Program-made: the position numbers and the translations under genes
The notes under the pieces: generated by a model
What the model saw: only the letters and a program-made list of their open reading frames with translations
The model's database searches: none
What the model was told of the DNA's origin: nothing
Shown: one piece after another, positions 1-64,000 of the stretch
Numbering within the stretch: position 1 is the stretch's first letter
Layout: each line of letters begins with the position of its first letter
From: Gammaproteobacteria bacterium Ga0074134
GTDB taxonomy: Bacteria; Pseudomonadota; Gammaproteobacteria; Ga0077554; Ga007554
NCBI GenBank assembly: GCA_001464965.1
Contig: LNEJ01000027.1
Coordinates: forward strand, 17,003 to 81,002
Direction of reading: 5' to 3'
Length of the DNA: 64,000 nt

Positions 1-431
1 CTCGCGCCATAATGGGCGGACAAGAAGAGTCCAGTGCTTTGATGGATCTTTTCGCTGTGTTCCGCGAACTGCTGCAACCACGCATGGGCACGCCGGTCTT
101 GCCAGCTGATGACGGGCGAGAGCGCGGCGCCGCTATGCTTGTCCCAGCACACCACGCTGGAGCGTTGCGTGGCCAAACCTGCCGCGATCACAGTGCTGGC
201 GCGGTCGCCCAGACGGTGCATGGTATTGCTAATGGCGGTGTGTAGAGAGGTAATCAGTTGTGCTGGGTCATGCTCCGCCCAGCCGTCGTGAGGATGAGTA
301 ACGCCGATGGGTTGGAAGTCGCTGGCGACTATCCTTCCCTGGCTGTCAAATACCAGTGCGCGGCTCGCATGGCCGCCCTGGTCAATGGCGAGATAGAGCG
401 GGTCGTCAGGCGGCGCTGGCGTTGGGTTCAT
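1..431 (-). CDS. FGGY-family carbohydrate kinase (glycerol-kinase-like); N-terminal part only, the gene continues past the window start
   Basis: Manual minus-strand translation from the ATG at 431 gives [59 protein letters not shown]...VVCWDKHSGAALSPVISWQDRRA. This matches the FGGY/GlpK N-terminal motifs (AIDQGTTSSRAV..GWVEHDP..NQRET.V.W). There is no stop before position 1, so it is absent from the ORF track. It overlaps the NUDIX stop by 26 nt. Confidence 0.55.
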   Translation of the reverse strand, partial: MNPTPAPPDDPLYLAIDQGGHASRALVFDSQGRIVASDFQPIGVTHPHDGWAEHDPAQLITSLHTAISNTMHRLGDRASTVIAAGLATQRSSVVCWDKHSGAALSPVISWQDRRAHAWLQQFAEHSEKIHQSTGLFLSAHYGA

Positions 432-879
432 CGAAATGGAGGTCACCGATGATCTCTAGCGGGTAGCGCTTTCCGGCCAGGTAATCATCAATGCAGCGCA
501 TTACCATTGGGCTGCGCAGGCGCGCGGTGTTTTCGCACAGTTCGGCGCGCGTCATCCATACCGCGCGCAGGATGCCGGTATCAAGTGTGCGGGACGGTTC
601 ATGGCTGTGGCAGGAGCCGCTAAAGCATGCGCGCAGGTAGGTGGCGCCGCTGCCTGGGTGTTGCCAGCGGTAGAAGCCGACCAGCGCGGCGGGCCGGAAA
701 TGCCAGGCGGTTTCTTCCAGAGTCTCACGAATGGCGGCCATGATCAGGCCTTCGCCTTCATCCAGGTGTCCCGCGGGCTGGTTGTAAACAATCTTTCCGT
801 CGCTTTTTTCCTCAACCATAAGAAATTGCCCCTCGCGTTCGATCACGGCGGCAACGGTTACGTGGGGTTTCCAGGTCAT
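406..879 (-). CDS. NUDIX hydrolase
   Basis: 157 aa with a Nudix box-like [22 protein letters not shown]. Confidence 0.8.
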
Positions 880-1463
880 GTATGTACTTTTTCCATAGTT
901 GGTTTTTTCACTTTACTCATTAACGGCGTGTGAGCCTCTTTCCATGAGCCGGGCGCAAGCCCTTCCAGTGTCCATTCGCCGATGGCATACCGGATCAGTC
1001 GCAGCGTCGGATAGCCAACGGCGGCGGTCATGCGCCGCACCTGGCGGTTGCGCCCTTCGCGGATCTTCAGTTCGAGCCATGCAGTAGGAATGGCCGCCCG
1101 GTAGCGGATGGGCGGGCTGCGCGGCCAGATTTCGGGCGCATCCATCAGCCGCGCCTTGGCAGGTGCGGTCATGCCATCATTCAGTCGCACACCTCGCTCG
1201 AGTTCAGTCAGTGCGCTGGCATCTGGAATGCCTTCCACCTGTACCCAATAGGTCTTTTCCATTTTATGGCGCGGGTCTGAGATGCGGTGCTGCAACTCGC
1301 CATCATTTGTCAGGATCAGCAGGCCCTCGCTGTCACGGTCCAGCCGCCCGGCGGGATAAACGCCCGGCACGTCGATATAGTCGGCCAGTGTCTTGCGTCC
1401 TTCCTGGTCGGTGAACTGCGTCAGGACGTCATAGGGTTTATTAAACAGGATGACTTTTACCAT
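876..1463 (-). CDS. rluE: 23S rRNA pseudouridine synthase RluE
   Basis: [22 protein letters not shown]...[23 protein letters not shown] matches RluE closely. There is a 4-nt overlap with the downstream NUDIX gene. Confidence 0.8.
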
Positions 1464-1565
1464 TTTGTGAATATACCCGATTTACCCGTGCGGTGTGGGC
1501 GTGGAATTGTTAAAATGCTTCAAATTTAAGCTGACCTGCCATGTTTGTTTTCTGATGGAGCGCGT

Positions 1566-2822
1566 ATGACCTACGAAAAGATAACCGTCCCCGCCAATGG
1601 AGAACGGATTGCCGTTAATCCGGATTTTTCGCTTAATGTCCCGTCTTGCCCGATTATCCCATTCATCGAAGGGGACGGCATCGGCGTGGATGTCACGCCG
1701 GTCATGCGCACAGTGGTCAATGCGGCGGTAGCGAAGGCGTACGGCGGCGCCAAATCCATCGCCTGGATGGAGGTGTATGCCGGGGACAAGGCGACGCAGG
1801 TCTACGGTCGGGATGTTTATCTACCGGAGGAAACCATGCAGGCGCTACGTGAGTATCCCGTCTCCATCAAGGGGCCGCTGGCGACGCCGGTGGGTGGTGG
1901 AATCCGCTCCTTGAATGTCGCTCTGCGCCAGGAGCTGGACCTTTATATCTGTCTGCGCCCGGTGTGTTATTTCACCGGCACCCCCAGTCCTGTGAAGGCG
2001 CCGGAGAAGGTGGATATGGTGATCTTCCGCGAAAACTCCGAGGATATCTACGCCGGCATCGAGTGGGCGGCGGGTACGCCGGAGGCGCAGAAGGTGATCG
2101 ATTTTCTGCGCAACGAAATGGGCGTGAAAAAGATCCGTTTCCCCGGCAGCTCCGCCATCGGCATCAAGCCGGTGTCGCGCGAGGGCACCGAGCGTCTGGT
2201 GCGCAAGGCGTTACAGTATGCCATCGACAATGGACGTGACTCCGTGACGCTGGTTCACAAGGGCAATATCATGAAATTCACCGAGGGTGGATTCAAGAAT
2301 TGGGGTTATGAACTGGCCAAGGCTGAATTCGGCGCACAGGAGGTCGGTAGCGGGCCATGGTGCCGCATGAAAAACCCCAGGACAGGCGCTGAGATTCTCA
2401 TTAAAGACGTTATCGCCGACGCCTTTCTCCAGGAGATTCTGTTGCGTCCCGAGGATTTCAGCGTGATCGCCACGCTTAACCTCAATGGCGATTACATCTC
2501 CGATGCGCTGGCCGCGCAGGTGGGCGGTATCGGCATCGCCCCCGGCGCCAATCTGTCCGATTCCGTTGCCATGTTCGAGGCGACGCACGGCACTGCACCC
2601 AAACATGCCGGCAAGAATGATGTCAATCCCAGCTCCGTAATCCTCTCCGCGGAGATGATGCTGCGTCACATGGGCTGGTTTGAGGCGGCGGATCTGGTCA
2701 CCAAGGGCGTTGCAGGGGCCATTGCCAGCCATACCGTCACCCACGATCTGGCGCGATTGATGCCAGAAGCAACGCAGGTGAGCTGCTCCGGGTTTGGCGA
2801 GGCGGTTATTGCGAATATGTGA
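1566..2822 (+). CDS. icd: NADP-dependent isocitrate dehydrogenase
   Basis: Icd-type N-terminus [15 protein letters not shown]...[15 protein letters not shown]. The start is placed at ATG 1566 inside the longer ORF. Confidence 0.9.
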
Positions 2823-2861
2823 ACTGGCAAGGGGGGCAGATAATCTGCCAGCCCTTCGAGT

Positions 2862-3077
2862 TTAGCTATTGTTTAGCACCGCCTGTATGTTCTGGGCATG
2901 CCGTCCCTTGGGGCCGTCGGTAATCTCGAACTCGACCTTTTGGCCTTCGCGCAAGGTCTTGTAGCCGTCCATGGAGATTGCCGAGAAGTGGGCGAAGATG
3001 TCATCGCCACCACCCTCTGGGGAGATAAAGCCATATCCTTTGGCATTGCTGAACCATTTGACAGTGCCAGTCGCCAT
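2862..3077 (-). CDS. cold-shock protein (CspA family)
   Basis: [34 protein letters not shown] carries the RNP1/RNP2 motifs of the cold-shock domain. Confidence 0.9.
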
Positions 3078-3228
3078 ACTATATTACCTCTTGAATCGTG
3101 ACGGGGTTTGCCGCGGTTGTACTATCGTGAGATACCCGATGACGGGTTGACTTCTGAACTTTTATTGTGGTTGAAAATACTTTTATAACGATTTTTTGCG
3201 GATAGTCAAGCCTTCTTTGAGAAAATCA

Positions 3229-3382
3229 GGGAACCTCTGATGTGTCAGGAGTTTCTCGGTACATGGGCGTGCCGGCATTTTCCATGCACGTCAAGTGATT
3301 GAAAAATGAAGAAAAGCAAAAATCACATATTTTGCTTTTCGTGCGCTGAGAATCCCAGTGTGGAATTATTCAGAGCTTTCGG
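3229..3382. repeat. intergenic structured repeat, family 1, copy A (hairpin ggaacctctga...tcaggag plus aatgaagaaaagcaaaaatcacat...ctgagaatcccag..ggaattattcagagc)
   Basis: Highly similar to 21626-21775 and 54223-54372; its second module matches 22913-22988; a shortened version is at 16546-16640. Confidence 0.6.
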
Positions 3383-3475
3383 TTAGATAAAGGGCTTGTT
3401 CCGTTATGGTGACGTCCCAATTATGAGACAGCGTACTGGAAAAAATTTTCTGATTTTGAGTACAATCGGGTCGCT

Positions 3476-3796
3476 ATGAAAGAAGGACAACAGGATAATC
3501 ATGACGATGGAGTGGCGCTGGAGGAGGCGAAGCCGAAGCTCAAGCGCCCGCCCATGTACAAGGTGCTGCTGCTGAACGATGACTACACGCCTATGGAGTT
3601 TGTCGTTCACGTATTAGAGGTCTTTTTTGCCATGAGCCTTGATCAAGCCACACAGGTCATGCTGCATGTGCATACACGAGGGGTGGGGGTATGCGGTCTT
3701 TTTACGCGCGATATTGCCGAGACCAAGGTGGCCCAGGTGACACAATTCGCACAGGAAAACCAGCACCCGTTGAAATGCACCATGGAAGAAGCATAG
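3476..3796 (+). CDS. clpS: ATP-dependent Clp protease adaptor ClpS
   Basis: [27 protein letters not shown] is the ClpS core. Confidence 0.9.
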
Positions 3797-3892
3797 ACTC
3801 ATTGCTCGACTGCATGGATGGACGAGGTAGGGCAACGCAGAGAGCAGTTGCCGGGAATTTTTTATTAAGTCTTCGGACAAGAGGTTAATCCC

Positions 3893-6160
3893 ATGTTAAG
3901 CAAGGACCTCGAATTCACGCTGAATATCGCCTTCAGAGAGGCGCGTGAGAAGTTGCACGAATTCATGACGGTCGAGCACTTGTTGCTCGCCTTGCTTGAT
4001 AATCCCGGGGCGGCTGCGGTATTGCGCGCTTGCGGCGCGGATCTCGACAGGCTGAAGAAAGATCTCGCCGCTTTTGTGGACGAGAGCACCCCGTTACTGC
4101 CCCCGCAGGATAAACGCGACACCCAGCCCACGCTGGGCTTTCAGCGGGTTCTGCAGCGCGCGGTGTTTCATGTGCAGTCCTCCGGAAAAAATGAAGTGCA
4201 GGCCGCCAACGTACTGGTCGCTATTTTCGGCGAGCAGGATTCACAGGCCGTCTACTTCCTCAACCGGCAGAACATCACGCGCCTGGACGTTGTGAATTAT
4301 ATCTCCCATGGCATCTCCAAGGTGCATGGCGAGGGCGAGGGGGCGCCGCACACGCCCTCCAGCGAGGACGAAGCGGGGGCAGAGGCGCCCGCCAAAAGCC
4401 CGCTTGAGCTCTATGCGGCCAATCTCAATCAGCTGGCCAGGCAGGGCAAGATCGACCCGCTGATCGGCCGCAAGCACGAAATCCAGCGCACCATCCAGAT
4501 CCTGTGCCGTCGCCGCAAGAATAACCCGCTGTTCGTCGGCGAGGCCGGCGTGGGCAAAACTGCGCTGGCCGAAGGGCTGGCGAAGATGATCATTGATGGC
4601 GAGGTGCCGGAGGTGCTGGCACATAGCACGGTGTATTCGCTGGATCTGGGCGCGCTGCTGGCGGGTACCAAGTATCGCGGTGATTTTGAAAAGCGCCTGA
4701 AAGGCGTGGTCAATCAGTTGCAGAAAGAAGCGGGCGCGATCCTGTTCATCGATGAGATTCATACCATCATCGGTGCGGGCGCAGCCTCCGGCGGGGTGAT
4801 GGACGCCTCTAACCTGATCAAGCCGGTGCTCGCCTCCGGTGCATTGAAGTGCATCGGTTCCACTACCTATCAGGAGTACCGCGGTGTTTTTGAGAAGGAC
4901 CGGGCCTTGGCGCGGCGTTTTCAAAAGATCGATGTGGCCGAACCCACGGTTGATGAGACGGTGCAGATTCTGGAAGGCCTGAAATCACGCTTTGAAGAGC
5001 ATCATCATGTCAAATACTCCAAGCAGGCGCTGCGTGTGGCGGCGGAACTGGCGGCGCGCTACATCAACGACCGTTATTTGCCCGACAAGGCGATTGACGT
5101 GATCGACGAGGTGGGGGCGAATCAGCACTTGCTGCCTGTCTCCAAACGCAAAAAAGTGATCGGCGCCAAGGAGATAGAGGACATCATCGCCAAGATTGCA
5201 CGTATTCCGCCCAAGAGCGTTTCCAGCTCCGACAAAGACGTGCTGCGCAATCTGGAGCGTGACCTGAAGATGCTGGTGTTTGGCCAGAACGATGCCATCG
5301 AGGCATTGGCATCTGCAATTAAGATGTCGCGGGCCGGCTTGGGCAATGCGCAAAAACCCATAGGCTCTTTCCTGCTCGCTGGCCCCACCGGCGTGGGCAA
5401 GACCGAAGTGACGCGCCAGCTTGCCAAGGTTATGGGGATCGAACTGATCCGCTTCGATATGTCCGAATACATGGAGCGCCATACCGTGTCGCGCCTGATC
5501 GGTGCGCCGCCGGGCTACGTGGGCTTTGACCAGGGCGGCCTATTGACCGAGGCGGTTACCAAGCACCCTCATGCGGTGCTGCTGCTGGATGAGATCGAGA
5601 AGGCGCATCCGGATGTTTTCAACATTCTATTGCAAGTGATGGATCATGGCACACTCACGGACAATAACGGGCGCAAGGCCGATTTCCGCAATGTGATCCT
5701 GATCATGACCACCAATGCCGGTGCGGATCAGATGAGCCGCAGTTCCATCGGTTTTGTACATCAGGATCATGCCAGCGACGGCACGGAGGCGATCAAGCGC
5801 TTGTTCAGCCCTGAATTCCGCAACCGCCTGGACGCCATTATCCAGTTCAAGCCGCTGGACAGCGCTACCATCGCCTTCGTGGTGGACAAGTTCATCATTG
5901 AGCTGGAGGCCCAGCTGGAAGATAAGAACGTGACACTCGAAGTCGACAATACCGCCCGGCAGTGGCTGGCCGAGCATGGTTATGACGAGAAAATGGGTGC
6001 GCGCCCGATGGCACGGATCATCCAGGAGCACATCAAGCGCCCCCTGGCCGAAGAACTGCTGTTTGGCAAGCTCGCGCGCGGCGGGCATATCCGCATCAGC
6101 GTAAGTGATGGCAAGCTGGCATTCGCGCTGGAAGGCGCGGAACAACTGCAGGAAAGTTAG
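3893..6160 (+). CDS. clpA: ATP-dependent Clp protease ATP-binding subunit ClpA
   Basis: 755 aa with two AAA+ modules (GEAGVGKT and GPTGVGKT) and the ClpA N-domain MLSKDLEFTLNIAFREAREKLHEFMTVEHLLLALL. Confidence 0.9.
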   Translation: MLSKDLEFTLNIAFREAREKLHEFMTVEHLLLALLDNPGAAAVLRACGADLDRLKKDLAAFVDESTPLLPPQDKRDTQPTLGFQRVLQRAVFHVQSSGKNEVQAANVLVAIFGEQDSQAVYFLNRQNITRLDVVNYISHGISKVHGEGEGAPHTPSSEDEAGAEAPAKSPLELYAANLNQLARQGKIDPLIGRKHEIQRTIQILCRRRKNNPLFVGEAGVGKTALAEGLAKMIIDGEVPEVLAHSTVYSLDLGALLAGTKYRGDFEKRLKGVVNQLQKEAGAILFIDEIHTIIGAGAASGGVMDASNLIKPVLASGALKCIGSTTYQEYRGVFEKDRALARRFQKIDVAEPTVDETVQILEGLKSRFEEHHHVKYSKQALRVAAELAARYINDRYLPDKAIDVIDEVGANQHLLPVSKRKKVIGAKEIEDIIAKIARIPPKSVSSSDKDVLRNLERDLKMLVFGQNDAIEALASAIKMSRAGLGNAQKPIGSFLLAGPTGVGKTEVTRQLAKVMGIELIRFDMSEYMERHTVSRLIGAPPGYVGFDQGGLLTEAVTKHPHAVLLLDEIEKAHPDVFNILLQVMDHGTLTDNNGRKADFRNVILIMTTNAGADQMSRSSIGFVHQDHASDGTEAIKRLFSPEFRNRLDAIIQFKPLDSATIAFVVDKFIIELEAQLEDKNVTLEVDNTARQWLAEHGYDEKMGARPMARIIQEHIKRPLAEELLFGKLARGGHIRISVSDGKLAFALEGAEQLQES

Positions 6161-6167
6161 TGTTGTG

Positions 6168-6190
6168 GGGGGAAGCCTTACCCCCTGCGC
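6168..6190. terminator. hairpin between the convergent clpA and infA genes (possible bidirectional terminator)
   Basis: A G6...C5 inverted repeat (gtggggggaagccttaccccctgc) lies between the two stop codons. There is no clear U-tract. Confidence 0.3.
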
Positions 6191-6209
6191 AACCGGCGGC
6201 TACGCGGAC

Positions 6210-6428
6210 TCAGCGGGCGCGGAAGGTGATGCGCGCCTTGCTCAGGTCATAAGGAGTCATTTCCACCGTAACCTTATCGCCGGTCAGAATGCGGATGTAG
6301 TTCTTGCGCATTTTTCCCGAGATGTGAGCCGTTACAATGTGGCCGTTATCAAGCTGTACCCGGAACATGGTATTGGGCAGGGTTTCCAATATCGTTCCTT
6401 CCATTTCAATATGATCTTCTTTTGCCAT
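6210..6428 (-). CDS. infA: translation initiation factor IF-1
   Basis: [53 protein letters not shown] is near-identical to bacterial IF-1. Confidence 0.95.
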
Positions 6429-6563
6429 GCAAATAATAGTGCTCTTGATGAATAATCATGGATGCCGAGCCAGGTTCACCCTGGCTTAATGAACCATTTT
6501 GCCTGAATCCAGTATGATTGGCAAAGTTTGTGTTATAAATTTGAGGTGCAATGTTTCTAAGCG

Positions 6564-8423
6564 GTGGCTGACAAACAAGATAAAGCAGAGGGCTATGGAA
6601 TGGTTCGTTGCATGGGCAGTAGTGGAGGCGGAAAAATCCTGAGGGTGATGTTTGCCTTGTTCGCCGTGGCGTCAGGGTTGCTGCTTGCGGGGTGCGGTTC
6701 CAGCGGAGGCGGTCCAAGTGGCGGGGGTGACACCACCAAGCCTTCCGTCATGCTCACCAGTCCTGCCAAGGATGCCACTGGCGTACCCGTCGCCGCCGTG
6801 CTTGCGGCTTCATTCTCCGAGGCCATGAAGGTTTCGACCATCTCCGATGTCACGTTCATCGTGAACGCGGGGAGTGACCAGGTTGCCGGAAAAGTCGCTT
6901 TCAGCGCGCTCTCCAATGCCGCGACTTTCACGCCCGATGCCCCCCTTAAGTACGATACAACCTATACCGTGACGATCAAGGCGGCGTCTGTAACGGATAT
7001 GTCAAACAATTCGTTGAATGCCAACTCGCCGGCGGGAGATTATGTCTGGAGCTTTACCACTACCCGGTCTGGCGCGGTGGATACCAGCTTTGGTGACGGT
7101 GGAACAGGTATAGGTACAGGTACAGGTAATGCCTCTGCCGCGATCACCCCATTTTCACCTCACGGCTCAAGTGAGGCTAGGTCCGTCGCCATCCAGCCGG
7201 ATGGTATGATCGTCGTCGCAGGTTCGGCGTGGAATGGCCGCGACTGGGATTTTGCGCTGGCTCGCTATAACCCGGAGGGCATCCTGGATACGACTTTTGG
7301 CCCGAATCGTACCGGTATAATGGTGCTTGATCTCGGCGGTGGTAAGCATGACATTGCGCAATCTCTGAAGATCGACACCAACGGCAAGATTGTGGTGGCG
7401 GGATTTGTTGCCAAAGGCCCCAACGACAACGACAACGACTTCGCCCTTGTGCGATTGAACCCGAATGGCACGCTTGATACCAATTTTGGAACGGACGGTA
7501 TCGTCACTACCGATTTCAACGGGCAGAATGATGTGGTTTATGCGCTTGCGATTCAGCCGGATGGGAAAATTGTTGTGGCGGGTTTTAGCAGTACGCGAGG
7601 TACGGCTACGTCTACCATCTTTGTTGATGCATACCAGGCCAATCCCATTATATTTGGAAGCGGTTTGACCGTATTCGATTTTGCGTTGGCCCGCTACGAC
7701 CAATCCGGCAAGCTTGATACCAGCTTCGGTAACGGGGGCATGGTCACCACGGCTGTTGGCGATAATGCCAGCGTTGCTCGTGCCATTGCTCTTCAAGCGG
7801 ACGGCAAGATTGTTGTGGCGGGGTATGCTGATCAGAACGCCCAAGCCAACTTCGCGTTGGCCCGCTTTGATGAGAACGGTAACCTGGATGCTGAGTTTGG
7901 CATTGGCGTCCGCGCTGGCAAGGTTATTACACCTATCGCGTCAGGCAAGGATAATGGAGCTCTGTCCGTGGCTATTCAGCCGGACGGCAAAATCGTCGCG
8001 GCCGGTACCGTTGAGAATGTTTTCGGCGGTACGGATTTCGGCCTTGCCCGCTATAACCGTGACGGTACTTTGGATAGCGATTTTGCGGGTGATGGCACAG
8101 TGATCACAGCCGTTGGCCCAAATGGCGGTGCCGTAGCTTTCGCTGTCACCGTTCAGGGGGATGGCAAGATCCTCACGGCGGGAGTGGCCTCAAATGGCAA
8201 GGACGATGATTTTGTCATGGTTCGCTATGGTGTGAATGGCTCTCTGGATAGCGGTTTTGGATTGGGTGGAAGGGTGACTACACCTGTGCGTTCCGGGGCG
8301 GATGTGGCATTTGCGGTAGCGATTCAGCCAGCGCTAGACAACAAGATCATCATGGCAGGAAGAAGCCTGCGCCCCAGCAATAATAGTATCTATGATTTCG
8401 CCCTGGTCCGTTATTGGCCATAA
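6564..8423 (+). CDS. lipoprotein with an N-terminal Ig-like (SbsA/Big_5-type) domain followed by about 8 delta-60-type beta-propeller repeats
   Basis: Lipobox LLLAGCGSSGG. The Ig-like segment is TTKPSVMLTSPAKDATGVP...YTVTIKAASVTDMSNNSL. The unit D(T/S)xFGxxG...A(I/L)AIQPDGKIVVAG...DFALARY recurs about every 55-60 aa. The true start may be M at 6600 or 6648. Confidence 0.6.
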   Translation: MADKQDKAEGYGMVRCMGSSGGGKILRVMFALFAVASGLLLAGCGSSGGGPSGGGDTTKPSVMLTSPAKDATGVPVAAVLAASFSEAMKVSTISDVTFIVNAGSDQVAGKVAFSALSNAATFTPDAPLKYDTTYTVTIKAASVTDMSNNSLNANSPAGDYVWSFTTTRSGAVDTSFGDGGTGIGTGTGNASAAITPFSPHGSSEARSVAIQPDGMIVVAGSAWNGRDWDFALARYNPEGILDTTFGPNRTGIMVLDLGGGKHDIAQSLKIDTNGKIVVAGFVAKGPNDNDNDFALVRLNPNGTLDTNFGTDGIVTTDFNGQNDVVYALAIQPDGKIVVAGFSSTRGTATSTIFVDAYQANPIIFGSGLTVFDFALARYDQSGKLDTSFGNGGMVTTAVGDNASVARAIALQADGKIVVAGYADQNAQANFALARFDENGNLDAEFGIGVRAGKVITPIASGKDNGALSVAIQPDGKIVAAGTVENVFGGTDFGLARYNRDGTLDSDFAGDGTVITAVGPNGGAVAFAVTVQGDGKILTAGVASNGKDDDFVMVRYGVNGSLDSGFGLGGRVTTPVRSGADVAFAVAIQPALDNKIIMAGRSLRPSNNSIYDFALVRYWP

Positions 8424-9142
8424 ATGGTGTGGAAAGCCGGATCAATAATATTCCAGCGCCCACCCCTGTAAGCCTCCAGCGGACGGTACTGGCTTTTATA
8501 GCGCATCTTGGGCGATGCTTCTATCCAGTAGCCGAGATAGACCCACGGTAAGCCGAGGCGGCTGGCTTCCTCGATCTGCCACAGCACGGCATACACCCCC
8601 AGGCTGCGCGCATGGTGGTCCGGGTCGAAGAAGGTGTATACCGCCGACAGCCCCTGCTCGAGATGATCGACTATGGCCACAGCCAGCAACTGGCCGCGCA
8701 GCCGGAATTCATAAAAGGCGGTGTCGATCCGGGGATGTGTGAAAAAAGACAGATAATGCTCCGGATCGGGGTCGTCCATGCCGCCGCCGGGGTGGCGGGT
8801 GGCGAGATAACGCCGGTAGAGCGCGAAGTGCTCTTCGTTGCGTACGGCCGCCACACGGCTAACTTGCAGGTCTGCATTGCGGCGCCAGGTGCGTTTCTGC
8901 ACGCGGTTGGGTTGGAATGCGGCAACGGGAATCCGCACCGGGATGCAGGCGTTGCAATCTTGGCAGTGGGGACGGTAGATGTGCTCGCCGCTGCGCCGGA
9001 AGCCATGATCAATAAGCCGGCTGTAGAGGTGTGTATCAACAGGCACGCGCGGATCGGGGAACAGGGTCGTTGCCGTGTGCCCCGGCAGGTAGCCGCAGGG
9101 GTGTGGCGTGCCGCTGTATAGGGCCAGGGTGCGGGTGGTCAT
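8411..9142 (-). CDS. bpt: arginyl/leucyl-tRNA--protein transferase Bpt (Ate1-like, acts on N-terminal Asp/Glu)
   Basis: MTTRTLALYSGTPHPCGYLPGH...HLYSRLIDHGFRRSG...CQDCNACIPVR is the Bpt/Ate1 N-terminal signature. The start is placed at the Met directly after the aat stop. Confidence 0.8.
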   Translation of the reverse strand: MTTRTLALYSGTPHPCGYLPGHTATTLFPDPRVPVDTHLYSRLIDHGFRRSGEHIYRPHCQDCNACIPVRIPVAAFQPNRVQKRTWRRNADLQVSRVAAVRNEEHFALYRRYLATRHPGGGMDDPDPEHYLSFFTHPRIDTAFYEFRLRGQLLAVAIVDHLEQGLSAVYTFFDPDHHARSLGVYAVLWQIEEASRLGLPWVYLGYWIEASPKMRYKSQYRPLEAYRGGRWNIIDPAFHTIYGQ

Positions 9143-9855
9143 ATGTCGCAAGGCTCGCATTCAATCCGCCACGGCGCGGGGTGGCCTGGTATGTCACGCC
9201 ATTGTTCCAATAACTTCTTGAAGCCGGCGCGGCTGATATCCTCGGCTCCCAGGCTCTGCAAGTGGCCGGAGCCTACCTGGCAATCAATCACGGCATAGCC
9301 CCAGCGCTCAAGTTGGCGCACCAGGTGGACAAAGGCCACCTTGGAGGCATCCGTAACGCGGCTGAACATGGATTCACCGAAAAACACCCTGCCGATTGCG
9401 ATACCATAAAGTCCGCCCGCCAGCTCATCTCCGCGCCAGGCCTCTACGGAGTGGGCAATGCCCATCTCATGCAGGCGGCAATAGGCATCGAGCATCTCGC
9501 TGGTGATCCATGTGCCCGCGCCATCAGTGCGCGGCGCGGCGCAGCCCTGCATCACCTGACGGAAGGCGGTATCCAGTGTTACCTTGAATTCTCCCTTTTT
9601 GAGCGTCTTGCGCAGGCTGCGCGATACTTTCAGGCGTGATGGAAACAGAACGGCACGGGGGTCGGGGGACCACCAGAGTATGGGTTGCCCGTCACTGTAC
9701 CAAGGGAAAATGCCGCAGCGATAGGCATTGATCAGACGTGCGGGCGCGAGATCGCCACCCGCCGCCAGCAGGCCGTTCGGTTCGCGGAAGGCGTATTCAA
9801 CGGGGGGGAATGAATGCGCGCCGTTAGCGGGGTTTATCCAAAATAACGTGCTCAT
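9139..9855 (-). CDS. aat: leucyl/phenylalanyl-tRNA--protein transferase
   Basis: LLAAGGDLAPARLINAYRCGIFPWYSDGQPILWWSPDPRAVL is the Aat signature. Confidence 0.9.
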   Translation of the reverse strand: MSTLFWINPANGAHSFPPVEYAFREPNGLLAAGGDLAPARLINAYRCGIFPWYSDGQPILWWSPDPRAVLFPSRLKVSRSLRKTLKKGEFKVTLDTAFRQVMQGCAAPRTDGAGTWITSEMLDAYCRLHEMGIAHSVEAWRGDELAGGLYGIAIGRVFFGESMFSRVTDASKVAFVHLVRQLERWGYAVIDCQVGSGHLQSLGAEDISRAGFKKLLEQWRDIPGHPAPWRIECEPCDI

Positions 9856-9966
9856 GTCAGAACGCCGGTTCCAGGGAAACGAGGCCGCATTTCCAACTCC
9901 ATGAAATAAATGAAATTATTCCAATTGTCTGGATTTGATGCCGATATCTTGAGACAATTATAAAAG

Positions 9967-12342
9967 ATGTCATCCCAATCCTCTCAAAAAGATTCACCTT
10001 CCCCTCTTGGTCGTAACTGGTTTGCTCGCGGCTGGGGCAGCCCTGCTGTCAGGTATGTGCTGCTCATGGTGCTGCTGGCGGTGGTGGCTTATATCGCCTA
10101 TCTTGATCATACCGTGCGCAGCCAGTTCGAGGGTAACCGCTGGGCGCTGCCGGCGCAGGTTTATGCGCGCCCGCTCGAGCTTGTCCCTGATGCCCGCCTG
10201 AGTAGCGCGCAATTCGCGGAAGAGTTGCACATGCTGGGATATCGCCAGACCAAGGGCGAAAGGCTCACGGGCAGCTATGTGCGTAATGGGGACGAATTCC
10301 GGGTGGTGACGCGCCCCTTTACCTTTGGCGACGGCAGGGAAAATTCAGTTGCCTTGCGGGCGGTATTTTCCGCTGACCACCTGGTGAGTTTGCAGCACCT
10401 GGACAGTGGCAAGCCTCTGCCGCTGGTGCGTTTCGATCCTGTGCTGATCGGCAAAATCTACCCGGCGCACAATGAGGATCGGGTTTTTGTGCGCCTTAAA
10501 GAGGTGCCAGCTCCCCTCGTCAAGGGTTTGCTTGCCGTGGAAGACCGTAATTTCCGTGAACATCACGGCATAGACCCCATCGCCGTGGTGCGCGCCCTAT
10601 GGGCCGATGTGCGGGCGCGGGAGATGGTGCAGGGCGGCAGCACCTTGACCCAGCAGCTGGTGAAGAACTTTTTCCTCAGTAATGAACGCACCATGACGCG
10701 CAAGCTCAAGGAGGCCATCATGTCATGGCAGCTTGAGTGGCATTATGAGAAAGACGAGATATTTGAAGCCTATTGCAATGAAATCTACTTGGGGCAGTCC
10801 GGCAAGCACGCCATACACGGTTTTGGGCGCGCTAGCTGGTTCTATTTCCGCCGCCCGCTGAGCGATCTGCAGCTGCCCGAGTTGGCCCTGCTGGTGGGAT
10901 TGGTGCGCGGGCCGTCCTATTATGATCCGCGCCGTCATCCCGGACGTGCTCTTGCCCGCCGTAACCAGGTGCTGCAAATAATGGCGGAGCAGGGCGGCAT
11001 TACCGAAGCACAGGCACGCACCGCACAGGCCGCGCCGCTGGGTGTGACGGCCAAAGCGGCAAGCAGCGCAGCGCTTTCTCCCGCCTTCATAGATCTGGTG
11101 CGCCGCCAGTTGCGGCGCGATTATCAGGAACAAGACCTGAATTCGGCCGGTTTGCAAATCCTTACCACGCTCGACCCGCTGGTGCAAAACGCTGTGGCAG
11201 GCGCGATTAAAGGCCGTGTTGAAAGCCTGGAAAAACAGCAGCGCTTGCCTGCGGGCAGCCTGGAAGGGGCTGCGATTGTCACCAGCAGCGACGGTGGCGA
11301 AGTGCTGGCGGTGGCGGGTGGACGTGATGCCGACTCCACCGGTTTTAACCGTGTGCTGGATGCCAGGCGTCCCATCGGATCGTTGGTAAAGCCGGCCGTG
11401 TACCTCACTGCGCTGGCTAATCCCAAGAAATACACGTTGATCAGTCTGCTCGACGATGGTCCGCTGACACTCAAGAATCCCGGTGGGCAGCCCTGGAGGC
11501 CCTACAACTACGACCGGCAGTTTCATGGCTGGGTGCCTCTCAAAACCGCGCTGGCGCGCTCCTATAACCTCGCCACCGTGCGGCTGGGCATGGGCGTTGG
11601 CGTAAAGAATGTGCTGCATACGATGGAAAGCCTCGGAGTCAAGGAAAAGCTCAAGCCTTACCCTTCGGTGCTGCTTGGGGCCGCCGAACTGACGCCTTTC
11701 GAAGTCACTCAGATGTACCAGACGCTAGCCAGCGGCGGCTTCAACACCCCGTTGCGCGCCATTCGCGAGGTATTGAGCGTCGAGGGCAAACCGTTGCGGA
11801 GCTATGACATGACTGTCAAGCAGGCCTTTGATCCCGCCCCGGTCTATTTGCTCAATCGCGCGCTGCAGGATGTCATGCATAGCGGCACTGGGGTATCCCT
11901 GTACTCACGCGTGCCATGGTCATGGTCAGTGGCGGGAAAAACAGGTACTACCGATGATTTACGCGATAGCTGGTTTGCGGGATTCACCGGAGACCGGCTG
12001 GCGGTGGTGTGGATGGGCCGCGATGATAATCGCCCGACGGGGCTGAGCGGCGCGACCGGCGCATTACAGGCTTGGGGTGATGTTATGATGCGCATTGGCG
12101 CACAACCGTTGCGCCTGGAAGCGCCAAAAGGTATTGAGTGGGTCTGGATTGATCAACAGACACGCTTGCGCAGCATGGAGGGATGCGCGGGAGCCGCGCA
12201 GATGCCGTTTATGCGCGGCTCGGCCCCTGTGGAGATGGCGCCTTGCCTTGAGGGACCCGCCACTCCTGCCGATGCTGTTAGCGATACACTGAACAATGCA
12301 GTAGACAAAGCCGTTAACTGGCTCGACGAGGTATTGCGATGA
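9967..12342 (+). CDS. mrcB: penicillin-binding protein 1B (bifunctional glycosyltransferase/transpeptidase)
   Basis: 791 aa with an N-terminal TM helix, a UB2H-like segment, GT51 motifs (EDRNFREHHGID, GGSTLTQQL), and the transpeptidase SxxK/KTG motif (KTGTTDD). Confidence 0.9.
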   Translation: MSSQSSQKDSPSPLGRNWFARGWGSPAVRYVLLMVLLAVVAYIAYLDHTVRSQFEGNRWALPAQVYARPLELVPDARLSSAQFAEELHMLGYRQTKGERLTGSYVRNGDEFRVVTRPFTFGDGRENSVALRAVFSADHLVSLQHLDSGKPLPLVRFDPVLIGKIYPAHNEDRVFVRLKEVPAPLVKGLLAVEDRNFREHHGIDPIAVVRALWADVRAREMVQGGSTLTQQLVKNFFLSNERTMTRKLKEAIMSWQLEWHYEKDEIFEAYCNEIYLGQSGKHAIHGFGRASWFYFRRPLSDLQLPELALLVGLVRGPSYYDPRRHPGRALARRNQVLQIMAEQGGITEAQARTAQAAPLGVTAKAASSAALSPAFIDLVRRQLRRDYQEQDLNSAGLQILTTLDPLVQNAVAGAIKGRVESLEKQQRLPAGSLEGAAIVTSSDGGEVLAVAGGRDADSTGFNRVLDARRPIGSLVKPAVYLTALANPKKYTLISLLDDGPLTLKNPGGQPWRPYNYDRQFHGWVPLKTALARSYNLATVRLGMGVGVKNVLHTMESLGVKEKLKPYPSVLLGAAELTPFEVTQMYQTLASGGFNTPLRAIREVLSVEGKPLRSYDMTVKQAFDPAPVYLLNRALQDVMHSGTGVSLYSRVPWSWSVAGKTGTTDDLRDSWFAGFTGDRLAVVWMGRDDNRPTGLSGATGALQAWGDVMMRIGAQPLRLEAPKGIEWVWIDQQTRLRSMEGCAGAAQMPFMRGSAPVEMAPCLEGPATPADAVSDTLNNAVDKAVNWLDEVLR

Positions 12343-12845
12343 ATATGAATAATCAGATCAAGTCTGTCATTGCTGGGGTGACTACCGCGCTGTTGCTGGC
12401 TGGTTGTGCCTCGCACATGGGCAAGGATAAGCCCGCCGCCGCTCCCAAAGAATCGTCCCCCGTTGCCAGGGAGCAGAAAGTCACCCCCACGCCTAAAGAA
12501 GAAAACGCTAGCCCACCTCCTGCCGCGTCGCCCTCTCCGGCACCACCGGCGGCTGTGCCGGGACCCTCTCAAGCGACCAGTCCGGCTGTCGCCGATATGC
12601 TCAAGAAGGCGGAGCGGCTAGTAAAAACAAATAAATTGGGCGGGGCCGTCGCCATGCTGGAAAGGGCGCTACGCCTGGAACCCAAAAACCCTGTGATCTG
12701 GCATCGTCTGGCATTAATCCGCCAGCAGCAGGGACGCTTGGCGCAAGCCGCAGACCTGGCCGCCAAGTCCAATGCCTTGCTGGCGGAAAACGACCCTCTG
12801 CGCACCCAAAACGATAGCCTTATCGCCAAGGCGGGCAAGAAATAG
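12339..12845 (+). CDS. TPR-containing outer-membrane lipoprotein, LpoP-like candidate PBP1B activator
   Basis: Its ATG overlaps the mrcB stop (ATGA). Lipobox LLLAGCAS. A Pro/Ala-rich linker is followed by a C-terminal TPR-like segment ALRLEPKNPVIWHRLALIRQQQGRLAQA. Confidence 0.5.
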   Translation: MNMNNQIKSVIAGVTTALLLAGCASHMGKDKPAAAPKESSPVAREQKVTPTPKEENASPPPAASPSPAPPAAVPGPSQATSPAVADMLKKAERLVKTNKLGGAVAMLERALRLEPKNPVIWHRLALIRQQQGRLAQAADLAAKSNALLAENDPLRTQNDSLIAKAGKK

Positions 12846-13046
12846 TCTCACAGATCAGGCGCGCGTAGTGCGTCCTGATCTGCCGCTGTAATCCTTCCCC
12901 TCCCCGCAGTGGCTTTTTGATTTCTTATTGATTTCTCAGTGCCACGCCAACAGGTTATAATGTTCCGCTTTGTACCCGTGAATCCCCGTAAAAGGGAACA
13001 ATGGGGCACAATGCCTTGTTTTCATAATAACCGAAAGAAATCATCC

Positions 13047-15842
13047 ATGAGTGACAAAGAACTGCGGGAGCGCGTCAGGCTTTTTGGCAATCTGTTGGGC
13101 AATATTCTTAATGCCCAGGCCGGAGAGCGGGTGTTTGTCGCTGTAGAAACCTTGCGCAAAGGTTATCTTACCCTGCATGGCAAGGAAAATGTCCGGAAAA
13201 GACAACAGCTTGCCGAATTTATCAGCGAGTTGGATCCGGAGACGCTGACGCACGTGGTGCGCGCCTTCAGCACCTATTTCAGCCTGGTGAATATCGCCGA
13301 AGAGGCGTATCAGCATCGTCAGCGCCGTCTTCAGGTGCGCGCGGGCGGGCCGTTGTGGACAGGGTCGTTTGATGCGACGCTGCGCGAGTTTCACGACCAG
13401 GACATCACGGCGCAGCAGTTGCAGACGGTGCTCGAACGGTTGTCCTATATCCCCGTGATTACCGCGCATCCCACTGAATCGAAGCGCCGCACCATCATGG
13501 AGGCATTGCGGCGCATCTTCGTCACCAGCGAGCGTCTGGATGACCCGCGCGTGGGTCCCAATGAACGCGACGAAATCATTGAGTTGCTGGAGGGCCAGAT
13601 CCAGATCCTGTGGAAGACCGATGAGGTGCGCATCCATCGGCCTACGGTGCCTGACGAAATCAAAAACGGTATTTATTATTTTCAGGAGTGCCTGTTCCAG
13701 GCGGTACCGGTTACTTATCGTTACCTGGAAAAGGCCATCAAGAAGACTTATGGCGCCGATCCGTCCAATGGCAGGGCGATTGCCGCGCCGAGCTTGCTGC
13801 GCTTTGGGTCGTGGATCGGCGGTGACCGGGACGGTAATCCCAACGTCACCCCGGAGACCACGGTGCTTGCGCTGCGCCTTCAGGCGCGCGCCATACTGCT
13901 GGAATATATCAGCCGGGTGACACAGCTTAGCTATGTTCTGACGCACTCCGTGCTGTTGTGTAAGCCGTCCCTGGCGTTTCTGGCCAGCCTGAAGCGGGAT
14001 GATCACTTCCTGGACAAGGCCTTGCGCGACGCGCCCGCCCGGTTCGCCAATGAGCCATACCGGCGCAAGCTGTACGTGATGCGTTATCGCTTGGAGGCCA
14101 ACCTCTTGCTGGTCAAAAAGCGTATCGAAAATAAAGAGGTGGATGACCCGGGGATGGGTTACGGCTCCGAGGAGGAATTGCTCACTGATCTTTATTTGAT
14201 GCACGATTCTTTGATAAGCCACGGTGATGCCAGTGTCGCCGAAGGCGATTTGAAGGACCTGATACGTTTGGTCGAGACCTTCGGCTTTTTCCTGATGCAT
14301 CTGGATGTGCGTCAGGAATCATCACGCCATACCGCGGCCGTGGCGGAGTTGCTGGCTCAGCAGCCGGAAGCTGTTAATTATTTTGGGTTGTCCGAAGTGG
14401 AGCGCATGGCGCTGCTCTCCGCGGTTATTGCTGAAGACCGCCCGCTGATGGCCGATGCGAAGGTGTTGAGCCCCGCCACACTTGAAACCCTGGAGGTGTT
14501 CGCGGTAATGGCGCGGATGCGCCGCGAAATCAGCCCTAAGGCCTTCGGCAGTTACGTCATTTCAATGACGCACGCCGCCAGTCACATTATGGAGGTGATG
14601 CTGCTGGCGCGCCAGGCGGGGCTGGCCGGTTGCAAGGACGAAGGGTGGTTTTGCAATATACATATCGCGCCGCTGTTTGAAACCATCAACGATCTGGCGC
14701 ATATCGAACAGGTGTTGACGGCGCTTTTCGATAACCCCACCTACGCCGCACTGCTCAAGGTATCGGGCAACAAGCAAGAGGTGATGCTGGGATACTCCGA
14801 TTCCTGCAAGGACGGCGGCATCTTAACCTCTTCGTGGTACCTCTACGAGGCGCAGAAAAAAATCACCGCCATTACTACATCGCGCGATATCGAGTGCCGC
14901 CTCTTCCACGGGCGCGGTGGTACAGTTGGGCGTGGCGGCGGCCCTACGCACGAGTCCATCCTTTCCCAGCCCGCGGGCACGGTGTTTGGACAGATCAAAT
15001 TCACCGAACAGGGGGAGATGATCTCGTACAAGTACAGCAACACGGAAACGGCGGTCTATGAGCTTTCCATGGGTATCACTGGTCTGCTCAAGGCGAGCCG
15101 CGGCTTGATCCAGGCGCCTGCCGCAGAACAGCGTGAGCATCTTGATACCATGGCCCAGCTGTCGCAGGCCGGAGAGGCGGCCTACCGCAACTTGACGGAT
15201 CAAACCGCCGGTTTTCTCGATTATTTCTATGAGGCTACACCCGTCAGCGAGATCGGCTTGCTCAACATCGGTTCTCGTCCGTCACACCGTAACAAGGCGG
15301 ACCGCTCGAAGAATTCGGTGCGTGCGATTGCCTGGGTATTTGGCTGGGGCCAGTCGCGCCACACATTGCCCGCCTGGTATGGCATCGGCACTGCACTGGC
15401 GAGCTGGCGGAAAAATACGCCGGAGCGCTTTTCCCAGCTCCAGGCCATGTACAAGGAATGGCCGTTTTTCCGCGCCATGCTGAGCAATACCCAGATGGCG
15501 TTGTTCAAGGCGGACATGTCGATCGCACAGGAATATGCGGAACTGTGCAATGATGCAGATGCGCGGCAGTGTGTCTATAACCTGATTCTTGATGAGTATG
15601 AACGGACGGTGAGCCAGATTCTGGATGTGGCCGGGATAGAATCGCTGGTCGAGGAAAATCCGCTGCTGGCACTCTCCATGCGCCGCCGCAATCCTTACCT
15701 GGATCCCCTGAATCATATTCAGGTAACCCTCCTCAAACGCTACCGCGACACCTCCCTAAGCGATGCGGAACGCGCCGCCTGGCTGGACCCGCTATTGCGA
15801 TCCATCAACGCGATTGCTGCAGGGATGAGGAATACCGGGTAA
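13047..15842 (+). CDS. ppc: phosphoenolpyruvate carboxylase
   Basis: Carries the VITAHPTESKRRT and GRGGTVGRGGGP catalytic motifs. The start is placed at MSDKELRE inside the longer ORF. Confidence 0.9.
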   Translation: MSDKELRERVRLFGNLLGNILNAQAGERVFVAVETLRKGYLTLHGKENVRKRQQLAEFISELDPETLTHVVRAFSTYFSLVNIAEEAYQHRQRRLQVRAGGPLWTGSFDATLREFHDQDITAQQLQTVLERLSYIPVITAHPTESKRRTIMEALRRIFVTSERLDDPRVGPNERDEIIELLEGQIQILWKTDEVRIHRPTVPDEIKNGIYYFQECLFQAVPVTYRYLEKAIKKTYGADPSNGRAIAAPSLLRFGSWIGGDRDGNPNVTPETTVLALRLQARAILLEYISRVTQLSYVLTHSVLLCKPSLAFLASLKRDDHFLDKALRDAPARFANEPYRRKLYVMRYRLEANLLLVKKRIENKEVDDPGMGYGSEEELLTDLYLMHDSLISHGDASVAEGDLKDLIRLVETFGFFLMHLDVRQESSRHTAAVAELLAQQPEAVNYFGLSEVERMALLSAVIAEDRPLMADAKVLSPATLETLEVFAVMARMRREISPKAFGSYVISMTHAASHIMEVMLLARQAGLAGCKDEGWFCNIHIAPLFETINDLAHIEQVLTALFDNPTYAALLKVSGNKQEVMLGYSDSCKDGGILTSSWYLYEAQKKITAITTSRDIECRLFHGRGGTVGRGGGPTHESILSQPAGTVFGQIKFTEQGEMISYKYSNTETAVYELSMGITGLLKASRGLIQAPAAEQREHLDTMAQLSQAGEAAYRNLTDQTAGFLDYFYEATPVSEIGLLNIGSRPSHRNKADRSKNSVRAIAWVFGWGQSRHTLPAWYGIGTALASWRKNTPERFSQLQAMYKEWPFFRAMLSNTQMALFKADMSIAQEYAELCNDADARQCVYNLILDEYERTVSQILDVAGIESLVEENPLLALSMRRRNPYLDPLNHIQVTLLKRYRDTSLSDAERAAWLDPLLRSINAIAAGMRNTG

Positions 15843-15888
15843 GAGCTTGCCCTGAAGAGGATGCGTGTAAAGAACAGAAACGCAAAAA

Positions 15889-16248
15889 TCAATGGACGGT
15901 AAAGCGATGATCAGGGATAGGATGGGTAACCGCGCATATGTAGAAGACGTGAGTCGCATAATGGTGGGGTGTCCCATCCCATAGATAGGCATTTAAGATA
16001 ATAGAAAGGAGTTCTTTGGAATATTTGTTTCCCATGACGGAAGAGGCAGGATGGAATAATGTAATCTCCATGGCATGTTCGACAGGAACATTGAGCCGTG
16101 CATTGATCACGGAATCAAACCCAATCATGGCTTCGGCAAAGCAGTGCTCCTCTATCGTCTGAACCATGGGCACTTCGTCAGCACGTGATGGAGTGGCAAC
16201 ATACAGCAGCAATGCGGCCAAACCAAGTATAGCGATTCGCGATTTCAT
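15889..16248 (-). CDS. hypothetical exported protein (signal peptide, about 96 aa mature)
   Basis: MKSRIAILGLAALLLYVATPSRA is a Sec signal. No family was recognised. The gene is visibly AT-richer than the flanking ppc and lpxH. Confidence 0.4.
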   Translation of the reverse strand: MKSRIAILGLAALLLYVATPSRADEVPMVQTIEEHCFAEAMIGFDSVINARLNVPVEHAMEITLFHPASSVMGNKYSKELLSIILNAYLWDGTPHHYATHVFYICAVTHPIPDHRFTVH

Positions 16249-16545
16249 GACTCGCTCCTTTCGCGCCGTTGTGCGCGAGGTTCGCGGTTTAGCTATCCCT
16301 CAGTTCTTTTCTCTGAAATGTTGTTGTGTCCGCACGCATTTTCACGATCTTCGAAATCGCTTTTATCTTGTGATTAATAAACCATATTCAGAACATTATT
16401 TCTGTGACAAAGTTACATAAGATTGGCGGCGGATTGCGGTGCTTAATAAGCTTGTCATCAAGCAGTGATTAAGGTGATATAGGGCCGAAGTATGCTCTGG
16501 GGTGGCTTGCTTCCTGGCAGGGCGGTAGAGAATGGTTCTAAATTA

Positions 16546-16640
16546 AAGGAACCCATGATTAATCATGGGTTCCGCGACACAAGGAGGTACTCTGAGAATT
16601 CCAGGGTGAAATTACTCAGAGCTTCCTTAATAGGCTGTCA
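16546..16640. repeat. family 1 repeat, shortened copy B
   Basis: A perfect palindrome ggaacccatgattaatcatgggttcc is followed by ctctgagaattccagggtgaaattactcagagcttccttaat, which is shared with copy C. Confidence 0.45.
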
Positions 16641-17343
16641 AGTGGCAGCCCGTCTCGTTGCAAATCAGCACACTTCCTTGATGATACCAGTCGCCAAGCA
16701 CGATGCGGCGCGCGGTTTTGCCGTCTATTGTAACTTCATGCGTGGCGGGGCGGTGGGTATGGCCGTGGATCAAGCGGTTCACCCTGTGTTCGCGCATGGT
16801 GTTTTCCACGGCCTGCGGATTTACATCCATAATTTCCTGTGGCTTCTGGCTGGATTTCTCGCGGCTCTGGGTACGATAATCCATGGCGATGGCGGCACGC
16901 TGTTCCGGCGGTAATGAGAGGAATTGCTGTTGCCGCGCTGGATCGCGCACTTGGGCGCGGAAGCGCTGGTATTCGATGTCATCGGTGCACAGCGTATCAC
17001 CGTGCATGAGCAGGGTTGGTACGCCGTGCAGATCAATGATGATGGGGTCGGGAATGATGCGGCAGCCGCTGGCCTCTTCAAAACCCTTTGCCATCAAGAA
17101 GTCCCGGTTGCCGTGCATCACATAGACAGGGGTGCCGCTGTCTGCCAGGTGCCGCAGACCTTCGATGACTGTGCGATGCTCCGGCACGGAGGCGTCATCG
17201 CCTATCCACACTTCGAATAAATCGCCGAGGATATACAGCGCATCAGCCTCGGCAGCCTGATTGCGCAGGAATTCTAAAAAAAGATGGGTAATCCCGGGCC
17301 GCTCCGCGCTCAGATGCAGGTCGGAAATGAATAGCGTGCTCAT
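16627..17343 (-). CDS. lpxH: UDP-2,3-diacylglucosamine diphosphatase
   Basis: MSTLFISDLHLS...ALYILGDLFEVWIGDD...GNRDFL...GHTHRP are calcineurin-like LpxH motifs. Confidence 0.85.
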   Translation of the reverse strand: MSTLFISDLHLSAERPGITHLFLEFLRNQAAEADALYILGDLFEVWIGDDASVPEHRTVIEGLRHLADSGTPVYVMHGNRDFLMAKGFEEASGCRIIPDPIIIDLHGVPTLLMHGDTLCTDDIEYQRFRAQVRDPARQQQFLSLPPEQRAAIAMDYRTQSREKSSQKPQEIMDVNPQAVENTMREHRVNRLIHGHTHRPATHEVTIDGKTARRIVLGDWYHQGSVLICNETGCHLTAY

Positions 17344-17384
17344 GAAATTGAAGGGGCCTTTTCAGCTACGCAGATAAAGGGATC

Positions 17385-17414
17385 GCAGGGGCGGGGTTTT
17401 AGGCCCGCCCCTGC
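17385..17414. terminator. GC-rich perfect hairpin between ppiA and lpxH (possible terminator or attenuator)
   Basis: gcaggggcgggg tttt aggcccgcccctgc. Confidence 0.3.
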
Positions 17415-17449
17415 GCAGTCTGACCAGCAACGGCAGTTCCGGCAGGTGA

Positions 17450-18055
17450 TTATTTTGCTTTAACCGTAGCGCCAGCCAGCGAGACCTTTTTGATCACTAC
17501 GGCAACTTTGGGGACATCGGTAGGGAAGGGGCCGCCCGAGCCGGTGGAAACGGCGCGGATCTTGTCTACCACATCCATGCCCTCGACCACTTTGCCGAAT
17601 ACCGCGTAACCCCAGCCGCGCGGGTTGGGCGCGCTGTGGTTCAGGAAGTCATTGTCGACGGTGTTGATGAAAAACTGTGCAGTGGCTGAGTGGGGATCGC
17701 CAGTGCGCGCCATGGCAATGGTGCCACGCATGTTCTGGAGGCCATTGTCGGCTTCATTGTTGATAGGTGCGCGGGTTGGTTTTTGTGTGTAGTCCGAGGT
17801 GAATCCGCCGCCCTGGATCATGAAGTTGCTGATGACGCGGTGAAAGATGGTGCCGTCGTAAAAGCCATCCTGCACATATTTGATGAAGTTCTCTACCGAT
17901 TTTGGCGCCTTTGTACGGTCCAGTTCCAGCACGATGTTGCCCAGGCTGGTTTCCATGAGTACACGCGGATGGGCATCGGCAACCGGAGCGGCGGGAGTTT
18001 GCGCGCTAACCACCATAAGGGTGCCAAGGGTCAGGGATTTCAGCAGGTATTTCAT
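17450..18055 (-). CDS. ppiA: periplasmic peptidyl-prolyl cis-trans isomerase (cyclophilin type)
   Basis: Signal peptide plus the cyclophilin core [15 protein letters not shown]...[21 protein letters not shown]. Confidence 0.85.
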
Positions 18056-18141
18056 TGTGATATTGCTTCCATTGTTGGTTGTGAACAGTGTGTTGCAAGT
18101 GTAAATGAGGCGCGCGGCAAAACCAAGCCATCAATGCTTAC

Positions 18142-18975
18142 TCAGCGATGGTTTCTATGCCCCTTGTTTTTGATCGTGTCTTCGTAAAGCGGCATAACGA
18201 TCGGCATCAGCGCTTCCATGTCCTGAATCCGCGATTCAGGGGCGGGATGGGTGCTCAGGAACTGGGGCGGACCGGAGCCGTCCGCCGCCAGCATCTTGTT
18301 CCACACGCTGATCCCAGCGCGCGGGTTGAAGCCGGCACGGGCAGCCAGTTCAAGGCCGATACGGTCGGCTTCCCGTTCATCTTTTCGTGAATGAGGCAAG
18401 GTTAACCCGACGGTCGCGGCTTGTTGCAAAACATCGAGCTGTGTGGCATTCATTCCGGTGAGAATGGATAATCCTGCGAATATGGCTTGCTGCCCGAGCG
18501 CCTGGGACATCTGTTCGCGCGAGTGTTCACGCAGCGCATGGGCGATTTCATGCCCCATTACGACGGCAATTTCATCGTCGGTGAGTTTGAGTTTGTTGAT
18601 CAGGCCGCTATAAACCCCAATTTTCCCGCCCGGCATGCAAAAGGCATTGATCTCATCGCTATTGAACAGGCTGATTTCCCATTTCCAGCTTAGCGCATCG
18701 GAACGGAATACGGCAGTTTGAGGTATGATGTTGTTGGCTATTGCAACCAGGCGGTCATACTGTTTTTTATCGCTGTTGAGCGCGCCGCGTGCCGCAGCCT
18801 GTTGTTTTAACTGTGCGTATTGGGCGCTTCCGGCACGCTGCGCATCCTCTTCCGAAACGATCATGAACTGTTTGCGGTCAGCGCCCACCGCACCGGACTG
18901 TGTCGTGCTTTCCGTGGCGCAGCCGGTCATCATGGCGGCGCTCATGCAGGCGATCAGTAATGTCTTCATGCGCAT
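18142..18975 (-). CDS. M48-family zinc metalloprotease lipoprotein
   Basis: HEIAHALREH (HExxH) followed downstream by a glutamate motif. Lipobox LLIACMSAAMMTGCAT. Confidence 0.75.
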   Translation of the reverse strand: MRMKTLLIACMSAAMMTGCATESTTQSGAVGADRKQFMIVSEEDAQRAGSAQYAQLKQQAAARGALNSDKKQYDRLVAIANNIIPQTAVFRSDALSWKWEISLFNSDEINAFCMPGGKIGVYSGLINKLKLTDDEIAVVMGHEIAHALREHSREQMSQALGQQAIFAGLSILTGMNATQLDVLQQAATVGLTLPHSRKDEREADRIGLELAARAGFNPRAGISVWNKMLAADGSGPPQFLSTHPAPESRIQDMEALMPIVMPLYEDTIKNKGHRNHR

Positions 18976-19136
18976 GGTTTGTTTTGTCGTCACTGTATGA
19001 AATTCCTTCATATCTATATACCGCATATGCCATGGTGGTTACGATTATAATGGCAATTATAACTTAGAACCTGTTCTTAATATGCGCTGCCTGCCCAGAC
19101 TCAGCGTTGAATCCACGGCAACATTAAAAGTGACCT

Positions 19137-19694
19137 ATGGCCCTTAAAGCAACTATTTTTAAAGCCGAACTGCAAATCGTCGACATGGATCGTAACTACT
19201 ACCACGATCATATCCTCACCATTGCCCAGCATTCATCGGAAACCGACGAGCGCATGATGGTGCGCTTATTGGCCTTTGTGCGGCACGCTCATGAGGCATT
19301 AGTGTTTGGCAAGGGACTGAGCGCCGATGATGAGCCAGACCTCTGGCAAAAGGATTTAACCGGCGCCATCGAAACCTGGATAGATGTGGGCTTGCCCGAC
19401 GAAAAACGGATTCGCAAAGCCTGTGGTCGCGCCCGGCATGTATTCATTTATAATTATGGCGGCCGTAGTGCTGATATCTGGTGGGATCAAAACAGCGGCA
19501 ATCTTGAACGGCTGAAAAATCTCACAGTGATAAACCTGCCAATGGCTGTAAGTCAATCCCTGGGGAAGCTGGCGCAGCGCAATATGCAGTTGCTATGTAC
19601 CGTGCAGGATGGGCAGATTTGGCTAGCCGACAAGAGCGACACGGTACAGGTAGACGTGGTGATGTTAAAAACCCCGTCGCCCCATTTACGTTGA
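19137..19694 (+). CDS. yaeQ: YaeQ-family protein
   Basis: MALKATIFKAELQIVDMDRNYYHDHILTIAQHSSETDERMMVRLLAF is the YaeQ N-terminal signature. Confidence 0.8.
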   Translation: MALKATIFKAELQIVDMDRNYYHDHILTIAQHSSETDERMMVRLLAFVRHAHEALVFGKGLSADDEPDLWQKDLTGAIETWIDVGLPDEKRIRKACGRARHVFIYNYGGRSADIWWDQNSGNLERLKNLTVINLPMAVSQSLGKLAQRNMQLLCTVQDGQIWLADKSDTVQVDVVMLKTPSPHLR

Positions 19695-19707
19695 TAAACT
19701 GAAAAAG

Positions 19708-19877
19708 CCATGACAAATATTATTGTTGCTGCCTTATACAAATTTGCAAACGCTGTGAAAAGGCCACATCCTTCATGCTGGAGCAGGGATTCGAAGAGGT
19801 CTACCACCTGCAAGGCAGTATTCTAAAATATCTGGAAAAGATCCCCGCTGAAAAAAGCCTGTGGTAAGGCGGATGTT
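19708..19877 (+). pseudogene. internally deleted remnant of trhO (first 13 codons fused to about 115 nt of the 3' end)
   Basis: 19708-19748 matches 21984-22024 and 19749-19877 matches 22530-22655 of the intact trhO. About 500 bp are missing and the frame is broken. Confidence 0.6.
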
Positions 19878-20070
19878 TTTTGAAATTTGCCGGGAAAGCG
19901 CAATGTACCTGGAAAAGGACTCTGTTTTTGAGGCCGCTACGAATATAAACTCTAACAATCGCATGTGCGCGGATGGTAAAAAGCACCGCTCGTTCTTCAC
20001 TCTGCTTTTTGCTGGCGGTGATGCGAAACGTTAGCCAACACGCGACATCTACCACCAAAGGAGATATACC

Positions 20071-21528
20071 ATGAGTGACAAAAAGAAGCTGACCACCAAT
20101 GCTGGCTGTCCAGTAGCTCATAATCAGAACGTAATGACAGCCGGGCCACGTGGCCCGCAATTGCTGCAGGATGTCTGGTTCCTGGAAAAACTCGCCCATT
20201 TTGATCGCGAAGTGATCCCCGAACGACGCATGCACGCCAAGGGATCCGGTGCCTATGGCACGTTTACCGTTACGCACGACATTACGCAGTACACGCGGGC
20301 TAAAATCTTTTCCCAGATTGGCAAGAAAACTGAGCTATTCGCGCGTTTCACCACGGTGGCCGGTGAGCGTGGCGCGGCCGATGCCGAGCGCGACATTCGC
20401 GGTTTTGCCGTCAAGTTTTACACCGAGGAAGGCAACTGGGATATGGTCGGTAACAATACCCCGGTATTCTTCCTGCGTGATCCGCTCAAGTTCCCCGACC
20501 TGAACCACGCAGTCAAGCGCGACCCGCGCACCAATATGCGCAGCGCGAAGAACAACTGGGATTTCTGGACGTCCCTGCCGGAAGCCCTGCACCAGATCAC
20601 CATTGTCATGAGTGACCGTGGCATTCCGGCGACTTACCGGCACATGCACGGCTTCGGCAGCCACACTTTCAGCTTCATCAACGCAAAGAACGAGCGGTAC
20701 TGGGTCAAATTCCACTTCAAGTCGCAACAGGGCATCAGGAACTTGACCGATGCGGAAGCCGAGGCGATCATCGGCAAGGACCGCGAGAGCCATCAGCGCG
20801 ACCTCTACGAGAGCATCGAAAAGGGTGACTGCCCGAAATGGACGCTGATGGTGCAGATCATGCCTGAAGCCGACGCCGCGAAGGTGCCCTATAACCCCTT
20901 CGACCTCACTAAGATCTGGCCACACAAAGACTATCCGCTGATCGAGGTGGGCGTAATGGCGCTGAACCGCAATCCTGAAAACTTCTTCGCCGAAGTCGAA
21001 CAGTCGGCTTTCAATCCCGCCAACATTATACCGGGCATTGGTTTCTCGCCGGACAAGATGTTGCAGGGGCGGCTCTTCGCCTACGGTGATGCGCAGCGCT
21101 ATCGGCTAGGCGTGAATCACCACCTCATCCCCGTCAATGCTGCGCGCTGCCCCGTGCACAACTACCACCGCGACGGCACGATGCGCACCGATGGCAACTT
21201 TGGCAGCACGCTCGGCTACGAGCCCAACGACCAAGGCGAATGGGCTGAACAGCCGGACTACAGCGAACCACCGCTGGCGCTCTCGGGTGCCGCCAACCAC
21301 TGGAACCACCGTGAAGACAGCGACTATTACTCACAACCCGGCGCGCTGTTCCGTTTGATGAGTCCTGCACAGCAGCAGGTGTTGTTTGACAATACCGCGC
21401 GTTCCATTGGTGGAGCGCCTCACGGCATCCAGATTCGGCATGTTGGCAACTGCCTCAAGGCCGATCCTGCTTATGGCGAAGGCGTAGCCAAAGCACTGGG
21501 TATTTTGTTGAGTGAAATTCCGAGATAA
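20071..21528 (+). CDS. katA: monofunctional haem catalase (small-subunit, clade 3 type)
   Basis: 485 aa with [18 protein letters not shown]-type motifs ([24 protein letters not shown]) and the distal His/Asn and proximal Tyr regions. Confidence 0.9.
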
Positions 21529-21544
21529 ACAGTGCCGGTTAATT

Positions 21545-21650
21545 TCACGGTTATGCACCGTTCAGCATGGGCAGATTTGGCTGGCCGATAAGGACTGTGC
21601 GGTGCAGGTAGACTTGATGATGTTAAGGAACCTCTGAATAATGCAGAGGT
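21545..21650 (+). pseudogene. duplicated fragment of the yaeQ 3' end
   Basis: Translates to ...CTVQDGQIWLADK..VQVD.MML, about 80% nt identity to 19598-19665. The remainder of the yaeQ tail (cccatttacg) resumes at about 21927 after the inserted repeats. Confidence 0.5.
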
Positions 21651-21775
21651 TCCTCGGTACATGGAGGTGCTGGCATTTTTCGATCACGGAAAGTGATTTT
21701 AAAATGAAGAAAAGAAAAAACACACTATGCTTTTCGTGCTCTGAGAATTCCAGGATGGAATGATTCAGAGCTTCC
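21626..21775. repeat. family 1 repeat, copy C (full)
   Basis: Perfect hairpin ggaacctctgaataatgcagaggttcc plus the aatgaagaaaag...ctctgagaattccaggatggaatgattcagagcttccttaat module. Confidence 0.6.
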
Positions 21776-21926
21776 TTAATCCTACTGTGTCACAAAGCTA
21801 TCAAGGGATTGCAGCGCAAGGCAAAGTCGGGCGAAAAAGCGGAGTTTACATGGAGTAAATGAGCACAAGAGTCCGATTTTAACGCCGTAATGCGCCCTTC
21901 AGCGCTTTGTGACACAGTAGGATTAA
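21776..21926. repeat. 151-bp MITE-like element with perfect 23-bp terminal inverted repeats (ttaatcctactgtgtcacaaagc / gctttgtgacacagtaggattaa)
   Basis: The TIRs were read directly. The element abuts family 1 copy C and splits the duplicated yaeQ tail. Confidence 0.55.
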
Positions 21927-21983
21927 AAAACCCGTGGTCCCATTTACGGCCCCCTTGCTTTGTTTGATAGACTTAAAAAATCC

Positions 21984-22913
21984 ATGACAAATATTATCGT
22001 TGCTGCCTTGTACAAATTTGCAAAACTGCCTGACTACCGGGACATGCAGCCGGGTATGCTCGATTTTTGCGTCGCACAAGGGCTGAAGGGAACCCTGCTG
22101 CTTGCTGCCGAAGGCATTAACGGCACCGTCGCAGGCACCCGTGCCGGGATTGATGCCCTGATTGCATTTCTGCGCGCGGATGCGCGGCTTGCGGACTTGG
22201 AGCACAAGGAATCTTATGCCGCTGAAATGCCTTTTTACAGGATGAAGGTTCGCCTGAAAAAGGAAATCGTCACGCTGGGTGTGCCGGGCGTCGATCCAAA
22301 CGAGAAGGTCGGTATCCGGGTGGCCCCGGAAGATTGGAATGCCCTGATCTCTGACCCTGATGTGGTACTGATTGATACACGAAATGGCTATGAATACGAT
22401 ATTGGCACTTTTCGCGGTGCGGTTGATCCCGATACTGATACATTCCGCGAATTTCCGGACTATGTCAGCAAAAACCTCGACCCCGTAAAACATAAAAAGG
22501 TCGCCATGTTTTGCACCGGCGGCATTCGCTGTGAAAAAGCCACATCCTTCATGCTGGAGCAGGGATTCGAAGAGGTCTATCACCTGCAAGGTGGTATTCT
22601 AAAATATCTGGAAAAGATCCCCGCTGAAAAAAGCCTGTGGGAAGGCGAATGTTTTGTGTTTGACCAGCGTGTGGCTGTCGGGCATGGTCTGGCATTGGGT
22701 GAATATGACCAATGCCATGCCTGCCGTTACCCCGTGTCTCCACAAGAAAAAGCCTCGCCAAAATACCAGGAGGGCATATCCTGTCCACACTGTTTCGACT
22801 CTCTGACGGAAGAGAAGCGCGTCAGCTCGGCGGAGCGGCAAAAACAAGTCGAGTTGGCGCTCAAGCGGGGCACGGCACACCTCGGTGCGCCGCAGAAAAA
22901 GCGAGGCGCTTAA
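21984..22913 (+). CDS. trhO: rhodanese-domain tRNA U34 hydroxylase TrhO (YceA family)
   Basis: [18 protein letters not shown]... with the rhodanese active-site CTGGIRCEK and a C-terminal Cys cluster. Confidence 0.8.
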
Positions 22914-22988
22914 TGAGGAAAAGCAAAAATCATATTTTTTGCTTTTCGTGCTCTGAGAATTCCAGGATGGAATTATTCAGAGCTTTCT
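22913..22988. repeat. family 1 repeat, copy D (module 2 only)
   Basis: aatgaggaaaagcaaaaatcatattttttgcttttcgtgctctgagaattccaggatggaattattcagagc begins at the trhO stop codon. Confidence 0.5.
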
Positions 22989-22991
22989 ATA

Positions 22992-24461
22992 TCAAGATGA
23001 GCAACTCACTGTAATGTGACGAGCCCATTCCGGCGGCGTTGCAGCATAATCCTCCATCCCCGGCTGTTCGCTAAAAGGATCTTGGAGCAATTTCAACAGT
23101 CGGTCTACTTCTGAAAAATCGCGCCCCTGTTCGGCCTTGTTGATGGCGGTCTGCGCCAAATGATTGCGTAGAATGTACTTTGGATTGACTTTGTCCATGC
23201 GTATTTTGCGTTCCTCATCCGAACCTTGTTCCCGTTGCAAGCGGGCGCGGTAAGATTCACTCCAGGCATCGAACGCTGTGCGGTCTATGAATTGGTCGCG
23301 CAACGCAGTGTTTTTCTCGCCGGGTGCCGAGTTGAAATTTCCTAAGCCGCGGAACAGGTTGGTGTAGTCGGCCTGGCTGGTGTGCATCATCTCCAAAAGC
23401 GTATTAATCAGTGTATCGTCTTCCTTGCTTGCGTGAGCCAAGCCCAGCTTCTGCCCCATCAATTCCGTATAATGTTTGGCGTATGCCGGGCCATAGTTTT
23501 GAAGTGCTGCTTCCGCATCTTCCATCGCAATGACCGGCGTCAATGCCTGTGCCAGGCAGGCGAGATTCCATAGGCCGATTTGTGGCTGTTGATTATAGGC
23601 GTAGCGCCCGGCAGGGTCGGAATGGTTACAGATATAACCGGGATCGTAATTTTCCATGAAGCCGAACGGGCCATAATCAAAGGTGAGCCCCAGGATAGAC
23701 ATGTTGTCGGTGTTCATGACGCCGTGGGAGAATCCCACGGCTTGCCATCGGGCCATCAGGGTTGCGGTGCGCGTTACGACTTCATCGAGAAAGCGCGAGT
23801 ATTTGTCCGGTGCGTCCATCAAGGGTGGGAAATGCTTGGCGATCACGTAATCGGCAAGCATCGCAAGGAGCTGGTTCTGTCCACGATAAAAAAATACTTC
23901 AAATGAACCAAAGCGTACGTGCGAAGGCGCGATGCGCGTAACCACCGCAGCAGTTTCAGCGGTCTCGCGGTAAACCCTGTGATCGCTGCCCACGATACAC
24001 AGGGCGCGTGTGGTAGGGATGCCCAGGCCATGCATGGCCTCCGAGCACAAATACTCACGGATGCTGGAGCGAAGCACGGCGCGGCCATCGCCATTTCGCG
24101 AGTACGGGGTACGCCCGGCGCCTTTGAGCTGGATATCCCAGTATTCCCCCGCGCTATTCTTTATTTCACCGAGCAATACGGCGCGCCCATCTCCCAGTTG
24201 CGGCACATAGTGGCCAAACTGATGTCCCGCATAGAGCATCGCCAGCGGCTCGCAACCGGGCAGCAAACGGTTGCCGCTGAAATATTCAGCGAAGTCAGCG
24301 CGCTGGGTTTCGGCGCTGTCCAGGTCAATCAACGGGGCGGCGTTCGTGTTGAAGCTAACCAGATAGGGATCAGGCAACGGGGTGGGGTGGAGGCGGCTGT
24401 GGAATATGTCCGGCAGGCGGGCAAACGTATTATCAAATCCAAGCTGTTCAAGTTTTCGCAT
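22992..24461 (-). CDS. selO: protein adenylyltransferase SelO (YdiU/UPF0061)
   Basis: 489 aa. N-terminus ...FARLPDIF..; AGHQFGHYVPQLGDGRAVLLGE; the kinase-like fold motifs of SelO. Confidence 0.85.
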   Translation of the reverse strand: MRKLEQLGFDNTFARLPDIFHSRLHPTPLPDPYLVSFNTNAAPLIDLDSAETQRADFAEYFSGNRLLPGCEPLAMLYAGHQFGHYVPQLGDGRAVLLGEIKNSAGEYWDIQLKGAGRTPYSRNGDGRAVLRSSIREYLCSEAMHGLGIPTTRALCIVGSDHRVYRETAETAAVVTRIAPSHVRFGSFEVFFYRGQNQLLAMLADYVIAKHFPPLMDAPDKYSRFLDEVVTRTATLMARWQAVGFSHGVMNTDNMSILGLTFDYGPFGFMENYDPGYICNHSDPAGRYAYNQQPQIGLWNLACLAQALTPVIAMEDAEAALQNYGPAYAKHYTELMGQKLGLAHASKEDDTLINTLLEMMHTSQADYTNLFRGLGNFNSAPGEKNTALRDQFIDRTAFDAWSESYRARLQREQGSDEERKIRMDKVNPKYILRNHLAQTAINKAEQGRDFSEVDRLLKLLQDPFSEQPGMEDYAATPPEWARHITVSCSS

Positions 24462-24548
24462 TGCGTAATTGTAACAGGAGAATTATTGGGTGTTTGCGGT
24501 GCTGATATATAATGCCCGGTAATCTTTAGATGAACTCGAATCGAGGAT

Positions 24549-24938
24549 ATGAATATGCCGACGAAGAAATCACAACCCAATAACGACAAGCTGGACCGGA
24601 TCGTAGCCGAGGCCCAGCGCAACAAGGCGCAGCGGGAGTTGGGCTATCGGGAACAATCACTCAAGCTCTACCCCTGGATATGCGGACGGTGCATGCGCGA
24701 GTTCACCCGGGAAAATCTTCGGGAGCTCACCGTCCATCACCGGGACCACAATCACGACAATAATCCGTCCGATGGGAGCAACTGGGAGTTGCTATGTATT
24801 TATTGCCATGACAATGAGCACTCACGGTACCTGGATGCCGCTGGGCAGGGCGCTGTGACGCCGGGCAGCCAGCAAGAGAGCTCGGCCCAATTCAAACCGT
24901 TTGCCGATCTCAAGGCGCTGTTGAAGGGTAAAGAGTAG
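24549..24938 (+). CDS. yajD: HNH nuclease YajD family
   Basis: LKLYPWICGRCMREF...LRELTVHHRDHNHDNNPSDGSNWELLCIYCHDNEHS matches E. coli YajD closely. Confidence 0.75.
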   Translation: MNMPTKKSQPNNDKLDRIVAEAQRNKAQRELGYREQSLKLYPWICGRCMREFTRENLRELTVHHRDHNHDNNPSDGSNWELLCIYCHDNEHSRYLDAAGQGAVTPGSQQESSAQFKPFADLKALLKGKE

Positions 24939-24967
24939 CTGTTTTAGAGTCTGTTTAAGAGTGTCAA

Positions 24968-25492
24968 TTATGCCACTCTGCCGTAGGGCAGGGAGGATGA
25001 CTGATCGCGGCCTGCAACCCTTTCTGTTTGGATCATCCGCAACATCTGCAAGGCTTCCCGTGCGCTGTGCGACACATTCATTGGGCTTCCGGAAACACCG
25101 GCAACATGACCGCTTGGGTCGATAATGAAGGTGGCATACTCGGCCATACCCTCTTCCCCGGAGAGCACCCCAAAGCAGCTGGCGAGCTGGCGCGTGGCAT
25201 CGCCGATGAGGGGGAAGCCGATTTTGCCTAGACCGTTGGTGGTCCAGGCACGATGCGCATAAACGCTGTCCACGCTTGCACCGAGCAATATCGCGCCACT
25301 TTCCGTGAATTGCCTGGCCAGGTCGTGGTAGGCGCGGATGTTCATAAGGCAGGTAAAGGTGAAATCCCACTGCCAGAAGAACAGCACCTTCCATCGGCTG
25401 CGATGTTCACCCAGATTGATTATGCGGTAGTCGCCATGAGGGGTAAGGGCTTCGACGTTGATGGCAGGGATGGTTTGTCCGATGGTTAGCAT
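24968..25492 (-). CDS. AhpC/TSA-family peroxiredoxin-like protein with an atypical active-site context
   Basis: Thioredoxin-fold pattern KVLFFWQWDFTFTC. The Cys is followed by LMN, not the canonical PTE. Confidence 0.55.
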   Translation of the reverse strand: MLTIGQTIPAINVEALTPHGDYRIINLGEHRSRWKVLFFWQWDFTFTCLMNIRAYHDLARQFTESGAILLGASVDSVYAHRAWTTNGLGKIGFPLIGDATRQLASCFGVLSGEEGMAEYATFIIDPSGHVAGVSGSPMNVSHSAREALQMLRMIQTERVAGRDQSSSLPYGRVA

Positions 25493-25563
25493 AGCCGTGT
25501 CTCCTTCGTGGCGGTTGGGGTTTGATTATTTTCAGCCATAAAAAATATTCTACCCGTTCAATT

Positions 25564-25582
25564 GATAATGATTATCATTTAC
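25564..25582. promoter_or_regulatory. Fur box candidate
   Basis: GATAATGATTATCATTTAC matches the consensus GATAATGATAATCATTATC at 16 of 19 positions. It lies in an AT-rich stretch upstream of the peroxiredoxin-like gene. Confidence 0.45.
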
Positions 25583-25769
25583 ATTTACGGGTATTGTCAA
25601 GCCGCCTGGATGGATTTTTCCGCTTTTGTCTCTCCGGATGGGGTGAATTAGCCGCGCAAACCCTGCTCGAATTTCTGTGCCCTCTGTCCTTGATCGGCCG
25701 AATTTGGCCTGACAGTCATCACCAGAAAACCCGCTAACTGTCAGATCAGATCTGAACTTCTACAAACTC

Positions 25770-26267
25770 TCAGCCCTTGGCCGCCGCCAGCAACTGCTCG
25801 CGGCTAAGTGTATAGGCGCGGGCAAACCCGCCGACATAGCGCGCCTCGTGCGGCACGAGGCGAAACAGTGTGAAATCGTCGAAGCTGAACAGAGGCTCGG
25901 CGCACGGCAGATGATCGAGATAAAGGGCACGACCGGCCTGATAGTCAGCGCTGCCGCGTGGCAGTTGGACGACCTTGCCCTGGATGCTCACTCGCGCCAG
26001 GGTCTGCGGGTCAGCTTGTCCGGTATCTGGTTCACCGATCACCAGTGACGCCTGCGGATCAGTCAATAAATTGCGTGTGTGCGGCGCCAGCCGGCTGAGG
26101 TGCAGCAAAAAACCGCTGAAACCGGGCTCGCTTGCATAGGCGACCATCGATGCAAAGGGTGCACTGGCATCCAGCGTGGCGAGCGCTGCCCAGCGCTGGC
26201 TACGGATCAGTTGTGTCAAGCGTATCTGTTCTTCATGTTTCATGGTGGTTCGCTCTGAAAACGTCAA
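25770..26267 (-). CDS. pyridoxamine-5'-phosphate-oxidase-like FMN-binding family protein (HugZ/HutZ-like, possible haem utilisation)
   Basis: RWAALATLDASAPFASMVAYA...LAPHTRNLLTDPQASLVIGEP is a PNPOx-like split-barrel signature. The start may be M at 26243. Confidence 0.5.
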   Translation of the reverse strand: MTFSERTTMKHEEQIRLTQLIRSQRWAALATLDASAPFASMVAYASEPGFSGFLLHLSRLAPHTRNLLTDPQASLVIGEPDTGQADPQTLARVSIQGKVVQLPRGSADYQAGRALYLDHLPCAEPLFSFDDFTLFRLVPHEARYVGGFARAYTLSREQLLAAAKG

Positions 26268-26477
26268 AATGGAAGGCGGTACACGCCGCTATACAAAACG
26301 AAATGGTGATACCGCTATTTTGAATGTTAAATGTCGACTCTGCCATGGTCAGAATGACATGGGTGGTAATGGCGGCCATAGCGGGTTCCATTGCCTGGGT
26401 ATTGCTTGCCATCTCTTCGCGATAGAGGGTGGCGCCCCGCATTGATGGTTTTTGCCTTTCCATGGACGCTGGATTAG

Positions 26478-27314
<837 letters not shown>

Positions 27315-27343
27315 TTGATGGCTCTAAGGCGGAAAGGTACGCG

Positions 27344-28825
27344 ATGAAGCAGGAAGGCGGCAATCAGCAGGATCTCGAACAGTGGCGCCAGAAGTATTAT
27401 GACTCTCTGGAAAAAATGGAGCAAAAGCAGCAACAGTGGGAAGATTTGGAAAAAACCCTGCGCCGCTGCATTTCCCGTCTGGCACTGGCGGCGGACGGCA
27501 TCCACCCCGAGATTGACATCCAGCTAGAGAGTCTACGCAAGGCGATCCGGGACGGTGTGGGTGCCGCGGGATTACAGGATCGTATCGAGGGGATATCGCA
27601 AGCGCTGCTCAAGCTGGATCAGCAGCCTGCGCCAAGGCCAGCACCCACGGAAACTGTGGCTGTGGAAGGCCGTACTGAAGCGGCGGCGCCGGGCTTTTTG
27701 GGTAAATTGCTGGGCGGGTTGTCCCCGAAGGGGGGCCGCGAGACGCCGGTGGTTATGGAAGCCGCTCAGCCACGAGGCATTCCTTCCGAAGTTCACGAAG
27801 CCCTCGCCCAGCTATTGGAGCGCCTGGCGCTACAGCCCGAGATGACCGAGCAGGTGGAGATGCTCAAACAGCAGCTTGGAGAGGATATTGAGCCGGGCGC
27901 GCTTTCATCGTCATTGCAGTCCATTGCGGCATTGGTGGCTGATGCCCTGGGAAAGATCCGTAGCGAAAAAAGCGATCTTGAAGCATTCCTGCTTCAGCTC
28001 ACCGAGCGTTTGCAGGAGATCGATCAGCGCTTGTCCGATAATGCGGTAACGCAGCAGGCATCGCAGCAAAGCCAGCACCGGCTGGATGTTGCGGTGCATG
28101 CCCAGGTCGATGGTATCGAGACTACCATGAAGGAGGTCTCCGATATTGGCCAGTTAAAGCAGGCGATTCAGCGGCGTCTGGATGGAATACGCGAGCACAT
28201 GGATTCCTTCCGCCAGGATGAAACGCAGCGGCAGATTGATTCAAAGCATCAAATTGACGTGTTGACCTCCCGTTTGCGCGGCATGGAGAAAGAGATCAGC
28301 CAACTGCACAGCCGGGTGCGCAAGGAGCAGCAAAATGCCTTGGAAGATGCCTTGACGGGCATTCCCAACCGGATGGCCTATGAGAAACGGGTCGCGGAAG
28401 AATATGCGCGCTGGAGGCGCTTCCATGCGCCGCTGTCGATGATCGTTATCGATATCGATCACTTCAAGCGTGTTAACGACCAGTACGGGCACCAGGCAGG
28501 GGACAAGGTGATCAGGGTCATTGCCCAGGAGTTACGCAAGCAACTGCGTGATGTGGATTTCATGGCTCGCTATGGCGGGGAGGAATTCGTTATTCTGTTG
28601 CCGGAGACCAATATTCAAAATGCCGGAATCGTGGCGGATAAACTTTGCGCCGGTGTGCGTGGCTGTGAATTCCAGCACGGCGGGTCACGTGTGCCCATTA
28701 CTGTGAGCGGTGGGGTCGCCCAGTTTGGAGGAGTCGACACGGTGGCCCAGGTATTCGAGCGCGCCGATGTGGCACTGTATCGCAGCAAACATAAGGGGAG
28801 AGATCAGTGGAGCGTCGAGGAGTAG
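27344..28825 (+). CDS. diguanylate cyclase (GGDEF) with a long N-terminal coiled-coil region
   Basis: The C-terminal GGDEF domain has RYGGEEF and an RxxD I-site-like motif. The about 320-aa N-terminus is Gln/Glu/Leu-rich with no TM segment. Confidence 0.8.
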   Translation: MKQEGGNQQDLEQWRQKYYDSLEKMEQKQQQWEDLEKTLRRCISRLALAADGIHPEIDIQLESLRKAIRDGVGAAGLQDRIEGISQALLKLDQQPAPRPAPTETVAVEGRTEAAAPGFLGKLLGGLSPKGGRETPVVMEAAQPRGIPSEVHEALAQLLERLALQPEMTEQVEMLKQQLGEDIEPGALSSSLQSIAALVADALGKIRSEKSDLEAFLLQLTERLQEIDQRLSDNAVTQQASQQSQHRLDVAVHAQVDGIETTMKEVSDIGQLKQAIQRRLDGIREHMDSFRQDETQRQIDSKHQIDVLTSRLRGMEKEISQLHSRVRKEQQNALEDALTGIPNRMAYEKRVAEEYARWRRFHAPLSMIVIDIDHFKRVNDQYGHQAGDKVIRVIAQELRKQLRDVDFMARYGGEEFVILLPETNIQNAGIVADKLCAGVRGCEFQHGGSRVPITVSGGVAQFGGVDTVAQVFERADVALYRSKHKGRDQWSVEE

Positions 28826-29238
28826 GGCGTGCCATCGTGCTGTGGTTATTTTCGGCTGTATTGTTGCTGGCCGGAGGACTGCACTCTGCGGTGGCCAGTG
28901 CGGATGGTCAGCACCCCTTCGCTTTTGCCTTTTTTGGCGATAACGCGGCCAAACCACAAGGCCTGGGTGTTGTTTCCGTCAACGATCTTCCTCCTGAAGC
29001 GCGCGAGACGCTGAATCTCATCCATCGGGGCGGGCCGTTCCCCTATGGCAAGGACGGCTCGATCTTCGGTAACCGGGAAAAACGCCTACCCTTGCGTGAG
29101 CGCGGTTACTACAAGGAGTATACCGTCAAGACGCCCGGCTCCCGCGACCGCGGCGCCCGGCGGATTATCGGTGGGATGGGCGGAGAACTCTATTATACTG
29201 ATGATCACTACAACACTTTCAGGCGGATCAAGGAGTAG
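28807..29238 (+). CDS. secreted guanyl-specific ribonuclease, RNase Sa / barnase (N1/T1) family
   Basis: Signal peptide, then LPPEARETLNLIHRGGPFPYGKDGSIFGNREKRLP...GYYKEYTVKTPGSRDRGARRII, which aligns almost residue-for-residue with RNase Sa. The start overlaps the GGDEF gene end by 19 nt. Confidence 0.8.
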   Translation: MERRGVGRAIVLWLFSAVLLLAGGLHSAVASADGQHPFAFAFFGDNAAKPQGLGVVSVNDLPPEARETLNLIHRGGPFPYGKDGSIFGNREKRLPLRERGYYKEYTVKTPGSRDRGARRIIGGMGGELYYTDDHYNTFRRIKE

Positions 29239-29241
29239 CGT

Positions 29242-29685
29242 ATGGATAGCCTGCCCTCATTTTTGCGTGATAGCGAAGCCGCCGGGATGTATTTGCTTGA
29301 TACGGCGATTACCGCGATGGAGTTTGAAAGCGAGGCCAGGAAGTGTGGCTTCGCTTTTTTTTATCTGGAAGGAGGGAGCATCCTCAGTAAGGAGCAATTT
29401 TTGGAGCAGATCGCCCGCGCCATGGATTTTCCCGGCTATTTCGGTGGCAACTGGGACGCACTGGAAGACTGTCTCACGGATCTATCCTGGCGTGAAGCAC
29501 CAGGTTATGTGATTCTATACGACCATTTTGATGTTTTTGCCGAGCAGTTTCCGGATCAGTTCGAGACCGCGCTGGAAATTCTGGATGCGTCCATAGAGTT
29601 CTGGCGCGCGCAAGGTAAGCCGCTGTTTGTCATGTTGCGCGGAAAGGGTGGGCCGGAGTGGGGGTTGAAGCTGCTTACCTTCTAA
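29242..29685 (+). CDS. barstar-family ribonuclease inhibitor
   Basis: Barstar motifs ...FGGNWDALEDCLTDL... The start codon is 3 nt after the RNase stop. Confidence 0.75.
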   Translation: MDSLPSFLRDSEAAGMYLLDTAITAMEFESEARKCGFAFFYLEGGSILSKEQFLEQIARAMDFPGYFGGNWDALEDCLTDLSWREAPGYVILYDHFDVFAEQFPDQFETALEILDASIEFWRAQGKPLFVMLRGKGGPEWGLKLLTF

Positions 29686-29687
29686 GA

Positions 29688-29800
29688 ACCCTGTTCACGA
29701 TCTCGCTGAAGGGTGCATCGCGGCGTTAAAAATAGCCTCAAAATGCTCACATACTCCGTGTATGCTGCGCTTTTTCGGCTATTTTTGCCTTAACGGAGTG
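29688..29800. repeat. family 2 repeat (left half: gaaccctgttcacgatctcgctgaagggtgcatcgcggcgttaaaa...ctcaaaatgctcacatactc...)
   Basis: Matches the left TIR and core of the full copy at 36866-37008. The right TIR is absent. Confidence 0.45.
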
Positions 29801-29915
29801 AATGCCATAGACAGCAAGGGGCTTGGTAAAGTAGAATTCTGCTGATTAATCATAGCAATTATTGCAGCGGTGGGAGGGGTTTTATCCCGGTCTCCTGCCG
29901 CTTCGCACGTCTGAT

Positions 29916-31049
29916 GTGGAGGTAGTTTTGCGGCATCAAGCCCTGTTAGCCCTGGAAGATGGCAGCCTCTTTTGGGGTGAGTCCATCGGTATTGAGGGGC
30001 AGTCGACGGGGGAAGTGGTATTCAATACCGCTATCACCGGCTATCAGGAAATTCTCACCGATCCCTCCTATTGCAAGCAAATCGTTACCCTCACCTATCC
30101 GCACATTGGCAATACCGGCGTCAACAGTGAGGATGAAGAGTCCTCAAAAGTGATGGCCGGCGGCCTGGTAATACGCGATTTGCCGCTGCTGGCGAGCAGT
30201 TGGCGTTCTAAAGAGACTTTGGATGCCTACCTGCGCAGGCAGCAGGTGGTTGGCATCGCGGGCATCGACACTCGGCGTTTGACGCGCTTGCTGCGTGAAA
30301 AGGGCGCGCTGAGCGGCTGCATCATGGCGGGGAATGCCGACGAGGCGGCAGCGCTCGATGCCGCGCGCGCATTTCCGGGATTGAACGGCATGGATCTGGC
30401 CAAGGTGGTTACCACCGAGGCACCTTATCGCTGGGAACATGGAAGCTGGACACTGGGCGGCGCATCCGCTATTCCCGAGGCGCGTTTCCATGTGGTGGCC
30501 TACGATTATGGCGTCAAGCACAACATATTGCGCATGCTGGTGGATCGTGGCTGCCGTGTCACGGTAGTGCCGGCACAGACTCCGGCGTTTGAAGTGCTGG
30601 CCATGAAGCCAGACGGTGTATTTCTCTCCAACGGGCCGGGTGACCCGGCGCCGTGCGATTATGCCATTGCTGCGATCCACGTGATTGTCGAAACAGGTGT
30701 GCCGGTGTTCGGTATCTGTCTCGGCCATCAGCTGCTGGCCCTGGCCTGCGGCGCAAAAACCCTGAAAATGAAGTTTGGCCATCATGGCGCCAACCACCCG
30801 GTGCAGGATCTGGATACCGGGCGGGTGATGATAACCAGCCAGAATCACGGTTTTGCAGTGGATGATGCCAGCCTTCCCCCCACGCTGCGCGCGACACACC
30901 GCTCGCTGTTCGATGGCTCGCTACAGGGCATTCATCATACCGGCAGACCCGTCTTTAGTTTTCAGGGGCACCCCGAGGCGAGTCCTGGCCCGCACGATGC
31001 CGCGCCGCTGTTCGACCACTTCATTGATCTCATGAGAGGTAACAAGTGA
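29916..31049 (+). CDS. carA: carbamoyl-phosphate synthase small (glutaminase) subunit
   Basis: [17 protein letters not shown]...[19 protein letters not shown] and the GATase triad region GICLGHQLL. The start is probably GTG 29916 or TTG 29928, as judged from N-terminal homology. Confidence 0.85.
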
Positions 31050-31133
31050 CAAGCTGCATGTTGCAAGTTACAGATAAAACCCCTCATCGTTTTTCTCTCG
31101 CCACTTGTTGCCTGGGCTTGTAACTGATTCTTT

Positions 31134-34100
31134 ATGCCAAAACGTACCGACATCAAGACTATTTTAATCATCGGCGCTGGCCCCATTGTGATTGGCCAGG
31201 CCTGTGAGTTCGATTATTCCGGCGCGCAGGCCTGCAAGGCATTGCGCGAGGAAGGCTACCGCGTGGTGTTGATCAACTCCAACCCCGCCACCATCATGAC
31301 TGACCCGGAGACGGCCGACGCCACCTATATCGAGCCCATCACCTGGCAGGTGGTTGCCCGTATTATTGAAAAAGAACGCCCCGACGCGCTATTACCCACC
31401 ATGGGCGGGCAGACCGCGCTCAACTGCGCACTCGACCTGGTGCGTGAGGGTGTGCTGGAGAAATACGGTGTGGAGATGATCGGCGCCACGCGCGACGCCA
31501 TCGACATGGCCGAAGACCGCGACCGCTTCCGTCGCGCAATGCGCGACATTGGCCTTGGCAGCGCGCGCGCGGCGATTGCACACAGCATGGAAGAGGCGTT
31601 GCAGGTGCAGGTGCAGATCGGCTTCCCCACCATTATCCGTCCCTCGTTCACAATGGGCGGCAGCGGCGGCGGCATCGCCTATAACCGCGAGGAATTTGTT
31701 GAGATCTGTGAGCGCGGGCTGGATCTTTCACCGACCAAGGAGCTGCTGATCGAGGAATCGCTGCTCGGCTGGAAGGAATTCGAGATGGAGGTGGTGCGTG
31801 ACCGCAAGGACAACTGCATCATCATTTGTTCCATCGAGAACTTCGACCCGATGGGTGTGCACACGGGTGATTCCATCACCGTTGCACCCGCCCAGACGCT
31901 GACTGACAAAGAATATCAGCTGCTGCGCGATGCCTCCATCGCGGTGTTGCGCAAGATCGGCGTCGATACCGGCGGTTCCAATGTGCAGTTCGCCATCAAT
32001 CCCCACGACGGGCGCATGATCGTCATCGAGATGAATCCGCGCGTATCGCGCTCCTCGGCGCTGGCCTCCAAGGCTACCGGTTTCCCCATCGCCAAGGTGG
32101 CGGCCAAGCTCGCGGTAGGTTATACCCTGGACGAGCTGCGCAACGAGATCACCGGTGGCGCCACCCCGGCGTCGTTCGAGCCATCTATAGATTATGTAGT
32201 AACCAAGGTGCCACGCTTCACCTTTGAAAAATTCCCTAAGGCCGACCAGCGTCTCACCACTCAGATGAAGTCAGTGGGCGAGGTGATGGCAATAGGCCGC
32301 ACCTTCCAGGAATCGCTGCAAAAGGCATTGCGCGGGCTGGAGACCGGGGCGGACGGGCTGAACGAAAAGCTTGATCTTACCTTGCCGGAGTCCATTGATC
32401 GCATCCGTAACGAGTTGCGCACGCCGGGGCCGGATCGCGTCTGGTTTGTGGGTGACGCCTTCCGTGCCGGCTTGTCCTCCGGGGAAATTCACGAACTGAG
32501 CCAGATTGATCCCTGGTTTCTGGCGCAGATCGAGGACCTTATCAAGAGCGAGGCGGAGGTGCGTGCCTCGGGGCAGTCAAGGCTTGATAAGGCGCGTGTC
32601 TTCGCGCTCAAGCGCAAGGGCTTTTCCGACCGCCGCCTCGCAACTCTGCTGGGTGTTAGCGAGAACGAGTTCCGCGCGCGGCGCCATGCGCTGGGTGTGC
32701 GCCCGGTATACAAGCGTGTGGATTCCTGCGCCGCTGAATTCGCTTCGGCCACGGCGTACATGTATTCCACATATGAAGAAGAGTGCGAGGCCGCACCCAC
32801 TTCCCGTGACAAGATCATGGTGCTCGGTGGCGGACCCAACCGCATCGGGCAGGGCATCGAATTTGACTATTGCTGCGTCCATGCCGCGTTCGCCCTGCGC
32901 GAGGATGGCTATGAAACCATCATGGTCAATTGCAATCCCGAGACCGTCTCTACCGACTACGACACCTCGGACCGCCTTTACTTCGAGCCGCTTACCCTGG
33001 AAGATGTGCTTGAAATCATCGCCGTGGAAAAACCCAAGGGCGTGATCGTGCAATACGGCGGGCAGACGCCGCTCAAGCTGGCGCGCGCCCTGGAGGCGGC
33101 TGGCGCCCCGATCATCGGCACCACACCGGATTGCATCGACATCGCCGAGGATCGTGAGCGCTTCCAGCAGATGATCAACACACTGGGGCTGCGCCAGCCG
33201 CCGAACCGCACTGCGCGCCACCCCGAGGCAGCGGTGGAGCTGGCGAAGCAGATCGGCTATCCGCTGGTGGTGCGGCCTTCCTATGTGCTGGGTGGGCGCG
33301 CCATGGAGATTGTCTACAACGAGGATGACCTGCGCCGCTACATGCGTGACGCCGTACAGGTCTCCAACGATTCCCCGGTGCTGCTCGACCGCTTCCTGGA
33401 TGACGCCACCGAGGTGGATGTGGATGCCATCAGCGATGGCGTGGACGTGTTGATCGGCGGTATCATGGAGCATATTGAACAGGCCGGCGTGCATTCCGGT
33501 GACTCGGCGTGTTCGCTGCCGCCCTACAGCTTGAGCGCCGGAATTCAGGATGAATTGCGCGAGCAGATCCGCCAGATGGCCTCCGCCCTGGGTGTGGTGG
33601 GACTGATGAACGTTCAATTCGCCATTCAGGGTGACAAGGTTTTCGTCCTTGAGGTCAATCCACGTGCTTCCCGCACCGTCCCTTATGTCTCCAAGGCGAC
33701 GGGGCGGCCCCTGGCCAAAATCGCCGCGCGCTGTATGGTAGGGCGCAGCCTGGTCAGCCAAGGGGTTACACAAGAAGTGATTCCAGATTACTATTCCGTC
33801 AAAGAGGCGGTGTTCCCCTTCATCAAATTCCCTGGCGTCGATCCGATCCTGGGGCCTGAGATGAAATCCACCGGTGAGGTGATGGGCGTGGGGCGCAGCT
33901 TCGCCGAGGCGTTTGCCAAGTCGCAGGAGGCCGCGGGCATTACCCTGCCGCGTGGCGGCCGTGCTTTTATCAGCGTGCGTGAGGCAGACAAGCCTCGCGT
34001 GGCGGCAGTGGCGCGCGACCTTGTGGCGCTTGGCTTCAAGGTTCTCGCTACCCGCGGTACGGCGAAGATTCTGGAAGGCGAGGGTGTGCCTTGCATTAAA

Positions 34101-34370
34101 GTAAACAAGGTTGCCGAGGGCCGCCCCCACATTGTCGATATGATTAAAAACGACGAAATCAGTCTGATTATCAACACTACGGAAGGCAAGCAGGCGATTG
34201 CGGATTCCTATGAAATCCGGCGTGCCGCATTGCAGCACAAAGTCACCCACAGCACTACACTGGCTGGCGCCAGGGCGACGTGCCTGGCCCTGCGGCAACC
34301 GGATGACCGCGCGGTGAATCGTTTGCAGGATCTGCATCAGGAATTACTCGGGAGAAAGATAACAGCATGA
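31134..34370 (+). CDS. carB: carbamoyl-phosphate synthase large subunit
   Basis: 1078 aa with duplicated ATP-grasp halves and a C-terminal MGS-like domain. Confidence 0.95.
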
Positions 34371-34843
34371 GCAAAGTGCCGATGACAGCGAAGGGCGCGC
34401 AGCAGTTGCGCGAAGAGCTGCAGGAATTAAAGAGCGTTGCAAGGCCGCGCGTTATCCAGGCTATCGCAGAGGCCCGCGCGCATGGCGACCTGAAGGAAAA
34501 TGCCGAATATGCCGCCGCCAAGGAACAACAAAGTTTTATTGAAGGGCGCATCTCGGAAATCGAGGGGCAACTCTCCAACGCCCAGATCATTGATGTTGCG
34601 ACAGTGAATGCCAATGGCAGGATCGTCTTTGGCACCACGGTGGATCTGGTGAACGTCAAGACCAGCGAGGAAGTAACCTATCAGATCGTAGGTGATCTGG
34701 AGGCCGACATCAAGCAAGGCAAAATCTCGATCAGCTCTCCCATCGCCCGCGCCCTGATCGGCAAGGAAGAGGGCGACATCGCCGTGGTGCGTGCGCCGGG
34801 TGGTGAAATCGAGTATGAGATTGCGGCTGTAAAATATATATGA
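34367..34843 (+). CDS. greA: transcription elongation factor GreA
   Basis: [20 protein letters not shown]...[20 protein letters not shown]. Confidence 0.9.
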
Positions 34844-34848
34844 GCCAG

Positions 34849-35112
34849 AGCCTATCCGTAAATAAATCACCCCTGCGTTGCCGCCCCAAAACGCGCCAGG
34901 CAAGGCGCGAGGAGAGAAATTTGGTGATTCCAAATGAACGACGAGCAACGCCGCCTGGCGTGTTTTGGGGCGCAACCCGAAGGGACGGGGCCGGTTTTGA
35001 GCAGTGCGGCGTCACGCTTCGCTCATGTGCAACAAGCACACTACGCTCAGCCTTCCTTGCCCTGCTCAAAACCGGTCTCCGTCGCAGGGATGATTTATTT
35101 ACGGATAGGCTC
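34849..35112. mobile_element. 264-bp MITE-like element with about 30-bp terminal inverted repeats, copy 1
   Basis: gagcctatccgtaaataaatcacccctgcg ... cgcagggatgatttatttacggataggctc. The interior is the reverse complement of the interior of the 46461-46726 copy. Confidence 0.65.
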
Positions 35113-35116
35113 TAAC

Positions 35117-35584
35117 ATGCGTTTCGCGCTCGTCAGTGAACGGATTTTGTTGACCCTGTGGGTCGGTGGCCTGTGGGGTATCGGTTACCTCGCCGTGCCG
35201 GTGCTGTTTAATATGCTCAATGACCGGCAGTTGGCAGGGGAGCTTGCCGGGAAAATGTTCAGCATCACCAGCATCATAGGTTTGGTGTTCGGCGTTTTGC
35301 TGTTGATAGGCGCGATTTACCGGGCGGGCGACAAATGGACCCGTGCCTGGCGGGTGTGGACGCTGTTCGCCATGCTGGCGTTTGTTGCCGTCAGTTTCTT
35401 TGTTTTGCAGCCGATGATGCAGGACCTCAAAGCCCATGGTCTGGTTGAAGGCAGCGCCCAGGCGGCGAGCTTTGGACGGCTGCACGGAATTTCGTCGATA
35501 CTGTATCTGGCGACCAGCCTGCTGGGGGTGGGGCTGGTGATTGCAGGTCCAGGCGGGAAACGGCCTTCCAGGTATACGCTTTAG
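35117..35584 (+). CDS. DUF4149-family integral membrane protein
   Basis: Four predicted TM helices, MRFALVSERILLTLWVGGLWGIGYLAVPVLF... The start lies immediately after the MITE, and the ORF-track 5' extension is MITE sequence. Confidence 0.6.
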   Translation: MRFALVSERILLTLWVGGLWGIGYLAVPVLFNMLNDRQLAGELAGKMFSITSIIGLVFGVLLLIGAIYRAGDKWTRAWRVWTLFAMLAFVAVSFFVLQPMMQDLKAHGLVEGSAQAASFGRLHGISSILYLATSLLGVGLVIAGPGGKRPSRYTL

Positions 35585-35618
35585 AGCCGGTTCACGATCT
35601 CGCTGAAGGGCGCCCCGC
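35584..35618. repeat. family 2 repeat, short fragment (ggttcacgatctcgctgaagggcgc)
   Basis: Matches the left TIR region of 36866-37008. Confidence 0.3.
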
Positions 35619-35653
35619 CAAGCTTTGCGCCGCAACCCAATACATTGTCCCTC

Positions 35654-35947
35654 TCAGGTGACCGTGATACGCGGTTTGTCCTGATTGCGCAGATAAATCA
35701 GTGCGATATGGCCGATACGTTGCACCAGCGTGGCGCGTGTGCTGTTGCAAATTTCATCTATCATATGGTCACGCGCGGCGCGGTCGGCGGCGTTTACCCG
35801 GATCTTGATCAGCTCATGATGGTTCAGGGCCAACCCTGTTTCGTTGAGCACAGCCTCCGTCAGGCCAGCATTTCCAATGATGATCACCGGCTTTAATTTA
35901 TGGCCGAGCGTCCGCAAATAACGTTTGTTTTTCTCAGTAAGTGACAT
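35654..35947 (-). CDS. yhbY: ribosome assembly RNA-binding protein YhbY (CRS1/YhbY domain)
   Basis: LTEKNKRYLRTLGHKLKPVIIIGNAGLTEAVLNE...HELIKIRV. It is divergent from rlmE, as in enterobacteria. Confidence 0.75.
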   Translation of the reverse strand: MSLTEKNKRYLRTLGHKLKPVIIIGNAGLTEAVLNETGLALNHHELIKIRVNAADRAARDHMIDEICNSTRATLVQRIGHIALIYLRNQDKPRITVT

Positions 35948-36235
35948 ATAAAGTATCGATGGCCAAAGATAATGGTAAGCGGGAAAGTATAGCACAACGC
36001 AGGCGCGGCTTCATGGTGGCGGCCAGCCCGATGAATGCCGTAAAGCTTGAGCTGGCTGTCATATGCTGCGCTGGTGTGCTGCTATGGCTGGTGCAGGGGC
36101 GCGTTACGGATAACCAGATGGTCCAGCTCCTTCTGCTGGGCGGGTATGGGTGCGCAGGGATGTTGTGGATCGTTTTCCGCGCGCGGCGTGTGCTGACCAG
36201 GGCACAATCCAGTCAATATGATGAACGCCGGAATT

Positions 36236-36856
36236 ATGGCCAGGAGTAAAAGCAGCAGCCGCTGGCTGAAAGAGCATTTTGTTGACGCCTACGTCAAAAA
36301 GTCGTGGCAGGATGGCTATCGTTCCCGCGCGGCTTATAAGCTGCTCGAAATCAACGAGCGCGACCACATACTGCGGCCAGGCATGACGATAGTGGACCTG
36401 GGTGCGGCGCCGGGTGGCTGGTCGCAGATAGCCGCAAATATAGTGGGGGATAAGGGCAAGGTGATCGCCACGGATATCCTGCTGATGGAACCCCTGGCTG
36501 GCGTTGATTTCCTGCAAGGTGATTTTCGGGAGCAGGAAGTATTTGACAAGCTGCTCGAAATGGTCGCAGGCCGTAACGTGGGGCTTGTAATTTCCGATAT
36601 GGCGCCTAATATAACTGGTATGGCCTCGGTTGATCAGCCGCGCGCGATGTATCTTGCCGAGCTGGCGTTGGATATGGCGCGTAAGATTCTGGTCCCAGGC
36701 GGGGATTTTTTGGTGAAGGTGTTTCAGGGCAGCGGTTTTGATGCCTTCCACAAGGAGATTCAGCCCTTGTTTCAGAAGGTGCTGATCCGCAAACCCAAGG
36801 CGTCGCGGCCCGGCAGCCGCGAAGTCTATGTGCTGGCGAGGAACTTTCTTGGCTGA
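36236..36856 (+). CDS. rlmE: 23S rRNA U2552 2'-O-methyltransferase RlmE (FtsJ)
   Basis: [33 protein letters not shown]...[11 protein letters not shown]. Confidence 0.85.
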
Positions 36857-36865
36857 AATAGTCCT

Positions 36866-37008
36866 TAGAACCTGTTCACGATCTCGCTGAAGGGCGCATC
36901 GCGGCGTTAAAAGTGGCCTCAAAATGCTCACATACTCGTGTATGCTCCGCTTTTTCGGCCACTTTTGCCTTGCGCTGCATCCCTTGATCGAGATCGTGAA
37001 CAGGTTCT
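36866..37008. repeat. family 2 repeat, full copy with 19-bp terminal inverted repeats (gaacctgttcacgatctcg / cgagatcgtgaacaggttc) and nested internal hairpins
   Basis: The inverted ends were read directly. Inner stem gtggcc...ggccac. Confidence 0.55.
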
Positions 37009-37126
37009 TATAAAAAAGCATGACGAAACGCCGGATTAGTGGCGAAAAACGCATGGTCTGATAAATGCATTATGGCCAGTGTTGGGTTGATATATACTGT
37101 ATTTCTCTTAAAGCTGAGGCGCACAC

Positions 37127-39058
37127 GTGAGTGATATGGCAAAGAATATAATCTTATGGGTGGTGATTGCCGTCATCCTGGTGTCGGTGTTTAATAATTT
37201 TGGCCCGCCTCAGGTTGCCTCGGCGCAACTTCCCTATTCGCAATTTATCGCGGATGTAAAGCAGGGTAATGTCCAGAAGGTTGTGATCGAAGGGCGCACT
37301 ATCCAGGGCATATACCAGAGTGGCGAAAAATTCGTCACCTATAGCCCCGGCGACCCCGGTCTGGTTGGCGATTTGCTTAACAAGGGCGTAGTCATCCAGG
37401 CTCGTCCGCAAGAGCAGCAGGGCGTGCTCATGCAGATGTTCATCTCCTGGTTCCCGATGCTGCTGCTGATTGGTGTGTGGATTTTCTTTATGCGCCAGAT
37501 GCAGGGCGGTGGCGGTGGCGGCCGTGGCGCAATGTCTTTTGGGCGCAGCCGTGCCCGGATGATGGGTGAGGATCAGGTCAAGGTAACTTTCGCGGATGTC
37601 GCAGGTGTGGAAGAGGCCAAGGAAGAAGTGGCTGAACTGGTCGAGTTTTTGCGCGACCCCAGCAAGTTCCAAAAGCTTGGTGGAAAAATCCCGCGCGGCG
37701 TGTTGATGGTAGGTTCGCCCGGTACCGGTAAGACGCTGCTGGCCAAGGCCATCGCAGGCGAGGCCAAGGTGCCGTTTTTCTCGATTTCCGGTTCGGATTT
37801 CGTGGAGATGTTCGTCGGCGTCGGCGCGGCGCGCGTGCGCGATATGTTCGAACAGGGCAAGAAACATGCGCCGTGCATCATCTTCATCGACGAAATTGAC
37901 GCCGTGGGCCGTCATCGTGGCGCCGGTTTGGGTGGCGGACATGACGAGCGCGAGCAGACCCTTAATCAGTTGCTGGTTGAAATGGATGGCTTTGAGGGCA
38001 GCGAGGGCGTGATCGTGATCGCGGCCACCAACCGTCCCGACGTGCTGGATCCCGCTTTGCTGCGTCCCGGCCGTTTCGATCGCCAGGTGGTGGTGCCGTT
38101 GCCCGATGTGCGTGGCCGTGAGCAGGTGCTCAAGGTGCATATGCGTAAAGTACCGATTGATGATGATGTCAAACCAGCGATTATTGCGCGTGGCACGCCG
38201 GGCTTTTCCGGTGCCGATCTCGCCAATCTGGTGAATGAGGCCGCTCTGTTTGCGGCGCGTGCCAACCGCCGCACCGTCGGCATGAACGACTTTGAAAAGG
38301 CCAAAGACAAGATCATGATGGGTGCGGAACGCCGCTCCATGGTGATGAACGACGAAGAGAAAAAACTTACTGCCTATCATGAGGCCGGCCATGCCATCGT
38401 GGGCTTGAGTGTGCCTGCTCATGACCCCGTGCATAAGGTGAGCATCATCCCGCGCGGTCGTGCTTTGGGTGTGACCATGTTCCTGCCGACAGAGGATCGT
38501 TACAGCTATAGCAAGCAACGCCTCGAAAGCCAGATTTCCAGCATGTTCGGCGGGCGGGTTGCCGAGGAGCTGATCTTCGGGCCGGAGGCTGTTACCACCG
38601 GCGCCAGCAATGATATCCAGCGCACAACCGAACTTGCCCGCAGCATGGTGACCAAGTGGGGCCTGTCCGAGAAACTTGGTCCATTGACGTATGCGGAGGA
38701 AGAGGGTGAGGTGTTCCTGGGCCGCTCCGTGACGCAGCACAAAGGGGTGTCGGATGAAACCGCGCATACCATCGACGGGGAAATCCGCACGATAGTCGAC
38801 CGCAACTACGAGCGTGCCAGGCAGATACTTACCGATAACATAGACAAGCTGCATGCCATGGCTGCCGCGCTGATCAAGTACGAGACCATCGATGCCGAGC
38901 AGATTGGCGATATCATGGCAGGCAAAGAGCCGCGTGCGCCGAAGGACTGGGGTGAAGATTCCGGGTCCAGTTCCGGGCGCGGTGCCAGCGCGGAGGCGTC
39001 CAGCGAGGGTGGCAAGCCTGCGGATGGCACGATAGGCGGGCCGGCAGGCCAACATTAG
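37127..39058 (+). CDS. ftsH: ATP-dependent zinc metalloprotease FtsH
   Basis: TM regions, AAA motif [11 protein letters not shown] region, and HEAGHA zinc site. Confidence 0.95.
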
Positions 39059-39122
39059 CCAGAGCGAGGGGCGGGTTGACCCGCCCCTATGTTAATACCT
39101 GCCCTTCAGTATCGTTTAAACA

Positions 39123-39944
39123 ATGGATTTTGCCGGGAAGCTGCTCGACCTCAATCAGCCCCAGGTAATGGGAATACTCAATGTCACCCCCGACTCCTTC
39201 TCGGACGGGGGTGTTTTTTTGTCCGCGCAAGCTGCATTTGCCGGGGCGCGGCGGATGGTCGAAGAGGGCGCGGCGATTATCGATGTGGGCGGTGAATCGA
39301 CACGTCCTGGTGCCGCTCCCGTTTCTGTTCAGGAAGAGCTGGATCGGGTCATCCCTGTTATTGAAATTCTTTCACGCGAACTCCCCATCATTGTTTCCAT
39401 AGATACCAGCAAGCCCGAAGTGATGCGTGCCGCGGTGGCCGCAGGGGCTGGTTTGATCAACGATGTCCGGGCGCTTAGTGAAGAAGGTGCGCTACAGGCC
39501 GCAGCGCAAGCTCGCGTGCCGGTATGCCTGATGCACATGCAGGGCGAGCCGCGCATCATGCAACACAGTCCGCACTATAATGATGTGGCCGCAGAGGTGG
39601 GATCCTTTCTGCTCGAACGGATCCATGCCTGTGTGGCGGCGGGGATTCCCCGTGCGCGGCTTTTGATCGATCCGGGTTTTGGGTTTGGCAAGGCTTTGGG
39701 GCATAATCTGCGCCTGTTTAAATATCTGGATTCTTTTTGTGGTCTGGCGCTGCCCCTGGTTGTGGGTGTATCGAGAAAATCCATGATTGGCGCAGTGCTG
39801 GAAAAGCCGGTGGATCAACGCCTCTATGGCAGTGTTGCCCTGGCGGCGCTTGCGGTTTGGCAGGGGGCCTCCATTATCCGCACGCATGATGTGCAGGCCA
39901 CCGCGGATGCAATAAAAATGGCGTGGGCTGTCAAGCAGGCATAG
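39123..39944 (+). CDS. folP: dihydropteroate synthase
   Basis: MGILNVTPDSFSDGG...IIDVGGESTRPGA. Confidence 0.9.
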   Translation: MDFAGKLLDLNQPQVMGILNVTPDSFSDGGVFLSAQAAFAGARRMVEEGAAIIDVGGESTRPGAAPVSVQEELDRVIPVIEILSRELPIIVSIDTSKPEVMRAAVAAGAGLINDVRALSEEGALQAAAQARVPVCLMHMQGEPRIMQHSPHYNDVAAEVGSFLLERIHACVAAGIPRARLLIDPGFGFGKALGHNLRLFKYLDSFCGLALPLVVGVSRKSMIGAVLEKPVDQRLYGSVALAALAVWQGASIIRTHDVQATADAIKMAWAVKQA

Positions 39945-40244
39945 GCGTGTGTTCAGCATAGAATAAACCTAAAAAGCAGCTAGCCACGGAGGACACAGAG
40001 TTCACAGAGAAAAAACCATTTCCCCATGATCACCATGAATCCCCTTGAAGGGGGGCAATGGGTGACAATGAGGGGGCAATGGGTTACCGTGAATATTACC
40101 CTCACCCGTCCGGTGATCAGGAATAAATACGATAACCCGTATCACCTCTGTGTTCTCTGTAGCTTGCATCTGCTGTTTTTAGGATAAATGGCCGGGTCAC
40201 GCTGCCCTGCTATCGGAAGAAACATAGATTTGAGGGGGTGAATA

Positions 40245-41603
40245 ATGAGCAAGGGCCAGCAAAGAAAGTATTTCGGCACGGACGGTATTCGCGGGTTGGT
40301 TGGAGAAACACCGATTACCGCGGAATTTGTGCTCAAGCTGGGCTGGGCAGCGGGACGTGTGCTGACCAAGGGCGGGCGCGGCAAAGTGCTGATCGGTAAA
40401 GATACCCGCATCTCTGGCTATATGCTTGAATCCGCGCTCCAGGCAGGATTGTCTTCCGCAGGCGTCGATATTCGCCTGCTGGGTCCCATGCCGACACCTG
40501 CCATCGCTTATTTGACCCGTACGCTGCATGCACAGGCGGGCATTGTCATCAGCGCGTCACACAATCCTTATCAGGATAACGGCATCAAGTTTTTTTCCGC
40601 GCGCGGGGAGAAACTTCCTGACGAGGTCGAGCTGGCCATAGAGGCGGAGCTGGATGAACCTATGCACACAGTGGATTCCTCACTGCTGGGCAAGGCCGAG
40701 CGTGTGGGCGATGCTGCGGGGCGGTACATTGAGTTTTGCAAAAGCACCATACCGGGCAATGTCGAGTTGCGCGGTATGAAGCTGGTGGTGGATTGCGCGC
40801 ATGGCGCGACATATCACGTGGCCCCGCACGTGTTCGAGGAACTGGGCGCCGAAGTTATCCGGCTGGGGGTGCAGCCCAACGGTCTTAACATCAACAAGGG
40901 CTGCGGCTCCACGCATCCTGAAGCCATGCAGGCCGCCGTGCTTGAGCACAAGGCGGATTTGGGTGTTGCGCTGGACGGTGATGGTGACCGGCTAATTATG
41001 GTGGATCACAAAGGCGAACTGGTGGACGGCGATGAACTGCTGTTTATCATCGCCCAATCGCGGCGCGAAGCCGGCAACCTCAAGGGTGCGGTAATTGGCA
41101 CGGTTATGAGCAACCTGGGTCTGGAACATGCCTTGTGCGCGCTTGGGGTGGACTTCCAGCGTGCGGCGGTGGGTGACCGTTACGTGATGGACCTGCTCCG
41201 TAAGGAAGGTGGGACGTTGGGCGGAGAATCGTCTGGCCATATCATCTGCCTGGATTGCACTACCACCGGTGATGGTATTGTGTCGGCATTGCAGGTGTTG
41301 GCGGCGCTTGTGCAATCCGGTCGTACGTTGCATGAGTTAAAGTCACGCATGGCAAAATACCCGCAGTGTCTGGTTAATGTGCGCACCGAGAAAAAATTCG
41401 ATTTTGCGGCATCCAGCCATGTGCAGGATGCATTGCGCGCGGTGGAGGCGCAGTTGGCGAGTAAAGGCCGTGTGCTGCTGCGTGCTTCCGGCACCGAGCC
41501 GTTAATACGTGTGATGGTGGAAGGTGTTGATCTACAGCAAGTTGAGACGCTGGCAAATTATTTGGCGGCGGCGGTTCGTCAGGCTTACGAAGCTGCAAAC
41601 TGA
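40245..41603 (+). CDS. glmM: phosphoglucosamine mutase
   Basis: YFGTDGIRG and the active-site serine loop [16 protein letters not shown]. Confidence 0.9.
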
Positions 41604-41638
41604 TTTTTTTCCACAGAACTAAATAATACGCGAAACCG

Positions 41639-43045
41639 ATGACGCTACACATCCATAATAGCCTGACCGGCAAAAAAGAACTTTTTATCCCCATCGAGCC
41701 CGGCAAAATCCGCATGTACGTGTGCGGCATGACCGTCTACGACTATTGTCACCTTGGCCATGCGCGAGTGATGGTGGTGTTTGATGCGGTGGTGCGTTAT
41801 CTGCGCGCGCTGGGCTATCAGGTCACCTATGTGCGCAATATTACCGATATCGACGACAAGATCATCAAACGCGCCGCCGAGAACCACGAAGACATTGATG
41901 CGCTCACCGGGCGTTTTATCGGCGCCATGCACGAGGATGAGCGGGCGCTGGGTGCGTTACCGCCGGATATCGAGCCGCGTGCGACAGAGTTCATCCCTGG
42001 GATTATCAGTCTGACACAGACGCTGATTGACAAGGGTTATGCCTATGTTGCCGCGAATGGTGATGTCTATTATGACGTGAGCCGCTTTGAACATTATGGC
42101 GAGCTTTCCGGCAAACGTTTGGAGGATTTGCGCGCCGGAAGCCGTGTGGAGGTGGACGAGGCCAAGGATGATCCATTGGATTTCGTGCTGTGGAAGGCCG
42201 CCAAGCCTGGCGAGCCGCGCTGGGACTCTCCGTGGGGGCCGGGCCGTCCCGGCTGGCACATCGAATGCTCCGCGATGTCCGGCCACTGCCTGGGGGATCA
42301 TTTTGATATCCATGGCGGTGGCATGGACCTGAAATTTCCGCACCATGAAAATGAGATCGCCCAGTCCGAAGGCGCCACAGGCCACAAATTCGTCAATGTA
42401 TGGATGCATAATGGTTTCGTGCAGGTGAACGAAGAGAAAATGTCCAAATCGCTGGGCAATTTTTTCACGGTACGCGAGGTGTTGAAGCACTATGCGCCGG
42501 AAATCGTGCGCTATTTCATTCTGGGCAGCCACTACCGTGGCCCGCTCACTTATTCCACGGAAAACCTGGACAATGCCAAGGCCGCGCTGGAGCGGTTTTA
42601 CATGGCATTACGCGGCTTGCCGGTCGTCAAAGAAGGGGGGGCGGAGACCGGAGGGCATGAGACAGAGTATGAGCAACGCTTCAGCGCCGCGATGGACGAT
42701 GACTTCAATACGCCGGGAGCGCTGGCGGTGATGTTCGAGCTGGTGCGCGATATCAATCGCGTGCGTAGCGAAAACATGCAAGAAGCCGCGCGGCTGGGAG
42801 CCGTGTTACGGCGGCTGGGTGGCGTGCTGGGGTTGCTGCAGGCCGATCCGGAGGGGTTTCTTAAAGATCCTACTAAAACCACGGCTGGTTTGTCATCCGA
42901 GGAAGTCGAACACCTCATTGCGCGGCGTGATTCAGCGAGACAGAGTAAAGATTGGGCCGAATCAGACCGCATCCGTGACTGGCTCAAGGCTCAGGGTGTC
43001 ATTCTGGAAGACAACGCTGGCAAAACCGCTTGGCGCAGGGAATAA
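41639..43045 (+). CDS. cysS: cysteine--tRNA ligase
   Basis: HIGH motif CHLGHARV and KMSKS motif KMSKSLGN. Confidence 0.9.
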
Positions 43046-43077
43046 TCCCGGATGGGTCGTCACCGTTGGAAGTTTTA

Positions 43078-43629
43078 TTAGCGATGACGGTCCCGCTGCC
43101 ACAGCACCTCCTGCCCGCCTTCAGCGCGTGCCAGCACGCGCGCGATGACAAACAACAGATCCGATAGGCGGTTAAGATAGGCGAGAGCTTCCCCGTTGAT
43201 TGTTTCGTTGCGTGCCAAGCTCACCACATGGCGTTCGGCACGTCGGCACACCGTGCGCGCCAAGTGGCATGTGGCTGCGGCAAGGCCGCCAGCGGGCAGG
43301 ATAAACTCTTTTAGGTAAGGCAGGCTGGCGTTGAATGCGTCCAGCGTGGTTTCCAGCCGCGCCACATCATCCGCCGTTATGGCACGATGCCCTGGAATGC
43401 AAAGTTCCCCGCCTAAATTGAATAAATCATGCTGAATGTCCGACAGGCAGGCATGCACCGCCTCGGGCGGGTTATGGGCCAGCACCATGCCGATCACGCT
43501 GTTAAGCTCATCCACTGTGCCATAAGCCTCTACACGCAGACTATCCTTCGCTACGCGTGAGCCGTCGCCCAGACCCGTGTCGCCCTGGTCGCCGGTGCGG
43601 GTGTAGATTTTTGAAAGTCGGTGTCCCAT
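43078..43629 (-). CDS. PduO-type ATP:cob(I)alamin adenosyltransferase
   Basis: IYTRTGDQGDTGLGDGSRVAKDSLRVEAYGTVDELNS. Confidence 0.75.
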   Translation of the reverse strand: MGHRLSKIYTRTGDQGDTGLGDGSRVAKDSLRVEAYGTVDELNSVIGMVLAHNPPEAVHACLSDIQHDLFNLGGELCIPGHRAITADDVARLETTLDAFNASLPYLKEFILPAGGLAAATCHLARTVCRRAERHVVSLARNETINGEALAYLNRLSDLLFVIARVLARAEGGQEVLWQRDRHR

Positions 43630-43681
43630 GTTGCCTGGCCTTTGCACGGTTTGTGTGTTGATAGCTGTGCCGAATGATGGT

Positions 43682-43758
43682 TGGTGCCCCGGATACGATT
43701 TGAACGTACGACCTTCCCCTTAGGAGGGGGATGCTCTATCCAGCTGAGCTACCGGGGC
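43682..43758 (-). tRNA. tRNA-Arg (anticodon CCT)
   Basis: The reverse complement folds as a cloverleaf GCCCCGG TA GCTC AGCTGGATA GAGC A TCCCC CTCCTAA GGGGA AGGTC GTACG TTCAAAT CGTAT CCGGGGC ACCA. Confidence 0.8.
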
Positions 43759-43798
43759 GTGGAGAAAGGAGTCAATGATGCCCCGGCTTGGGCGGGAT

Positions 43799-43874
<76 letters not shown>

Positions 43875-43955
43875 AAAAGTGGATTTAAGTTTTAAATGAT
43901 AAAAAGCCGGACATCTAAAATTACGCGGCATTGTACCATCGGGATGCGTTGGAGG

Positions 43956-44660
43956 CTATCCACCCTTGGGCATTTTTTTGATCTGCTCCCGTTCCAGGGC
44001 GATGATGTGGCGCTGGATGATTTTCTGTTGTGGCGTCGACATATTGATGAAGCGGCAACCGAGGCGGACAGGGGTGCTATTGTCCTTGTGGCGGATGGAA
44101 CGGATTTCCAGCATGCATCTTATCTCTTCATCCTGTGTTAAGCGAAAGCAGCAGGGCAGGGTATCGGTTGTTTTGAGCGTGACGGGCAGTTGCTTGTGCG
44201 CGACCCTGATGGAAAGGCCGCCTATTGAAAGGTCTTGCAGTTCCCCTTTTATTGTCTGGTCTTCCGCATGGATAAGAGTTACTGGGATGGGTTGTGCTAC
44301 CCCTGTTTTAACGCGGTAAGAAGCGCGTTGTTGCAGGTAATCGATTTCTGTGGGCAGTGCCAAGTTGTAATAGGCAATGCCGGATTCTCGGCCGGCGTCG
44401 ATCAGTGTGGTGGAAAAACTGATTCTGGCGCCTTCCACACGCGTCCGTGCGCGCAACTCTTTGATATCCAGAAGCAAGGGGTGGCCGCTTTCAGGACTAA
44501 GTTCATCTATGGCGAGATACGCTTGTTCTTCGTTAATTTCAAGTATGGCGCTGTTGTAGTTCTTGTCTGAGCCGGGCAGAGTGACAGTGAGTATTGCGCG
44601 CTGATTTTGGATGCGTTTTAAAAGGCCCAGGATGAAGGGGGCAAGAGTGATTCTGTCCAT
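43956..44660 (-). CDS. ycgR: YcgR-like flagellar brake protein (PilZ domain with an N-terminal YcgR-type domain)
   Basis: PilZ motifs QQRASYRV (RxxxR) and DLSIGGLSI (D/NxSxGG). Confidence 0.65.
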   Translation of the reverse strand: MDRITLAPFILGLLKRIQNQRAILTVTLPGSDKNYNSAILEINEEQAYLAIDELSPESGHPLLLDIKELRARTRVEGARISFSTTLIDAGRESGIAYYNLALPTEIDYLQQRASYRVKTGVAQPIPVTLIHAEDQTIKGELQDLSIGGLSIRVAHKQLPVTLKTTDTLPCCFRLTQDEEIRCMLEIRSIRHKDNSTPVRLGCRFINMSTPQQKIIQRHIIALEREQIKKMPKGG

Positions 44661-44738
44661 GATTATTTTTCTTCCGCCAATAACATAAGTAACGGATATT
44701 ACCCTGTAGATGTGTGATGTTTCGCTGTGTTTTTAGGG

Positions 44739-45230
44739 TTATGCCCGTCCCAGTGATTGTGCGCGGGATTTTGGTTGTGTAGCGCCAGTGGCGCTGTAGC
44801 AGCTCTCGCTTTCAGGAGGGTGGCCGCGCAAGATGGAGAGCGCCCGCTGGAGGTTGAGGCGGCTGATGGCGATGACTGCGCCATTGACCTGATTCTGTTG
44901 CTGGCATGCGGCGCTTAGCGCACGAAGCTTCCCCCAGGTGGGGCTAAGGTGGTGGATGCCATATGGGTCTTGGTCACGAATATAGCTTTCGATGCCTGCC
45001 GGGTTGGTGGAGTAACCTGCTGCACGCAGTATCTCTTCATGCTGTTTGATCAGCATGTCCAGCCGGGAGGCCAAGGGTTGTTTGCCGGCAACCGCCTGCT
45101 CGATGGCAGGTATATCGTTGCCGGCAAGGGCGGCATGTTCTTGCCGCAGGATGTCAAGCAGGGACGAGGCGGTGTTGATTTCATGCTCGAACAACGCACT
45201 GATTAACTGTTGATGTTCCGCTTCGGCCAT
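44739..45230 (-). CDS. flgN: flagellar export chaperone FlgN
   Basis: Position directly downstream of flgM. Helical FlgN-like sequence LLDILRQEHAALAGNDIPAIEQAV. Confidence 0.7.
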   Translation of the reverse strand: MAEAEHQQLISALFEHEINTASSLLDILRQEHAALAGNDIPAIEQAVAGKQPLASRLDMLIKQHEEILRAAGYSTNPAGIESYIRDQDPYGIHHLSPTWGKLRALSAACQQQNQVNGAVIAISRLNLQRALSILRGHPPESESCYSATGATQPKSRAQSLGRA

Positions 45231-45245
45231 TTACATATCCTTGAT

Positions 45246-45566
45246 TTATGCGGCGCGCCGGAGGTGCAGTGAGCTTTCGAAGCTCAAAAGTTTATCGGCC
45301 ACGCGCATTGGGTTAATCTCAAATGTGCCGCTGGCGACAGCTTGCTTGACGCCTTCGACACGGTGAATATCGACTACGGGCAAAGCGGACAGGGTCTTTT
45401 CCAGGCCGCGCAACCGTGCGGCGGTATCCGTGAAGCTGACAGTATCCACCGCGGAGGATTTACCGGTCTCCCGCTGCGCCGCATTGGGCTGGCGGACTGC
45501 AGACGTGTCGGCAGTGGTGGATGGGGCGGCATTTACGGGTGTTTTTCCGGTGATTTCAATGGGCAT
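45246..45566 (-). CDS. flgM: anti-sigma-28 factor FlgM
   Basis: C-terminal ...DIHRVEGVKQAVASGTFEINPMRVADKLL FlgM signature. Confidence 0.8.
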   Translation of the reverse strand: MPIEITGKTPVNAAPSTTADTSAVRQPNAAQRETGKSSAVDTVSFTDTAARLRGLEKTLSALPVVDIHRVEGVKQAVASGTFEINPMRVADKLLSFESSLHLRRAA

Positions 45567-45664
45567 GTTCTATACCTCTTCAGATGCTGTGCATAGGATA
45601 GCGGCTGATTCGGCCATTACTTTAAATCAAAAAGTACATGCACAGCAAATTATGGGACAATTCG

Positions 45665-46378
45665 TCAATTCCCTGTCACTTTAACTATTCCCTCGGCCAT
45701 TACCGTTCCCTCAACGACCCGTTGGGATGTGAGATTGCGAACCTGGATTAATGCCCCGGCGGCGCCGTCCATGAGCGCCTTTCCGGCCATGCGCACCTCA
45801 ATTCCAGCAATTTCCGCGAGAAGGGTGACTTGTGCTCCCCGCCGAACCACGCTCGGGGCCTCAAGCATGGCGGGAGTGTATACGGCACCGGGGTCTATTG
45901 AGCGTTTCAGAGTCATACCGAGGATTTGTTCGGGTGTGCTCAGGTAGCCGCCGGATAGGGAGGCGATGTTCAGTTCGGCGGTCTGGAAATCCTGGGCGGT
46001 TATCTGGCTGCCGCGGTTCAGTGCGTGGCTGGCGATCAAGGCGGGCGCAAAAATTTTGACGGTGACTGGCACATACAATGACCAGGGTTTAGGGCTGTGG
46101 CAACGTATCCCAATGTTAGATAAACCGAGGATGCGGCTGCCGGGCGGCAGGAAAGCCTCCGGTTTGTCCGCACAAACCGGAAGGCGCAGGCGGGTGTCCA
46201 GGACACCAACCTCTATATGCGGCGTTGCTGGCGCGTTTTGAATTTGTTGCTGCACGAAAGTTCTGGCGGTTTCGCGCAGCGAATCGTGGGATTGATACGT
46301 TTCGGCACGAACTTGCTGTGGCAGTAATGTGAATGCCGTAAAAAAAATTACTGCCCAAAAAATTGTATGGTATGGCAT
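45665..46378 (-). CDS. flgA: flagellar P-ring assembly chaperone FlgA
   Basis: Signal peptide and SAF domain. Heads the flgA-flgM-flgN operon. Confidence 0.8.
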   Translation of the reverse strand: MPYHTIFWAVIFFTAFTLLPQQVRAETYQSHDSLRETARTFVQQQIQNAPATPHIEVGVLDTRLRLPVCADKPEAFLPPGSRILGLSNIGIRCHSPKPWSLYVPVTVKIFAPALIASHALNRGSQITAQDFQTAELNIASLSGGYLSTPEQILGMTLKRSIDPGAVYTPAMLEAPSVVRRGAQVTLLAEIAGIEVRMAGKALMDGAAGALIQVRNLTSQRVVEGTVMAEGIVKVTGN

Positions 46379-46460
46379 GCCTTTGAGTAAGCAAAATATG
46401 AGCCAATCGGAATGTGAAAGCGCAGTTAAGGAGCTTGTGAAAAGCCGAGCCTATTTCTGA

Positions 46461-46726
46461 GAGCCTGTCTGTGAATAAATCATCCCTGCGACGGAGGCTG
46501 GTTTTGCGCAGGGCAAGGAACGCTGAGCGTAGTGTGCTTGTTGCACATGAGCGAAGCGTGACGCCGCACCGCGCAAAACCGGCCCCGTCCCTTCGGGTTG
46601 CTCCCCAAAACACGCCATGCGGCGTTGCTCGTCGTTTATTTGGAATCACCAAACTTCTCTCCTCGCGCCTTGCCTGGCGTGTTTTGGGGAGCAACGCAGG
46701 GATGATTTATTCACAGACAGGCTCTC
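46461..46726. mobile_element. 264-bp MITE-like element, copy 2 (inverted relative to copy 1)
   Basis: TIRs gagcctgtctgtgaataaatcatccctgcg / cgcagggatgatttattcacagacaggctc. Sits in the divergent flgA / cheV promoter region. Confidence 0.65.
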
Positions 46727-46735
46727 AGATATTGC

Positions 46736-46762
46736 TTAAGTATCGGGTTGCCGTGCCGATAT
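46736..46762 (+). promoter_or_regulatory. candidate sigma28 (FliA) promoter for cheV-cheR
   Basis: TTAAGTAT, 11-nt spacer, GCCGATAT, compared with the consensus TAAAGTTT-N11-GCCGATAA. It lies 38 nt upstream of the cheV ATG. Confidence 0.4.
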
Positions 46763-46800
46763 TTCGCATATCGATAAATGACGTTCTTAAGGAGAATGGC

Positions 46801-47748
46801 ATGGCAAGCGTATTGGATGATGTGGACAAGCGAACCAAGATGGTGGGGCAGAATCGGCTGGAGCTGTTGTTGTTTCGGTTGAATGACACGCAGTACTTTG
46901 GCATCAATGTTTTTAAGGTGCGTGAAGTTATTCAATGCCCCCCGCTGGCACATCTACCCAAAGCCCATCCTTCAATCTGCGGTGTTGCCACTATACGCGG
47001 CAAAACCATCCCTGTGATTGATCTGTCCATGGCTATAGGCCAGACGCCCATGGCAGATCCGGCGCGTGGTTATGTTATTGTCACAGAATATAACCGATCG
47101 GTTCAGGGATTGCTGGTGAATGGCATGGATCGTATCGTCAATATGAACTGGGAGTCAGTGCTGGCGCCACCCAAAGGTACGGGTTCCTGCAGCTATCTGA
47201 CGGCGGTGACGCGGCTCAATGACCAATTGATCGAGATCCTTGATGTGGAGAAGGTGTTTGCCGAGATTATCCATTGTTCTCTCACGGTTTCCGAGGATTT
47301 GGTTGAAGAGGGTGTTGCGCAACACGACATACAACCGCATGTGTTGGTTGTGGATGATTCCAGTGTGGCGCGCAATCAGATCAAACGCACTCTTGAGCAG
47401 ATGAAAATTTCGTATACCTTGGCGCCGGATGGTCGTGAGGCGCTGGAGTTGCTGAAAAAATGGGCGGACACTCAAGACCCTCTCTTGCAGCGTCTGAGTC
47501 TGGTGATTTCCGATATTGAAATGCCTGAAATGGACGGCTATACGTTGACGACCGAGATCCGCAAGGATGAACGCTTACGTAGCCTCTATGTCATGCTGCA
47601 TTCATCATTAAGCGGCGTATTCAACGATGCCATGGTGAAGAAAGTCGGCGCGGATGAGTTTATCGCAAAATTCAGTGCGGATGACCTTGCGGCGGCGGCC
47701 ATGAAGAGGATTAAAATGTACAGCGTAGGGAAAATTCAGGCCGCTTGA
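46801..47748 (+). CDS. cheV: chemotaxis protein CheV (CheW-like plus receiver domain)
   Basis: CheW-like LLLFRLNDTQYFGINVFKVREV plus REC HVLVVDDSSVARN...DIEMPEMDG. The start is placed after the MITE. Confidence 0.8.
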   Translation: MASVLDDVDKRTKMVGQNRLELLLFRLNDTQYFGINVFKVREVIQCPPLAHLPKAHPSICGVATIRGKTIPVIDLSMAIGQTPMADPARGYVIVTEYNRSVQGLLVNGMDRIVNMNWESVLAPPKGTGSCSYLTAVTRLNDQLIEILDVEKVFAEIIHCSLTVSEDLVEEGVAQHDIQPHVLVVDDSSVARNQIKRTLEQMKISYTLAPDGREALELLKKWADTQDPLLQRLSLVISDIEMPEMDGYTLTTEIRKDERLRSLYVMLHSSLSGVFNDAMVKKVGADEFIAKFSADDLAAAAMKRIKMYSVGKIQAA

Positions 47749-47803
47749 AATCTGTTGAATGCCGTATGCAGATTGCCGGCCCAATACCATGCCAGGGACT
47801 CCT

Positions 47804-48643
47804 ATGCCAAATCAAACCATCCCTCATCAAGAATATGCAGACTTTTGCAGTTTTCTTGAGTCCGCCTGCGGTATTACGCTTGGTGACAACAAACATTATT
47901 TGGTGGTCAGCCGCCTTAACCGCTTATTGGAGGAGGTGGGCATCCCGTCAATCGGAGAACTCGTGGCGCGTCTCGAGTGTGATGTAAAATCCGGTTTACG
48001 CGAACGTATTGTGGACGCCATGACGACTAACGAAACCCTCTGGTTTCGTGATCAGGCACCTTTCGAAATTCTCAAGGCACACATTCTTCCGGAATTGGCT
48101 GGAAAGTCCGCGCGCCCGGTACGGATCTGGTCGGCGGCCTGTTCGTCGGGGCAAGAACCTTATTCCATCAGTATCGTGGCTCAGGAGTACTTGAGCGGTA
48201 AGCCGGGCAGTTTTCCCACAGGGGTGCAGATATCCGCCACTGATATCTCACCCACCATGCTCAAGGACGCCAAGGCGGGTCTGTACGATTCCATGTCATT
48301 GGCACGCGGTATGTCTGATGAACGCAGGAAGCGATTTTTTGACCCAAAAGGTTCCCTGTGGGAGGTCAAAAATGAGATACGCAAACGTGTCACTTTCGCG
48401 GAATTAAACCTGATGAAAAAGGATTATTCCGCGCTGGGTAAATTTGACGTGATTTTTTGCCGTAACGTGTTGATCTATTTTTCAAACGATTTAAAGCGCG
48501 ACATCATCGCGCGTTTTGCCCAGGTACTGGCGCCAGAAGGTTATCTGTTTCTTGGGGCATCCGAATCCATGTCAAGTTATTCGGATGCTTTTGACACTGT
48601 TCGCTACCAGGGTGGCATAGCGTATCGCCTCAAAAAGAAGTGA
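47804..48643 (+). CDS. cheR: chemotaxis protein methyltransferase CheR
   Basis: SAM-binding RIWSAACSSGQEPYSI and CRNVLIYF. Confidence 0.8.
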   Translation: MPNQTIPHQEYADFCSFLESACGITLGDNKHYLVVSRLNRLLEEVGIPSIGELVARLECDVKSGLRERIVDAMTTNETLWFRDQAPFEILKAHILPELAGKSARPVRIWSAACSSGQEPYSISIVAQEYLSGKPGSFPTGVQISATDISPTMLKDAKAGLYDSMSLARGMSDERRKRFFDPKGSLWEVKNEIRKRVTFAELNLMKKDYSALGKFDVIFCRNVLIYFSNDLKRDIIARFAQVLAPEGYLFLGASESMSSYSDAFDTVRYQGGIAYRLKKK

Positions 48644-48771
48644 ACACCCCGGCAGGCATGGAAGCCTGCCGCCGCAAGGTTTGCCGCAAGGCGGAAATAT
48701 ATTGCCGCAGGATGTGAATTCTCCCCCCTCTTTGTAATGTAACCCATTGTTTTAATATCTCATCTAAATTT

Positions 48772-48787
48772 TGGCACAGACTCTGCA
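48772..48787 (+). promoter_or_regulatory. sigma54 (RpoN) promoter upstream of flgB
   Basis: TGGCAC agact cTGCA has the -24 GG and -12 GC elements at correct spacing. It lies about 40 nt upstream of the flgB ATG. Confidence 0.5.
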
Positions 48788-48825
48788 TTGATCCTTGGCA
48801 GGTACAGTAAGGATGGAGTCAGACG

Positions 48826-49230
48826 ATGCCAATCAATCTCGACAAAGCATTAGGAATATATCCGCAGGCGCTTGCCTTGCGCGCACGCCGCGCGGAAGTT
48901 CTGGCGGCCAATATGGCCAATGCGGATACGCCGAATTACAAGGCCAAGGATATCGACTTCAAAGCGGTGCTGAATCAGGCCAGGGATCAATCAAGCAGTA
49001 ATGCTTCCGTTTTGGTGCGTACCCATGCGACCCACCTGCCTTCTGGTTTGGATCTGACGTCGGGGTCGGTGAAGTACCGCGTTCCAGAACAGTCGTCACT
49101 GGATGGCAATACGGTGGATACGGAGACAGAGCAGGCTGAATTTACCCGTAATGCGATTCAGTATCAGGCCACACTCACTTTTCTCAATGGTCGCATCAGG
49201 GGTTTGATGACGGCTATCAGGGGAGATTAA
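48826..49230 (+). CDS. flgB: flagellar basal-body rod protein FlgB
   Basis: N-terminal rod motif and operon position. Confidence 0.85.
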   Translation: MPINLDKALGIYPQALALRARRAEVLAANMANADTPNYKAKDIDFKAVLNQARDQSSSNASVLVRTHATHLPSGLDLTSGSVKYRVPEQSSLDGNTVDTETEQAEFTRNAIQYQATLTFLNGRIRGLMTAIRGD

Positions 49231-49233
49231 TCC

Positions 49234-49644
49234 ATGTCTTCTTTCAAAATATTTGATATTGCAGGTTCAGGAATGAGCGCGCAGTCGCTGCGCCTCAACG
49301 TGACGGCCAGCAATCTTGCCAATGCCGATAGTATCAGCGGCAATGTGGCGGGTGTGTATAAAGCACGTGAGCCGGTCTTTTCGGCAGTGATGGATAAACT
49401 TGCCGGGGATGATGCGGCGAGTGTGCGTGTTTTGGGTGTGGTTGAAAATGACGCGCCGGTGCAAAGCCGTTATGAGCCTGGCCACCCTCTGGCGGATGCG
49501 CAGGGCTATATCTATCTGCCGAATGTGAATGTGGTTGAGCAAATGGCCAATATGATTTCCGCCTCACGCTCTTATCAGAACAACGTGGAGGTGATGAATG
49601 CCTCCAAACAGCTTTTGCTGGCCACGCTGAGGCTGGGTCAGTAA
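49234..49644 (+). CDS. flgC: flagellar basal-body rod protein FlgC
   Basis: MSSFKIFDIAGSGMSAQSLRLNVTASNLANA... Confidence 0.9.
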   Translation: MSSFKIFDIAGSGMSAQSLRLNVTASNLANADSISGNVAGVYKAREPVFSAVMDKLAGDDAASVRVLGVVENDAPVQSRYEPGHPLADAQGYIYLPNVNVVEQMANMISASRSYQNNVEVMNASKQLLLATLRLGQ

Positions 49645-49668
49645 GCAAGTCGTCCAAGGAGAAAATTT

Positions 49669-50343
49669 ATGAGTACAAAAATTGATACCGGCGCACTGGA
49701 AAGTCTGGGTCTGACGAAGAAACCGGAGCAGAAAGTTAGTCAGGATCGTCTGGGACAGGATGAGTTTCTGAAGCTGATGGTTACCCAATTAAAGAACCAG
49801 GATCCCATGAAGCCCATGCAAAACGGTGAATTCATGGGGCAGATGGCACAGTTTAGTGCTGTGACGGGTATTAAAGAATTACAAACCTCATTCAGCCAGT
49901 TTGCAACTGCAATGCAATCCAGTCAGGCTCTACAGGCTTCGGCGTTGGTGGGGCGATCGGTACTGGTGCCGGGCGATGCCGGCGTGCTGGCGCAAGGCGG
50001 CACTCTGGGTGGGGCGGTGGATCTGCCTGCCAGCACCTCCGGTGTTTCGCTGGCGGTATATAACCAGTCGGGCCAGGTTGTGAGGCGTCTGGAGATGGGG
50101 CCGCAGTCCAGTGGTCTGGCCAGCTTCACGTGGGATGGCAAGACCGATGCCGGTGATACCGCTCCGGCAGGAAAATACAAGGTTGCTGCTGGCGCGATGA
50201 TGGATGGTAAGACGATGGCCGTTGACACGCTGGTGGCTGCGACGGTTGAGAGTGTCACGCTCGGACGGGGAGCTCAGGGACCGACGTTGAATGTAACTGG
50301 ATTGGGTCCGCTGGAGTTGTCCAACGTCCGGCAGATTATGTGA
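49669..50343 (+). CDS. flgD: flagellar hook assembly (capping) protein FlgD
   Basis: FlgD N-domain DEFLKLMVTQLKNQDP and operon position. Confidence 0.85.
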   Translation: MSTKIDTGALESLGLTKKPEQKVSQDRLGQDEFLKLMVTQLKNQDPMKPMQNGEFMGQMAQFSAVTGIKELQTSFSQFATAMQSSQALQASALVGRSVLVPGDAGVLAQGGTLGGAVDLPASTSGVSLAVYNQSGQVVRRLEMGPQSSGLASFTWDGKTDAGDTAPAGKYKVAAGAMMDGKTMAVDTLVAATVESVTLGRGAQGPTLNVTGLGPLELSNVRQIM

Positions 50344-50370
50344 TTAGGTTTTTACAAGAGGATAAACGAT

Positions 50371-51648
50371 ATGACATTTCGTATTGCTTTAAGCGGTATT
50401 AACGCAGCATCATCCGAACTGCAAGTCATAGGCAACAACATTGCCAATGCCAGTACGACCGGATTCAAAAAATCACGCGCCGAATTTGCAGACGTTTATG
50501 CAACAAGCAACCTGGGCATTTCCCAGAACGCTATAGGCAGCGGTGCGCGCGTGGCGGCGGTGGCGCAGCAGTTTACCCAGGGAAATATTGGTTTTACCAA
50601 CAACAATCTTGATCTGGCCATTAACGGGCAGGGATTCTTTGTGTTGAACGACAACGGTGTGCCGGCTTACACACGCTCCGGTGCGTTTCAAATGGATCGC
50701 GATGGCTATATAGTCAATAGCCAGAATCAGCGTTTAACGGCGTATCAGGCCGATGTGAATGGTAATATCACCGGCTCCCGTGGCGACTTGCAGTTAAGTA
50801 CATCGGATATTTCGCCGCGTGCATCGACGGCTGTCACTGTAGCCGCCAATCTCAATGCCAATGCCACACCGTTTGCACCGTATCCTGCCTTGCCGGCATT
50901 TGATCGCACCGATCCGACTAGCTATACCAATTCAACCGCGGTAACCCTCTACGATTCATTGGGTAACGCGAATCTCGGCACGATGTATTACCGCAAGACA
51001 AGCAACCCCAATGAATGGGAGTCACATTTGTGGATAACCAATGGTGCGGGCACACCGATTGAAGTTATTCCGAACGGCAATGTGGCAGGGCAACCTGCTA
51101 ACTTGACCTTTTCGTCTGCCGGTGGAATCACATCGGTCACACCTTCTCTGGCGGGTGCACTAACGGTGGATTACGCCCCGGTTAATCCGCAGACCGGCGC
51201 GGCGAACATGTCATTCGATGTGAATTATTCCAAAACGACACAGTATGGCAGTCCTTTTGGTGTCAACGCCCTTACGCAAGATGGCTTTGCCACGGGCCGC
51301 TTGAGCGGGATTGATATCAGCGACACAGGTATTGTGCAGTCACGTTATACCAATGGCCAGTCGCGTGCGCTGGGTCAAGTTGCCCTGGCCAATTTTAGCA
51401 ATCCTCAGGGGTTGCGCCAGTTGGGCGACACCGCGTGGGCGGAAACCTTTGATTCGGGTGCGGCTCTGGTTGGTCAACCAGGGGGGGGGAGCCTGGGTTT
51501 GGTGCAATCGGGCGCGCTGGAAGGATCTAATGTGGATCTCACTGAGCAATTGGTCACCATGATTACGGCACAACGTAATTTCCAGGCCAATGCACAGGTG
51601 ATCACTACCGCGGATGCGATTACCCAAACCATTATCAATATCCGTTAA
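50371..51648 (+). CDS. flgE: flagellar hook protein FlgE
   Basis: Conserved N-terminus ALSGINAASSELQVIGNNIAN and C-terminus TEQLVTMITAQRNFQANAQVITTAD. Confidence 0.9.
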   Translation: MTFRIALSGINAASSELQVIGNNIANASTTGFKKSRAEFADVYATSNLGISQNAIGSGARVAAVAQQFTQGNIGFTNNNLDLAINGQGFFVLNDNGVPAYTRSGAFQMDRDGYIVNSQNQRLTAYQADVNGNITGSRGDLQLSTSDISPRASTAVTVAANLNANATPFAPYPALPAFDRTDPTSYTNSTAVTLYDSLGNANLGTMYYRKTSNPNEWESHLWITNGAGTPIEVIPNGNVAGQPANLTFSSAGGITSVTPSLAGALTVDYAPVNPQTGAANMSFDVNYSKTTQYGSPFGVNALTQDGFATGRLSGIDISDTGIVQSRYTNGQSRALGQVALANFSNPQGLRQLGDTAWAETFDSGAALVGQPGGGSLGLVQSGALEGSNVDLTEQLVTMITAQRNFQANAQVITTADAITQTIINIR

Positions 51649-51673
51649 TGATAGATAATCGCGAGCGATAACC

Positions 51674-52414
51674 ATGGACCGCATGCTTTATGTCGCAATG
51701 TCCGGTGCCAAGCAGACCATGCTGGCACAGGCGGTGAACACCAATAATATGGCGAATGTGAACACCACTGGATTCCGCGCTGATCTAGAAGCGTTTCGCA
51801 GCCTCCCGGTGTATGGCCCAGGATACCCCAGCCGGGTGTATGCGCAGACGGAAAGGCCGGGAACGGATTTTCTTGCCGGGACATTTTCCACCACCGGACG
51901 TGAACTTGATGTTGCGGTTAATGGTGATGGATGGATCGCTGTGCAGGCCGCGGATGGCAGCGAAGCATATACCCGTGCCGGTGATTTGCGCGTGACGGTC
52001 AACGGCCAACTGGAAACTGGAGCGGGACGTCCGGTGATTGGCAACGGCGGACCGATCGCCGTCTCTCCATTCGAAAAACTGGAGATCGGTGCCGATGGCA
52101 CAATCTCGATTCGACCCGTGGGGCAAGCGCCTAACGCATTGGCAGTGGTGGATAGAATCAAGCTGGTAAATCCGCCGCCGGGTCAGATGGAGAAAGGCAC
52201 GGATGGTCTGATGCGTGTCAAAGACGGGAAGAACGCTGTGGCGGATGCAGCAGTGCAGTTGTCTAGCGGTGTGCTCGAGTCGAGCAATGTCAATGCCGTG
52301 GAGGCGATGGTGAGAATGATCGAGCTGGGGCGCCAGTTCGAAACGCAGATCAAAATGATGCGCACCGCACAGGAAAACGACGCCGCTTCGTCGCAATTGA
52401 TGCGAATGGGTTAG
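51674..52414 (+). CDS. flgF: flagellar basal-body rod protein FlgF
   Basis: [35 protein letters not shown]. Confidence 0.9.
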   Translation: MDRMLYVAMSGAKQTMLAQAVNTNNMANVNTTGFRADLEAFRSLPVYGPGYPSRVYAQTERPGTDFLAGTFSTTGRELDVAVNGDGWIAVQAADGSEAYTRAGDLRVTVNGQLETGAGRPVIGNGGPIAVSPFEKLEIGADGTISIRPVGQAPNALAVVDRIKLVNPPPGQMEKGTDGLMRVKDGKNAVADAAVQLSSGVLESSNVNAVEAMVRMIELGRQFETQIKMMRTAQENDAASSQLMRMG

Positions 52415-52654
52415 TAACCTTTCACGGTTTCTCTTTCAACATGAGAAGGCGTGATCAACAAAAGACACGAAAGGTACTAAAAAATGGATGGTGGGATTTT
52501 TTATGGAAATGAGCCTGGATTTGTCAGGCATATTCGAAAGAAATAGTTGAAAGCATTGCGCCATGAGGATTTTTCGTACTTTTCGTGTCTTTCGTGGACG
52601 GATTTGTAACATCAATATCTGAACCAGAATTTTTTATTTAAAAAGGAGCACTCA

Positions 52655-53440
52655 ATGAATCCCGCACTATGGATTGCCAAGACTGGTCTTGACTCACAGC
52701 AGACGCGCATGGCGGTTATCTCCAACAACCTGGCCAACGTCAACACCACCGGATTTAAGCGCGGCAGGGCGGTGTTCGAGGATCTGCTCTATCAGAATGT
52801 ACGACAAGTGGGAGCACAGAGTACGCAAGAGACAACATTGCCATCCGGCTTGTTGCTCGGTACTGGTGTGCGCACGGTGGCCACGCAAAAGCTATTTACG
52901 CAAGGCAATATCGTACAAACCGGTAATCCCCTGGATATGGGGATTCAGGGGCGTGGTTTTTTCCAGGTGTTGACGCCGGATGGTGCGCTGGGGTACACGC
53001 GCGATGGTTCATTTCAAGTGAATGCACAAGGGCAGCTTGTCACCGCCAGTGGCTACGTGGTGCAACCCGCAATCAGCATTCCTGAGAATGCACAGAGCAT
53101 CACCGTGGGTTCCGATGGCACAGTGGGAGTGCTGTTGCCGGGTTCAACCGCACCGACGCAGGTGGGCTCAATACAGTTGGCGGATTTCATCAATCCCGTG
53201 GGCTTGCAGCCGATTGGCCAGAATGTATACCGCGAGTCTGCCGCCAGCGGTTCCCCGCAAACCGGTGCGCCGGGTGTGACAGGCTTGGGCACCTTGGCGC
53301 AGGGATCAGTGGAAAGTTCCAATGTCAATGTTGTGGAAGAGCTGGTCAATATGATTGAAACCCAGCGTGCATACGAGATGAATTCTAAAGCCATTGCTTC
53401 CGCTGATCAGATGTTGCGGTTCGTGACAAATAATTTGTAA
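52655..53440 (+). CDS. flgG: flagellar basal-body distal rod protein FlgG
   Basis: [35 protein letters not shown]. Confidence 0.9.
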
Positions 53441-53507
53441 TAACAGTAATCGGCGGCAAGGATGTTGCATATTTCTAAGTGTTGACGGGATTCAGTGAGC
53501 AGAGAGA

Positions 53508-54224
53508 TTGGAAATGAAACAGATCAAGAAGTATTTGTCTGTCCTGTTGGGGTTGCTGATGCTGGCGGGTTGTACCACCACTCCGCCGCAGAGTGATCCC
53601 GCCTATGCACCGGCGCGCCCCGCCACGCCGCCGCCCACCACACGAAGCAATGGCGCCATTTATCAGGCAGGGTATGGTCTTGCGCTGTTCGAGGACAACA
53701 AGGCGCGCCGTGTCGGCGACATACTTACCGTGATACTGGTAGAAAAGACCGATGCCAGCAAGACAGCGGGCACGAATTCCAAGAAGAAGACCGGAGTGGA
53801 TGTTTCCGCGCCCGTCATTCTAGGGTCCGCGCTGACATTCGGCGCGCCGGGGCTGATCCCGTTGGCTAGCAATGTTAATAATGATTTGAGTGCCAAGCTG
53901 AATTCTAACCAGACTTTTTCGGGGCAGGGTGATAGCAATCAAAGCAACAGCCTGAATGGACGCATCAGTGTCACGGTGTCCGAGGTCTTGCCGAACGGCA
54001 ATCTGGTGGTGCGCGGCGAAAAGCTGCTGGCCATCAATCAGGGTAATGAATATGTGCGGTTTTCCGGGATTGTCCGCCCGGTCGATATTCAACGTGATAA
54101 CACCTTGCTGTCGAGTCTGGTGGCGGATGCCAAGATCACCTATGCCGGTGACGGCGTGATTGCCGATTCCAATACCTCGGGATGGCTGGCGAGATTCTTT
54201 AACAGTGGTTGGTGGCCTTTTTAA
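53508..54224 (+). CDS. flgH: flagellar L-ring lipoprotein FlgH
   Basis: Lipobox LMLAGCTT and the FlgH core. Confidence 0.9.
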   Translation: MEMKQIKKYLSVLLGLLMLAGCTTTPPQSDPAYAPARPATPPPTTRSNGAIYQAGYGLALFEDNKARRVGDILTVILVEKTDASKTAGTNSKKKTGVDVSAPVILGSALTFGAPGLIPLASNVNNDLSAKLNSNQTFSGQGDSNQSNSLNGRISVTVSEVLPNGNLVVRGEKLLAINQGNEYVRFSGIVRPVDIQRDNTLLSSLVADAKITYAGDGVIADSNTSGWLARFFNSGWWPF

Positions 54225-54372
54225 GGAACCTCTGATTTATTAGAGGTTCTGTGTGGTGCATGGACGCACCGCCATTTCTCGAACACGTACGTGTTCGAGA
54301 AATGAAGAAAAACAAAAATCACATTTTTCGTCTCTGAAAAATCCAGGGATGGATTTTTCAGAGTTCCCTTAA
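54223..54372. repeat. family 1 repeat, copy E (between flgH and flgI)
   Basis: Hairpin ggaacctctgatttattagaggttc plus aatgaagaaaaacaaaaatcacat...ctctgaaaaatccagggatggatttttcagag. Confidence 0.55.
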
Positions 54373-54387
54373 TAACAGGTTGGGTGC

Positions 54388-55497
54388 ATGAATAGATTTG
54401 CCCTGAAATTACTGCTGCTGTCCTGGCTGGTCTCATTGACTGGTTTCGCCCATGCCGAGCGCATCAAGGATGTCGCAGCCGTGGATGGCGTGCGCGTCAA
54501 CCAGCTGGTGGGTTATGGTCTCGTGGTGGGGTTGGACGGCAGCGGCGATCAGACCACTCAAGCGCCATTCACTGTGCAAAGCATGAAAAGCATGTTATCG
54601 CAATTTGGTATTGTGTTGCCGCCCACCGTGAATCCCCAGCTCAAGAATGTCGCGGCAGTTTCCATCCACGCCGATTTGCCGCCGTTTGCCAAGCCGGGAC
54701 AGACTGTGGATATCACCGTCTCGTCACTGGGTAATGCCAAAAGCCTGCGCGGCGGTAGCCTGCTTATGACGCCGCTGAAGGGCGCGGATGGGCAGGTGTA
54801 TGCCATCGCACAAGGCAATCTGGCGGTGGGTGGTCTGGGCGTGTCGGGCAGCGATGGATCGAAGATCACAGTGAATGTTCCCAGCGTGGGGCGCATTCCC
54901 AATGGCGCTACCGTGGAGCGTCCAGCGCCCACCTCGTTTGGCGAAGCTGATGCGTTGATTTTTAACCTGCATACTCCGGATTTTACTACCGCCAAACGCT
55001 TGGCGGAATCCATCAACACCGCCATCGGCGCGGGCACGGCTCAACCGCTGGATGGATCATCGATCAAGGTTGCCGCTCCTCAGGATCAGGCGCAGCGCGT
55101 GGCGTTTATATCCGTGCTGGAAAATCTGACGCTGGAGCCCGGTGAAGGTGCGGCTAAAGTTATTATCAACTCCCGCACTGGAACCGTGGTGATCGGCAGT
55201 CATGTGCGCGTCACGCCTGCCGCCGTGTCGCACGGCAATCTGGTGGTCACTATCTCGGAAAAGCCGCGCATCAGCCAGCCTGGAGCGTTTTCAGGCGGCT
55301 CCACAGTGGTCGTGCCCACCTCGGAGATTCAGGTTAAAGAGGAAAGCCGCCGCATGTTTTTGTTTGATCCTGGCGTGTCGCTGGGTGATATCGTGCGCGC
55401 CGTCAACCAGGTGGGCGCAGCGCCAGGCGATCTGGTGGCGATACTCCAGGCGCTGAAAGAAGCGGGCGCGTTGCGCGCGGAACTGATTGTAATTTGA
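54388..55497 (+). CDS. flgI: flagellar P-ring protein FlgI
   Basis: Signal peptide and the conserved [31 protein letters not shown]. Confidence 0.9.
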
Positions 55498-55510
55498 AAC
55501 ACGAAAAAAA

Positions 55511-56395
55511 ATGATACCCAGCCCAGACATTTACACCGATTTTCAAAGTCTCACGCGCCTTCGTGCCCAGGCGCGCGAAAATTCCCCCGAGGCATTACGT
55601 GCCGTGGCCAAGCAGTTTGAGGGGATTTTTTTGCAGATGATGCTGAAAGGGATGCGTGAGGCCAATCTGGGTGACGGTATCATGGACAGCGATCAGACCG
55701 AGTTTTATCAGGGTATGTTCGACCAGCAATTATCCGCGACCCTCAGCCAGGGGCGTGGCCTGGGGCTGGCGGATATGCTGGTGAAACAGCTTGGTGGTAA
55801 TCTTGCCGCGACAGCGAAGAATAACGATAAAAATATTTCCGGATTGCCCACGCCACACGATCTTCCGGAGGCAGCGATGGCCCCATCACCGTCCTCATTT
55901 GGTTCTCCCGAGGAATTCGTGAAATCACTTTTGCCCCACGCGCAACAGGCTGGCAAGGAACTCGGCGTTGCGCCCGCAGCGCTACTGGCGCAGGCAGCGC
56001 TGGAGAGCGGGTGGGGGCAGTCTGTCATGCGCCATCCCGATGGCCGCAGCAGCCACAACCTTTTTGGCATCAAGGCCGATGGCCGCTGGCAGGGAGAGCG
56101 TCTCGTCATGCCAACGTTGGAGTATGCCGATGGCAAGGCGGGCAGGCGCAATGAGGCATTCCGCTCTTACGATTCGTTTTCCGCCAGTTTCAGCGATTAT
56201 GCCAATTTCCTGCGCGCTAATCCGCGTTACGGCCAGGCATTGGCTGTGGCGGGCGATCCACAGGCATTTGCCGAGGCTTTACAGAATGCAGGATATGCCA
56301 CTGATCCGGCCTATGCACGCAAGATCGGCGCGATTCTGAACGGCGACACCCTGAAGGGCGCGCTTAAGATGTTCAGCCGCGATCCGATAACATGA
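55511..56395 (+). CDS. flgJ: flagellar rod assembly protein / peptidoglycan hydrolase FlgJ
   Basis: N-terminal rod-binding domain plus C-terminal glucosaminidase (LLAQAALESGWGQS...NLFGIK). Confidence 0.85.
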   Translation: MIPSPDIYTDFQSLTRLRAQARENSPEALRAVAKQFEGIFLQMMLKGMREANLGDGIMDSDQTEFYQGMFDQQLSATLSQGRGLGLADMLVKQLGGNLAATAKNNDKNISGLPTPHDLPEAAMAPSPSSFGSPEEFVKSLLPHAQQAGKELGVAPAALLAQAALESGWGQSVMRHPDGRSSHNLFGIKADGRWQGERLVMPTLEYADGKAGRRNEAFRSYDSFSASFSDYANFLRANPRYGQALAVAGDPQAFAEALQNAGYATDPAYARKIGAILNGDTLKGALKMFSRDPIT

Positions 56396-56449
56396 ACAGT
56401 AGGAACAGGTTCCAAACCCGCCCTCTGGGAAACTTAGTGAGGTTTTGCC

Positions 56450-58369
56450 ATGCCCGCCGGTGATTCACTTTCCATAGGTATTTCCGGGCTGTTGACATCG
56501 CAGCGCTCATTGTCAACAGTGAGCCAGAACATCACTAACGTCAACACTGAAGGCTATAGCCGTCAGCGTGTGGATGTTGTTACCAACACGCCGCAATTTT
56601 CCGGTGATGGTTATATTGGCACGGGTGTGGCAGTCGGTGGCGTGCGTCGCCTGTACGATGACTTCCTCACCGCCCAAGTGCAAACGAACACGGCTTCCTA
56701 TAATCAGACGGAAAATTTTTACACGCTCACCAGCCGCATCGACAACCTGCTGGCTGACCCCCAGGCAGGCCTCACGCCTAGCCTGCAAAGTTTTTTCAAC
56801 GCCGTTCAGGGTGTCGCAAATGATCCAAGCTCGGGCGCGGCGCGTCAGGTTTTACTGAGCGAGTCCGGAACGCTGGTTGATCGATTCCATTATATAGACC
56901 AGCGCTTTGGCGAATTGCGTAACGGTGTGAATGCCGAGATACAAAATCGTGTCACCGAAATTAACGGCCTTGCCCAGTCGCTTGCCAGTGTAAACCGCGA
57001 TATTTCTGTCGCCCCCGGCAGGGCATCGGGAAACCTGCCGAATGATCTGCTTGATAAACGTGATACGCTGATTGCGCAATTGTCGGAACGTGTCGCTGTG
57101 ACCACTGTGCCGCAGGACGATGGTTCTCTTAATGTGTTTATCGGCAATGGACAGGCGCTGGTCGCCGGTTTCCGCGCGCAATCCCTGAGCGTGATGAGCA
57201 ACCAGTTCGATGCGACGCGCCTGGAAGTCGGTTACCAAATGGGCACGGATACGATCAATATTTCGAATCAATTAAGCGGCGGAAAGTTGGGCGGCCTGCT
57301 GGATTTCCGCAACCGCGTGCTGGATGTGGCTCAAAATACCCTAGGGCGCGTAGCTATTGGCCTGGCAGATAATTTTAATGATCAGCATAAACTCGGCCAG
57401 GATTTGAACGGCGCGCTGGGCGGTGACTTTTTTAAGGCGCCCAGTCTCCAGGTTCAGGCAAGATCGCTTAATACCGGCACGAGTGCGGTAACAGCCTCAC
57501 TGGCGGATGCCAATGGATTGACCACCAGCGATTACCGCTTGACCTATACGGGCAGCAACAATTACACGCTCACCAGGCTTTCCGATAATCAAACATCCAC
57601 CATCAATACCGGCGGCAGCTATCCCTATACCAGCGCGGTGATTGACGGGTTTTCGCTGAATATCACTGCGGGTGCGGCAGTCAACGACAGCTTTTTGATC
57701 CAGCCCACGCGTCAGGGTGCGCAGACCATCGGCATGGTGATTAACGATGCCAAAGGCATCGCCGCCGCCGCGCCGATACGCACGTCCGCCGCGCTGGCTA
57801 ACATAAGTGCCGCCACCATTAGCCCGGGTGTGGCGAATGCGCAAGACCCTAATCTGCGCAACACGGTAAGCATCACGTTCACCTCGCCCGGCCTGTTTGA
57901 TGTCGTTGACGCAACCAACGGTACACTTGCGACGAATGTCCCCTATGTCTCTGGTCAATCCATCAGCTATAACGGCTGGACGGCAAAGATCAGTGGTTCC
58001 GCCGCAACGGGCGATGTATTTTCTGTCGGCGCAAATACCAGCGGCGTGAGTGATAATCGCAATGCATTGCTGCTTGGTCAACTGCAAAAGCAACAAACGC
58101 TGGGGGGCGGCACTGCCACATATCAGGATGCCTATGGTGAATTGGTGGCCAACGTCGGAACACAAGCCCATCAAGCGGATATTACCCGCAATGCGCAAGA
58201 TACCTTGCGCAAGCAGTCGATAGAGGCGCGCGATGCCGTATCAGGCGTCAACCTTGACGAAGAGGCTGCCAACATGGTGCGCCTGCAACAGGCTTATCAG
58301 GCCTCTGCACAGGTGATTTCGGCCACCAACACGCTCTTTCAAGCCCTTATTTTCGCCATTAGGAGATAA
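56450..58369 (+). CDS. flgK: flagellar hook-associated protein 1 FlgK
   Basis: N-terminus ISGLLTSQRSLSTVSQNITNVNTEGYSRQRV and the conserved C-terminus. Confidence 0.9.
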   Translation: MPAGDSLSIGISGLLTSQRSLSTVSQNITNVNTEGYSRQRVDVVTNTPQFSGDGYIGTGVAVGGVRRLYDDFLTAQVQTNTASYNQTENFYTLTSRIDNLLADPQAGLTPSLQSFFNAVQGVANDPSSGAARQVLLSESGTLVDRFHYIDQRFGELRNGVNAEIQNRVTEINGLAQSLASVNRDISVAPGRASGNLPNDLLDKRDTLIAQLSERVAVTTVPQDDGSLNVFIGNGQALVAGFRAQSLSVMSNQFDATRLEVGYQMGTDTINISNQLSGGKLGGLLDFRNRVLDVAQNTLGRVAIGLADNFNDQHKLGQDLNGALGGDFFKAPSLQVQARSLNTGTSAVTASLADANGLTTSDYRLTYTGSNNYTLTRLSDNQTSTINTGGSYPYTSAVIDGFSLNITAGAAVNDSFLIQPTRQGAQTIGMVINDAKGIAAAAPIRTSAALANISAATISPGVANAQDPNLRNTVSITFTSPGLFDVVDATNGTLATNVPYVSGQSISYNGWTAKISGSAATGDVFSVGANTSGVSDNRNALLLGQLQKQQTLGGGTATYQDAYGELVANVGTQAHQADITRNAQDTLRKQSIEARDAVSGVNLDEEAANMVRLQQAYQASAQVISATNTLFQALIFAIRR

Positions 58370-58372
58370 TCT

Positions 58373-59581
58373 ATGCGCATCTCCACCAATCAAATGCAGC
58401 AGCAAGGTGTAAATTCCATGCTGGAGCAGCAGGCCCTGCTCAGCAAAACGCAATTACAGGTTTCCACCGGCAAGCGCATCCTTACACCGGCGGATGATCC
58501 CGCCGCCGCCGCACAAGTGCTGAGCTTGATGCAGGAAAAGGAAGTCACTGGACAGTATCAGTCAAATGCGGAAGCGGCAAATTCGCGGCTCTCTCTGGAA
58601 GAGCAGACCTTAAGTGGCGTGGGTGATCTCCTGCAACGGGTGCGGGAGCTGGCCGTACAGGCCAATAACGCACATTTGAGCAACGAAAACCGTCTTTCCA
58701 TCGCTCAAGAGGTACGCCAACGCCTGGATGACTTGTTGGGTCTGGCGAATACAAAGGATGCCAATAACGAATATTTGTTTTCGGGTTACCAGGGAAGTAC
58801 GCAACCCTTTAGCCAGAATGCGGCGGGAGGTTTTACTTACAGCGGCGATGAGGGGCAGCGCTATTTGCAGATCGGCCCTGCAAGGCAAGTGGCGGTGGGC
58901 GATTCGGGAACAGATGTGTTTCGCGCCATCCGTAATGGCAATGGTGTTTTCACAACACAGGAGAGCCCACTCAATACTGGCAGTGGAGTGATTGATCCAG
59001 GCACCGCAACCAGCGGATTTGTTCAAGACACCTATACTCTCGCTTTTGCCCAGGTATCTCCCACTGCGCCGATCACTTACACGGTAACGGGTGCAGTGAG
59101 TGGTGTGGTAACCTCCGGCACCTATGGCAGCGGTAACAGCATTGCCTTCAATGGGGCGCAAACCAAGGTCACTGGTACGCCTGCCAATGGCGACAGTTTT
59201 ACGGTTACACCCAGCGCCAACCAGGATATTTTTACCACGCTGCAAAGTTTCGCTAAAGCCTTGGAGACACCGGTAAACGGCGCGGCATCCCAGGCGCATT
59301 TTAACAATGCTATCAATCGTACCCTTGTCGATCTGGATAATGGCTTAGGAAATATTCTTGATGTTCGCACAAAAATTGGTGCCAGGATCAATTCTATTGA
59401 TGCTCAGAAAGATATCAACGATGGCTTTAAGCTTCAGGTTCAAACAACCCTTTCCACGCTACAGGACCTCAATTATGTAGAAGCTGTCAGCCGCCTCAAC
59501 TTGCAATTGACAGGCCTGCAGGCGGCACAGCAATCTTTTATCAAAATACAGGGATTATCGTTGTTTAATTTTATCAGGTAA
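58373..59581 (+). CDS. flgL: flagellar hook-associated protein 3 FlgL
   Basis: MRISTNQMQQQGVNSML...; flagellin-like ends. Confidence 0.85.
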   Translation: MRISTNQMQQQGVNSMLEQQALLSKTQLQVSTGKRILTPADDPAAAAQVLSLMQEKEVTGQYQSNAEAANSRLSLEEQTLSGVGDLLQRVRELAVQANNAHLSNENRLSIAQEVRQRLDDLLGLANTKDANNEYLFSGYQGSTQPFSQNAAGGFTYSGDEGQRYLQIGPARQVAVGDSGTDVFRAIRNGNGVFTTQESPLNTGSGVIDPGTATSGFVQDTYTLAFAQVSPTAPITYTVTGAVSGVVTSGTYGSGNSIAFNGAQTKVTGTPANGDSFTVTPSANQDIFTTLQSFAKALETPVNGAASQAHFNNAINRTLVDLDNGLGNILDVRTKIGARINSIDAQKDINDGFKLQVQTTLSTLQDLNYVEAVSRLNLQLTGLQAAQQSFIKIQGLSLFNFIR

Positions 59582-59685
59582 CTATTTTGATAAGAGTTTT
59601 TTAAACCACCTCCTACATGTCAAGGAATGGCATAATGGCAGAGGTATGTTTCAACAACACCCCAGCAAACAGCACGAGCATTCCC

Positions 59686-59713
59686 TAAAGTTTCATCCCC
59701 TTCAGGCCGATAA
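59686..59713 (+). promoter_or_regulatory. sigma28 (FliA) promoter, copy 1
   Basis: TAAAGTTT, 12-nt spacer, GCCGATAA. It is followed by a 5' leader that is about 75% identical to the fliC leader and has a conserved hairpin. Confidence 0.5.
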
Positions 59714-59820
59714 CCAAATCGGGCGCGGTACATATTTCACATGAGAAATATGTCCGTTAAATATTAACCCATCCGCAAGTGGGTATGTCTTGTCCACTTT
59801 TGGGACGAAGAGAAAATGCC

Positions 59821-60096
59821 ATGCCCCAAGTTAACAATACCAATATTGCTTGGCGCAATGCACATATTAATCTCACCACGGCCAAACTTTCGCTCAAACC
59901 CTCTTTGCAATGCCTGTCTTTAAGGTTGCTCATCAATGGCGTCGAGGACGATGCGAAGGCTTTGGTTATTCCTTTCGCCAATACCGTCGCCAGACTGCAG
60001 AGCTATTCAAATAACTTAAGTGCAATGTATAGCCGCAGCCATGAAGCCGGCTTTAGAGCGGAGATGGGGAGCCCAATCAGCAACCAGATCCTGTAG
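59821..60096 (+). CDS. degenerate flagellin N-terminal-domain paralog (91 aa; possible pseudogene remnant or small exported protein)
   Basis: MPQVNNTNIAWRNAHINLTTAKLSLKPSLQCLSLRLLINGVEDDAKALVI aligns with the FliC N-terminus [49 protein letters not shown]. Nucleotide identity is visible (aataccaatRttgctt). The stop falls after about 91 codons. Confidence 0.5.
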   Translation: MPQVNNTNIAWRNAHINLTTAKLSLKPSLQCLSLRLLINGVEDDAKALVIPFANTVARLQSYSNNLSAMYSRSHEAGFRAEMGSPISNQIL

Positions 60097-60233
60097 AAGA
60101 TAGGTGTAGTGATGTTGGCCCAGGCCAATGTGTTATCCAGCGGAGTGTTGCTGGTATTTCGATAAGTTGATGATGAGCTTTCTCGGGTTGGGACGTCCGG
60201 GTGAGTTTTTACGTTGTGATATGAGGCAGATAT

Positions 60234-60623
60234 ATGGTTCCTAGCATTTCTGAAATGGCCACAGTGTCCCAGTCTGTGGAACATGAAACAAATGGTTTGA
60301 GCGCGGGTTCTGAAAATAGATTGCAGGATACTTTATCACAACAAAAACCATTGTCTGTTATGCGCGATGCCCATTTCTGTGGTGAGCAGGACGGACCAGC
60401 CGATGCTTTTTTGCAAGGAGCGGTCCGTAGTTTAAACGAGTTCATTCAAAATTATAGACGCGATATGCAATTCAGCATCGATGAAAGTAATGGCCGGGTC
60501 GTGGTCAAAGTCATTGACATGGAAACCCATGAGGTTATTAGACAGATTCCTTGCAAAGAGGTGATGGCGCTGGCTCGTGGCCTGGAAAAATCCAATGGTG
60601 AGTTACTTCATGCGAATGCATGA
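60234..60623 (+). CDS. flaG: FlaG-family protein, paralog 1
   Basis: C-terminal ...QFSIDESNGRVVVKVIDMETHEVIRQIPCKEVMALARGL is the FlaG signature. It is paralogous to 62740-63087. Confidence 0.7.
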   Translation: MVPSISEMATVSQSVEHETNGLSAGSENRLQDTLSQQKPLSVMRDAHFCGEQDGPADAFLQGAVRSLNEFIQNYRRDMQFSIDESNGRVVVKVIDMETHEVIRQIPCKEVMALARGLEKSNGELLHANA

Positions 60624-60676
60624 GAATTACGGTAGAAGAGTGGGTAATAGCCCACTATTTACGAGGATAAATTGAT

Positions 60677-60886
60677 ATGGCATCCATTACATCGGCGGAC
60701 ATTGGTTCTGACATAAAATCTATAAATAAAAAAAGTAATATGCTGAACAGGTGCATGGACGATATTGAAAATCACTATCGGATACAAATTACCACGCTCG
60801 ATACCGTTTTAGTGAAATTACGTAATACCAGTGACTATTTGTCTAATAGATGGTTGTATTTTAATACAATTTGTGTCGAAAAGTGA
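60677..60886 (+). CDS. hypothetical small protein (69 aa) in an AT-rich island upstream of fliC
   Basis: Good RBS (gagga 9 nt upstream of the ATG). GC is far below the genome average. No family was recognised. Confidence 0.3.
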   Translation: MASITSADIGSDIKSINKKSNMLNRCMDDIENHYRIQITTLDTVLVKLRNTSDYLSNRWLYFNTICVEK

Positions 60887-61002
60887 ACGCAAAAGCTAGT
60901 GTGGTGAGAAAAATTTAACGTGATTTTTTTATTGCTGCTTTCAGTATAGATAATCTTGACTCTCTATAGTATTTTCCTCCCCTCCACCACCAAAAAATTA
61001 CC

Positions 61003-61030
61003 TAAAGTTTGATTGCTAGCCAACCGATAA
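61003..61030 (+). promoter_or_regulatory. sigma28 (FliA) promoter of fliC
   Basis: TAAAGTTT gattgctagcca ACCGATAA lies about 110 nt upstream of the fliC ATG. Confidence 0.6.
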
Positions 61031-61140
61031 CCTAATCGGAAGCGGTAAATGTTTCAACTTAGGAAACATATCCGCTAATTATCAATCTCCGCGGTCAAGC
61101 TATTACATTAAGGCTTGCCCACGGTAAGAGGAGAACTACC

Positions 61141-62652
61141 ATGGCTGTTATCAATACCAATGTTGCTTCCTTAAATGCTCAACGCAATCTCATGACTTCG
61201 TCGTCAGAATTAGCCACTTCGCTGCAACGCCTTTCTTCTGGCTTGCGTATCAACAGCGCCAAAGATGACGCTGCCGGGCTTGCGATCTCTAGCCGGATGA
61301 CCAGCCAGATCAACGGCCTCAACCAGGCATCCCGTAATGCTAACGACGGCATTTCGCTGGCCCAGACCGCTGAAGGCGGTTTGGCCACTACCACTGACCT
61401 GCTGCAACGCATGCGCTCACTGGCCGTGCAGGCTGCCAACGGCACCAATTCCTCATCGGATCGCGCCTCCCTGCAACAGGAAGTTAGCCAAATCCAGCAG
61501 GAAATTAACCGCGTGGCCAATACGACCCAGTTCAATGGCCTGAACACCTTGGATGGTTCGCTTAATAACGCCCAGTTCCAGGTCGGCTCCAACGCCAACC
61601 AAACAATTAATTTCTCTATCAGCAGCGCCCAGGGATCCGCAATCGGCAATAACACGCTTGCAACCGCCAGCGGTGGTACCATGGTTAACGCTGCCGCAAT
61701 CGCAGCCACAATCCCAGCCAACAATGTTGCAGCGGGAACCCTGACGATTCAGGGCAACGGCGCGACCAGCGGAGCTCTCACTATCGCCGTTGGCGCCTCG
61801 GGCAAAGCTATTGCTGATGCAGTGAATGCCGCAGCCGGCTCTACAGGGGTATCCGCCTCTGCCACCACATCGGCAACGCTGGGAGGCTTCGTTGCCGGCA
61901 CCGTTTCTCTGACCTTGCAGGGTGCCCCCACCTCTGCTGGTGCGGCCAACCCGGTAACGATTAGCGCCACGCTCGCCTCTGCCACCGACGTAGGGGCCTT
62001 GACCACGGCAATTAACGCACAAACAGGCTCAACCGGCATCACTGCGGTCGCCGACACGACCACCGGAAGAATCGCGCTGACCCAGGCTCAGGGCTATGAT
62101 ATTGGTGTAAGCAACAACACCGCGCAAACTGCAATCACCGTTACCGGCGCACCTACCACTGACGGTGGAAGCGGAGTTGCAGTCACCTTGGCAGCCAGCG
62201 GCGGTATGGACTCGACTGCCGTAGGTGGCAAGGTTACCTTTAACTCTTCCTCGGCCTTCACGGCCACGGCCAGTGCTGCCGGTATACTTGCAGGTGGTGC
62301 AGTAACCCTGTCCAGCAGCCTGTCTTCAGTGGCATCCATCGACATCACAACGATGACCAGCGGCATCCCCACCGGCGCCAACAACGCATTGCAGGTGATC
62401 GATTCGGCGCTGGCCAACATCAACAATTCACGTGCTTCGCTCGGTGCCTTGCAGAATCGTTTCTCTACCACGGTCAGCAATTTGCAGGCCACCTCGGAAA
62501 ACCTGAGTGCAGCACGTAGCCGGATTCAAGACACCGACTTCGCTGCTGAAACCGCCAAGCTGACCCGCGGCCAGATCCTGCAGCAAGCCGGTACCGCGAT
62601 GTTGGCGCAAGCGAACTCGTTGCCTAATGGCGTATTGGCCCTGTTACGTTAA
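61141..62652 (+). CDS. fliC: flagellin
   Basis: 503 aa with the conserved D0/D1 N- and C-termini ([17 protein letters not shown]... ...[29 protein letters not shown]) and a Thr/Ala/Gly-rich variable middle. Confidence 0.9.
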
Positions 62653-62663
62653 TCAGTAAAAGA

Positions 62664-62692
62664 CGACCTTGCTGGGTCGTTTTAACAGGACG
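62664..62692 (+). terminator. rho-independent terminator after fliC
   Basis: Hairpin acgacc ttgctg ggtcgt followed by tttt. A second hairpin gacggaa...ttccgtc follows. Confidence 0.5.
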
Positions 62693-62739
62693 GAAGGTGG
62701 GAAACCACTTTCCGTCTACCCACTGTGAGGGGATAAATC

Positions 62740-63087
62740 ATGGACATTAATTCGATTTCAAATACAGGGCAGGCGCCCAATGCAACACTGGCTGCTACGC
62801 ATGTTTTATCGAGAAACGTGCAGCGTGTTCCAGAGCCCGGCCCCGTGCAAGCTACCGTTGTCGATGCGACGGAGTTGAAGCAGGCTGTAGAAACGATAAA
62901 TAAATCACTCAAGCCGATTGCCAGCGGCGTTCAATTTAGTACTGACCAAGATACTGGCAGAACCTTGGTCAAGGTCATTGATACGGAGACCCAGGCTGTT
63001 CTACGGCAAATCCCTTCAGAGGAGGTGCTGGCGATCTCTAAAGCGCTGGACAAGCTGCAAGGTATTGTCATCAGAACTCAGGCCTAA
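62740..63087 (+). CDS. flaG: FlaG-family protein, paralog 2
   Basis: ...VQFSTDQDTGRTLVKVIDTETQAVLRQIPSEEVLAISKAL. Confidence 0.75.
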   Translation: MDINSISNTGQAPNATLAATHVLSRNVQRVPEPGPVQATVVDATELKQAVETINKSLKPIASGVQFSTDQDTGRTLVKVIDTETQAVLRQIPSEEVLAISKALDKLQGIVIRTQA

Positions 63088-63108
63088 GCTCACTCGAGGC
63101 ACGTCGTA

Positions 63109-64000
63109 ATGATTTCTTCCCCAGGCATTGGCTCGAACCTTGATGTCAACAGCATCGTCAGCCAGTTGATGAGTGTTGAACAGCAGCCTCTCAGCCAGCT
63201 AAACAAGAAAGAAGCGAACTTTCAAGCGAAACTTTCCGGTTTAGGCACGCTTAAGAGCGCGCTCTCGCAATTCCAAACGGCGGTGCGAGGTCTCTCCGAT
63301 ATCAGCAAGTTTCAAGGGGTGCGCGTTACACCTGCTGACGCGAGCATTGTCTCCGCCAGCGGCAGTGCAGGTGCCACACCCGGTACGTATGGGCTGGAAG
63401 TGACCAAGCTCGCGCAAGCCCAAAAACTGGCTTCCGCAGGACAAGTGAGTGATAGCTCAACAATAGGCACTGGCGCTGCCACTACGCTTAGCTTCGACTT
63501 CGGCACGATTGCCGGCGGTACCTTTAATAGTGCAACCGGACTCTATACCGGTGCCAGCTTCACCACCAATGGCGCGGGCGTCAAGACCGTTACCATAGAC
63601 GCAACCAATAATTCACTCGCCGGCATCCGCGATGCGATTAATAGGGCCAATATCGGAGTGAATGCCACCATTGTGAACGATGGCAGCGCTTCACCTTATC
63701 GCCTGGCATTGACTGTGAATGCCACTGGCCAGGCCCAAAGTATGAAGATATCGGTCGCGGGCGATGCAGCCCTCTCTACCCTGCTCAGCCAAGATCCTGC
63801 CAACAACACAGGCCAAGCATTATCTGAAACGATCAGCGCCCAAAATGCTGCTTTCAAGGTGGATGGCATTGCTATCTCCAAGGCCACCAACACGATCAGT
63901 GATGTGATTCAAGGCGTTACCCTCAATCTGGCAAAGACCAATGCCGGTAGTCCCACCAATATTACGGTGGCGCGCGATACCAGTTCGGTGATAGCTGCCG
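63109..64000 (+). CDS. fliD: flagellar filament capping protein FliD (N-terminal part; continues beyond the window end)
   Basis: MISSPGIGSNLDVNSIVSQLMSVEQQPLSQLNKKEANFQAKLSGLGTLKSAL is the FliD N-terminus. An RBS (gagg) precedes the ATG at 63109. No stop occurs before 64000. Confidence 0.8.
   Translation, partial: MISSPGIGSNLDVNSIVSQLMSVEQQPLSQLNKKEANFQAKLSGLGTLKSALSQFQTAVRGLSDISKFQGVRVTPADASIVSASGSAGATPGTYGLEVTKLAQAQKLASAGQVSDSSTIGTGAATTLSFDFGTIAGGTFNSATGLYTGASFTTNGAGVKTVTIDATNNSLAGIRDAINRANIGVNATIVNDGSASPYRLALTVNATGQAQSMKISVAGDAALSTLLSQDPANNTGQALSETISAQNAAFKVDGIAISKATNTISDVIQGVTLNLAKTNAGSPTNITVARDTSSVIAA

Follow-up and report, generated by a model that had tools for sequence, protein, structure and literature searches.

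A probable MITE family of about 150 bp with TTAA-like targets and five covarying hairpins in uncultured Gammaproteobacteria

Introduction

The Correia elements of Neisseria (CREE or NEMIS) are non-coding, measure about 150 bp, have terminal inverted repeats and produce a short target duplication, TA. Their many copies lie mostly in intergenic DNA, often beside genes, and include a recurrent, internally deleted short form; their transcripts form stable hairpins. Effects on mRNA through RNase III cleavage, as well as effects on transcription, have been documented for these elements (PMC10969869). The ERIC or IRU sequences of enterobacteria, intergenic imperfect palindromes of about 127 bp, are co-transcribed with genes and change mRNA stability through RNase E in an orientation-dependent manner (PMC10969869). 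REP and BIME sequences are short, abundant, intergenic repeats that form hairpins (PMC2817692). Several hairpins with GGA in the loop are also found in the small RNAs CsrB, RsmY and RsmZ; in the SELEX consensus for CsrA, RUACARGGAUGU, the ACA and GGA are invariant and the GGA lies in a hairpin loop (PMC4347634). Among insertion sequences, IS5 of E. coli K-12 starts with GGAAGGT and reads GGAAGGTGCGAA...TTCGCACCTTCC between the two TTAG tetranucleotides of its 4-bp duplication. The textbook target spectrum of the IS5 group is YTAR, and the ends of this group start with GGAAGG/GA.

Here we analyze Family 1, a repeat found in a 64-kb stretch of DNA (the window) that is very probably a MITE, a DNA transposon of the non-autonomous type, about 150 bp long and with TTAA-like targets. 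We found no description of it in open-access literature. Family 1 is like the Correia elements in its size, lack of coding sequence, terminal inverted repeats, short target duplication, copy number, location and recurrent short form, and its transcripts are predicted to form stable hairpins that may affect mRNA, but it has no sequence similarity to them, duplicates 4 bp centred on TTAA rather than TA, folds into five local, covarying hairpins where Correia elements fold mainly via their long terminal repeats, and is hosted by uncultured Gammaproteobacteria rather than Neisseria. It has no sequence similarity to ERIC/IRU either, which consist of a single long imperfect palindrome and have another host range. 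Its terminal inverted repeats and target duplication set it apart from REPs and other REP/RAYT-type elements, which are not known to duplicate their target or to have a body bounded by terminal inverted repeats. The apices of two of its hairpins, H2 and H5, fit the CsrA consensus as in CsrB, RsmY and RsmZ, but Family 1 is not homologous to these RNAs, shows no conserved promoter or terminator of its own, has just two GGA hairpins per copy, and is dispersed as a transposon in either orientation. IS5 and Family 1 both duplicate 4 bp at a TA-centred tetranucleotide, and one Family 1 subfamily starts GGAAGGTCTGA; however, GGAAGGT is shared by that subfamily only, and the resemblance amounts to just 7-8 terminal bases plus the duplication length. 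We know of no fold-back at IS5 ends like that of H1 and H5 in Family 1.

Results

Five copies of Family 1 in the window

A covariance model (R1), built from 67 copies of Family 1, detects exactly five copies in the 64-kb window, all on the plus strand, with no other credible match (Table 1). All five lie at, or 1-3 bases off, the coordinates given in an earlier, sequence-only reading of this DNA. The hairpin-5 pattern matches the window five times (0.00 expected from 100 shuffles) and a 37-mer of Family 1, allowing up to 3 mismatches, three times (0 expected), while single copies have folding z-scores of -6.9 and -10.4 relative to shuffles. The two-module, bipartite layout initially proposed was not borne out; the copies instead consist of five serial hairpins, H1 to H5, between terminal inverted repeats. 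The window contains at least four MITE-like families, Family 1 among them.

Table 1. Family 1 copies and the empty-site control in the window. Scores for copies 3 and 5 refer to the element without its flanking TTAAs.
Feature	Position	Strand	R1 (bits)	Description
Copy 1	3230-3380	+	122.0	full-length, H1-H5, decayed
Copy 2	16548-16626	+	41.7	short form: H1, 5′ part of H2, H5
Empty site	19665-19668	+		control; single TTAA in the paralogous yaeQ-trhO junction; reads gatgTTAAaaaccccgtcgccccatttacg
Copy 3	21623-21779	+	122.9	full-length element (21627-21775) with flanking TTAAs (21623-21626, 21776-21779)
Copy 4	22912-22987	+	75	5′-truncated, H4 and H5 only
Copy 5	54221-54372	+	102.8	full-length element (54225-54368) with flanking TTAAs (54221-54224, 54369-54372)

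In copy 1, the 3′ arm of H1 and the apex of H5 (CAGTGTG) are mutated and the flanking 4-mers differ (TCAG and GGTT). Its neighbours are the divergent genes cspA (2862-3077, minus strand) and clpS (3476-3796, plus strand); copy 1 thus lies on the upstream side of each gene, whereas it had been placed downstream of cspA. Three copies are full forms. Copy 2 is not limited to the first of the two modules of the sequence-only reading: it has kept H1, part of H2 and H5, and has lost H3-H4 in an internal deletion bounded by two GTGC words. The same architecture is seen at seven other loci (L014, L015, L024, L038, L077, L110 and L114). The H1 stem of copy 2 carries a compensated change (CCCATGA/TCATGGG). 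The stop codon of lpxH, on the minus strand, falls within its right-hand TTAA (16627-16630), and on its left side an additional A comes after the TTAA (16543-16546). The insertion point of copy 3 is the TTAA that ends the yaeQ fragment. Copy 4 is 5′-truncated and has only H4 and H5, a form that also occurs at loci L026 and L099. The genes trhO (stop codon at 22911-22913) and selO (minus strand, stop codon at 22992-22994) converge on this copy, which takes up all 78 bp of the spacer between them and lacks a matching duplication (TTAA and TATA). In the R1 alignment, H1-H3 were matched to coding sequence at the trhO 3′ end (22832-22911); we rejected this extension, as H4+H5-only copies elsewhere score the same. 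Copy 5 belongs to a divergent subfamily, its nearest relative being 89% identical (locus L078). Its left-hand TTAA holds the flgH stop codon, and 19 nt separate its end from the flgI start codon.

The copies in the window are insertions of different ages. Copy 3 (at 21627) and copy 5 (at 54225) are intact, recent insertions, copy 1 (at 3230) and copy 4 (at 22912) are old or decayed, and none is a conserved host regulatory site.

Family 1 inserts at TTAA-like targets

The ends of Family 1 are inverted repeats, GGAAsCTCTGA...TCAGAGsTTCC, which reach about 18 bp in many copies (GGAAsCTCTGAWTWATTC; GGAAsCTCTGAATAATTC). Exact 4-bp direct repeats are present at the ends of 68 of the 97 two-ended copies, compared to 0-2 of the 97 when the right boundary is shifted by 1-3 bases in either direction. 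The repeated tetranucleotides are centred on TTAA (TTAA 27, CTAA 8, TTAT 5, TAAA 4, TTTA 4, and others), and the occurrence of non-palindromic ones (TCAA, GTAA, CGAG, CTTT) indicates that these are direct duplications and not an extension of the inverted repeat. YTAR accommodates 39 of the 68 duplications; TTAA dominates and many of the others are one-base variants of TTAA. The target preference of Family 1 (TTAA >> CTAA, TTAG, CTAG) departs from the textbook spectrum of the IS5 group.

Empty sites were found for two copies. A paralogue of the yaeQ-trhO junction in the window reads gatgTTAAaaacc where the filled site has the form gatgTTAA[element]TTAA[second MITE]TTAAaaaacc, i.e. gatgTTAA[21627-21775]TTAA[21780-21922]TTAAaaaacccgtggtcccatttacg, with a second MITE at 21780-21922; the flanks of the empty and filled sites are similar. 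For the flg operon, only one TTAA and no copy are present at the end of flgH, at its stop codon, in the closest relative (L121, FlgI 95% identical, about 90% DNA identity across the flg cluster), and the break in the alignment with the window falls exactly at 54225-54368. Each comparison goes from one TTAA to two, which demonstrates insertion. The flgH-flgI copy is also absent from two more distant relatives (L123 and L125). This copy, suggested earlier to act as an operon attenuator, is thus a recent, lineage-specific insertion. L123 has weaker Family 1 copies in other flg spacers.

We propose that insertion duplicates 4 bp of the target, with TTAA or a one-base variant being preferred. In this genome of about 55% G+C, such sites often correspond to a TAA stop codon or to AT-rich spacer. 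Since the duplication regenerates the stop codon, Family 1 copies can abut gene ends without damage, and the frequent location of copies near stop codons is explained by the TTAA target.

Family 1 is widespread and shows no orientation bias

More than 114 loci with Family 1 were found in at least 25 genome assemblies of environmental (uncultured) Gammaproteobacteria; the family has reached at least 25 species-level genomes. These loci were collected with the H5 pattern as 8-kb stretches around the copies (about 1 Mb in total) and share only Family 1 itself with the window, at 82-97% identity; the flanks are not shared. Full forms measure 144-151 bp and short forms 45-85 bp, and no ORFs are found inside the copies. 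Three short derivatives are recurrent: one with H1+H2+H5 that measures about 80 bp, one with H4+H5, and a minimal one (about 45 bp) in which H5 is accompanied by the terminal repeats alone. Subfamilies are largely genome-specific. Relative to flanking ORFs, 26 copies are in sense tandem, 26 in antisense tandem, 28 in convergent and 17 in divergent settings, with no orientation bias. A plasmid collection searched by blastn with the consensus element and viral contigs scanned with the H5 pattern gave no match. Upstream of flgI, metagenome contigs end at Family 1, which is the behaviour expected of a repeat with many copies.

The five hairpins covary

We drew up the five-hairpin structure manually, using folds of single sequences, before testing it; RNAalifold alone paired the two termini with each other instead of forming H1 and H5. 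Across 67 full copies, 93.3% of cells are paired, compared to 32-53% for slid partners, and 26 of the 55 pairs have changed on both sides, a number reached by 0 of 500 shuffles. Compensatory changes between subfamilies maintain the pairing. Loop sequences are constant in H2, H4 and H5 but drift in H1 and H3. Together with its closing pairs, the H2 loop is ACA-N-GGA-N-GU in almost all copies, and the H5 apex is CAGGAUG or CAGGGAUG on a covarying stem.

After clustering, G-U pairs outnumber A-C mismatches by 27:8 in H3 and 23:7 in H4 (50:15 together). This excess hints at a strand-specific, single-stranded form, which double-stranded cut-and-paste transposition leaves unexplained. In an orthologous copy present in L072 and L098, the left end has decayed, while H2-H5 are 96% identical compared to about 89% for the flanks. 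Such strong hairpin covariation and conserved loop motifs would not be expected of a purely selfish, neutrally decaying MITE.

Search for a mobilising element

The enzyme that mobilises Family 1 is presumably a DDE transposase acting in trans from a gene located elsewhere. The ends and 4-bp duplication of Family 1 are most like those of the IS5 group, making the latter a candidate mobiliser. No cognate autonomous element was found in the window or in the roughly 1 Mb of loci around the copies. Where two element ends with matching 4-mers lie 350-4000 bp from each other, they do not enclose a transposase, and the ORFs upstream of four copies without a detectable left end are ordinary genes (e.g. 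a cation antiporter and a subtilase), not transposases. A tblastn search with E. coli IS5 InsH gave no match in the roughly 1 Mb around the copies, and an all-against-all megablast of the Family 1 loci revealed no IS-like long repeats. Two such end pairs exist, and neither qualifies as an insertion sequence: that at L049 consists of two MITEs around a short-chain dehydrogenase gene, and that at L028 belongs to a MITE that contains further, nested repeats.

Discussion

Family 1 is ordinary in kind, but its hairpins are preserved unusually well. Of the REP/MITE-like unit proposed at the outset, the MITE half is upheld by the terminal inverted repeats, the 4-bp duplications and the empty sites, and the presence of duplications argues against the REP half. 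An element recognised by its hairpins as a single strand, such as a REP/REPIN mobilised by a RAYT or an IS200/IS605 derivative, would account for the many hairpins with conserved loops, and the G-U/A-C counts in H3 and H4 do hint at top-strand specificity. However, we know of no target-site duplication or terminal inverted repeats in REP/REPIN and IS200/IS605-type elements, and Family 1 has both clear terminal repeats and, in 68 of 97 copies, exact 4-bp duplications of variable sequence, with one TTAA becoming two between empty and filled sites. This reading is largely refuted by the duplications and is the least credible of those considered here. Scarcely more credible is the idea that Family 1 consists of intrinsic terminators or attenuators, or of small RNAs with transcription of their own, which the host maintains at the ends of genes. 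Copies do often adjoin stop codons, and in the commonest subfamilies a G+C-rich H2 stem is followed by CAUUUU, but the TTAA target accounts for the former, and in other subfamilies the T-run is replaced by CAAAAT, CACTAC or GAATCC while their H3 stem covaries, so that no U-tract is conserved. Orientation relative to the upstream gene is random (26 vs. 26), copies are also located in the promoter regions of divergent genes (17 cases overall; in the window, copy 1), and the flgH-flgI copy would have to be read through if the operon promoter drives flgI. Nor is there an Rfam match: Rfam 15 identified only two tRNAs in the whole window at the gathering score, and only chance-level matches in 21560-21960 at E-values up to 10. 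Family 1 is not a conserved sRNA, a terminator or a regulator of the flg operon.

Two further proposals concern what maintains the hairpins of the MITE. The covariation could be a by-product of DNA mechanics, through intrastrand template switching and gene conversion, with no function beyond the terminal repeats; we consider this a possible, though doubtful, explanation. Template switching corrects quasi-palindromes to perfect palindromes, and H1-H5 are all DNA palindromes, so that such repair would restore pairing. The compensated H1 change private to copy 2, which departs from the right-end repeat, points the same way, and the genome-specific subfamilies fit amplification from a few master copies combined with conversion. 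Template switching does not explain, however, why the loops of H2, H4 and H5 are constant while those of H1 and H3 drift, or why the excess of G-U over A-C is confined to H3 and H4. The other proposal is a MITE that also carries a selected RNA module, in which the transcripts would present predicted CsrA/RsmA sites (GGA in hairpin loops), the copies would bring adjacent genes under Csr/Rsm control or titrate the protein, and selection on the RNA would keep the internal hairpins. ACAGGGAUGU and ACAAGGAUGU, both found in H2, match the core of the SELEX consensus exactly, and the H5 apex is held while its stem covaries. GGA is thus predicted to lie in two hairpin loops per element (ACA-N-GGA-N-GU in H2 and CAGGAUG in H5); CsrA/RsmA-binding RNAs present GGA (ANGGA) in hairpin loops at two or more sites. 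The excess of G-U over A-C in H3 and H4 and the relative preservation of H2-H5 in the L072/L098 copy are also consistent with this proposal. On the other hand, the motif match was noticed after the fact, and conservation of H5 is partly an artefact of having found the loci with the H5 pattern. The orientation of copies relative to flanking ORFs is unbiased, and sense copies are not better kept than antisense copies, either in paired fraction (0.902 vs. 0.893) or in the H2 motif (20 of 25 vs. 14 of 21). Within the window, only two of the four copies retaining H2 have kept the motif, and the motif pattern by itself is not enriched. No conserved promoter or terminator was found in Family 1, and the CsrB, RsmY and RsmZ models show no similarity to it. 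A role in CsrA/RsmA binding is thus improbable, and clearly less likely than a by-product of DNA mechanics.

If CsrA/RsmA binding were nonetheless true, each insertion would wire an adjacent gene, such as flgI, into Csr/Rsm control, or would enlarge a protein sponge spread over the genome; selection on the RNA would then lie behind the compensatory changes and the G-U bias of the middle hairpins. By analogy with Correia and ERIC elements, the long hairpins of co-transcribed MITE copies, e.g. that between flgH and flgI, may also alter mRNA processing or stability. As a MITE, Family 1 is nothing surprising in kind. It accounts for assembly breaks and 'structured intergenic' signals in annotation, and for most of the differences in spacer length among close relatives in this clade. 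It provides a clean bacterial example of a MITE that targets TTAA, duplicates 4 bp and leaves intact the stop codons on which it lands, and its hairpins offer a usable system for asking whether MITE structure is selected for transposition, host tolerance or RNA function.

Family 1 is a real repeat built of five hairpins

The Family 1 repeat is real. The five stretches picked out by the sequence-only reading are all recognisably related, and a search of the window with R1, a covariance model trained on 67 Family 1 copies taken from other genomes, recovered the same five and no other credible one. Searching the window with a degenerate H5 (right-hand hairpin) pattern also gave five matches, every one on the + strand, vs. 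0.00 in 100 dinucleotide-preserving shuffles. The shared strand of the five copies is compatible with chance (two-sided p ~0.06, by simple arithmetic). Single copies folded far more stably than shuffled controls (z-scores -6.9 and -10.4).

Repeats in the window, with R1 scores for Family 1
Feature	Position	Strand	R1 (bits)	Description
Family 1 copy 1	3230-3380	+	122.0	
Family 1 copy 2	16548-16626	+	41.7	internal-deletion form: H1, part of H2, H5
Family 1 copy 3	21627-21775	+	122.9	
Family 1 copy 4	22912-22987	+	75	5'-truncated form: H4, H5
Family 1 copy 5	54225-54368	+	102.8	
Second MITE-like element	21780-21922			143 bp, unrelated to Family 1; inverted ends ~30 bp (TCCTACTGTGTCACAAAGC...)
Third element	36867-37008			28-bp inverted ends (AGAACCTGTTCACGATCTCGCTGAAGGG); downstream of FtsJ-like methyltransferase gene
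Third element, partial copies	29677-29756; 35574-35618			
~270-280-bp element	34847-35113; 46453-46732			two copies, opposite orientations; 31-38-bp inverted ends (AGAGCCTATCCGTAAATAAATCACCCCTGCG)
flgF-flgG insert	52431-52595			~165 bp; 29-bp inverted arms (52455-52483, 52570-52598)
Gene with ~180-bp internal repeats	6564-8423			DUF5122 beta-propeller repeats and Big_5 domain

The bipartite layout first proposed has to be replaced by five hairpins in series (H1-H5) between inverted termini, GGAA(C/G)CTCTGA (left) and TCAGAG(C/G)TTCC (right). The left terminus pairs back onto an internal complement to form H1; of the right terminus, the inner half takes part in H5. Both short forms seen in the window recur in other genomes among the loci listed, as does a minimal form of ~45 bp consisting of the termini and H5. 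Family 1 evolves by acquiring and losing hairpin modules.

Family 1 is mobile and duplicates a 4-bp target

Identical 4-mers lie outside both ends in 68 of the 97 copies with both termini, vs. 0-2 of 97 when the right boundary was shifted by 1-3 bases. The duplicated words were TTAA (27), CTAA (8), TTAT (5), TAAA (4) and TTTA (4), the rest being mostly one-base variants of TTAA. Some are non-palindromic (TCAA, GTAA, CGAG, CTTT) and the duplications are therefore direct repeats, not part of the inverted repeat.

The yaeQ-trhO junction is present twice in the window, on either side of a catalase gene. The empty paralogous junction (19661-19690) reads gatgTTAAaaaccccgtcgccccatttacg, and the filled one gatgTTAA(21627-21775)TTAA(21780-21922, a different MITE)TTAAaaaacccgtggtcccatttacg; two elements entered one TTAA here, each duplicating it. 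A second empty site is found in the closest relative, L121 (GCA_021731145.1; FlgI 95% identical, ~90% DNA identity over the flg cluster), where the flgH stop reads ggcctttTTAAaaaatgacaagttgggtacatgaa vs. ggcctttTTAA(54225-54368)TTAAtaacaggttgggtgcatgaa in the window, and the megablast alignment of the two breaks exactly at the copy 5 site. These two empty sites settle that Family 1 is mobile DNA, as the earlier suggestion of a mobile unit had it, and that its insertion duplicates 4 bp of target.

The flgH-flgI copy is also missing from two more distant relatives, one of which has weaker Family 1 copies in other flg spacers. Its absence from relatives marks it as a recent insertion, as opposed to a conserved part of the operon, and the proposal that it attenuates the flg operon is thus not upheld. 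Several assemblies of the window's source, an activated-carbon metagenome, end just upstream of flgI, at copy 5.

Other repeats occur in the window and in L121. The flgH-flgI spacer of L121 (9850-9990) contains another palindromic element, GTAGGTTGGGTCAAG...CTTGACCCAACCTAC, which lies immediately before flgI and has a copy of ATGAA on either side, so that this spacer has been independently struck by another repeat family. The flgF-flgG insert, missing from L121 (spacer ttctctttgaccagaa), is a third kind of insertion within the flg operon. The yaeQ-trhO duplication spans 19137-22913 around the catalase gene (20071-21528), in the order full yaeQ, trhO fragments (19702-19750, 19746-19882), catalase, yaeQ 3' fragment (21552-21626) and full trhO, and looks like the outcome of an insertion or duplication by which the catalase gene was imported or framed. 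The second MITE-like element is flanked by TTAA (21776-21779, the same TTAA as that of copy 3, and 21923-21926) and is missing at the paralogous site (19665-19668); its core resembles 36885-36979 and 29704-29731. The third element has this core in common but different ends, starting GAACCTGT, somewhat like GGAACCTCT of Family 1, and its flanks show an apparent 3-bp TTA duplication. The two ~270-280-bp copies are 94% identical over 230 nt, and the window-L121 alignment begins at 46723, the inner end of the second. The ~180-bp internal repeats account for families D1, D5, D13 and D14 of the repeat scan, unrelated to Family 1.

A conserved fold without orientation bias

The TTAA adjoining copy 5 contains the flgH stop codon, that adjoining copy 4 the trhO stop codon and that adjoining copy 3 the end of the yaeQ fragment. 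Two gene contexts needed correction: cspA is on the minus strand (2862-3077), placing copy 1 in the promoter region between the divergent cspA and clpS rather than downstream of cspA, and lpxH, likewise on the minus strand, has its stop codon in the right-hand TTAA of copy 2. Where ORFs were called to either side (97 copies), 26 copies are sense and 26 antisense to both neighbours, 28 lie between convergent genes and 17 between divergent ones. This balance is evidence against a fixed-orientation terminator, attenuator or host-transcribed sRNA, and an Rfam search found no family that fits; the small RNAs or terminators initially envisaged are not borne out.

The fold itself is strongly conserved. 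In 67 distinct full-length copies, 93.3% of cells in the five-hairpin structure are paired, vs. 32-53% with partners slid by 1-3 columns. Both-sided changes occur in 26 of 55 pairs (257 cells), most of the compensatory ones in H3 and H4 (pair 95-123, for example, is GC in 31 copies, AU in 22 and CG in 11), and none of 500 shuffles reached any of these measures. The H1 and H3 loops drift, the H2 loop is near-constant (ACA-N-GGA-N-GU in almost all copies) and H4 has AAAYCRCRUUU as its loop. At the H5 apex stands CAGGAUG or CAGGGAUG; conservation of H5, though not of H2, is inflated by retrieval of the loci with the H5 pattern. After clustering at 88% identity, G-U pairs outnumber A-C mismatches in H3 (27:8) and H4 (23:7), with no such excess in H1 (22:21) or H5 (4:7), which hints that the fold of the top strand matters. 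Two species-level genomes, L072 and L098, have one orthologous copy in common; its left end has decayed, yet its H2-H5 are 96% identical vs. ~89% in the flanks.

Such conservation could reflect a role at the RNA level, possibly through CsrA: the CsrA consensus obtained by SELEX, RUACARGGAUGU, places GGA in a hairpin loop (PMC4347634), and H2 fits its core. However, the H2 motif is kept in only two window copies, copies in sense contexts are no better preserved, no promoter or terminator is conserved in Family 1, and the lack of orientation bias also speaks against it. Template-switch correction of quasi-palindromes and gene conversion between copies could, without selection, have given rise to much of the covariation seen here. 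For this reason, a role through RNA or CsrA is regarded as the less likely, minority reading.

Distribution and affinities

The H5 pattern, run against 185,579 species-representative genomes, gave at least 114 Family 1 loci. Those listed come from at least 25 assemblies, nearly all Gammaproteobacteria MAGs from groundwater, biocathodes, sediments and similar sources; other carriers are two Halothiobacillus MAGs, one Lysobacterales MAG and one Wenzhouxiangellaceae MAG. The listed loci align to the window over the element only (82-97% identity), their flanks not aligning. The plasmids and viral contigs searched gave no match. Longer variants of 162-218 bp (L023, L034, L029, L085, L017, L049, L060, L036, L003) carry an extra G+C-rich hairpin that replaces or extends the H4 loop or lies between H2 and H3, and a 501-bp copy (L028, 2086-2586) has other palindromic repeats nested within. 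At L049 (OZ251218.1, 1813-3076), two same-orientation copies, with TTAA outside both outer ends, bracket a lone short-chain dehydrogenase gene, which may be either coincidence or a composite unit.

In kind, Family 1 is a bacterial MITE. Its 4-bp duplication at a TA-centred tetranucleotide and ends starting GGAA suggest a resemblance to the IS5 group, its closest match in insertion chemistry. The checked sequence of E. coli K-12 IS5 is TTAG|GGAAGGTGCGAA...TTCGCACCTTCC|TTAG and one Family 1 subfamily starts GGAAGGTCTGA. This match is short, and the targets of Family 1 centre more on TTAA than a YTAR spectrum would. No transposase lies between paired ends among the listed loci, the four ORFs checked upstream of copies lacking the left end are not transposases, and ~1 Mb of Family 1 loci contains no InsH homologue and no long repeats common to the loci; no partner transposase was found in the loci examined. 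REP/RAYT and IS200/IS605 identities are very unlikely, since Family 1 makes target duplications. In behaviour, Correia elements come closest (both ~150 bp and intergenic, with a short deleted form and stable RNA hairpins), ERIC also being near; RNase III effects are described for Correia elements (PMC10969869).

Overall, the mobile-element reading stands and the regulatory ones lack support. A search of open-access literature found no description of Family 1. It adds a new family to a known kind of element, made slightly more notable by its strong structural conservation and CsrA-like loops.

Follow-up and report, generated by a model that had tools for sequence, protein, structure and literature searches.

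The 64-kb window analysed here, that is, the whole stretch of DNA under study, raises the question of why a gene for a lipoprotein with tandem delta-60 repeats is located within the clpS-clpA-infA-bpt-aat locus, and what its product may do. The preliminary description of this DNA had called the position of the gene beside the two N-degron transferases striking. The reading preferred here, to which we assign a probability of roughly 0.55, is that it is a stand-alone, vertically inherited accessory gene, encoding a surface-anchored, non-catalytic binding propeller that is unrelated to the N-degron pathway. The features on which the analysis is based are listed in Table 1.

Table 1. Features of the lipoprotein gene and its surroundings (positions of the window)
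Feature	Position	Strand	Details
clpS	3476-3796	+	
clpA	3893-6160	+	
infA (IF-1)	6210-6428	-	TIGR00008, 123.9 bits; flank, outside inserted unit
Divergent infA/lipoprotein intergenic region	6429-6599		Clade alignment, promoter scan
Delta-60 lipoprotein CDS	6600-8423	+	607 aa plus stop; frame open from GTG 6564
Putative type II (lipoprotein) signal peptide	6600-6695	+	MVRCMGSSGGGKILRVMFALFAVASGLLLAG, then C; lipobox LLAGC; Cys32 codon 6693-6695
Gly/Ser-rich flexible tether GSSGGGPSGGG	6696-6728	+	Directly after the Cys predicted to be lipidated
Big_5 bacterial Ig-like domain	6729-7061	+	Residues ~44-154 of 607 aa (56-166 in 619-aa numbering)
Seven tandem delta-60 repeats, predicted seven-bladed beta-propeller	7077-8420	+	Profile matches and AF2
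Repeat units 1-4	7077-7283, 7284-7472, 7473-7712, 7713-7880	+	
Repeat units 5-7	7881-8066, 8067-8240, 8241-8420	+	
In-frame hexanucleotide repeat ACAGGT x4.2	7104-7128	+	Gly-Thr tract entering blade 1; TRF
Lipoprotein (+)/bpt (-) convergent stop overlap	8411-8423		13 bp
bpt (Ate-family aminoacyl-tRNA-protein transferase)	8411-9160	-	PF04376, PF04377, NF002341 (339 bits); flank, outside inserted unit
aat	9139-9855	-	

In the ORF list of the window, the reading frame is uninterrupted from 6564 to 8423 on the plus strand, as described for a gene of 619 aa, whereas the protein itself most likely starts at ATG 6600 and comprises 607 aa. This start was preferred because the ribosome-binding site (AGAGGG at 6587-6592, 7 nt upstream) and the ATG are invariant in the orthologues, with variable sequence upstream of them, and because a 607-aa protein was called independently. 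In the alignment of five orthologous loci, the block comprising the ribosome-binding site and ATG 6600 did not vary at all, while the region around GTG 6564 was variable and contained a 13-bp indel; the independent call is that of an identical protein in the database (P0001). Two minus-strand shadow ORFs (7167-7844 and 6593-6931) were dismissed, as the HMM matches, the conservation of the lipobox and codon-level selection all belong to the plus frame. A second delta-60 gene was not found in the 64-kb window.

The gene is divergent from infA and convergent with bpt, i.e. encoded on the strand opposite to both, and its orientation suggests that it forms its own transcription unit. In the clade alignment, the infA-proximal two thirds of the divergent intergenic region were nearly invariant, with variation and the 13-bp indel in the lipoprotein-proximal third. 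The promoter scan yielded no convincing sigma-70-like promoter for the plus-strand gene; a candidate extended -10 element, TGTTATAAA (6531-6539), was rejected, as it is located within the indel that is missing from two orthologues. Likewise, no terminator-like hairpin was detected in a scan between the convergent lipoprotein gene and bpt. The two genes overlap in the window, unlike in the orthologous loci, where they are about 25-45 bp apart.

The N-terminus of the protein has the features of a lipoprotein signal peptide: a positively charged n-region with K12 and R15, a hydrophobic h-region (FALFAVASGLL) and the lipobox L-A-G-C32, which agrees with the consensus [LVI][ASTVI][GAS]C. None of the five orthologues deviates from the extended form (M/L)LLAGC. 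Residues 11-30 are predicted by AF2 to be helical. The product would thus be exported via Sec and lipidated at Cys32. The tether that follows had a pLDDT below 50 in the AF2 model and is kept as a low-complexity Gly/Ser tract in the orthologues. The Ig-like domain was matched by Pfam profile PF13205 over its entire length (positions 1-105 of 105; E = 3.3e-22, 79.6 bits compared to a cut-off of 23.6), and 71% of its columns are invariant across the five orthologues. Its low AF2 confidence is explained by the fact that just six alignment rows cover the Big_5 region. When metagenome contigs were scanned with the protein, close relatives were absent; the scan returned one distant propeller and several unrelated lipoproteins that have only the lipobox followed by Big_5 in common with it, a combination often found at the N-terminus of lipoproteins without other kinship.

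Membership in the delta-60 family was judged by a whole-protein score above the curated cut-off together with tandem matches to the 55-position model. NCBIfam profile TIGR02608 (delta_60_rpt) matched in seven stretches with E = 9.5e-99 and 323.2 bits (cut-off 76.5), and Pfam profile PF17164 (DUF5122, 'beta-propeller') in five stretches with E = 9.4e-62 and 205.4 bits (gathering threshold 27). In a high-confidence model, the repeats are predicted to fold as a single closed seven-bladed beta-propeller, and the best structural matches of the AF2 model in Foldseek were seven-bladed propellers. The residues conserved in the repeats are ..LD..FG..G, QPDGKIVVAG and DFALARY. Across the family, the invariant positions are such repeated structural residues, with no unique pocket. 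Variation among the five orthologues is concentrated in the propeller loops (42% invariant, compared to 69% for the strands), and the Gly-Thr tract entering blade 1 differs in length, the indels in the alignment reaching 10 residues. Hence, the lipobox, the Ig-like domain, the delta-60 assignment and the propeller fold of the preliminary description all held up, with seven repeats in place of the approximately eight it had counted.

Judged by its profile matches, the lipoprotein is an additional member of a large uncharacterised family, for which at least 7,997 relatives were retrieved at E ≤ 1e-5; architectures were taken from the best 120 of these. Within this set, most relatives are longer (800-1050 aa), have a larger number of repeats and terminate in T9SS, SLH, HYR or CarboxypepD_reg modules. 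The T9SS sorting domain PF18962 is present in about 22 and SLH in 2 of the 120, and other members carry HYR, cadherin, dockerin or CarboxypepD_reg domains. The architecture of about 600 aa, with Big_5 and a single propeller, was shared by six other proteins of the best 120 (P0001-4, P0062 and P0099), and Big_5 was paired with delta-60 repeats in one protein of 958 aa (P0113). Searches of the PDB sequences with the single protein or a 45-sequence profile recovered no solved relative of the delta-60 family, but only weak matches to NHL propellers (TRIM2, TRIM71), the PkwA WD40 propeller and the designed 'Bagel' propellers. In the literature on delta-60, DUF5122 and TIGR02608, no characterised member was found, and DUF5122 is named among the families without a structure.

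Taken together, these features suggest an arrangement in which a lipid anchor would be followed by a tether of about 12 residues, a Big_5 Ig-like stalk and the seven-bladed propeller. The conserved repeat residues would make up the structural core and the blade junctions, and the fast-evolving loops the faces. Judged by its fold and by the variability pattern, the propeller is most probably a non-catalytic platform that binds a polysaccharide or a protein, either outside the cell or in the envelope. A partner gene, a ligand or a conserved operon was not found. By analogy with the secreted and surface-sorted architectures of the family, the most likely location is the cell surface. The roles raised in the preliminary description, as an adhesin, an S-layer-associated protein or a phage receptor, are possible.

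According to the Lol sorting rules, the +2 residue decides between retention in the inner membrane and transport to the outer membrane. Here, +2 is Gly rather than Asp (followed by Ser at +3 and +4), so that an inner-membrane retention residue is lacking and the protein would probably be sorted to the outer membrane. By default, this route would end at the outer membrane's inner leaflet, and in the locus no surface-export signal or partner of a known kind (Slam, T2SS, T9SS) was seen. It is therefore possible, though on balance improbable, that the protein faces the periplasm, with the propeller acting as a scaffold or binder inside the envelope in the manner of BamB or YncE. BamB (YfgL) is an eight-bladed lipoprotein with PQQ-like blades and no Ig domain, and YncE a seven-bladed periplasmic protein. 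The protein described here has seven blades and matched no PQQ or BamB profile in Pfam or NCBIfam. BamB and YncE are broadly conserved, whereas the lipoprotein gene is limited to one clade, a distribution that speaks against a core envelope function. Moreover, domains for extracellular sorting or anchoring predominate by far among the family relatives, and the fast, loop-centred evolution and the length-variable entry into blade 1 are more typical of exposed proteins. The Leptospira antigen Lp49 (PDB 3BWS) is among the closest known systems.

A catalytic propeller, i.e. an extracytoplasmic enzyme akin to CylK/BrtB, Vgb-type lyases, polysaccharide lyases or sialidases, appears unlikely. Among solved structures, the closest is that of the enzyme CylK; next in Foldseek came Vgb lyase, rhamnose-glucuronate lyase, PL24 lyases, sialidases and strictosidine synthase. 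Vgb and several other matches are enzymes as well. In CylK, Ca2+ sites are found at every blade junction, and the active site lies at the interface with an N-terminal Ca2+-binding beta-roll, whose Arg105 it needs (PMC8916777). The invariant Asp-rich junction motif N.DG.LD..FG of the delta-60 repeats could be equivalent to these Ca2+ sites. However, the C-terminal propeller of CylK/BrtB (PDB 7RON, 7ROO, 7FH6) is only 15-17% identical to that of the lipoprotein and was not recovered when the PDB sequences were searched with the profile. The delta-60 protein, a lipoprotein unlike CylK, has a Big_5 Ig domain in place of the beta-roll and therefore lacks both Arg105 and the active site between the domains. 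Among the Pfam and NCBIfam profiles, no calcium-binding one of the RTX or hemolysin type matched the lipoprotein, and the residues that are invariant across the family are repeated and structural. The neighbours were housekeeping genes in each of the six contexts compared, with no CylC-type halogenase, resorcinol-pathway, natural-product or other biosynthetic or catabolic context. More speculative still is the idea that the delta-60/DUF5122 propellers are true homologues of CylK/BrtB, with Ca2+-stapled junctions and N.DG.LD..FG as the metal site; the compact lipoprotein described here would then be an envelope enzyme or a Ca2+-dependent receptor.

To place the gene in its genomic context, bpt loci were compared across the Gammaproteobacteria. 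All neighbouring genes were as previously claimed, including the four N-degron genes, of which bpt encodes the enzyme that transfers Leu to N-terminal Asp and Glu (PMC9351520). The order and orientation of the cspD-clpS-clpA-infA-(bpt)-aat locus in the window are identical to those in at least 29 fetched loci and, without bpt, in E. coli K-12; of the 80 loci fetched, 29 contained clpS, clpA, infA, bpt and aat together, many of the others being too short to show all five. The 'complete Leu/N-degron pathway in 6 kb' emphasised in the preliminary description is thus the standard gene order, and the sole difference from the canonical locus is a 2-kb insertion between infA and bpt. This insertion, which had been proposed, was borne out by the gap lengths: in 66 gammaproteobacterial loci with bpt and infA, the gap had a median of 138.5 bp and ranged from -8 to 832 bp, save for two clade members with 2031 and 2036 bp. 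The gene was found between infA and bpt solely in five genomes of the window's own clade. Delta-60 sequences occurred in 2 of the 80 bpt loci (L001 and L002) and in none of the other 78 within 10 kb on either side of bpt. The closest homologue of the same architecture outside the clade among the best 120 matches (P0062, 53% identity) is encoded between ubiB and tfoX; another (P0099) is 51% identical, but its locus (L084) is too short for an informative view of the neighbours. The gene is therefore real and a clade-restricted accessory insertion into a compact, widely conserved locus. The preliminary description had considered an ancient conserved neighbour with a known annotation; what we found is conservation in one shallow clade, and no functional annotation.

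The infA-bpt slot emerges as plastic and tolerant of insertions, and as a recurrent insertion site in Gammaproteobacteria. A small ORF occupies it in eleven other lineages, and in one clade member (L082) it has grown to some 5.7 kb and also holds an Rrf2 regulator, a PNPOx gene and a second copy of the lipoprotein gene, which is broken into two ORFs. Functional coupling of the lipoprotein to ClpS/ClpA, Bpt and Aat would agree with the adjacency kept in five genomes of one clade and with the 13 bp that the gene shares, in the window, with the 3' end of bpt, but it is very improbable. The gene lies on the strand opposite to infA, bpt and aat, shows no co-occurrence with bpt and aat across lineages and is missing from 78 of the 80 bpt loci; its product would be exported, whereas the N-degron machinery is cytoplasmic; homologues elsewhere, such as the one at ubiB-tfoX, are not found beside N-degron genes; and three other unrelated genes share the same slot in L082. 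The best reading is that the adjacency is coincidental, with no link between the lipoprotein gene and the N-degron genes. The slot would be occupied because it tolerates insertions, not because the lipoprotein works with the Leu/N-degron machinery.

The dN/dS of the lipoprotein gene is 0.27-0.35, compared to 0.035 for ClpA and about 0.16 for Bpt, which indicates that it is fast-evolving, under purifying but relaxed selection. Since its dS (0.40-0.53) is similar to that of the flanking genes (0.27-0.60), the gene was inherited vertically together with the locus. GC3 is 0.59, as opposed to 0.62-0.74 in the neighbours, a mildly lower value resembling that of the flagellar genes, and neither GC3 nor codon usage gave a clear foreign signature. 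The next bpt relatives sampled beyond the clade are only about 62-65% identical. With GC3 only mildly lower, the origin of the insertion cannot be traced. That the gene is non-functional, being an insertion in decay or an ORF arisen by chance in GC-rich DNA, as the split second copy in L082 and the promoter scan might suggest, can practically be dismissed given the frame intact in five genomes with this dN/dS at a dS of about 0.4-0.5, the strong HMM matches, the conserved ribosome-binding site, start codon and lipobox, and the confident fold prediction.

For the locus, the value of these results is mostly negative: the striking juxtaposition of a propeller and the N-degron genes is a lineage-specific insertion and not a new functional module. 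For the family, the short seven-repeat lipoprotein provides a minimal, well-predicted representative of delta-60/DUF5122, which is very large and has almost no literature. The structural affinity to the CylK propeller, with its Ca2+ at the blade junctions, leads to a testable idea on the role of the signature motif. If this idea were true, a catalytic or metal-dependent function would have gone unrecognised in many thousands of secreted bacterial proteins that are uncharacterised, and the 607-aa protein with its single propeller would be the representative most amenable to a first structure.

The open reading frame of the delta-60 lipoprotein extends without interruption from 6564 to 8423 (+ strand). 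Its start, placed at GTG 6564 in the preliminary description, was reassigned to ATG 6600 as the most likely initiation codon, yielding a product of 607 aa. A Shine-Dalgarno sequence (AGAGGG), rated good, lies 7 nt 5' of this ATG. When the five orthologous intergenic regions were aligned, the block comprising ribosome-binding site and ATG was identical throughout; the region 5' of it, including the GTG 6564 area, was variable and contained a 13-bp indel. The identical database protein P0001, whose gene had been called separately, also comprises 607 aa. The flanking genes described previously were recovered in the ORF list and by Pfam and NCBIfam matches; the locus is additionally flanked by icd and a cold-shock gene, listed before clpS.

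Coordinates of features in the window, the lipoprotein and related loci
Sequence	Feature	Position	Strand	Remarks
Window	clpS	3476-3796	+	
Window	clpA	3893-6160	+	
Window	infA	6210-6428	-	
Window	Gly-Thr tract	7104-7128		entry to blade 1; in-frame hexanucleotide repeat ACAGGT x4.2
Window	bpt	8411-9160	-	
Window	aat	9139-9855	-	
Window	PBP1b gene	9967-12342	+	
Lipoprotein	signal peptide	residues 1-31		K12 and R15, hydrophobic core, then lipobox L-A-G-C32
Lipoprotein	Gly/Ser tether	after Cys32		GSSGGGPSGGG
Lipoprotein	Big_5 Ig-like domain	residues ~44-154		
Lipoprotein	seven delta-60 units	residues 160-607		
Locus L082	lipoprotein copy A	7959-9758		
Locus L082	bpt-derived remnant	~10034-10231		antisense fragment
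Locus L082	second lipoprotein copy	10189-11493 and 11433-11897		split in two ORFs
Locus L082	Rrf2-family regulator	11927-12565	-	
Locus L082	PNPOx-family gene	12630-13307	-	
Locus L026	small ORF	about 1972-2202	+	
Locus L046	small ORF	about 10868-11140	+	

In the window genome only, the convergent coding regions of the lipoprotein gene and bpt overlap by 13 bp (8411-8423), where no terminator-like structure was seen between them; their spacing is ~25-45 bp in the orthologous loci. The infA leader/promoter region (6429-6530, minus strand, upstream of infA) is nearly invariant in the five genomes. It contains a hairpin (GCCAGG...CCTGGC), in which locus L002 shows a C>T substitution paired with a G>A substitution and L083 lacks 9 nt; the region may represent a structured infA 5' UTR. 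Rfam matches in the window were limited to two tRNAs, tRNA-Arg(CCT) and tRNA-Ala(CGC), at 43682-43874. A flagellar/chemotaxis cluster (46471-62652) encodes a CheW-receiver fusion, FlgE, FlgI, FlgK, an FlgL-like protein and flagellin. The source organism, represented only by metagenome-assembled genomes, is a gammaproteobacterium with motility; groundwater isolate NC_groundwater_614 is the closest of these.

Profile searches assigned the product to the proposed families: Big_5 (PF13205) matched over its full profile length (E 3.3e-22), DUF5122 'beta-propeller' (PF17164) scored 205 bits (cut-off 27) and the NCBIfam delta-60 repeat domain TIGR02608 scored 323 bits (cut-off 76.5) in seven stretches. 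The lipobox was confirmed, (M/L)LLAGC being unchanged in all five orthologues. The protein shows every testable feature of the delta-60/DUF5122 family, of Big_5 and of lipoproteins. Each of the five orthologues has a Gly-Thr tract of different length, with differences of up to ~10 residues, pointing to slipped-strand changes in the length of a blade-1 loop or linker. Longer loop insertions are present in blades 1 and 3.

An AlphaFold2 model built from a 45-sequence alignment (mean pLDDT 80, pTM 0.75) gave a confident beta-propeller, as anticipated, with nearly all of the propeller at pLDDT >90; the Ig domain was modelled with low confidence because just six alignment rows cover it. The estimate of about eight repeats had to be lowered to seven, given the seven HMM stretches, the 28 strands of the model, which fall into seven sets of four, and the junction motif R(Y/L/F)..G.LD..F, which occurs in six copies plus a degenerate one at the junction of Ig domain and propeller. 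With start codon and repeat count corrected, the observation itself was confirmed.

Searched by sequence alone, the PDB yielded no real relative, only weak matches to NHL, WD40 and designed 'Bagel' proteins, and in the literature searched a single paper mentioned DUF5122, as a family without known structure. Foldseek against the PDB returned as top match the Friedel-Crafts alkylating enzyme CylK (E 2e-18; next matches ~1e-8). The CylK propeller has seven blades with a Ca2+ site at every blade junction, and the active site of CylK, situated where the propeller meets an N-terminal Ca2+-binding beta-roll, needs Arg105 of the beta-roll (PMC8916777). The strictly conserved Asp-containing delta-60 junction motif may reasonably be inferred to be the counterpart of the CylK junction metal sites.

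The pre-protein would be exported by Sec, lipidated at Cys32 and sorted to the outer membrane by Lol on account of Gly at +2 and Ser at +3 and +4. Tether and Ig-like stalk would keep the single seven-bladed propeller off the membrane, with conserved repeat residues forming its core and blade junctions and variable loops serving as putative interaction surfaces. Of the best 120 relatives, about 22 have a T9SS sorting domain at their end, and further ones contain SLH, HYR, cadherin, dockerin or CarboxypepD_reg modules; the pairing of lipobox and Big_5 is a frequent N-terminal cassette among lipoproteins that are otherwise unrelated. The family context points to a probable extracellular or surface role. 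An envelope-anchored, probably surface-exposed, non-catalytic binding protein for a putative ligand is therefore favoured (probability roughly 0.55). A periplasm-facing scaffold comparable to BamB or YncE is unlikely; with seven blades and no PQQ profile match, the lipoprotein lacks the defining features of BamB. A catalytic propeller, as in CylK, is more doubtful still: unlike the CylK/BrtB enzymes, the lipoprotein has no beta-roll domain and no biosynthetic context, and a CylK-type identity was rejected because the beta-roll is missing.

For comparison of the insertion site, one genome per species was scanned with the Bpt protein, giving 80 loci with flanks of up to 10 kb. Both bpt and infA were present in 66 of these, with a median gap of 138.5 bp and a range of -8 to 832 bp, except for L001 and L002 (Bpt 88% identical), whose gaps of 2031 and 2036 bp each hold a lipoprotein orthologue; the proposed insertion between infA and bpt is thus borne out by spacing. 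Delta-60-like sequence was absent within 10 kb of bpt from all other loci of the 80. In L082 and L083, members of the same clade reached via the protein database, the gene likewise lies between infA and bpt. The slot of L082 (GCA_040183005.1, JAMPIW010000007.1; 7803-13540) is enlarged to ~5.7 kb, and its content indicates a segmental duplication with additional insertions. Moderately enlarged gaps (440-830 bp) in eleven distant gammaproteobacterial lineages (L014, L015, L016, L018, L019, L021, L026, L027, L032, L046 and L060) hold a small conserved unannotated ORF of ~76-90 aa on the bpt/infA strand (consensus MLSFLFRLI.DF...HG..PN.LY.N..HY..L...). It had no Pfam match and could be a small gene of the infA/bpt locus that has so far escaped recognition. 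Given these gaps and L082, the slot is a recurrent insertion point. Upstream of clpS in L083 (GCA_947085925.1), the place of icd and the cold-shock gene is taken by transposase fragments (PF00872, PF01527) together with a ribonuclease/barstar pair (4027-4663), so that the conserved block has a rearranged left edge in this genome.

Whereas fold, family and insertion were upheld, the significance attached to the neighbourhood was not. Being transcribed away from infA and towards bpt, the lipoprotein gene could not share a transcript with any N-degron gene; neither its strand nor its phyletic pattern fits the N-degron module, and the nearest homologue of the same architecture outside the clade (P0062, 53% identity) has ubiB and tfoX as its neighbours, in the genome of a different gammaproteobacterium. 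A genuine tie to the pathway is very improbable. All genes of the pathway, including that of Bpt, a Leu-transferase acting on N-terminal Asp and Glu (PMC9351520), are present within 6 kb as claimed, but this arrangement is standard: the order cspD-clpS-clpA-infA-aat is that of E. coli K-12, and its version with bpt is common among the 80 loci, 71 of which have aat next to bpt and 29 of which show clpS, clpA, infA, bpt and aat together.

Against the four orthologues, dS of the lipoprotein gene was 0.40-0.53, comparable to the flanking genes (0.27-0.60); the gene has therefore been inherited with the locus since the ancestor of the clade. Its GC3 (0.59) is slightly below that of its neighbours (0.62-0.74) and near that of the window's flagellar genes, giving no clear foreign signature. 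Its dN/dS was 0.27-0.35, with values of 0.02-0.06 for infA, clpA and clpS, 0.07-0.10 for the PBP1b gene, 0.11-0.14 for aat and 0.15-0.18 for bpt; amino-acid identity was 72-78% (ClpA 97%). Invariant positions made up 69% of propeller strands, only 42% of loops and 71% of the Ig domain. These comparisons suggest a protein that is functional yet evolves fast and probably has contact with the environment; a non-functional ORF is scarcely conceivable.

Among the best 120 database matches, only 6 other proteins combine Big_5 and delta-60 at ~600 aa, and P0113 (958 aa) also pairs them; judged from these matches, the architecture is uncommon. Such proteins already bear the NCBI label 'Ig-like domain-containing protein', and the lipoprotein is a further member of a known, functionally uncharacterised family. 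Its value lies in its compactness as an example of a family that is very large and has no known function, and in linking the delta-60 family to CylK, a structural connection that is specific and testable.

Follow-up and report, generated by a model that had tools for sequence, protein, structure and literature searches.

The signature of insertion-duplication is a contiguous host segment that is repeated directly on both sides of foreign DNA. The small MITEs of bacteria, among them Correia, ERIC, and IS630-derived elements, carry terminal inverted repeats and are bounded by TA or TTAA target duplications. Laboratory work has produced tandem duplications that carry a marker at the novel junction, by means of "synthetic bridging fragments" (PMC12607827), and likewise in Acinetobacter baylyi (PMC12455638). 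These laboratory fragments are designed with 75-bp homologies whose order is inverted, and they are used with lambda Red; short engineered duplications (2.6-3.3 kb) persist without selection (PMC12607827).

Here, we describe a natural locus in which an intact catalase gene, katA, lies between yaeQ and trhO and is flanked by two partial copies of the boundary between these genes. All coordinates refer to the window, i.e. the whole stretch of 64,000 nucleotides of DNA that was analyzed. Taken together, the data indicate that the locus is probably the scar of an old, lineage-specific gene gain, in which a foreign katA fragment came to be flanked by duplicated host DNA.

Repeat anatomy of the yaeQ-katA-trhO locus

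Comparison of positions 19000-23100 with themselves revealed direct repeats with E values of 2e-45 to 2e-14. The longest match connects 19746-19882 with 22522-22658 (137 nt, 93%, E 2e-45); further matches link 19702-19750 with 21976-22024 (94%), 19594-19668 with 21552-21626 (81%, E 2e-14), and 19665-19690 with 21923-21948 (88%). These are the off-diagonal repeats that an earlier reading of the sequence alone had predicted for a self dot-plot. The left copy (L) and the right copy (R) are direct copies of one contiguous host segment, identical in order and orientation, and the end of L and the start of R abut the insert (Table 1). L matches 21552-21626, 21923-22024, and 22522-22658 within the window as well as positions 4391-4547 and 5045-5177 of contig L088 from a sister lineage. 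The duplicated host DNA amounts to about 0.8 kb and comprises the yaeQ tail, the spacer, and trhO nt 1-675; together with the insert of 1.67 kb it forms a repeat unit of about 2.5 kb. The insert is joined to trhO nt 675 on its left side and to yaeQ nt 458 on its right side. The sequence-only reading had also described two reverse-strand open reading frames, 19773-20000 and 22549-22788, as near-identical, which is correct for the C-terminal ~36 residues within the duplicated stretch and incorrect elsewhere.

Table 1 Features of the yaeQ-katA-trhO locus in window coordinates
Feature	Position	Strand	Evidence and remarks
yaeQ, intact, 185 aa	19137..19694	+	Pfam YaeQ E 8.5e-77, full length
Left copy (L) of duplicated host unit	19594..19882	+	yaeQ 3' end, 15-bp spacer, rest of trhO
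trhO remnant, pseudogene	19710..19882	+	Translation; alignments to intact trhO and five orthologues
Inserted segment X, 1669 bp	19883-21551	+	katA with 188 bp upstream and 23 bp downstream
Segment upstream of katA, 188 bp	19883..20070	+	Shine-Dalgarno AAAGGAG at 20057-20063
katA, clade-3 small-subunit monofunctional haem catalase, intact, 485 aa	20071..21528	+	Pfam Catalase and Catalase-rel
katA stop to start of R, 23 bp, right end of segment X	21529..21551	+	yaeQ homology starts at 21552
Right copy (R) of duplicated host unit	21552-22658	+	yaeQ tail, spacer, trhO nt 1-675
yaeQ 3' end, second copy, part 1; starts R	21552..21626	+	81% to 19594-19668, 87% to L088 4391-4465
Family-1 MITE-like element, ~150 bp	21623..21779	+	Terminal inverted repeats TTAAGGAACCTCTGA / TCAGAGCTTCCTTAA; TTAA-bounded
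151-bp MITE-like element	21776..21926	+	Perfect 23-nt terminal inverted repeats TTAATCCTACTGTGTCACAAAGC; TTAA-bounded
yaeQ 3' end, second copy, part 2	21927-21948, within 21927..21983	+	Alignments with L and orthologues
trhO, intact, 309 aa	21984..22913	+	Pfam UPF0176_N and Rhodanese; first 675 nt within R
Family-1 element, 5'-truncated	22912..22993	+	Between trhO and selO stop codons; 85% to 21703-21781

The copy of trhO upstream of katA is a pseudogene. Its codons 1-13 (19710-19748) are joined at 19750/19751 to trhO nt 544-675 out of frame, and its translation reads 13 trhO residues before the frame is lost. The internal deletion covers trhO nt 42-543, i.e. 502 bp, which agrees with the loss of about 500 bp noted earlier; the ATG of the remnant, by contrast, lies at 19710 instead of 19708, and the homology extends to ~19882 instead of 19877. 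In addition, the old trhO frame contains a TAA at 19865-19867 that was generated by a G-to-T change. The domains UPF0176_N and Rhodanese are found in one open frame at 21984-22913 and not in the remnant at 19710-19882, and the Pfam matches confirm the intact trhO that had been placed after the second yaeQ tail. This gene shares 90-93% nucleotide identity with trhO of the sister lineages. The following gene, selO, was confirmed by its Pfam SelO match, and the truncated element at 22912..22993 lies between the stop codons of trhO and selO. At the same junction, L088 is without an element and the two genes overlap, and contig L101 of another sister lineage carries a full-length family-1 copy.

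The second yaeQ tail, which corresponds to the last ~100 bp of the gene, is interrupted by two MITE-like elements, which are adjacent to each other and bounded by TTAA. The translation of its first part (21552-21626) is LCTVQHGQIWLADKDCAVQVDLMML; after its second part come a 15-bp insertion (21949-21963) and the spacer up to trhO. A second yaeQ 3' copy downstream of katA had thus been recognized correctly, although it starts at 21552 rather than at 21560 and its second part occupies 21927-21948. Likewise, both elements that had been reported to split it are present, and the perfect terminal inverted repeat is exactly 23 nt long, but the elements are adjacent and not nested. Decay has left its marks on the upstream trhO copy (502-bp deletion, frameshift, TAA) and on the downstream yaeQ tail (two MITE insertions, 15-bp insertion).

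Family 1 is represented by five copies that could be aligned in the window and by the one in L101. Its terminal inverted repeats match at 16 of the first 17 positions and at 17 of the first 20, and the element at 21623..21779 is predicted to fold into several hairpins (z = -6.35). The inverted arms of the 151-bp element (21776-21807 and 21895-21926) form a single long hairpin in the predicted fold (z = -9.6). In the window, this element is found once in full, and two core relatives with different termini lie at 29670-29830 and 36860-37020. Where R reads TTAA-element-TTAA-element-TTAA, a single TTAA is present in L, L088, and the other orthologues, and neither L nor any of the relatives has the family-1 element at this site. 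The target duplication at both elements is either TTAA or TA alone, these being indistinguishable from the repeat ends. Both elements resemble bacterial MITEs in that they are 150-157 bp long, non-coding, strongly folded, intergenic, TTAA-bounded, and carry terminal inverted repeats; the likeness to Correia, ERIC, and IS630-derived elements is one of general features. They differ in that they matched no Rfam family and that no cognate transposase was identified for them in the window. An Rfam scan of 19000-23200 yielded only a chance sub-threshold CRISPR-DR match inside katA.

Repeats of this kind could have led to a chimeric join during assembly or binning, by which the catalase contig of another organism was placed between yaeQ and trhO, and breaks within the repeats do occur in the short-read contigs, with L005-L007 ending at 19792 and L002 and L003 starting at 19835. 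However, independent, overlapping metagenome contigs obtained from several runs and assemblers (L001-L007) together cross all junctions at 99.8-100% identity, and a single 30-kb contig (L188) spans M48-yaeQ-remnant-katA-trhO-selO at 99.96%. On these grounds an artefact was rejected, and we regard the chance of one as negligible.

The inserted segment and its catalase

KatA is an ordinary member of the clade-3 small-subunit catalases. The Catalase domain (PF00199, E 2.2e-192) covers residues 8-388 on a 383-position model and is accompanied by Catalase-rel (PF06628, E 1.2e-19). The protein aligns over its full length with the clade-3 enzymes of PDB entries 2isa, 4e37 (Pseudomonas aeruginosa KatA), and 1m85 (Proteus mirabilis) with E values of 3e-291 to 1e-250. 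The alignment with 2isa (E 3e-291) runs from end to end with identical distal His/Asn and proximal Tyr motifs; the haem-site motifs are conserved, and no notable difference from this group was observed. The fact that katA is still intact implies that it has been under selection.

The remainder of the insert is small. Neither blastn nor tblastx detected a match of the 188-bp upstream segment elsewhere in the window, in ~100 catalase loci, or in the loci of all relatives, and no regulator boxes or palindromes were found in it. From the yaeQ stop codon to katA, including this segment, no sigma-70-like promoter or terminator was predicted, and the scans performed no better than on shuffled sequence. 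Transcription of katA probably occurs by read-through that starts at the yaeQ promoter. Besides katA, segment X contains no open reading frame (the next largest has 57 aa), and no transposase, integrase, replicon, backbone, or recombinase was found in it. An integron cassette or a transposon was rejected as the origin of the segment, because only 23 bp follow the katA stop codon, recombinase and transposase are absent, and the ends of the insert lack inverted repeats.

The nearest catalases, with 85-90% amino acid identity, belong to Competibacteraceae, Insolitispirillum, Methylococcaceae, Nitrosospira, Rhodocyclaceae, and Nitrospira, and their gene contexts are unrelated. This scattered distribution is compatible with the capture of the gene that the sequence-only reading had proposed. 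Even the closest of them reach at most 90% identity at the amino acid and 83% at the nucleotide level, and the match is confined to the coding sequence plus ~12 bp. In a donor search of the best 80 metagenome catalase loci and the contexts of the closest catalases, none exceeded 90% amino acid or 83% nucleotide identity, none contained the 188-bp upstream segment, and none was located near yaeQ or trhO. Base composition gave no information on a foreign origin: katA has a GC content of 0.572 and a GC3 of 0.712, the latter inside the window range of 0.54-0.74 (mean 0.637, sd 0.058). We infer that katA is foreign from the scattered taxonomy of its relatives and from the empty sites described below, not from composition.

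Empty sites in sister lineages and age of the copies

The yaeQ gene of the window is orthologous to yaeQ in L088, L101, L104, L106, and L187. Six sister lineages (L088, L089/L090, L101-103, L104/105, L106, and L187), whose flanking genes share 90-94% nucleotide identity with those of the window, carry yaeQ followed by an intact trhO. In these lineages the order is M48-yaeQ-trhO-selO, the yaeQ-trhO gap measures 15-30 bp, the segment duplicated in the window is single-copy, and neither a catalase nor a MITE is found at the yaeQ-trhO site. The comparison with close relatives lacking the catalase that had been suggested for this locus therefore yielded six such cases, and no relative among them has the identical arrangement with intact duplicated genes, an outcome that would have spoken against a capture. 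Among the available contigs, no duplication without the catalase was detected. The 80 yaeQ loci of species-representative genomes could not be used as an outgroup for the junction, since all of them show at most 79% amino acid identity and no trhO nearby. In more distant relatives, yaeQ and trhO are not adjacent at all.

L and R differ at 29 of 289 positions, and either of them differs from the orthologues at 28-41 of 289; the pairwise distances among L, R, and the orthologues are near a trichotomy. The two copies have two exclusive derived sites in common and were grouped in 71% of neighbour-joining bootstraps, and no sampled sister lineage grouped with R (at most 3% bootstrap). The event is old and most likely arose inside the window lineage, because the copies differ by about 10%, as sister species do, and group together weakly. 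In a pseudogene, changes accumulate faster than in a functional copy, so that a divergence of 10% would fit a duplication younger than the species split, which speaks against the ancestral presence considered next.

In a rooted trhO tree, the window lineage is sister to all empty-site lineages, and a gain or a single clean loss would each take one step on this tree. The ancestor of the group could hence have possessed both duplication and catalase, which the ancestor of the empty-site lineages then lost by recombination between L and R; a perfect yaeQ-trhO pair would be regenerated by this exchange between direct repeats, and the 29 differences between L and R approximate the divergence between species. 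This history is nevertheless improbable, as it requires a gain and a loss rather than a gain alone, and as L and R cluster and share two derived sites absent from all other sequences.

For trhO nt 1-675, the ratio of window-to-sister to sister-to-sister divergence is 1.39 compared to 1.09-1.23 elsewhere, a difference that is not significant (~59 differences versus 50 expected). Neither the per-segment divergence ratios nor the phylogeny lent significant support to an imported R. The same data bear on a Campbell-type single crossover, by which circular DNA carrying the catalase and the yaeQ-tail/trhO-5' segment of a related strain would have recombined into the chromosome. Such an event would explain why foreign DNA is surrounded by direct repeats of contiguous host sequence, and the ~10% divergence between L and R could have existed between donor and recipient from the start. 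We consider it very improbable: the insert consists of katA with 188 and 23 bp and has no replicon, backbone, or recombinase, none of the six sampled sister lineages is closer to R than L is, and the divergence of trhO nt 1-675 does not significantly exceed that of the neighbouring genes. Moreover, a circle that already joined katA to exactly this host segment would need an explanation of its own.

Origin of the arrangement and comparison with known systems

In the ancestor, yaeQ and trhO would have been adjacent, 15-30 bp apart, and probably co-transcribed. A foreign fragment of 1.67 kb with the catalase gene alone may then have been joined to trhO nt 675 on the left and to yaeQ nt 458 on the right, which would have left about 0.8 kb of host DNA as direct repeats on either side of the insert. 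As a consequence of this duplication, an intact yaeQ on the left and an intact trhO on the right survive, so that katA could enter the gene pair with neither gene destroyed. We tentatively prefer a single duplicative insertion, in which the ends of a linear fragment may well have been joined illegitimately to staggered positions of sister chromosomes or of a replication fork. A narrower version, in which katA and the 0.8-kb duplication arose in one step by joining of the foreign linear fragment to staggered positions of two sister chromosomes, i.e. as a natural "bridging" insertion, is conceivable and held more loosely. The redundant partial copies would later have decayed, the left trhO by deletion and a stop codon and the right yaeQ tail by the MITEs and the 15-bp insertion, with L and R diverging by ~10% overall after the gain.

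The same final anatomy would result from two steps, namely a spontaneous and possibly larger tandem duplication over the yaeQ-trhO boundary, and a later insertion of the catalase fragment into the redundant middle or in place of it. Short tandem duplications do not necessarily require selection to persist (PMC12607827), and redundant copies can be a neutral landing site, as is evident from the later MITE insertions in the yaeQ tail copy. We nonetheless judge this order of events rather unlikely, because two rare events would be required at one place and no catalase-free duplication was found among the available contigs. An insertion is harmless in the redundant middle, which would consist of the 3' end of trhO and the 5' part of yaeQ; the wording of the earlier reading corresponds to this two-step view. 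Its overall picture, a tandem duplication of the yaeQ-tail/trhO junction with katA between the copies and subsequent decay, is supported, and none of the checks proposed with it, by self-comparison, by close relatives, and by the relatives of the catalase, refuted it.

On the preferred reading of a single duplicative insertion, the locus illustrates how a conserved gene pair can take up one stress-defence gene while both neighbours stay intact and the redundant flanks decay and attract small mobile elements. It represents a tidy but ordinary gene gain, and its value is that of a natural case with empty-site controls. Duplications, inserts at their junctions, decay of pseudogenes, and MITEs are familiar phenomena, and the locus therefore neither reveals a new mechanism nor opens a long-standing question. 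The anatomy could guide searches for genes bordered by 3' fragments of two neighbours, the one downstream and the one upstream, and such searches could be used to gauge how frequently duplicative insertion contributes to gene gain. If such insertion were a general route, foreign genes could enter operons mid-way with function kept, and short flanking pseudogene echoes would be the signature of such events.

The locus resembles a Campbell-type insertion-duplication in that foreign DNA lies between direct repeats whose recombination would restore the original locus. It differs from this type by the absence of a vector or backbone, a recombinase, and an identified donor homologue, and its copies are no closer to the sampled relatives. 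The duplications engineered with bridging fragments differ from the present one, which is natural and old, has probably illegitimate joints, and lacks a known donor with homology. The topology is nonetheless that of a bridging-fragment duplication: the end of the duplicated segment, the inserted gene, and the start of the segment follow one another, and every host gene is present once in intact form. Furthermore, the repeat unit of ~2.5 kb is in the size range of engineered duplications that persist without selection (PMC12607827).

Structure of the duplicated junction

Using self-BLAST and a repeat finder over 19000-23100, we found four direct matches: 19746-19882 with 22522-22658 (93%, E 2e-45), 19702-19750 with 21976-22024 (94%), 19594-19668 with 21552-21626 (81%, E 2e-14), and 19665-19690 with 21923-21948 (88%). 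A host unit of yaeQ nt 458-558, the spacer, and trhO nt 1-675 therefore occurs twice, as direct repeats (left copy L, right copy R). The sequence-only reading had described a rearranged yaeQ/trhO junction around the catalase gene katA; these off-diagonal matches at the yaeQ tail and trhO bear out its repeats, with slightly corrected coordinates.

Features of the katA locus and family-1 repeat copies
Feature	Position	Strand	Basis
yaeQ	19137-19694	+	ORF listing of 18800-23400; Pfam YaeQ
L, left copy	19594-19882	+	self-comparison
Short ORF, trhO start then frame exit	starts 19710	+	translation
X, 1669 bp (188 bp, catalase, 23 bp), between L and R	19883-21551	+	self-comparison
Catalase (katA), 485 aa	20071-21528	+	ORF listing; Pfam Catalase and Catalase-rel
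R, right copy, continuing into intact trhO	21552-22658	+	self-comparison
trhO, intact	21984-22913	+	Pfam UPF0176_N and Rhodanese
selO, convergent with trhO	22992-24461	-	Pfam SelO
Family-1 copies, window	3257-3378, 16565-16631, 21623-21779, 22912-22993, 54221-54373		alignment
Family-1 copy, sister lineage L101	8503-8654		alignment

A catalase-only fragment directly abuts the end of one copy of this 0.8-kb host segment on its left and the start of the second copy on its right. One intact yaeQ, downstream of an M48 peptidase gene (Pfam), and one intact trhO are kept; the redundant parts have decayed. L lacks trhO nt 42-543, an out-of-frame deletion of 502 bp (joint 19750/19751), and has a TAA in the old trhO frame at 19865-19867. 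This confirms the proposed trhO remnant of codons 1-13 plus 3' sequence, whose translation follows the TrhO start for 13 residues and then leaves the frame. A short way upstream of the intact trhO, the spacer of R contains a 15-bp insertion (GCCCCCTTGCTTTGT, 21949-21963) that neither L nor any of the six sister lineages has. A pair of promoter-like hexamers (21968-21997) overlaps the start of trhO.

An assembly artefact is excluded: metagenome contigs from several runs, found by exact-protein look-up, cross every junction at 99.8-100%, and a single 30-kb contig (L188) carries the whole order M48-yaeQ-remnant-katA-trhO-selO at 99.96%.

Empty sites and the origin of the catalase

A TrhO search of a large protein collection and a YaeQ 90% cluster yielded six sister lineages (L088, L089/L090, L101-103, L104/105, L106, and L187), 90-94% identical to the window in nucleotides over M48, yaeQ, trhO, and selO. 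In each, an intact trhO begins 15-30 bp after yaeQ, and none has a catalase, duplication, or MITE at this site. The repeats, these empty sites, and the deletion and TAA in L support the earlier claim of a tandem duplication with katA between the copies, followed by decay. Within 8 kb of 80 yaeQ loci from species-representative genomes (at most 79% amino acid identity) there was neither trhO nor a catalase; the yaeQ-trhO adjacency is thus limited to a narrow group to which the window belongs. TrhO relatives at 83% amino acid identity (L091-L094) have another gene context, and in more distant Betaproteobacteria-type relatives (L008-L087, L091-L094) yaeQ and trhO occupy separate neighbourhoods.

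The M48-yaeQ-trhO-selO neighbourhood has repeatedly received mobile DNA in this group. In L106 (GCA_040183005.1), two IS copies (5610-6776 and 9283-10449; transposase of 388 aa, DDE_Tnp_1 and DUF4372) flank the yaeQ-trhO pair, one between M48 and yaeQ, the other cutting selO to 221 aa.

The catalase is an ordinary, intact clade-3 enzyme (PDB 2isa, E 3e-291) with conserved haem-site motifs. Its best relatives (85-90% amino acid identity) come from Competibacteraceae, Insolitispirillum, Methylococcaceae, Nitrosospira, Rhodocyclaceae, Nitrospira, and Methylospira, the closest in unrelated contexts (Zip-katA-SodC; deaminase-katA-SelU). The best DNA match reaches 83% and ends ~12 bp upstream of the start codon; the 188-bp segment upstream of katA matched nothing in the window or in the catalase and relatives' loci compared. 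The composition of katA is unremarkable for the window, and we infer a foreign origin from the empty sister-lineage sites and the taxonomic scatter of its relatives. HNH-domain and AhpC/peroxiredoxin genes lie just past selO in the window lineage and sisters (window 24555-25660 region; L088 6997-7922; L188 8572-9509), which places katA, possibly by coincidence, within ~3 kb of another peroxide-defence gene.

MITE-like elements

The yaeQ tail of R is broken between 21626 and 21927 by a family-1 copy and a 151-bp element (21776-21926) with exactly 23 perfect terminal nucleotides. Alignment of five window copies defines family 1 as a ~150-bp element with terminal inverted repeats TTAAGGAACCTCTGA / TCAGAGCTTCCTTAA. 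Both fold far better than shuffled sequence (z = -6.35 for family 1, -9.6 for the 151-bp element), and no element at the locus matched an Rfam family. The order in R is TTAA-family 1-TTAA-151 bp-TTAA, with a single TTAA there in L and all orthologues. The earlier description as nested insertions does not hold, since the elements adjoin and each is bounded by TTAA; they are two successive insertions at one target.

Family 1 is multi-hairpin and MITE-like, with termini TTAAGGAA(C/G)CTCTGA, and occurs in full, internally deleted, and 5'-truncated forms in at least two species-level lineages of the group. Both have a copy at the trhO-selO junction, 5'-truncated in the window (22912-22993) and full-length in L101; the two genes overlap in L088. 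With this copy in place the C-terminal end of TrhO is changed: the protein has 309 aa in the window and 314 aa in L101, against 310-312 aa where the copy is absent.

Window stretches 29670-29830 and 36860-37020 (-) share a ~100-bp core with the 151-bp MITE (GCAGCGCAAGGCAAA...TTTTAACGCCG...CCCTTCAGCG) and differ from it in their termini (GAACCTGTTCACGATCTCG), pointing to a MITE superfamily whose ends can be exchanged. Because one of them falls within the mechanical ORF 36104-37054 (-), this ORF may be a real gene only in part.

Age, direction, and mechanism

L and R differ at 29 of 289 aligned positions; differences from the orthologues number 29-41 for L and 28-39 for R, and private changes 9 and 10, respectively (4-8 per sister lineage). 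Two states are exclusive to L and R (GCAAA at the trhO codon 13 region, TGTTTT near nt 670), which form a pair in 71% of neighbour-joining bootstraps; R joined any sampled sister in at most 3%. With an outgroup, the L088 clade rather than L and R carries the derived state at the trhO-part sites dividing these copies from L088/L090. The relations are close to a trichotomy, and the duplication probably dates from the early part of the branch leading to the window lineage alone. If the pseudogene copy evolved ~3 times faster than the constrained one, the 10% L-R divergence would, on these small numbers, place the duplication about halfway back to the sister-lineage split. An imported R finds no support, because trhO nt 1-675 shows only a slight, non-significant excess of divergence from the sisters (ratio 1.39, versus 1.09-1.23 in neighbouring genes).

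In the rooted trhO tree the window is sister to all empty-site lineages, so that one clean loss of katA in these lineages, by L x R recombination, takes a single step, as does gain. Loss also presupposes an earlier gain, and L and R have derived sites in common; gain in the window lineage is therefore the preferred reading.

The stretch from the yaeQ stop to katA yielded no predicted terminator or sigma-70-like promoter, which makes katA expression by read-through from the yaeQ promoter plausible; the family-1 element that closely follows katA contains a terminator-like hairpin.

The favoured reading, at somewhat less than an even chance, is that the duplication and the gain of katA reflect one duplicative insertion, in which both ends of the fragment would have joined staggered sites, either on sister chromosomes or at a replication fork. 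A spontaneous tandem duplication, with the fragment later landing in the redundant middle, is somewhat less likely as a two-step course. Campbell-type crossover of a circle bearing a homologous segment is quite improbable, since the insert X holds no backbone and R sides with none of the relatives sampled.

Overall, the locus is a well-documented natural example of processes already known. It has the same topology as laboratory 'bridging fragment' duplications, in which the marker lies at the novel junction (PMC12607827). Short units of 2.6-3.3 kb among these persisted without selection (PMC12607827), and the survival of the ~2.5-kb unit at katA fits this behaviour.

What the first reader, a model, noticed from the sequence alone, without database searches (positions are those of the whole stretch)
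27344..29685. Secreted RNase Sa/barnase-family ribonuclease and barstar, translationally coupled to a coiled-coil GGDEF cyclase, wedged between dapB and carAB
The 143-aa ORF aligns almost residue-for-residue with Streptomyces RNase Sa (NLI..GPFPY..DG..F.NRE..LP....YY.EYTV.TPG.R.RG.RRI) and has a Sec signal. The next ORF, 3 nt downstream, has the barstar signature (G.NWDAL.DCLT). The RNase start overlaps the GGDEF gene stop by 19 nt, so the three genes look like one transcript. dapB-carA are normally adjacent or only loosely separated, so this reads as an inserted module. A secreted guanyl-RNase with a cytoplasmic immunity protein is a toxin/antitoxin-like, possibly interbacterial-competition, pair. 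Its co-transcription with a c-di-GMP synthase is not an arrangement I recognise as described. The whole trio is followed by a family 2 repeat copy.
Basis: partly seen in the sequence, partly recalled or inferred. Interest (0 to 1): 0.6.

Follow-up and report, generated by a model that had tools for sequence, protein, structure and literature searches.

The report
Exported RNase–barstar pair behind a cyclase
An ordinary two-gene cassette, an exported guanine-specific RNase plus its intracellular inhibitor barstar, has docked onto the end of a resident c-di-GMP synthase gene next to dapB in a small group of uncultured Gammaproteobacteria; the gene context is new, but nothing shows it is more than shared transcription.

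Summary
27344-28825 encodes a cytoplasmic DGCcoil+GGDEF diguanylate cyclase (GGEEF and RxxD intact). 28807-29238 encodes a signal-peptide-bearing RNase Sa-family enzyme (PF00545 3e-24; PDB RNase Sa 2e-28; all catalytic and guanine-binding residues kept). 29242-29685 encodes barstar (PF01337 6e-30; Y/D/D inhibitory residues kept). The 19-nt and 3-nt junctions and both Shine-Dalgarno motifs are real, and the overlap is conserved in relatives.

Relatives fall into three clades. Clades A and B carry dapB-DGC-RNase-barstar. Clade C carries dapB-DGC with no RNase or barstar and no relic of them. So the cyclase, a short DgcP-like enzyme, is a resident partner of dapB, and only the RNase-barstar pair is the added unit. 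It was apparently gained once and then inherited vertically.

Elsewhere the same cassette stands alone or sits tightly behind unrelated genes (aspS, a histidine kinase) or between IS elements. None of 80 other GGDEF loci carries it. No toxin-delivery domain is present. The downstream repeat is an independent MITE.

Best reading: a classical exported RNase with a cytoplasmic inhibitor, riding on the dapB-DGC transcript. A functional link to c-di-GMP or 2',3'-cGMP signalling is possible but unsupported.

The parts
26511..27314 (+). dapB (dihydrodipicolinate reductase), 267 aa. It is the invariant upstream partner of the cyclase and lies 29 nt before the cyclase start.
   Evidence: Pfam DapB_N 3e-42 and DapB_C 5e-46. 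dapB precedes the DGC in L001, L093, L007, L094, L008 and L097.
27344..28825 (+). DgcP-like diguanylate cyclase, 493 aa: N-terminal coiled coil (DGCcoil) plus GGDEF domain. GGEEF at residues 411-415 and RxxD I-site (RDVD) at 402-405. No signal peptide or transmembrane segment is visible.
   Evidence: Pfam GGDEF 5e-41 and DGCcoil 2e-25. NCBIfam GGDEF domain 1e-45. Motif positions. 37% and 33% identity to the two ends of a Pseudomonas DsbA/Exo_endo_phos-linked 679-aa DGCcoil-GGDEF protein.
28793..28800 (+). Shine-Dalgarno-like AAGGGGAG, 6 nt before the RNase start. It is formed by the conserved K-G-R codons at the cyclase C-terminus.
   Evidence: Sequence. K484, G485 and R486 are invariant in 15 cyclase orthologues, including those with no RNase downstream.
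28807..29238 (+). Exported guanyl-specific RNase of the Sa/T1/barnase (PF00545) family, 143 aa. Sec-type leader about residues 1-30 (28807-28896), conserved linker PFAFAFFGDNAAKP, catalytic domain residues 54-143. It overlaps the cyclase gene by 19 nt.
   Evidence: PF00545 3e-24. RNase Sa 2e-28. N39, R40, E41, E54, R65, R69, H85 and Y86 equivalents all conserved, with the Sa disulfide cysteines absent. ATG at the same position in L093 and L094.
29242..29685 (+). Barstar-family RNase inhibitor, 147 aa, with no leader, so cytoplasmic. It has an N-terminal extension of about 37 aa before the barstar domain. AAGGAG at 29230-29235 serves as the ribosome-binding site.
   Evidence: PF01337 6e-30. Weak direct match to Bacillus barstar, E 0.005, with P-x-Y-x-G-x-N-x-D-A-L-x-D-C-L-T aligned, so Y66, D72 and D76 correspond to barstar Y29, D35 and D39.
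29686..29800 (.). Truncated copy of a MITE-like palindromic intergenic repeat. It is not part of the RNase module.
   Evidence: Other copies at 36858-36995, 21770-21930 (reverse) and a partial copy at 35574-35618. Full copies fold into long hairpins, -52 to -90 kcal/mol. L001 and L004 have the complete element at this site, the window lacks 40 nt of it, and L093 has an empty site here but a copy between dapB and the DGC.
29808..29837 (+). Promoter-like site for carA (TAGACA-18 nt-TAGAAT). It marks the downstream boundary of the dapB-DGC-RNase-barstar unit.
   Evidence: 10 of 12 match. The motif CCATAGACAG...TA(G/A)AAT is conserved upstream of carA in L093 and in the RNase-less L008.
29928..31049 (+). 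carA (carbamoyl-phosphate synthase small chain). The likely TTG start is at 29928, not the longer ORF starting at 29862.
   Evidence: Pfam CPSase_sm_chain 2e-51 and GATase 2e-55. The gene is called at 373 aa in L001 and L093.

Best explanation
The RNase and barstar genes form a classical, self-contained pair: an exported RNase and its cytoplasmic inhibitor.

How it works (inferred from the family):
- The RNase is made with a Sec-type leader and exported to the periplasm, and possibly beyond.
- There it cuts single-stranded RNA after G through a 2',3'-cyclic phosphate intermediate.
- Barstar stays in the cytoplasm and plugs the active site of any enzyme that folds before export, which protects the producer's RNA.

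How it came to be here:
- The pair was acquired once, by the common ancestor of two clades of uncultured Gammaproteobacteria.
- It landed directly behind a resident diguanylate cyclase gene that already sat downstream of dapB. That cyclase is a short DgcP-like GGEEF enzyme.
- The pair has no obvious promoter of its own. It is expressed by read-through from dapB-DGC, probably with translational coupling through the 19-nt overlap and the SD inside the cyclase's last codons.

Shown: the gene identities, conserved catalytic and inhibitory residues, junction anatomy, and distribution among relatives. Inferred: export, the enzymatic products, co-transcription, and that the link to the cyclase is shared expression rather than shared biochemistry.
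For: Identity:
- PF00545, PF01337, GGDEF and DGCcoil all score far above their cut-offs.
- RNase Sa match at 2e-28, with all catalytic and guanine-binding residues kept.
- Barstar Y, D and D residues kept.

Export is the family norm: all 17 inspected homologues carry N-terminal hydrophobic leaders, some with lipoboxes.

Distribution:
- Clade A (window, L001, L093) and clade B (L007, L094-L096) have dapB-DGC-RNase-barstar.
- Clade C (L008/L009, L097) has dapB-DGC only.
- There is no relic in L008. Its cyclase stop lies about 26 nt from the conserved carA promoter motif.

Co-divergence between clades A and B: DGC 66-68%, RNase 62-63%, barstar 62-64%, dapB 83-85%.

Single origin: the linker motif FxxxFFxDNA is found only in these RNases, and an NJ tree groups them.

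The cassette is autonomous and promiscuous. It stands alone in L098 and L101, overlaps the aspS stop by 4 nt in L099, lies 20 nt after a histidine kinase in L100, and sits between IS elements on an IncC plasmid in L102. L103 and L104 are further contexts without GGDEF.

0 of 80 other GGDEF loci contain an RNase or barstar.

There is no terminator-like site between the DGC and the RNase, and the first promoter-like site lies after barstar.
Against: - The DGC-RNase overlap and gene order have been kept across lineages whose proteins have diverged to about 63-67% identity. That could reflect selection for co-expression rather than inertia.
- Gain in the A+B ancestor and loss in clade C are equally parsimonious on present data.
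- No transcript data were examined, and the promoter scan is crude.
- Export was judged by eye, not with a predictor.
Confidence: 0.68

Rival explanations
1. Functional coupling of two guanine-nucleotide signals. The operon would deliberately co-express a c-di-GMP synthase with a G-specific RNase whose products feed into, or act alongside, c-di-GMP control of biofilm and motility. Those products are 2',3'-cGMP, G>p-terminated oligonucleotides, or salvaged guanosine. Alternatively, the exported RNase remodels extracellular RNA in the matrix when c-di-GMP is high.
For: - The gene order and the 19-nt overlap are conserved in two clades that diverged to about 63-67% protein identity.
- In E. coli, the periplasmic RNase I generates 2',3'-cNMPs that modulate biofilm and motility (PMC8765455).
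- In Ralstonia, an RNase T1 homologue (RSc2766) makes 2',3'-cGMP from mRNA in vitro, and an evolved GGDEF domain converts 2',3'-cGMP to 2',3'-c-di-GMP (PMC10667535).
Against: - The linkage is confined to one narrow lineage, and the sister clade keeps dapB-DGC without the RNase.
- 0 of 80 other GGDEF loci and 0 of 7 other RNase contexts show the pairing.
- The cyclase has FMARYGGEEF, with the canonical Y and E at the positions that the Ralstonia paper found to discriminate GTP use from 2',3'-cGMP use. It does not have LLARLGGD(Q/E)F.
- The RNase is exported and its cytoplasmic form is inhibited by barstar, so enzyme and cyclase are in different compartments.
Confidence: 0.15
2. Interbacterial competition toxin with an immunity protein. 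The RNase would be secreted to kill neighbouring bacteria, and barstar would act as the immunity protein, as with Tox-Barnase/Imm-Barstar in polymorphic toxin systems.
For: - The toxin-then-immunity gene order and the barstar pairing match the 'simple barnase-barstar gene pairs' that Zhang et al. discuss as an incipient toxin-immunity arrangement (PMC3482391).
- The cassette also occurs between IS elements on a conjugative plasmid.
Against: - The protein consists only of a leader, a 20-aa linker and a 90-aa catalytic domain. It has no RHS, filamentous-haemagglutinin, T6SS, T7SS or colicin-type receptor or translocation domain with which to enter a target cell.
- There are no extra toxin or immunity cassettes downstream, only a MITE and then carA.
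- It sits stably in a core-gene neighbourhood and shows vertical co-divergence rather than polymorphism.
- There are no PADLOC hits.
Confidence: 0.1
3. One reading: cyclase, RNase and barstar are a single three-gene module inserted between the normally adjacent dapB and carA.
For: All three genes lie between dapB and carA in the window and in L093, tightly packed on one strand.
Against: - dapB-DGC occurs without RNase and barstar, both with carA downstream (L008/L009) and without it (L097).
- dapB-DGC-RNase-barstar occurs without carA (L007, L094-L096).
- Composition is not foreign.
- The cyclase is therefore a resident gene linked to dapB, not part of a mobile trio.
Confidence: 0.04

Closest known systems
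RNase Sa of Streptomyces aureofaciens (PDB 1RGG; complex with barstar 1AY7) and relatives Sa2 and Sa3
   Same: About 60% identity over the 88-residue catalytic domain. Identical guanine-binding (N-R-E) and catalytic (E54, R65, R69, H85, Y86) residues. Made with a leader for export. Inhibited by a barstar-type protein.
   Different: The host is Gram-negative, so the first destination is the periplasm. It lacks the C7-C96 disulfide. It has a clade-specific linker, PFAxAFFxDNAAxP, between the leader and the domain. Its gene overlaps a cyclase gene.
Barnase-barstar of Bacillus amyloliquefaciens
   Same: Same logic: an exported G-preferring RNase followed immediately by a gene for a cytoplasmic inhibitor that uses an acidic DxxxD helix. 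The window's barstar keeps the Y29, D35 and D39 equivalents.
   Different: The RNase is nearer to Sa than to barnase (barnase E about 1e-3). The barstar is 147 aa with an N-terminal extension of about 37 aa, and is only weakly similar to Bacillus barstar (E 0.005).
DgcP (PA14_72420) of Pseudomonas aeruginosa, a polar FimV-dependent diguanylate cyclase (PMC7033161)
   Same: DGCcoil N-terminal region plus a GGEEF GGDEF domain. 33-37% identity to both ends of a Pseudomonas DsbA/Exo_endo_phos-linked homologue. More distant orthologues (L010, L011) keep the dsbA-Exo_endo_phos context.
   Different: 493 aa rather than 671-679 aa, with about 190 residues of the central coil missing. It is linked to dapB rather than to dsbA/Exo_endo_phos. 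Interaction with FimV is untested. That the Pseudomonas locus is dgcP itself rests on my recollection of the PAO1 gene order, together with the length and domain match.
Tox-Barnase / Imm-Barstar in polymorphic toxin systems (Zhang et al. 2012, PMC3482391)
   Same: Same toxin and immunity domain families and the same toxin-then-immunity gene order.
   Different: No N-terminal trafficking or repeat domains, no cassette arrays, no polymorphism. [quoted passage not shown]
2',3'-cNMP signalling: E. coli RNase I (PMC8765455) and Ralstonia RSc2766 / RSp0334 (PMC10667535)
   Same: An exported or T1-type RNase whose cyclic-phosphate products affect biofilm and motility. In Ralstonia, a GGDEF-domain enzyme acts on 2',3'-cGMP.
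   Different: No genetic linkage of the RNase and the GGDEF gene is mentioned in the passages I read. The window's GGDEF has the canonical RYGGEEF motif rather than LLARLGGDQF. A dedicated barstar is present here.

Membership tests
Microbial guanyl-specific RNase, N1/T1/Sa/barnase family (PF00545) | Profile match above the curated threshold | tested here: met
   85.7 bits against a cut-off of 24, E 3.3e-24, covering 8-97 of 98 profile positions.
Microbial guanyl-specific RNase, N1/T1/Sa/barnase family (PF00545) | Catalytic Glu/Arg/His triad and guanine-recognition loop (RNase Sa E54, R65, R69, H85, Y86; N39-R40-E41) | tested here: met
   All eight positions are identical in the window, L093, L007 and L094.
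Microbial guanyl-specific RNase, N1/T1/Sa/barnase family (PF00545) | Close sequence similarity to an experimentally solved member | tested here: met
   RNase Sa chains at E 2e-28 to 2e-27 over residues 54-141. No structure prediction was run.
Microbial guanyl-specific RNase, N1/T1/Sa/barnase family (PF00545) | G-specific endoribonuclease activity, and export | not testable with these tools
   The leader was judged by inspection (basic n-region, hydrophobic core, AVA|SA). Homologues also carry leaders.
Barstar (PF01337) | Profile match above the curated threshold | tested here: met
   103.5 bits against a cut-off of 23.4, E 6e-30, covering 2-95 of 96 profile positions.
Barstar (PF01337) | Acidic DxxxD inhibitory helix with the preceding aromatic residue (barstar Y29, D35, D39) | tested here: met
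   Y66, D72 and D76 in PGYFGGNWDALEDCLT align with PEYYGENLDALWDCLT. The DxxxD signature is as listed in PMC3482391.
Barstar (PF01337) | Encoded immediately next to its RNase; cytoplasmic | tested here: met
   3 nt downstream of the RNase stop. No hydrophobic N-terminal segment in the sequence. The same adjacency is seen in L093, L007, L094 and L098-L101.
DgcP-type diguanylate cyclase (DGCcoil + GGDEF) | DGCcoil (PF20975) N-terminal region followed by a GGDEF domain with an intact GG(D/E)EF | tested here: met
   DGCcoil 1.7e-25 and GGDEF 5.2e-41. GGEEF at 411-415 and RxxD at 402-405.
DgcP-type diguanylate cyclase (DGCcoil + GGDEF) | Orthologous genomic context (cytochrome c, dsbA, Exo_endo_phos, dgcP) and full length of about 670 aa | tested here: not met
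   The window gene follows dapB and is 493 aa. The dsbA/Exo_endo_phos context is seen in L010, L011 and L020. I therefore file it as DgcP-like, not as the DgcP orthologue.
DgcP-type diguanylate cyclase (DGCcoil + GGDEF) | FimV-dependent polar localisation and activity | not testable with these tools
   Property reported for P. aeruginosa DgcP in PMC7033161.
Polymorphic or contact-dependent toxin system (Tox-Barnase/Imm-Barstar) | N-terminal trafficking, repeat or translocation domain on the toxin; arrays of alternative toxin and immunity cassettes | tested here: not met
   The only Pfam domain is PF00545, in a 143-aa protein. There is a single barstar, followed by a MITE and carA.
Type II toxin-antitoxin system | Cytoplasmic toxin that acts on the producer when a labile antitoxin decays | tested here: not met
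   The toxin carries a conserved export leader in all four DGC-linked copies and in 13 other homologues. Gene order is toxin first.
'Evolved' GGDEF acting on 2',3'-cGMP (RSp0334 type) | LLARLGGD(Q/E)F motif (L, L and D at the positions equivalent to WspR A247, Y250 and E253) | tested here: not met
   The window has F-M-A-R-Y-G-G-E-E-F, that is M, Y and E at those positions. The criterion comes from PMC10667535.

The most novel reading that the evidence does not exclude
The conserved, translationally coupled dapB-DGC-RNase-barstar operon may be a real signalling unit. A c-di-GMP synthase would be co-expressed with a guanine-specific RNase whose 2',3'-cGMP or G>p products, or salvaged guanosine, act together with c-di-GMP on the switch between biofilm and motility. 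Barstar would set how much RNase activity is allowed inside the cell. This would be a genetically hard-wired link between canonical c-di-GMP signalling and RNase-derived 2',3'-cyclic nucleotide signalling.
Probability: 0.1. Interest if true: 0.65.

Novelty: new member of a known kind. Interest (0 to 1): 0.3.

Why it matters
If the link is only shared transcription, the locus is a tidy example of how a promoter-less RNase-inhibitor cassette settles onto the 3' end of a host operon. It re-uses the host gene's last codons as its ribosome-binding site. That is useful for annotation but not surprising.

It would matter more if co-expression with the cyclase is selected. 2',3'-cGMP made by T1-type RNases has only recently been proposed as a bacterial signal that affects biofilm and motility, and no genetic link to c-di-GMP enzymes turned up in the literature searched here. 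This operon would then offer a compact three-gene system in which to test that connection.

Tried and rejected
1. A genome-contig scan with the full-length cyclase alignment. It returned 80 mostly unrelated GGDEF loci and not even the window's own lineage. These were usable only as a negative background.
2. A metagenome-contig scan with the orthogroup-specific N-terminal alignment. The tool chose weak patterns, and only one 1.9-kb locus was confirmed, so it gave no survey.
3. An RNase phylogeny to polarise origin. The catalytic domain is about 77-81% identical across unrelated phyla, so resolution is poor. Only the shared linker motif and the weak NJ grouping support a single origin.
4. The terminator-like hairpin inside barstar (29326-29358 plus a T-run). 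It is not conserved in L093, L007 or L094, and its T-run encodes FAFFY, so I rejected it as chance.
5. An Rfam scan of 20000-38000 at E<=0.1 found nothing. There is no riboswitch and no known RNA for the repeat.
6. PADLOC gave only weak coiled-coil noise (LmuB, DruC) for the cyclase and nothing for the RNase or barstar.
7. A plasmid search found only 16 distant hits, so the cassette is not mainly plasmid-borne.
8. Literature on dgcP-dsbA adjacency found nothing usable in the library. That point rests on tool-derived synteny plus my own recollection.
9. Structure prediction was not run, because 60% identity to solved RNase Sa made it unnecessary.
Full report
**1. Checking the observation**

The three ORFs are present exactly as described.

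Pfam results:
- 27344-28825 (493 aa): GGDEF (5.2e-41) plus the DGC-associated coil PF20975 (1.7e-25).
- 28807-29238 (143 aa): PF00545 Ribonuclease (3.3e-24).
- 29242-29685 (147 aa): PF01337 Barstar (6e-30).
- The flanking genes are dapB (26511-27314) and carA.

The RNase matches solved RNase Sa chains at E about 2e-28, with roughly 60% identity over residues 54-141. An alignment shows that every RNase Sa guanine-binding and catalytic residue is kept (N39, R40, E41, E54, R65, R69, H85, Y86). The Sa disulfide cysteines are absent.

Barstar is only weakly similar to Bacillus barstar directly (E 0.005). Its motif PGYFGGNWDALEDCLT still aligns with PEYYGENLDALWDCLT, which puts Y66, D72 and D76 on barstar Y29, D35 and D39.

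The cyclase has GGEEF at 411-415 and an RxxD I-site (RDVD) at 402-405.

Junctions, read from the sequence:
- The RNase GTG at 28807 overlaps the cyclase stop codon by 19 nt and is preceded by AAGGGGAG.
- The barstar ATG lies 3 nt after the RNase stop and is preceded by AAGGAG.
- In relatives the same position carries ATG, and the 19-nt overlap is kept. This supports the chosen start.

The RNase N-terminus has the look of a Sec leader: a basic n-region, a hydrophobic core and AVA|SA. This is by inspection only. All 17 homologues I looked at have comparable leaders, some with lipoboxes.

**2. Source and relatives**

Identical copies of the locus occur in activated-carbon and drinking-water metagenomes (L001-L006). 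The nearest named records are MAGs labelled only 'Gammaproteobacteria bacterium'.

Context look-ups for cyclase orthologues define three clades:

| Clade | Loci | Gene order |
|---|---|---|
| A | window, L001, L093 (cyclase 91% identical in L093) | dapB-DGC-RNase-barstar-carA-carB-greA |
| B | L007, L094-L096 (66-68%) | dapB-DGC-RNase-barstar, then convergent unrelated genes; no carA |
| C | L008/L009, L097 (62-63% by global alignment) | dapB-DGC with no RNase or barstar; carAB-greA follows in L008 but not in L097 |

- The invariant pair is dapB-DGC. The variable unit is the two-gene RNase-barstar cassette.
- L008 shows no relic of the cassette. Its cyclase stop lies about 26 nt from a promoter-like motif (CCATAGACAG...TAAAAT) that is conserved upstream of carA in the window and in L093.

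Pairwise identities:

| Protein | A vs B | A vs C | B vs C |
|---|---|---|---|
| dapB | 83-85% | 81-82% | 79-80% |
| DGC | 66-68% | 62-63% | 61-62% |
| RNase | 62-63% | absent in C | absent in C |
| barstar | 62-64% | absent in C | absent in C |

- These values fit a ((A,B),C) relationship.
- They also fit vertical co-inheritance of the cassette since the A/B ancestor.
- The RNases of clades A and B share a linker motif (FxxxFFxDNA) seen in no other of the top 120 homologues. A low-resolution NJ tree also groups them.
- GC and GC3 of the RNase (0.59 and 0.65) and barstar (0.53 and 0.62) fall within or close to the range of their neighbours. Nothing suggests recent transfer.
- Gain in the A/B ancestor and loss in clade C remain equally parsimonious.

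**3. What the cyclase is**

More distant full-length homologues (43-46% identity) sit after dsbA and an Exo_endo_phos gene (L010, L011). A Pseudomonas locus has the order cytochrome c, DsbA, Exo_endo_phos, then a 679-aa DGCcoil-GGDEF protein.

- This matches the length and domain layout of DgcP (671 aa, GGEEF), the FimV-dependent polar cyclase of P. aeruginosa (PMC7033161).
- By my recollection it also matches the PA5487-PA5489 gene order.
- The window protein aligns to both ends of the Pseudomonas protein, at 33% over the first 85 aa and 37% over the last 350 aa. It lacks about 190 central residues.
- I therefore call it DgcP-like, not the DgcP orthologue.

**4. Is the RNase-cyclase link general?**

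- None of 80 other GGDEF loci fetched from reference genomes contains an RNase Sa or barstar homologue within about 6 kb.
- Seven independent RNase contexts were sampled, and none has a GGDEF neighbour:
  - L098 and L101 are stand-alone pairs.
  - L099 overlaps the aspS stop by 4 nt.
  - L100 lies 20 nt after a histidine kinase.
  - L102 sits between IS elements on an IncC plasmid.
  - L103 and L104 are on Paraburkholderia replicons.
- The cassette is therefore autonomous. It often lacks room for its own promoter and commonly docks on the 3' end of whatever gene lies upstream.
- In the window its SD is built from the K-G-R codons of the cyclase C-terminus. Those codons are invariant even in orthologues with no RNase downstream, so the cassette exploited a pre-existing sequence.

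**5. Transcription signals**

The simple scan finds no terminator-like site between the cyclase and the RNase. The only good promoter-like site on the + strand is at 29808-29837, after barstar and before carA.

The dapB-DGC spacer is 29 nt in the window. It is 44-179 nt in clades A and B, and up to 425 nt in clade C.

A strong-looking hairpin with a T-run inside barstar (29326-29358) is not conserved and is probably chance.

Rfam finds nothing in 20000-38000.

**6. The repeat**

The sequence after barstar (29686-29800) is a truncated copy of a MITE-like palindromic element of about 140-165 nt.

- Further copies lie at 36858-36995 and 21770-21930 (reverse), with a partial copy at 35574-35618.
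- Full copies fold into long hairpins.
- L001 and L004, which are protein-identical to the window, carry the complete element at this site. The window's copy lacks 40 nt.
- L093 has an empty site here but has a copy between dapB and the DGC.
- L008 has a reverse copy in the carA leader.
- The element moves independently and says nothing about the origin of the RNase module.

**7. Mechanism**

Best supported (confidence about 0.68) is a classical exported RNase with a cytoplasmic inhibitor.

- The pre-RNase is exported by Sec. Barstar neutralises any enzyme that folds before export.
- Outside the cytoplasm the enzyme cleaves RNA after G through 2',3'-cyclic phosphate intermediates, most likely for nucleic-acid scavenging.
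- Expression rides on the dapB-DGC transcript, with translational coupling.
- Identity, residues, anatomy and distribution are shown. Export, products, co-transcription and the lack of biochemical coupling are inferred.

Rivals:
- **Real coupling to c-di-GMP or 2',3'-cGMP signalling (0.15).**
  - Precedents are E. coli RNase I (PMC8765455) and the Ralstonia RSc2766/RSp0334 system (PMC10667535).
  - The window's GGDEF motif is canonical (RYGGEEF).
  - The RNase and the cyclase are in different compartments.
  - The linkage is confined to one lineage.
- **Interbacterial toxin and immunity (0.10).** This is disfavoured because there is no delivery domain and no polymorphism.
- **The three-gene inserted module (0.04).** This is contradicted by clade C.

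**8. Novelty and score**

The RNase and barstar are new members of very large known families. The cyclase is a shortened DgcP-like enzyme.

The gene context, a DGC overlapping an RNase-barstar pair, is not described in the searched literature and is conserved in at least four species-level lineages. Comparative evidence still points to opportunistic docking. Interest is 0.3. The most novel reading, a hard-wired link between c-di-GMP and RNase-derived 2',3'-cGMP signalling, has a probability of about 0.1.

Noticed in passing
window 29686-29800, 36858-36995, 21770-21930 (reverse), partial copy 35574-35618; also L093 5822-5970 and L008 about 7680-7860: A MITE-like palindromic intergenic element of about 140-165 nt. 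It has a conserved core (…GCTGAAGGGYGCATCGCGGCGTTAAAA…CGCTTTTTCGG…) and variable outer arms that still pair. Occupancy differs between near-identical strains: there is a 40-nt deletion in the window relative to L001 and L004, and L093 has an empty site. It has no Rfam match.
   Followed up: partly
window 3295-3385, 16587-16631, 21693-21780, 22902-22992, 54291-54373: A second dispersed repeat family of about 90 nt, made of two short hairpins (GAAAAGCAAAAATCA…TTTTGCTTTTC and CTCTGAGAATTCCAGG…GGAATTATTCAGAG). Where gene ends were checked the copies lie near them (for example around 21528 and 22913), and they look like REP or terminator elements.
   Followed up: no
window 34847-35113 and 46453-46732: Two inverted copies (94% identical over 230 nt) of a third element of about 265-280 nt. 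Each copy is bounded by its own 31-38-nt terminal inverted repeats. One copy lies just after greA.
   Followed up: no
window 19594-19882 versus 21552-21626, 21976-22024 and 22522-22658: Segments around the UPF0176/rhodanese gene (21960-22913), including its first codons ([13 protein letters not shown]), are duplicated upstream of the catalase gene (20071-21528). This suggests that the catalase gene was inserted or rearranged into a duplicated region.
   Followed up: no
window 7181-8182, inside ORF 6564-8423: Six in-frame copies of a repeat at a spacing of about 180 nt (60 aa), within a 619-aa ORF. It is probably a beta-propeller or FG-GAP-type repeat protein. L093 has a Big_5/FG-GAP_2 protein nearby.
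   Followed up: no
window 29326-29368, inside barstar: A 13-bp stem followed by T8 that looks like an intrinsic terminator inside the barstar coding region. It is not conserved in L093, L007 or L094, and the T-run encodes FAFFY, so it is probably chance.
   Followed up: yes
window 28897-28965 (RNase residues about 31-53): A linker motif, PFAxAFFxDNAAxP, lies between the leader and the catalytic domain. It is conserved only in the cyclase-linked RNases of clades A and B. It may be a pro-segment or sorting signal, and its role is unknown.
   Followed up: partly
L010 5184-7824, L011 5240-7488, L020 5117-8031: In more distant relatives the DgcP-type cyclase gene directly abuts, or overlaps by a few nt, an upstream Exo_endo_phos (endonuclease/exonuclease/phosphatase family) gene. 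This cyclase family is thus tightly packed with a possible nuclease or phosphatase gene in a second, independent arrangement.
   Followed up: partly
window 29862-29927: The longest carA ORF starts at TTG 29862, but relatives and gene calls support TTG 29928, which is preceded by GGAGG. The skipped stretch contains a conserved hairpin (about 29864-29901, GCAGCGGTGGGAGGGG…CCGGTCTCCTGCCGC) in the carA leader. In L008 a MITE is inserted within the corresponding palindrome.
   Followed up: partly
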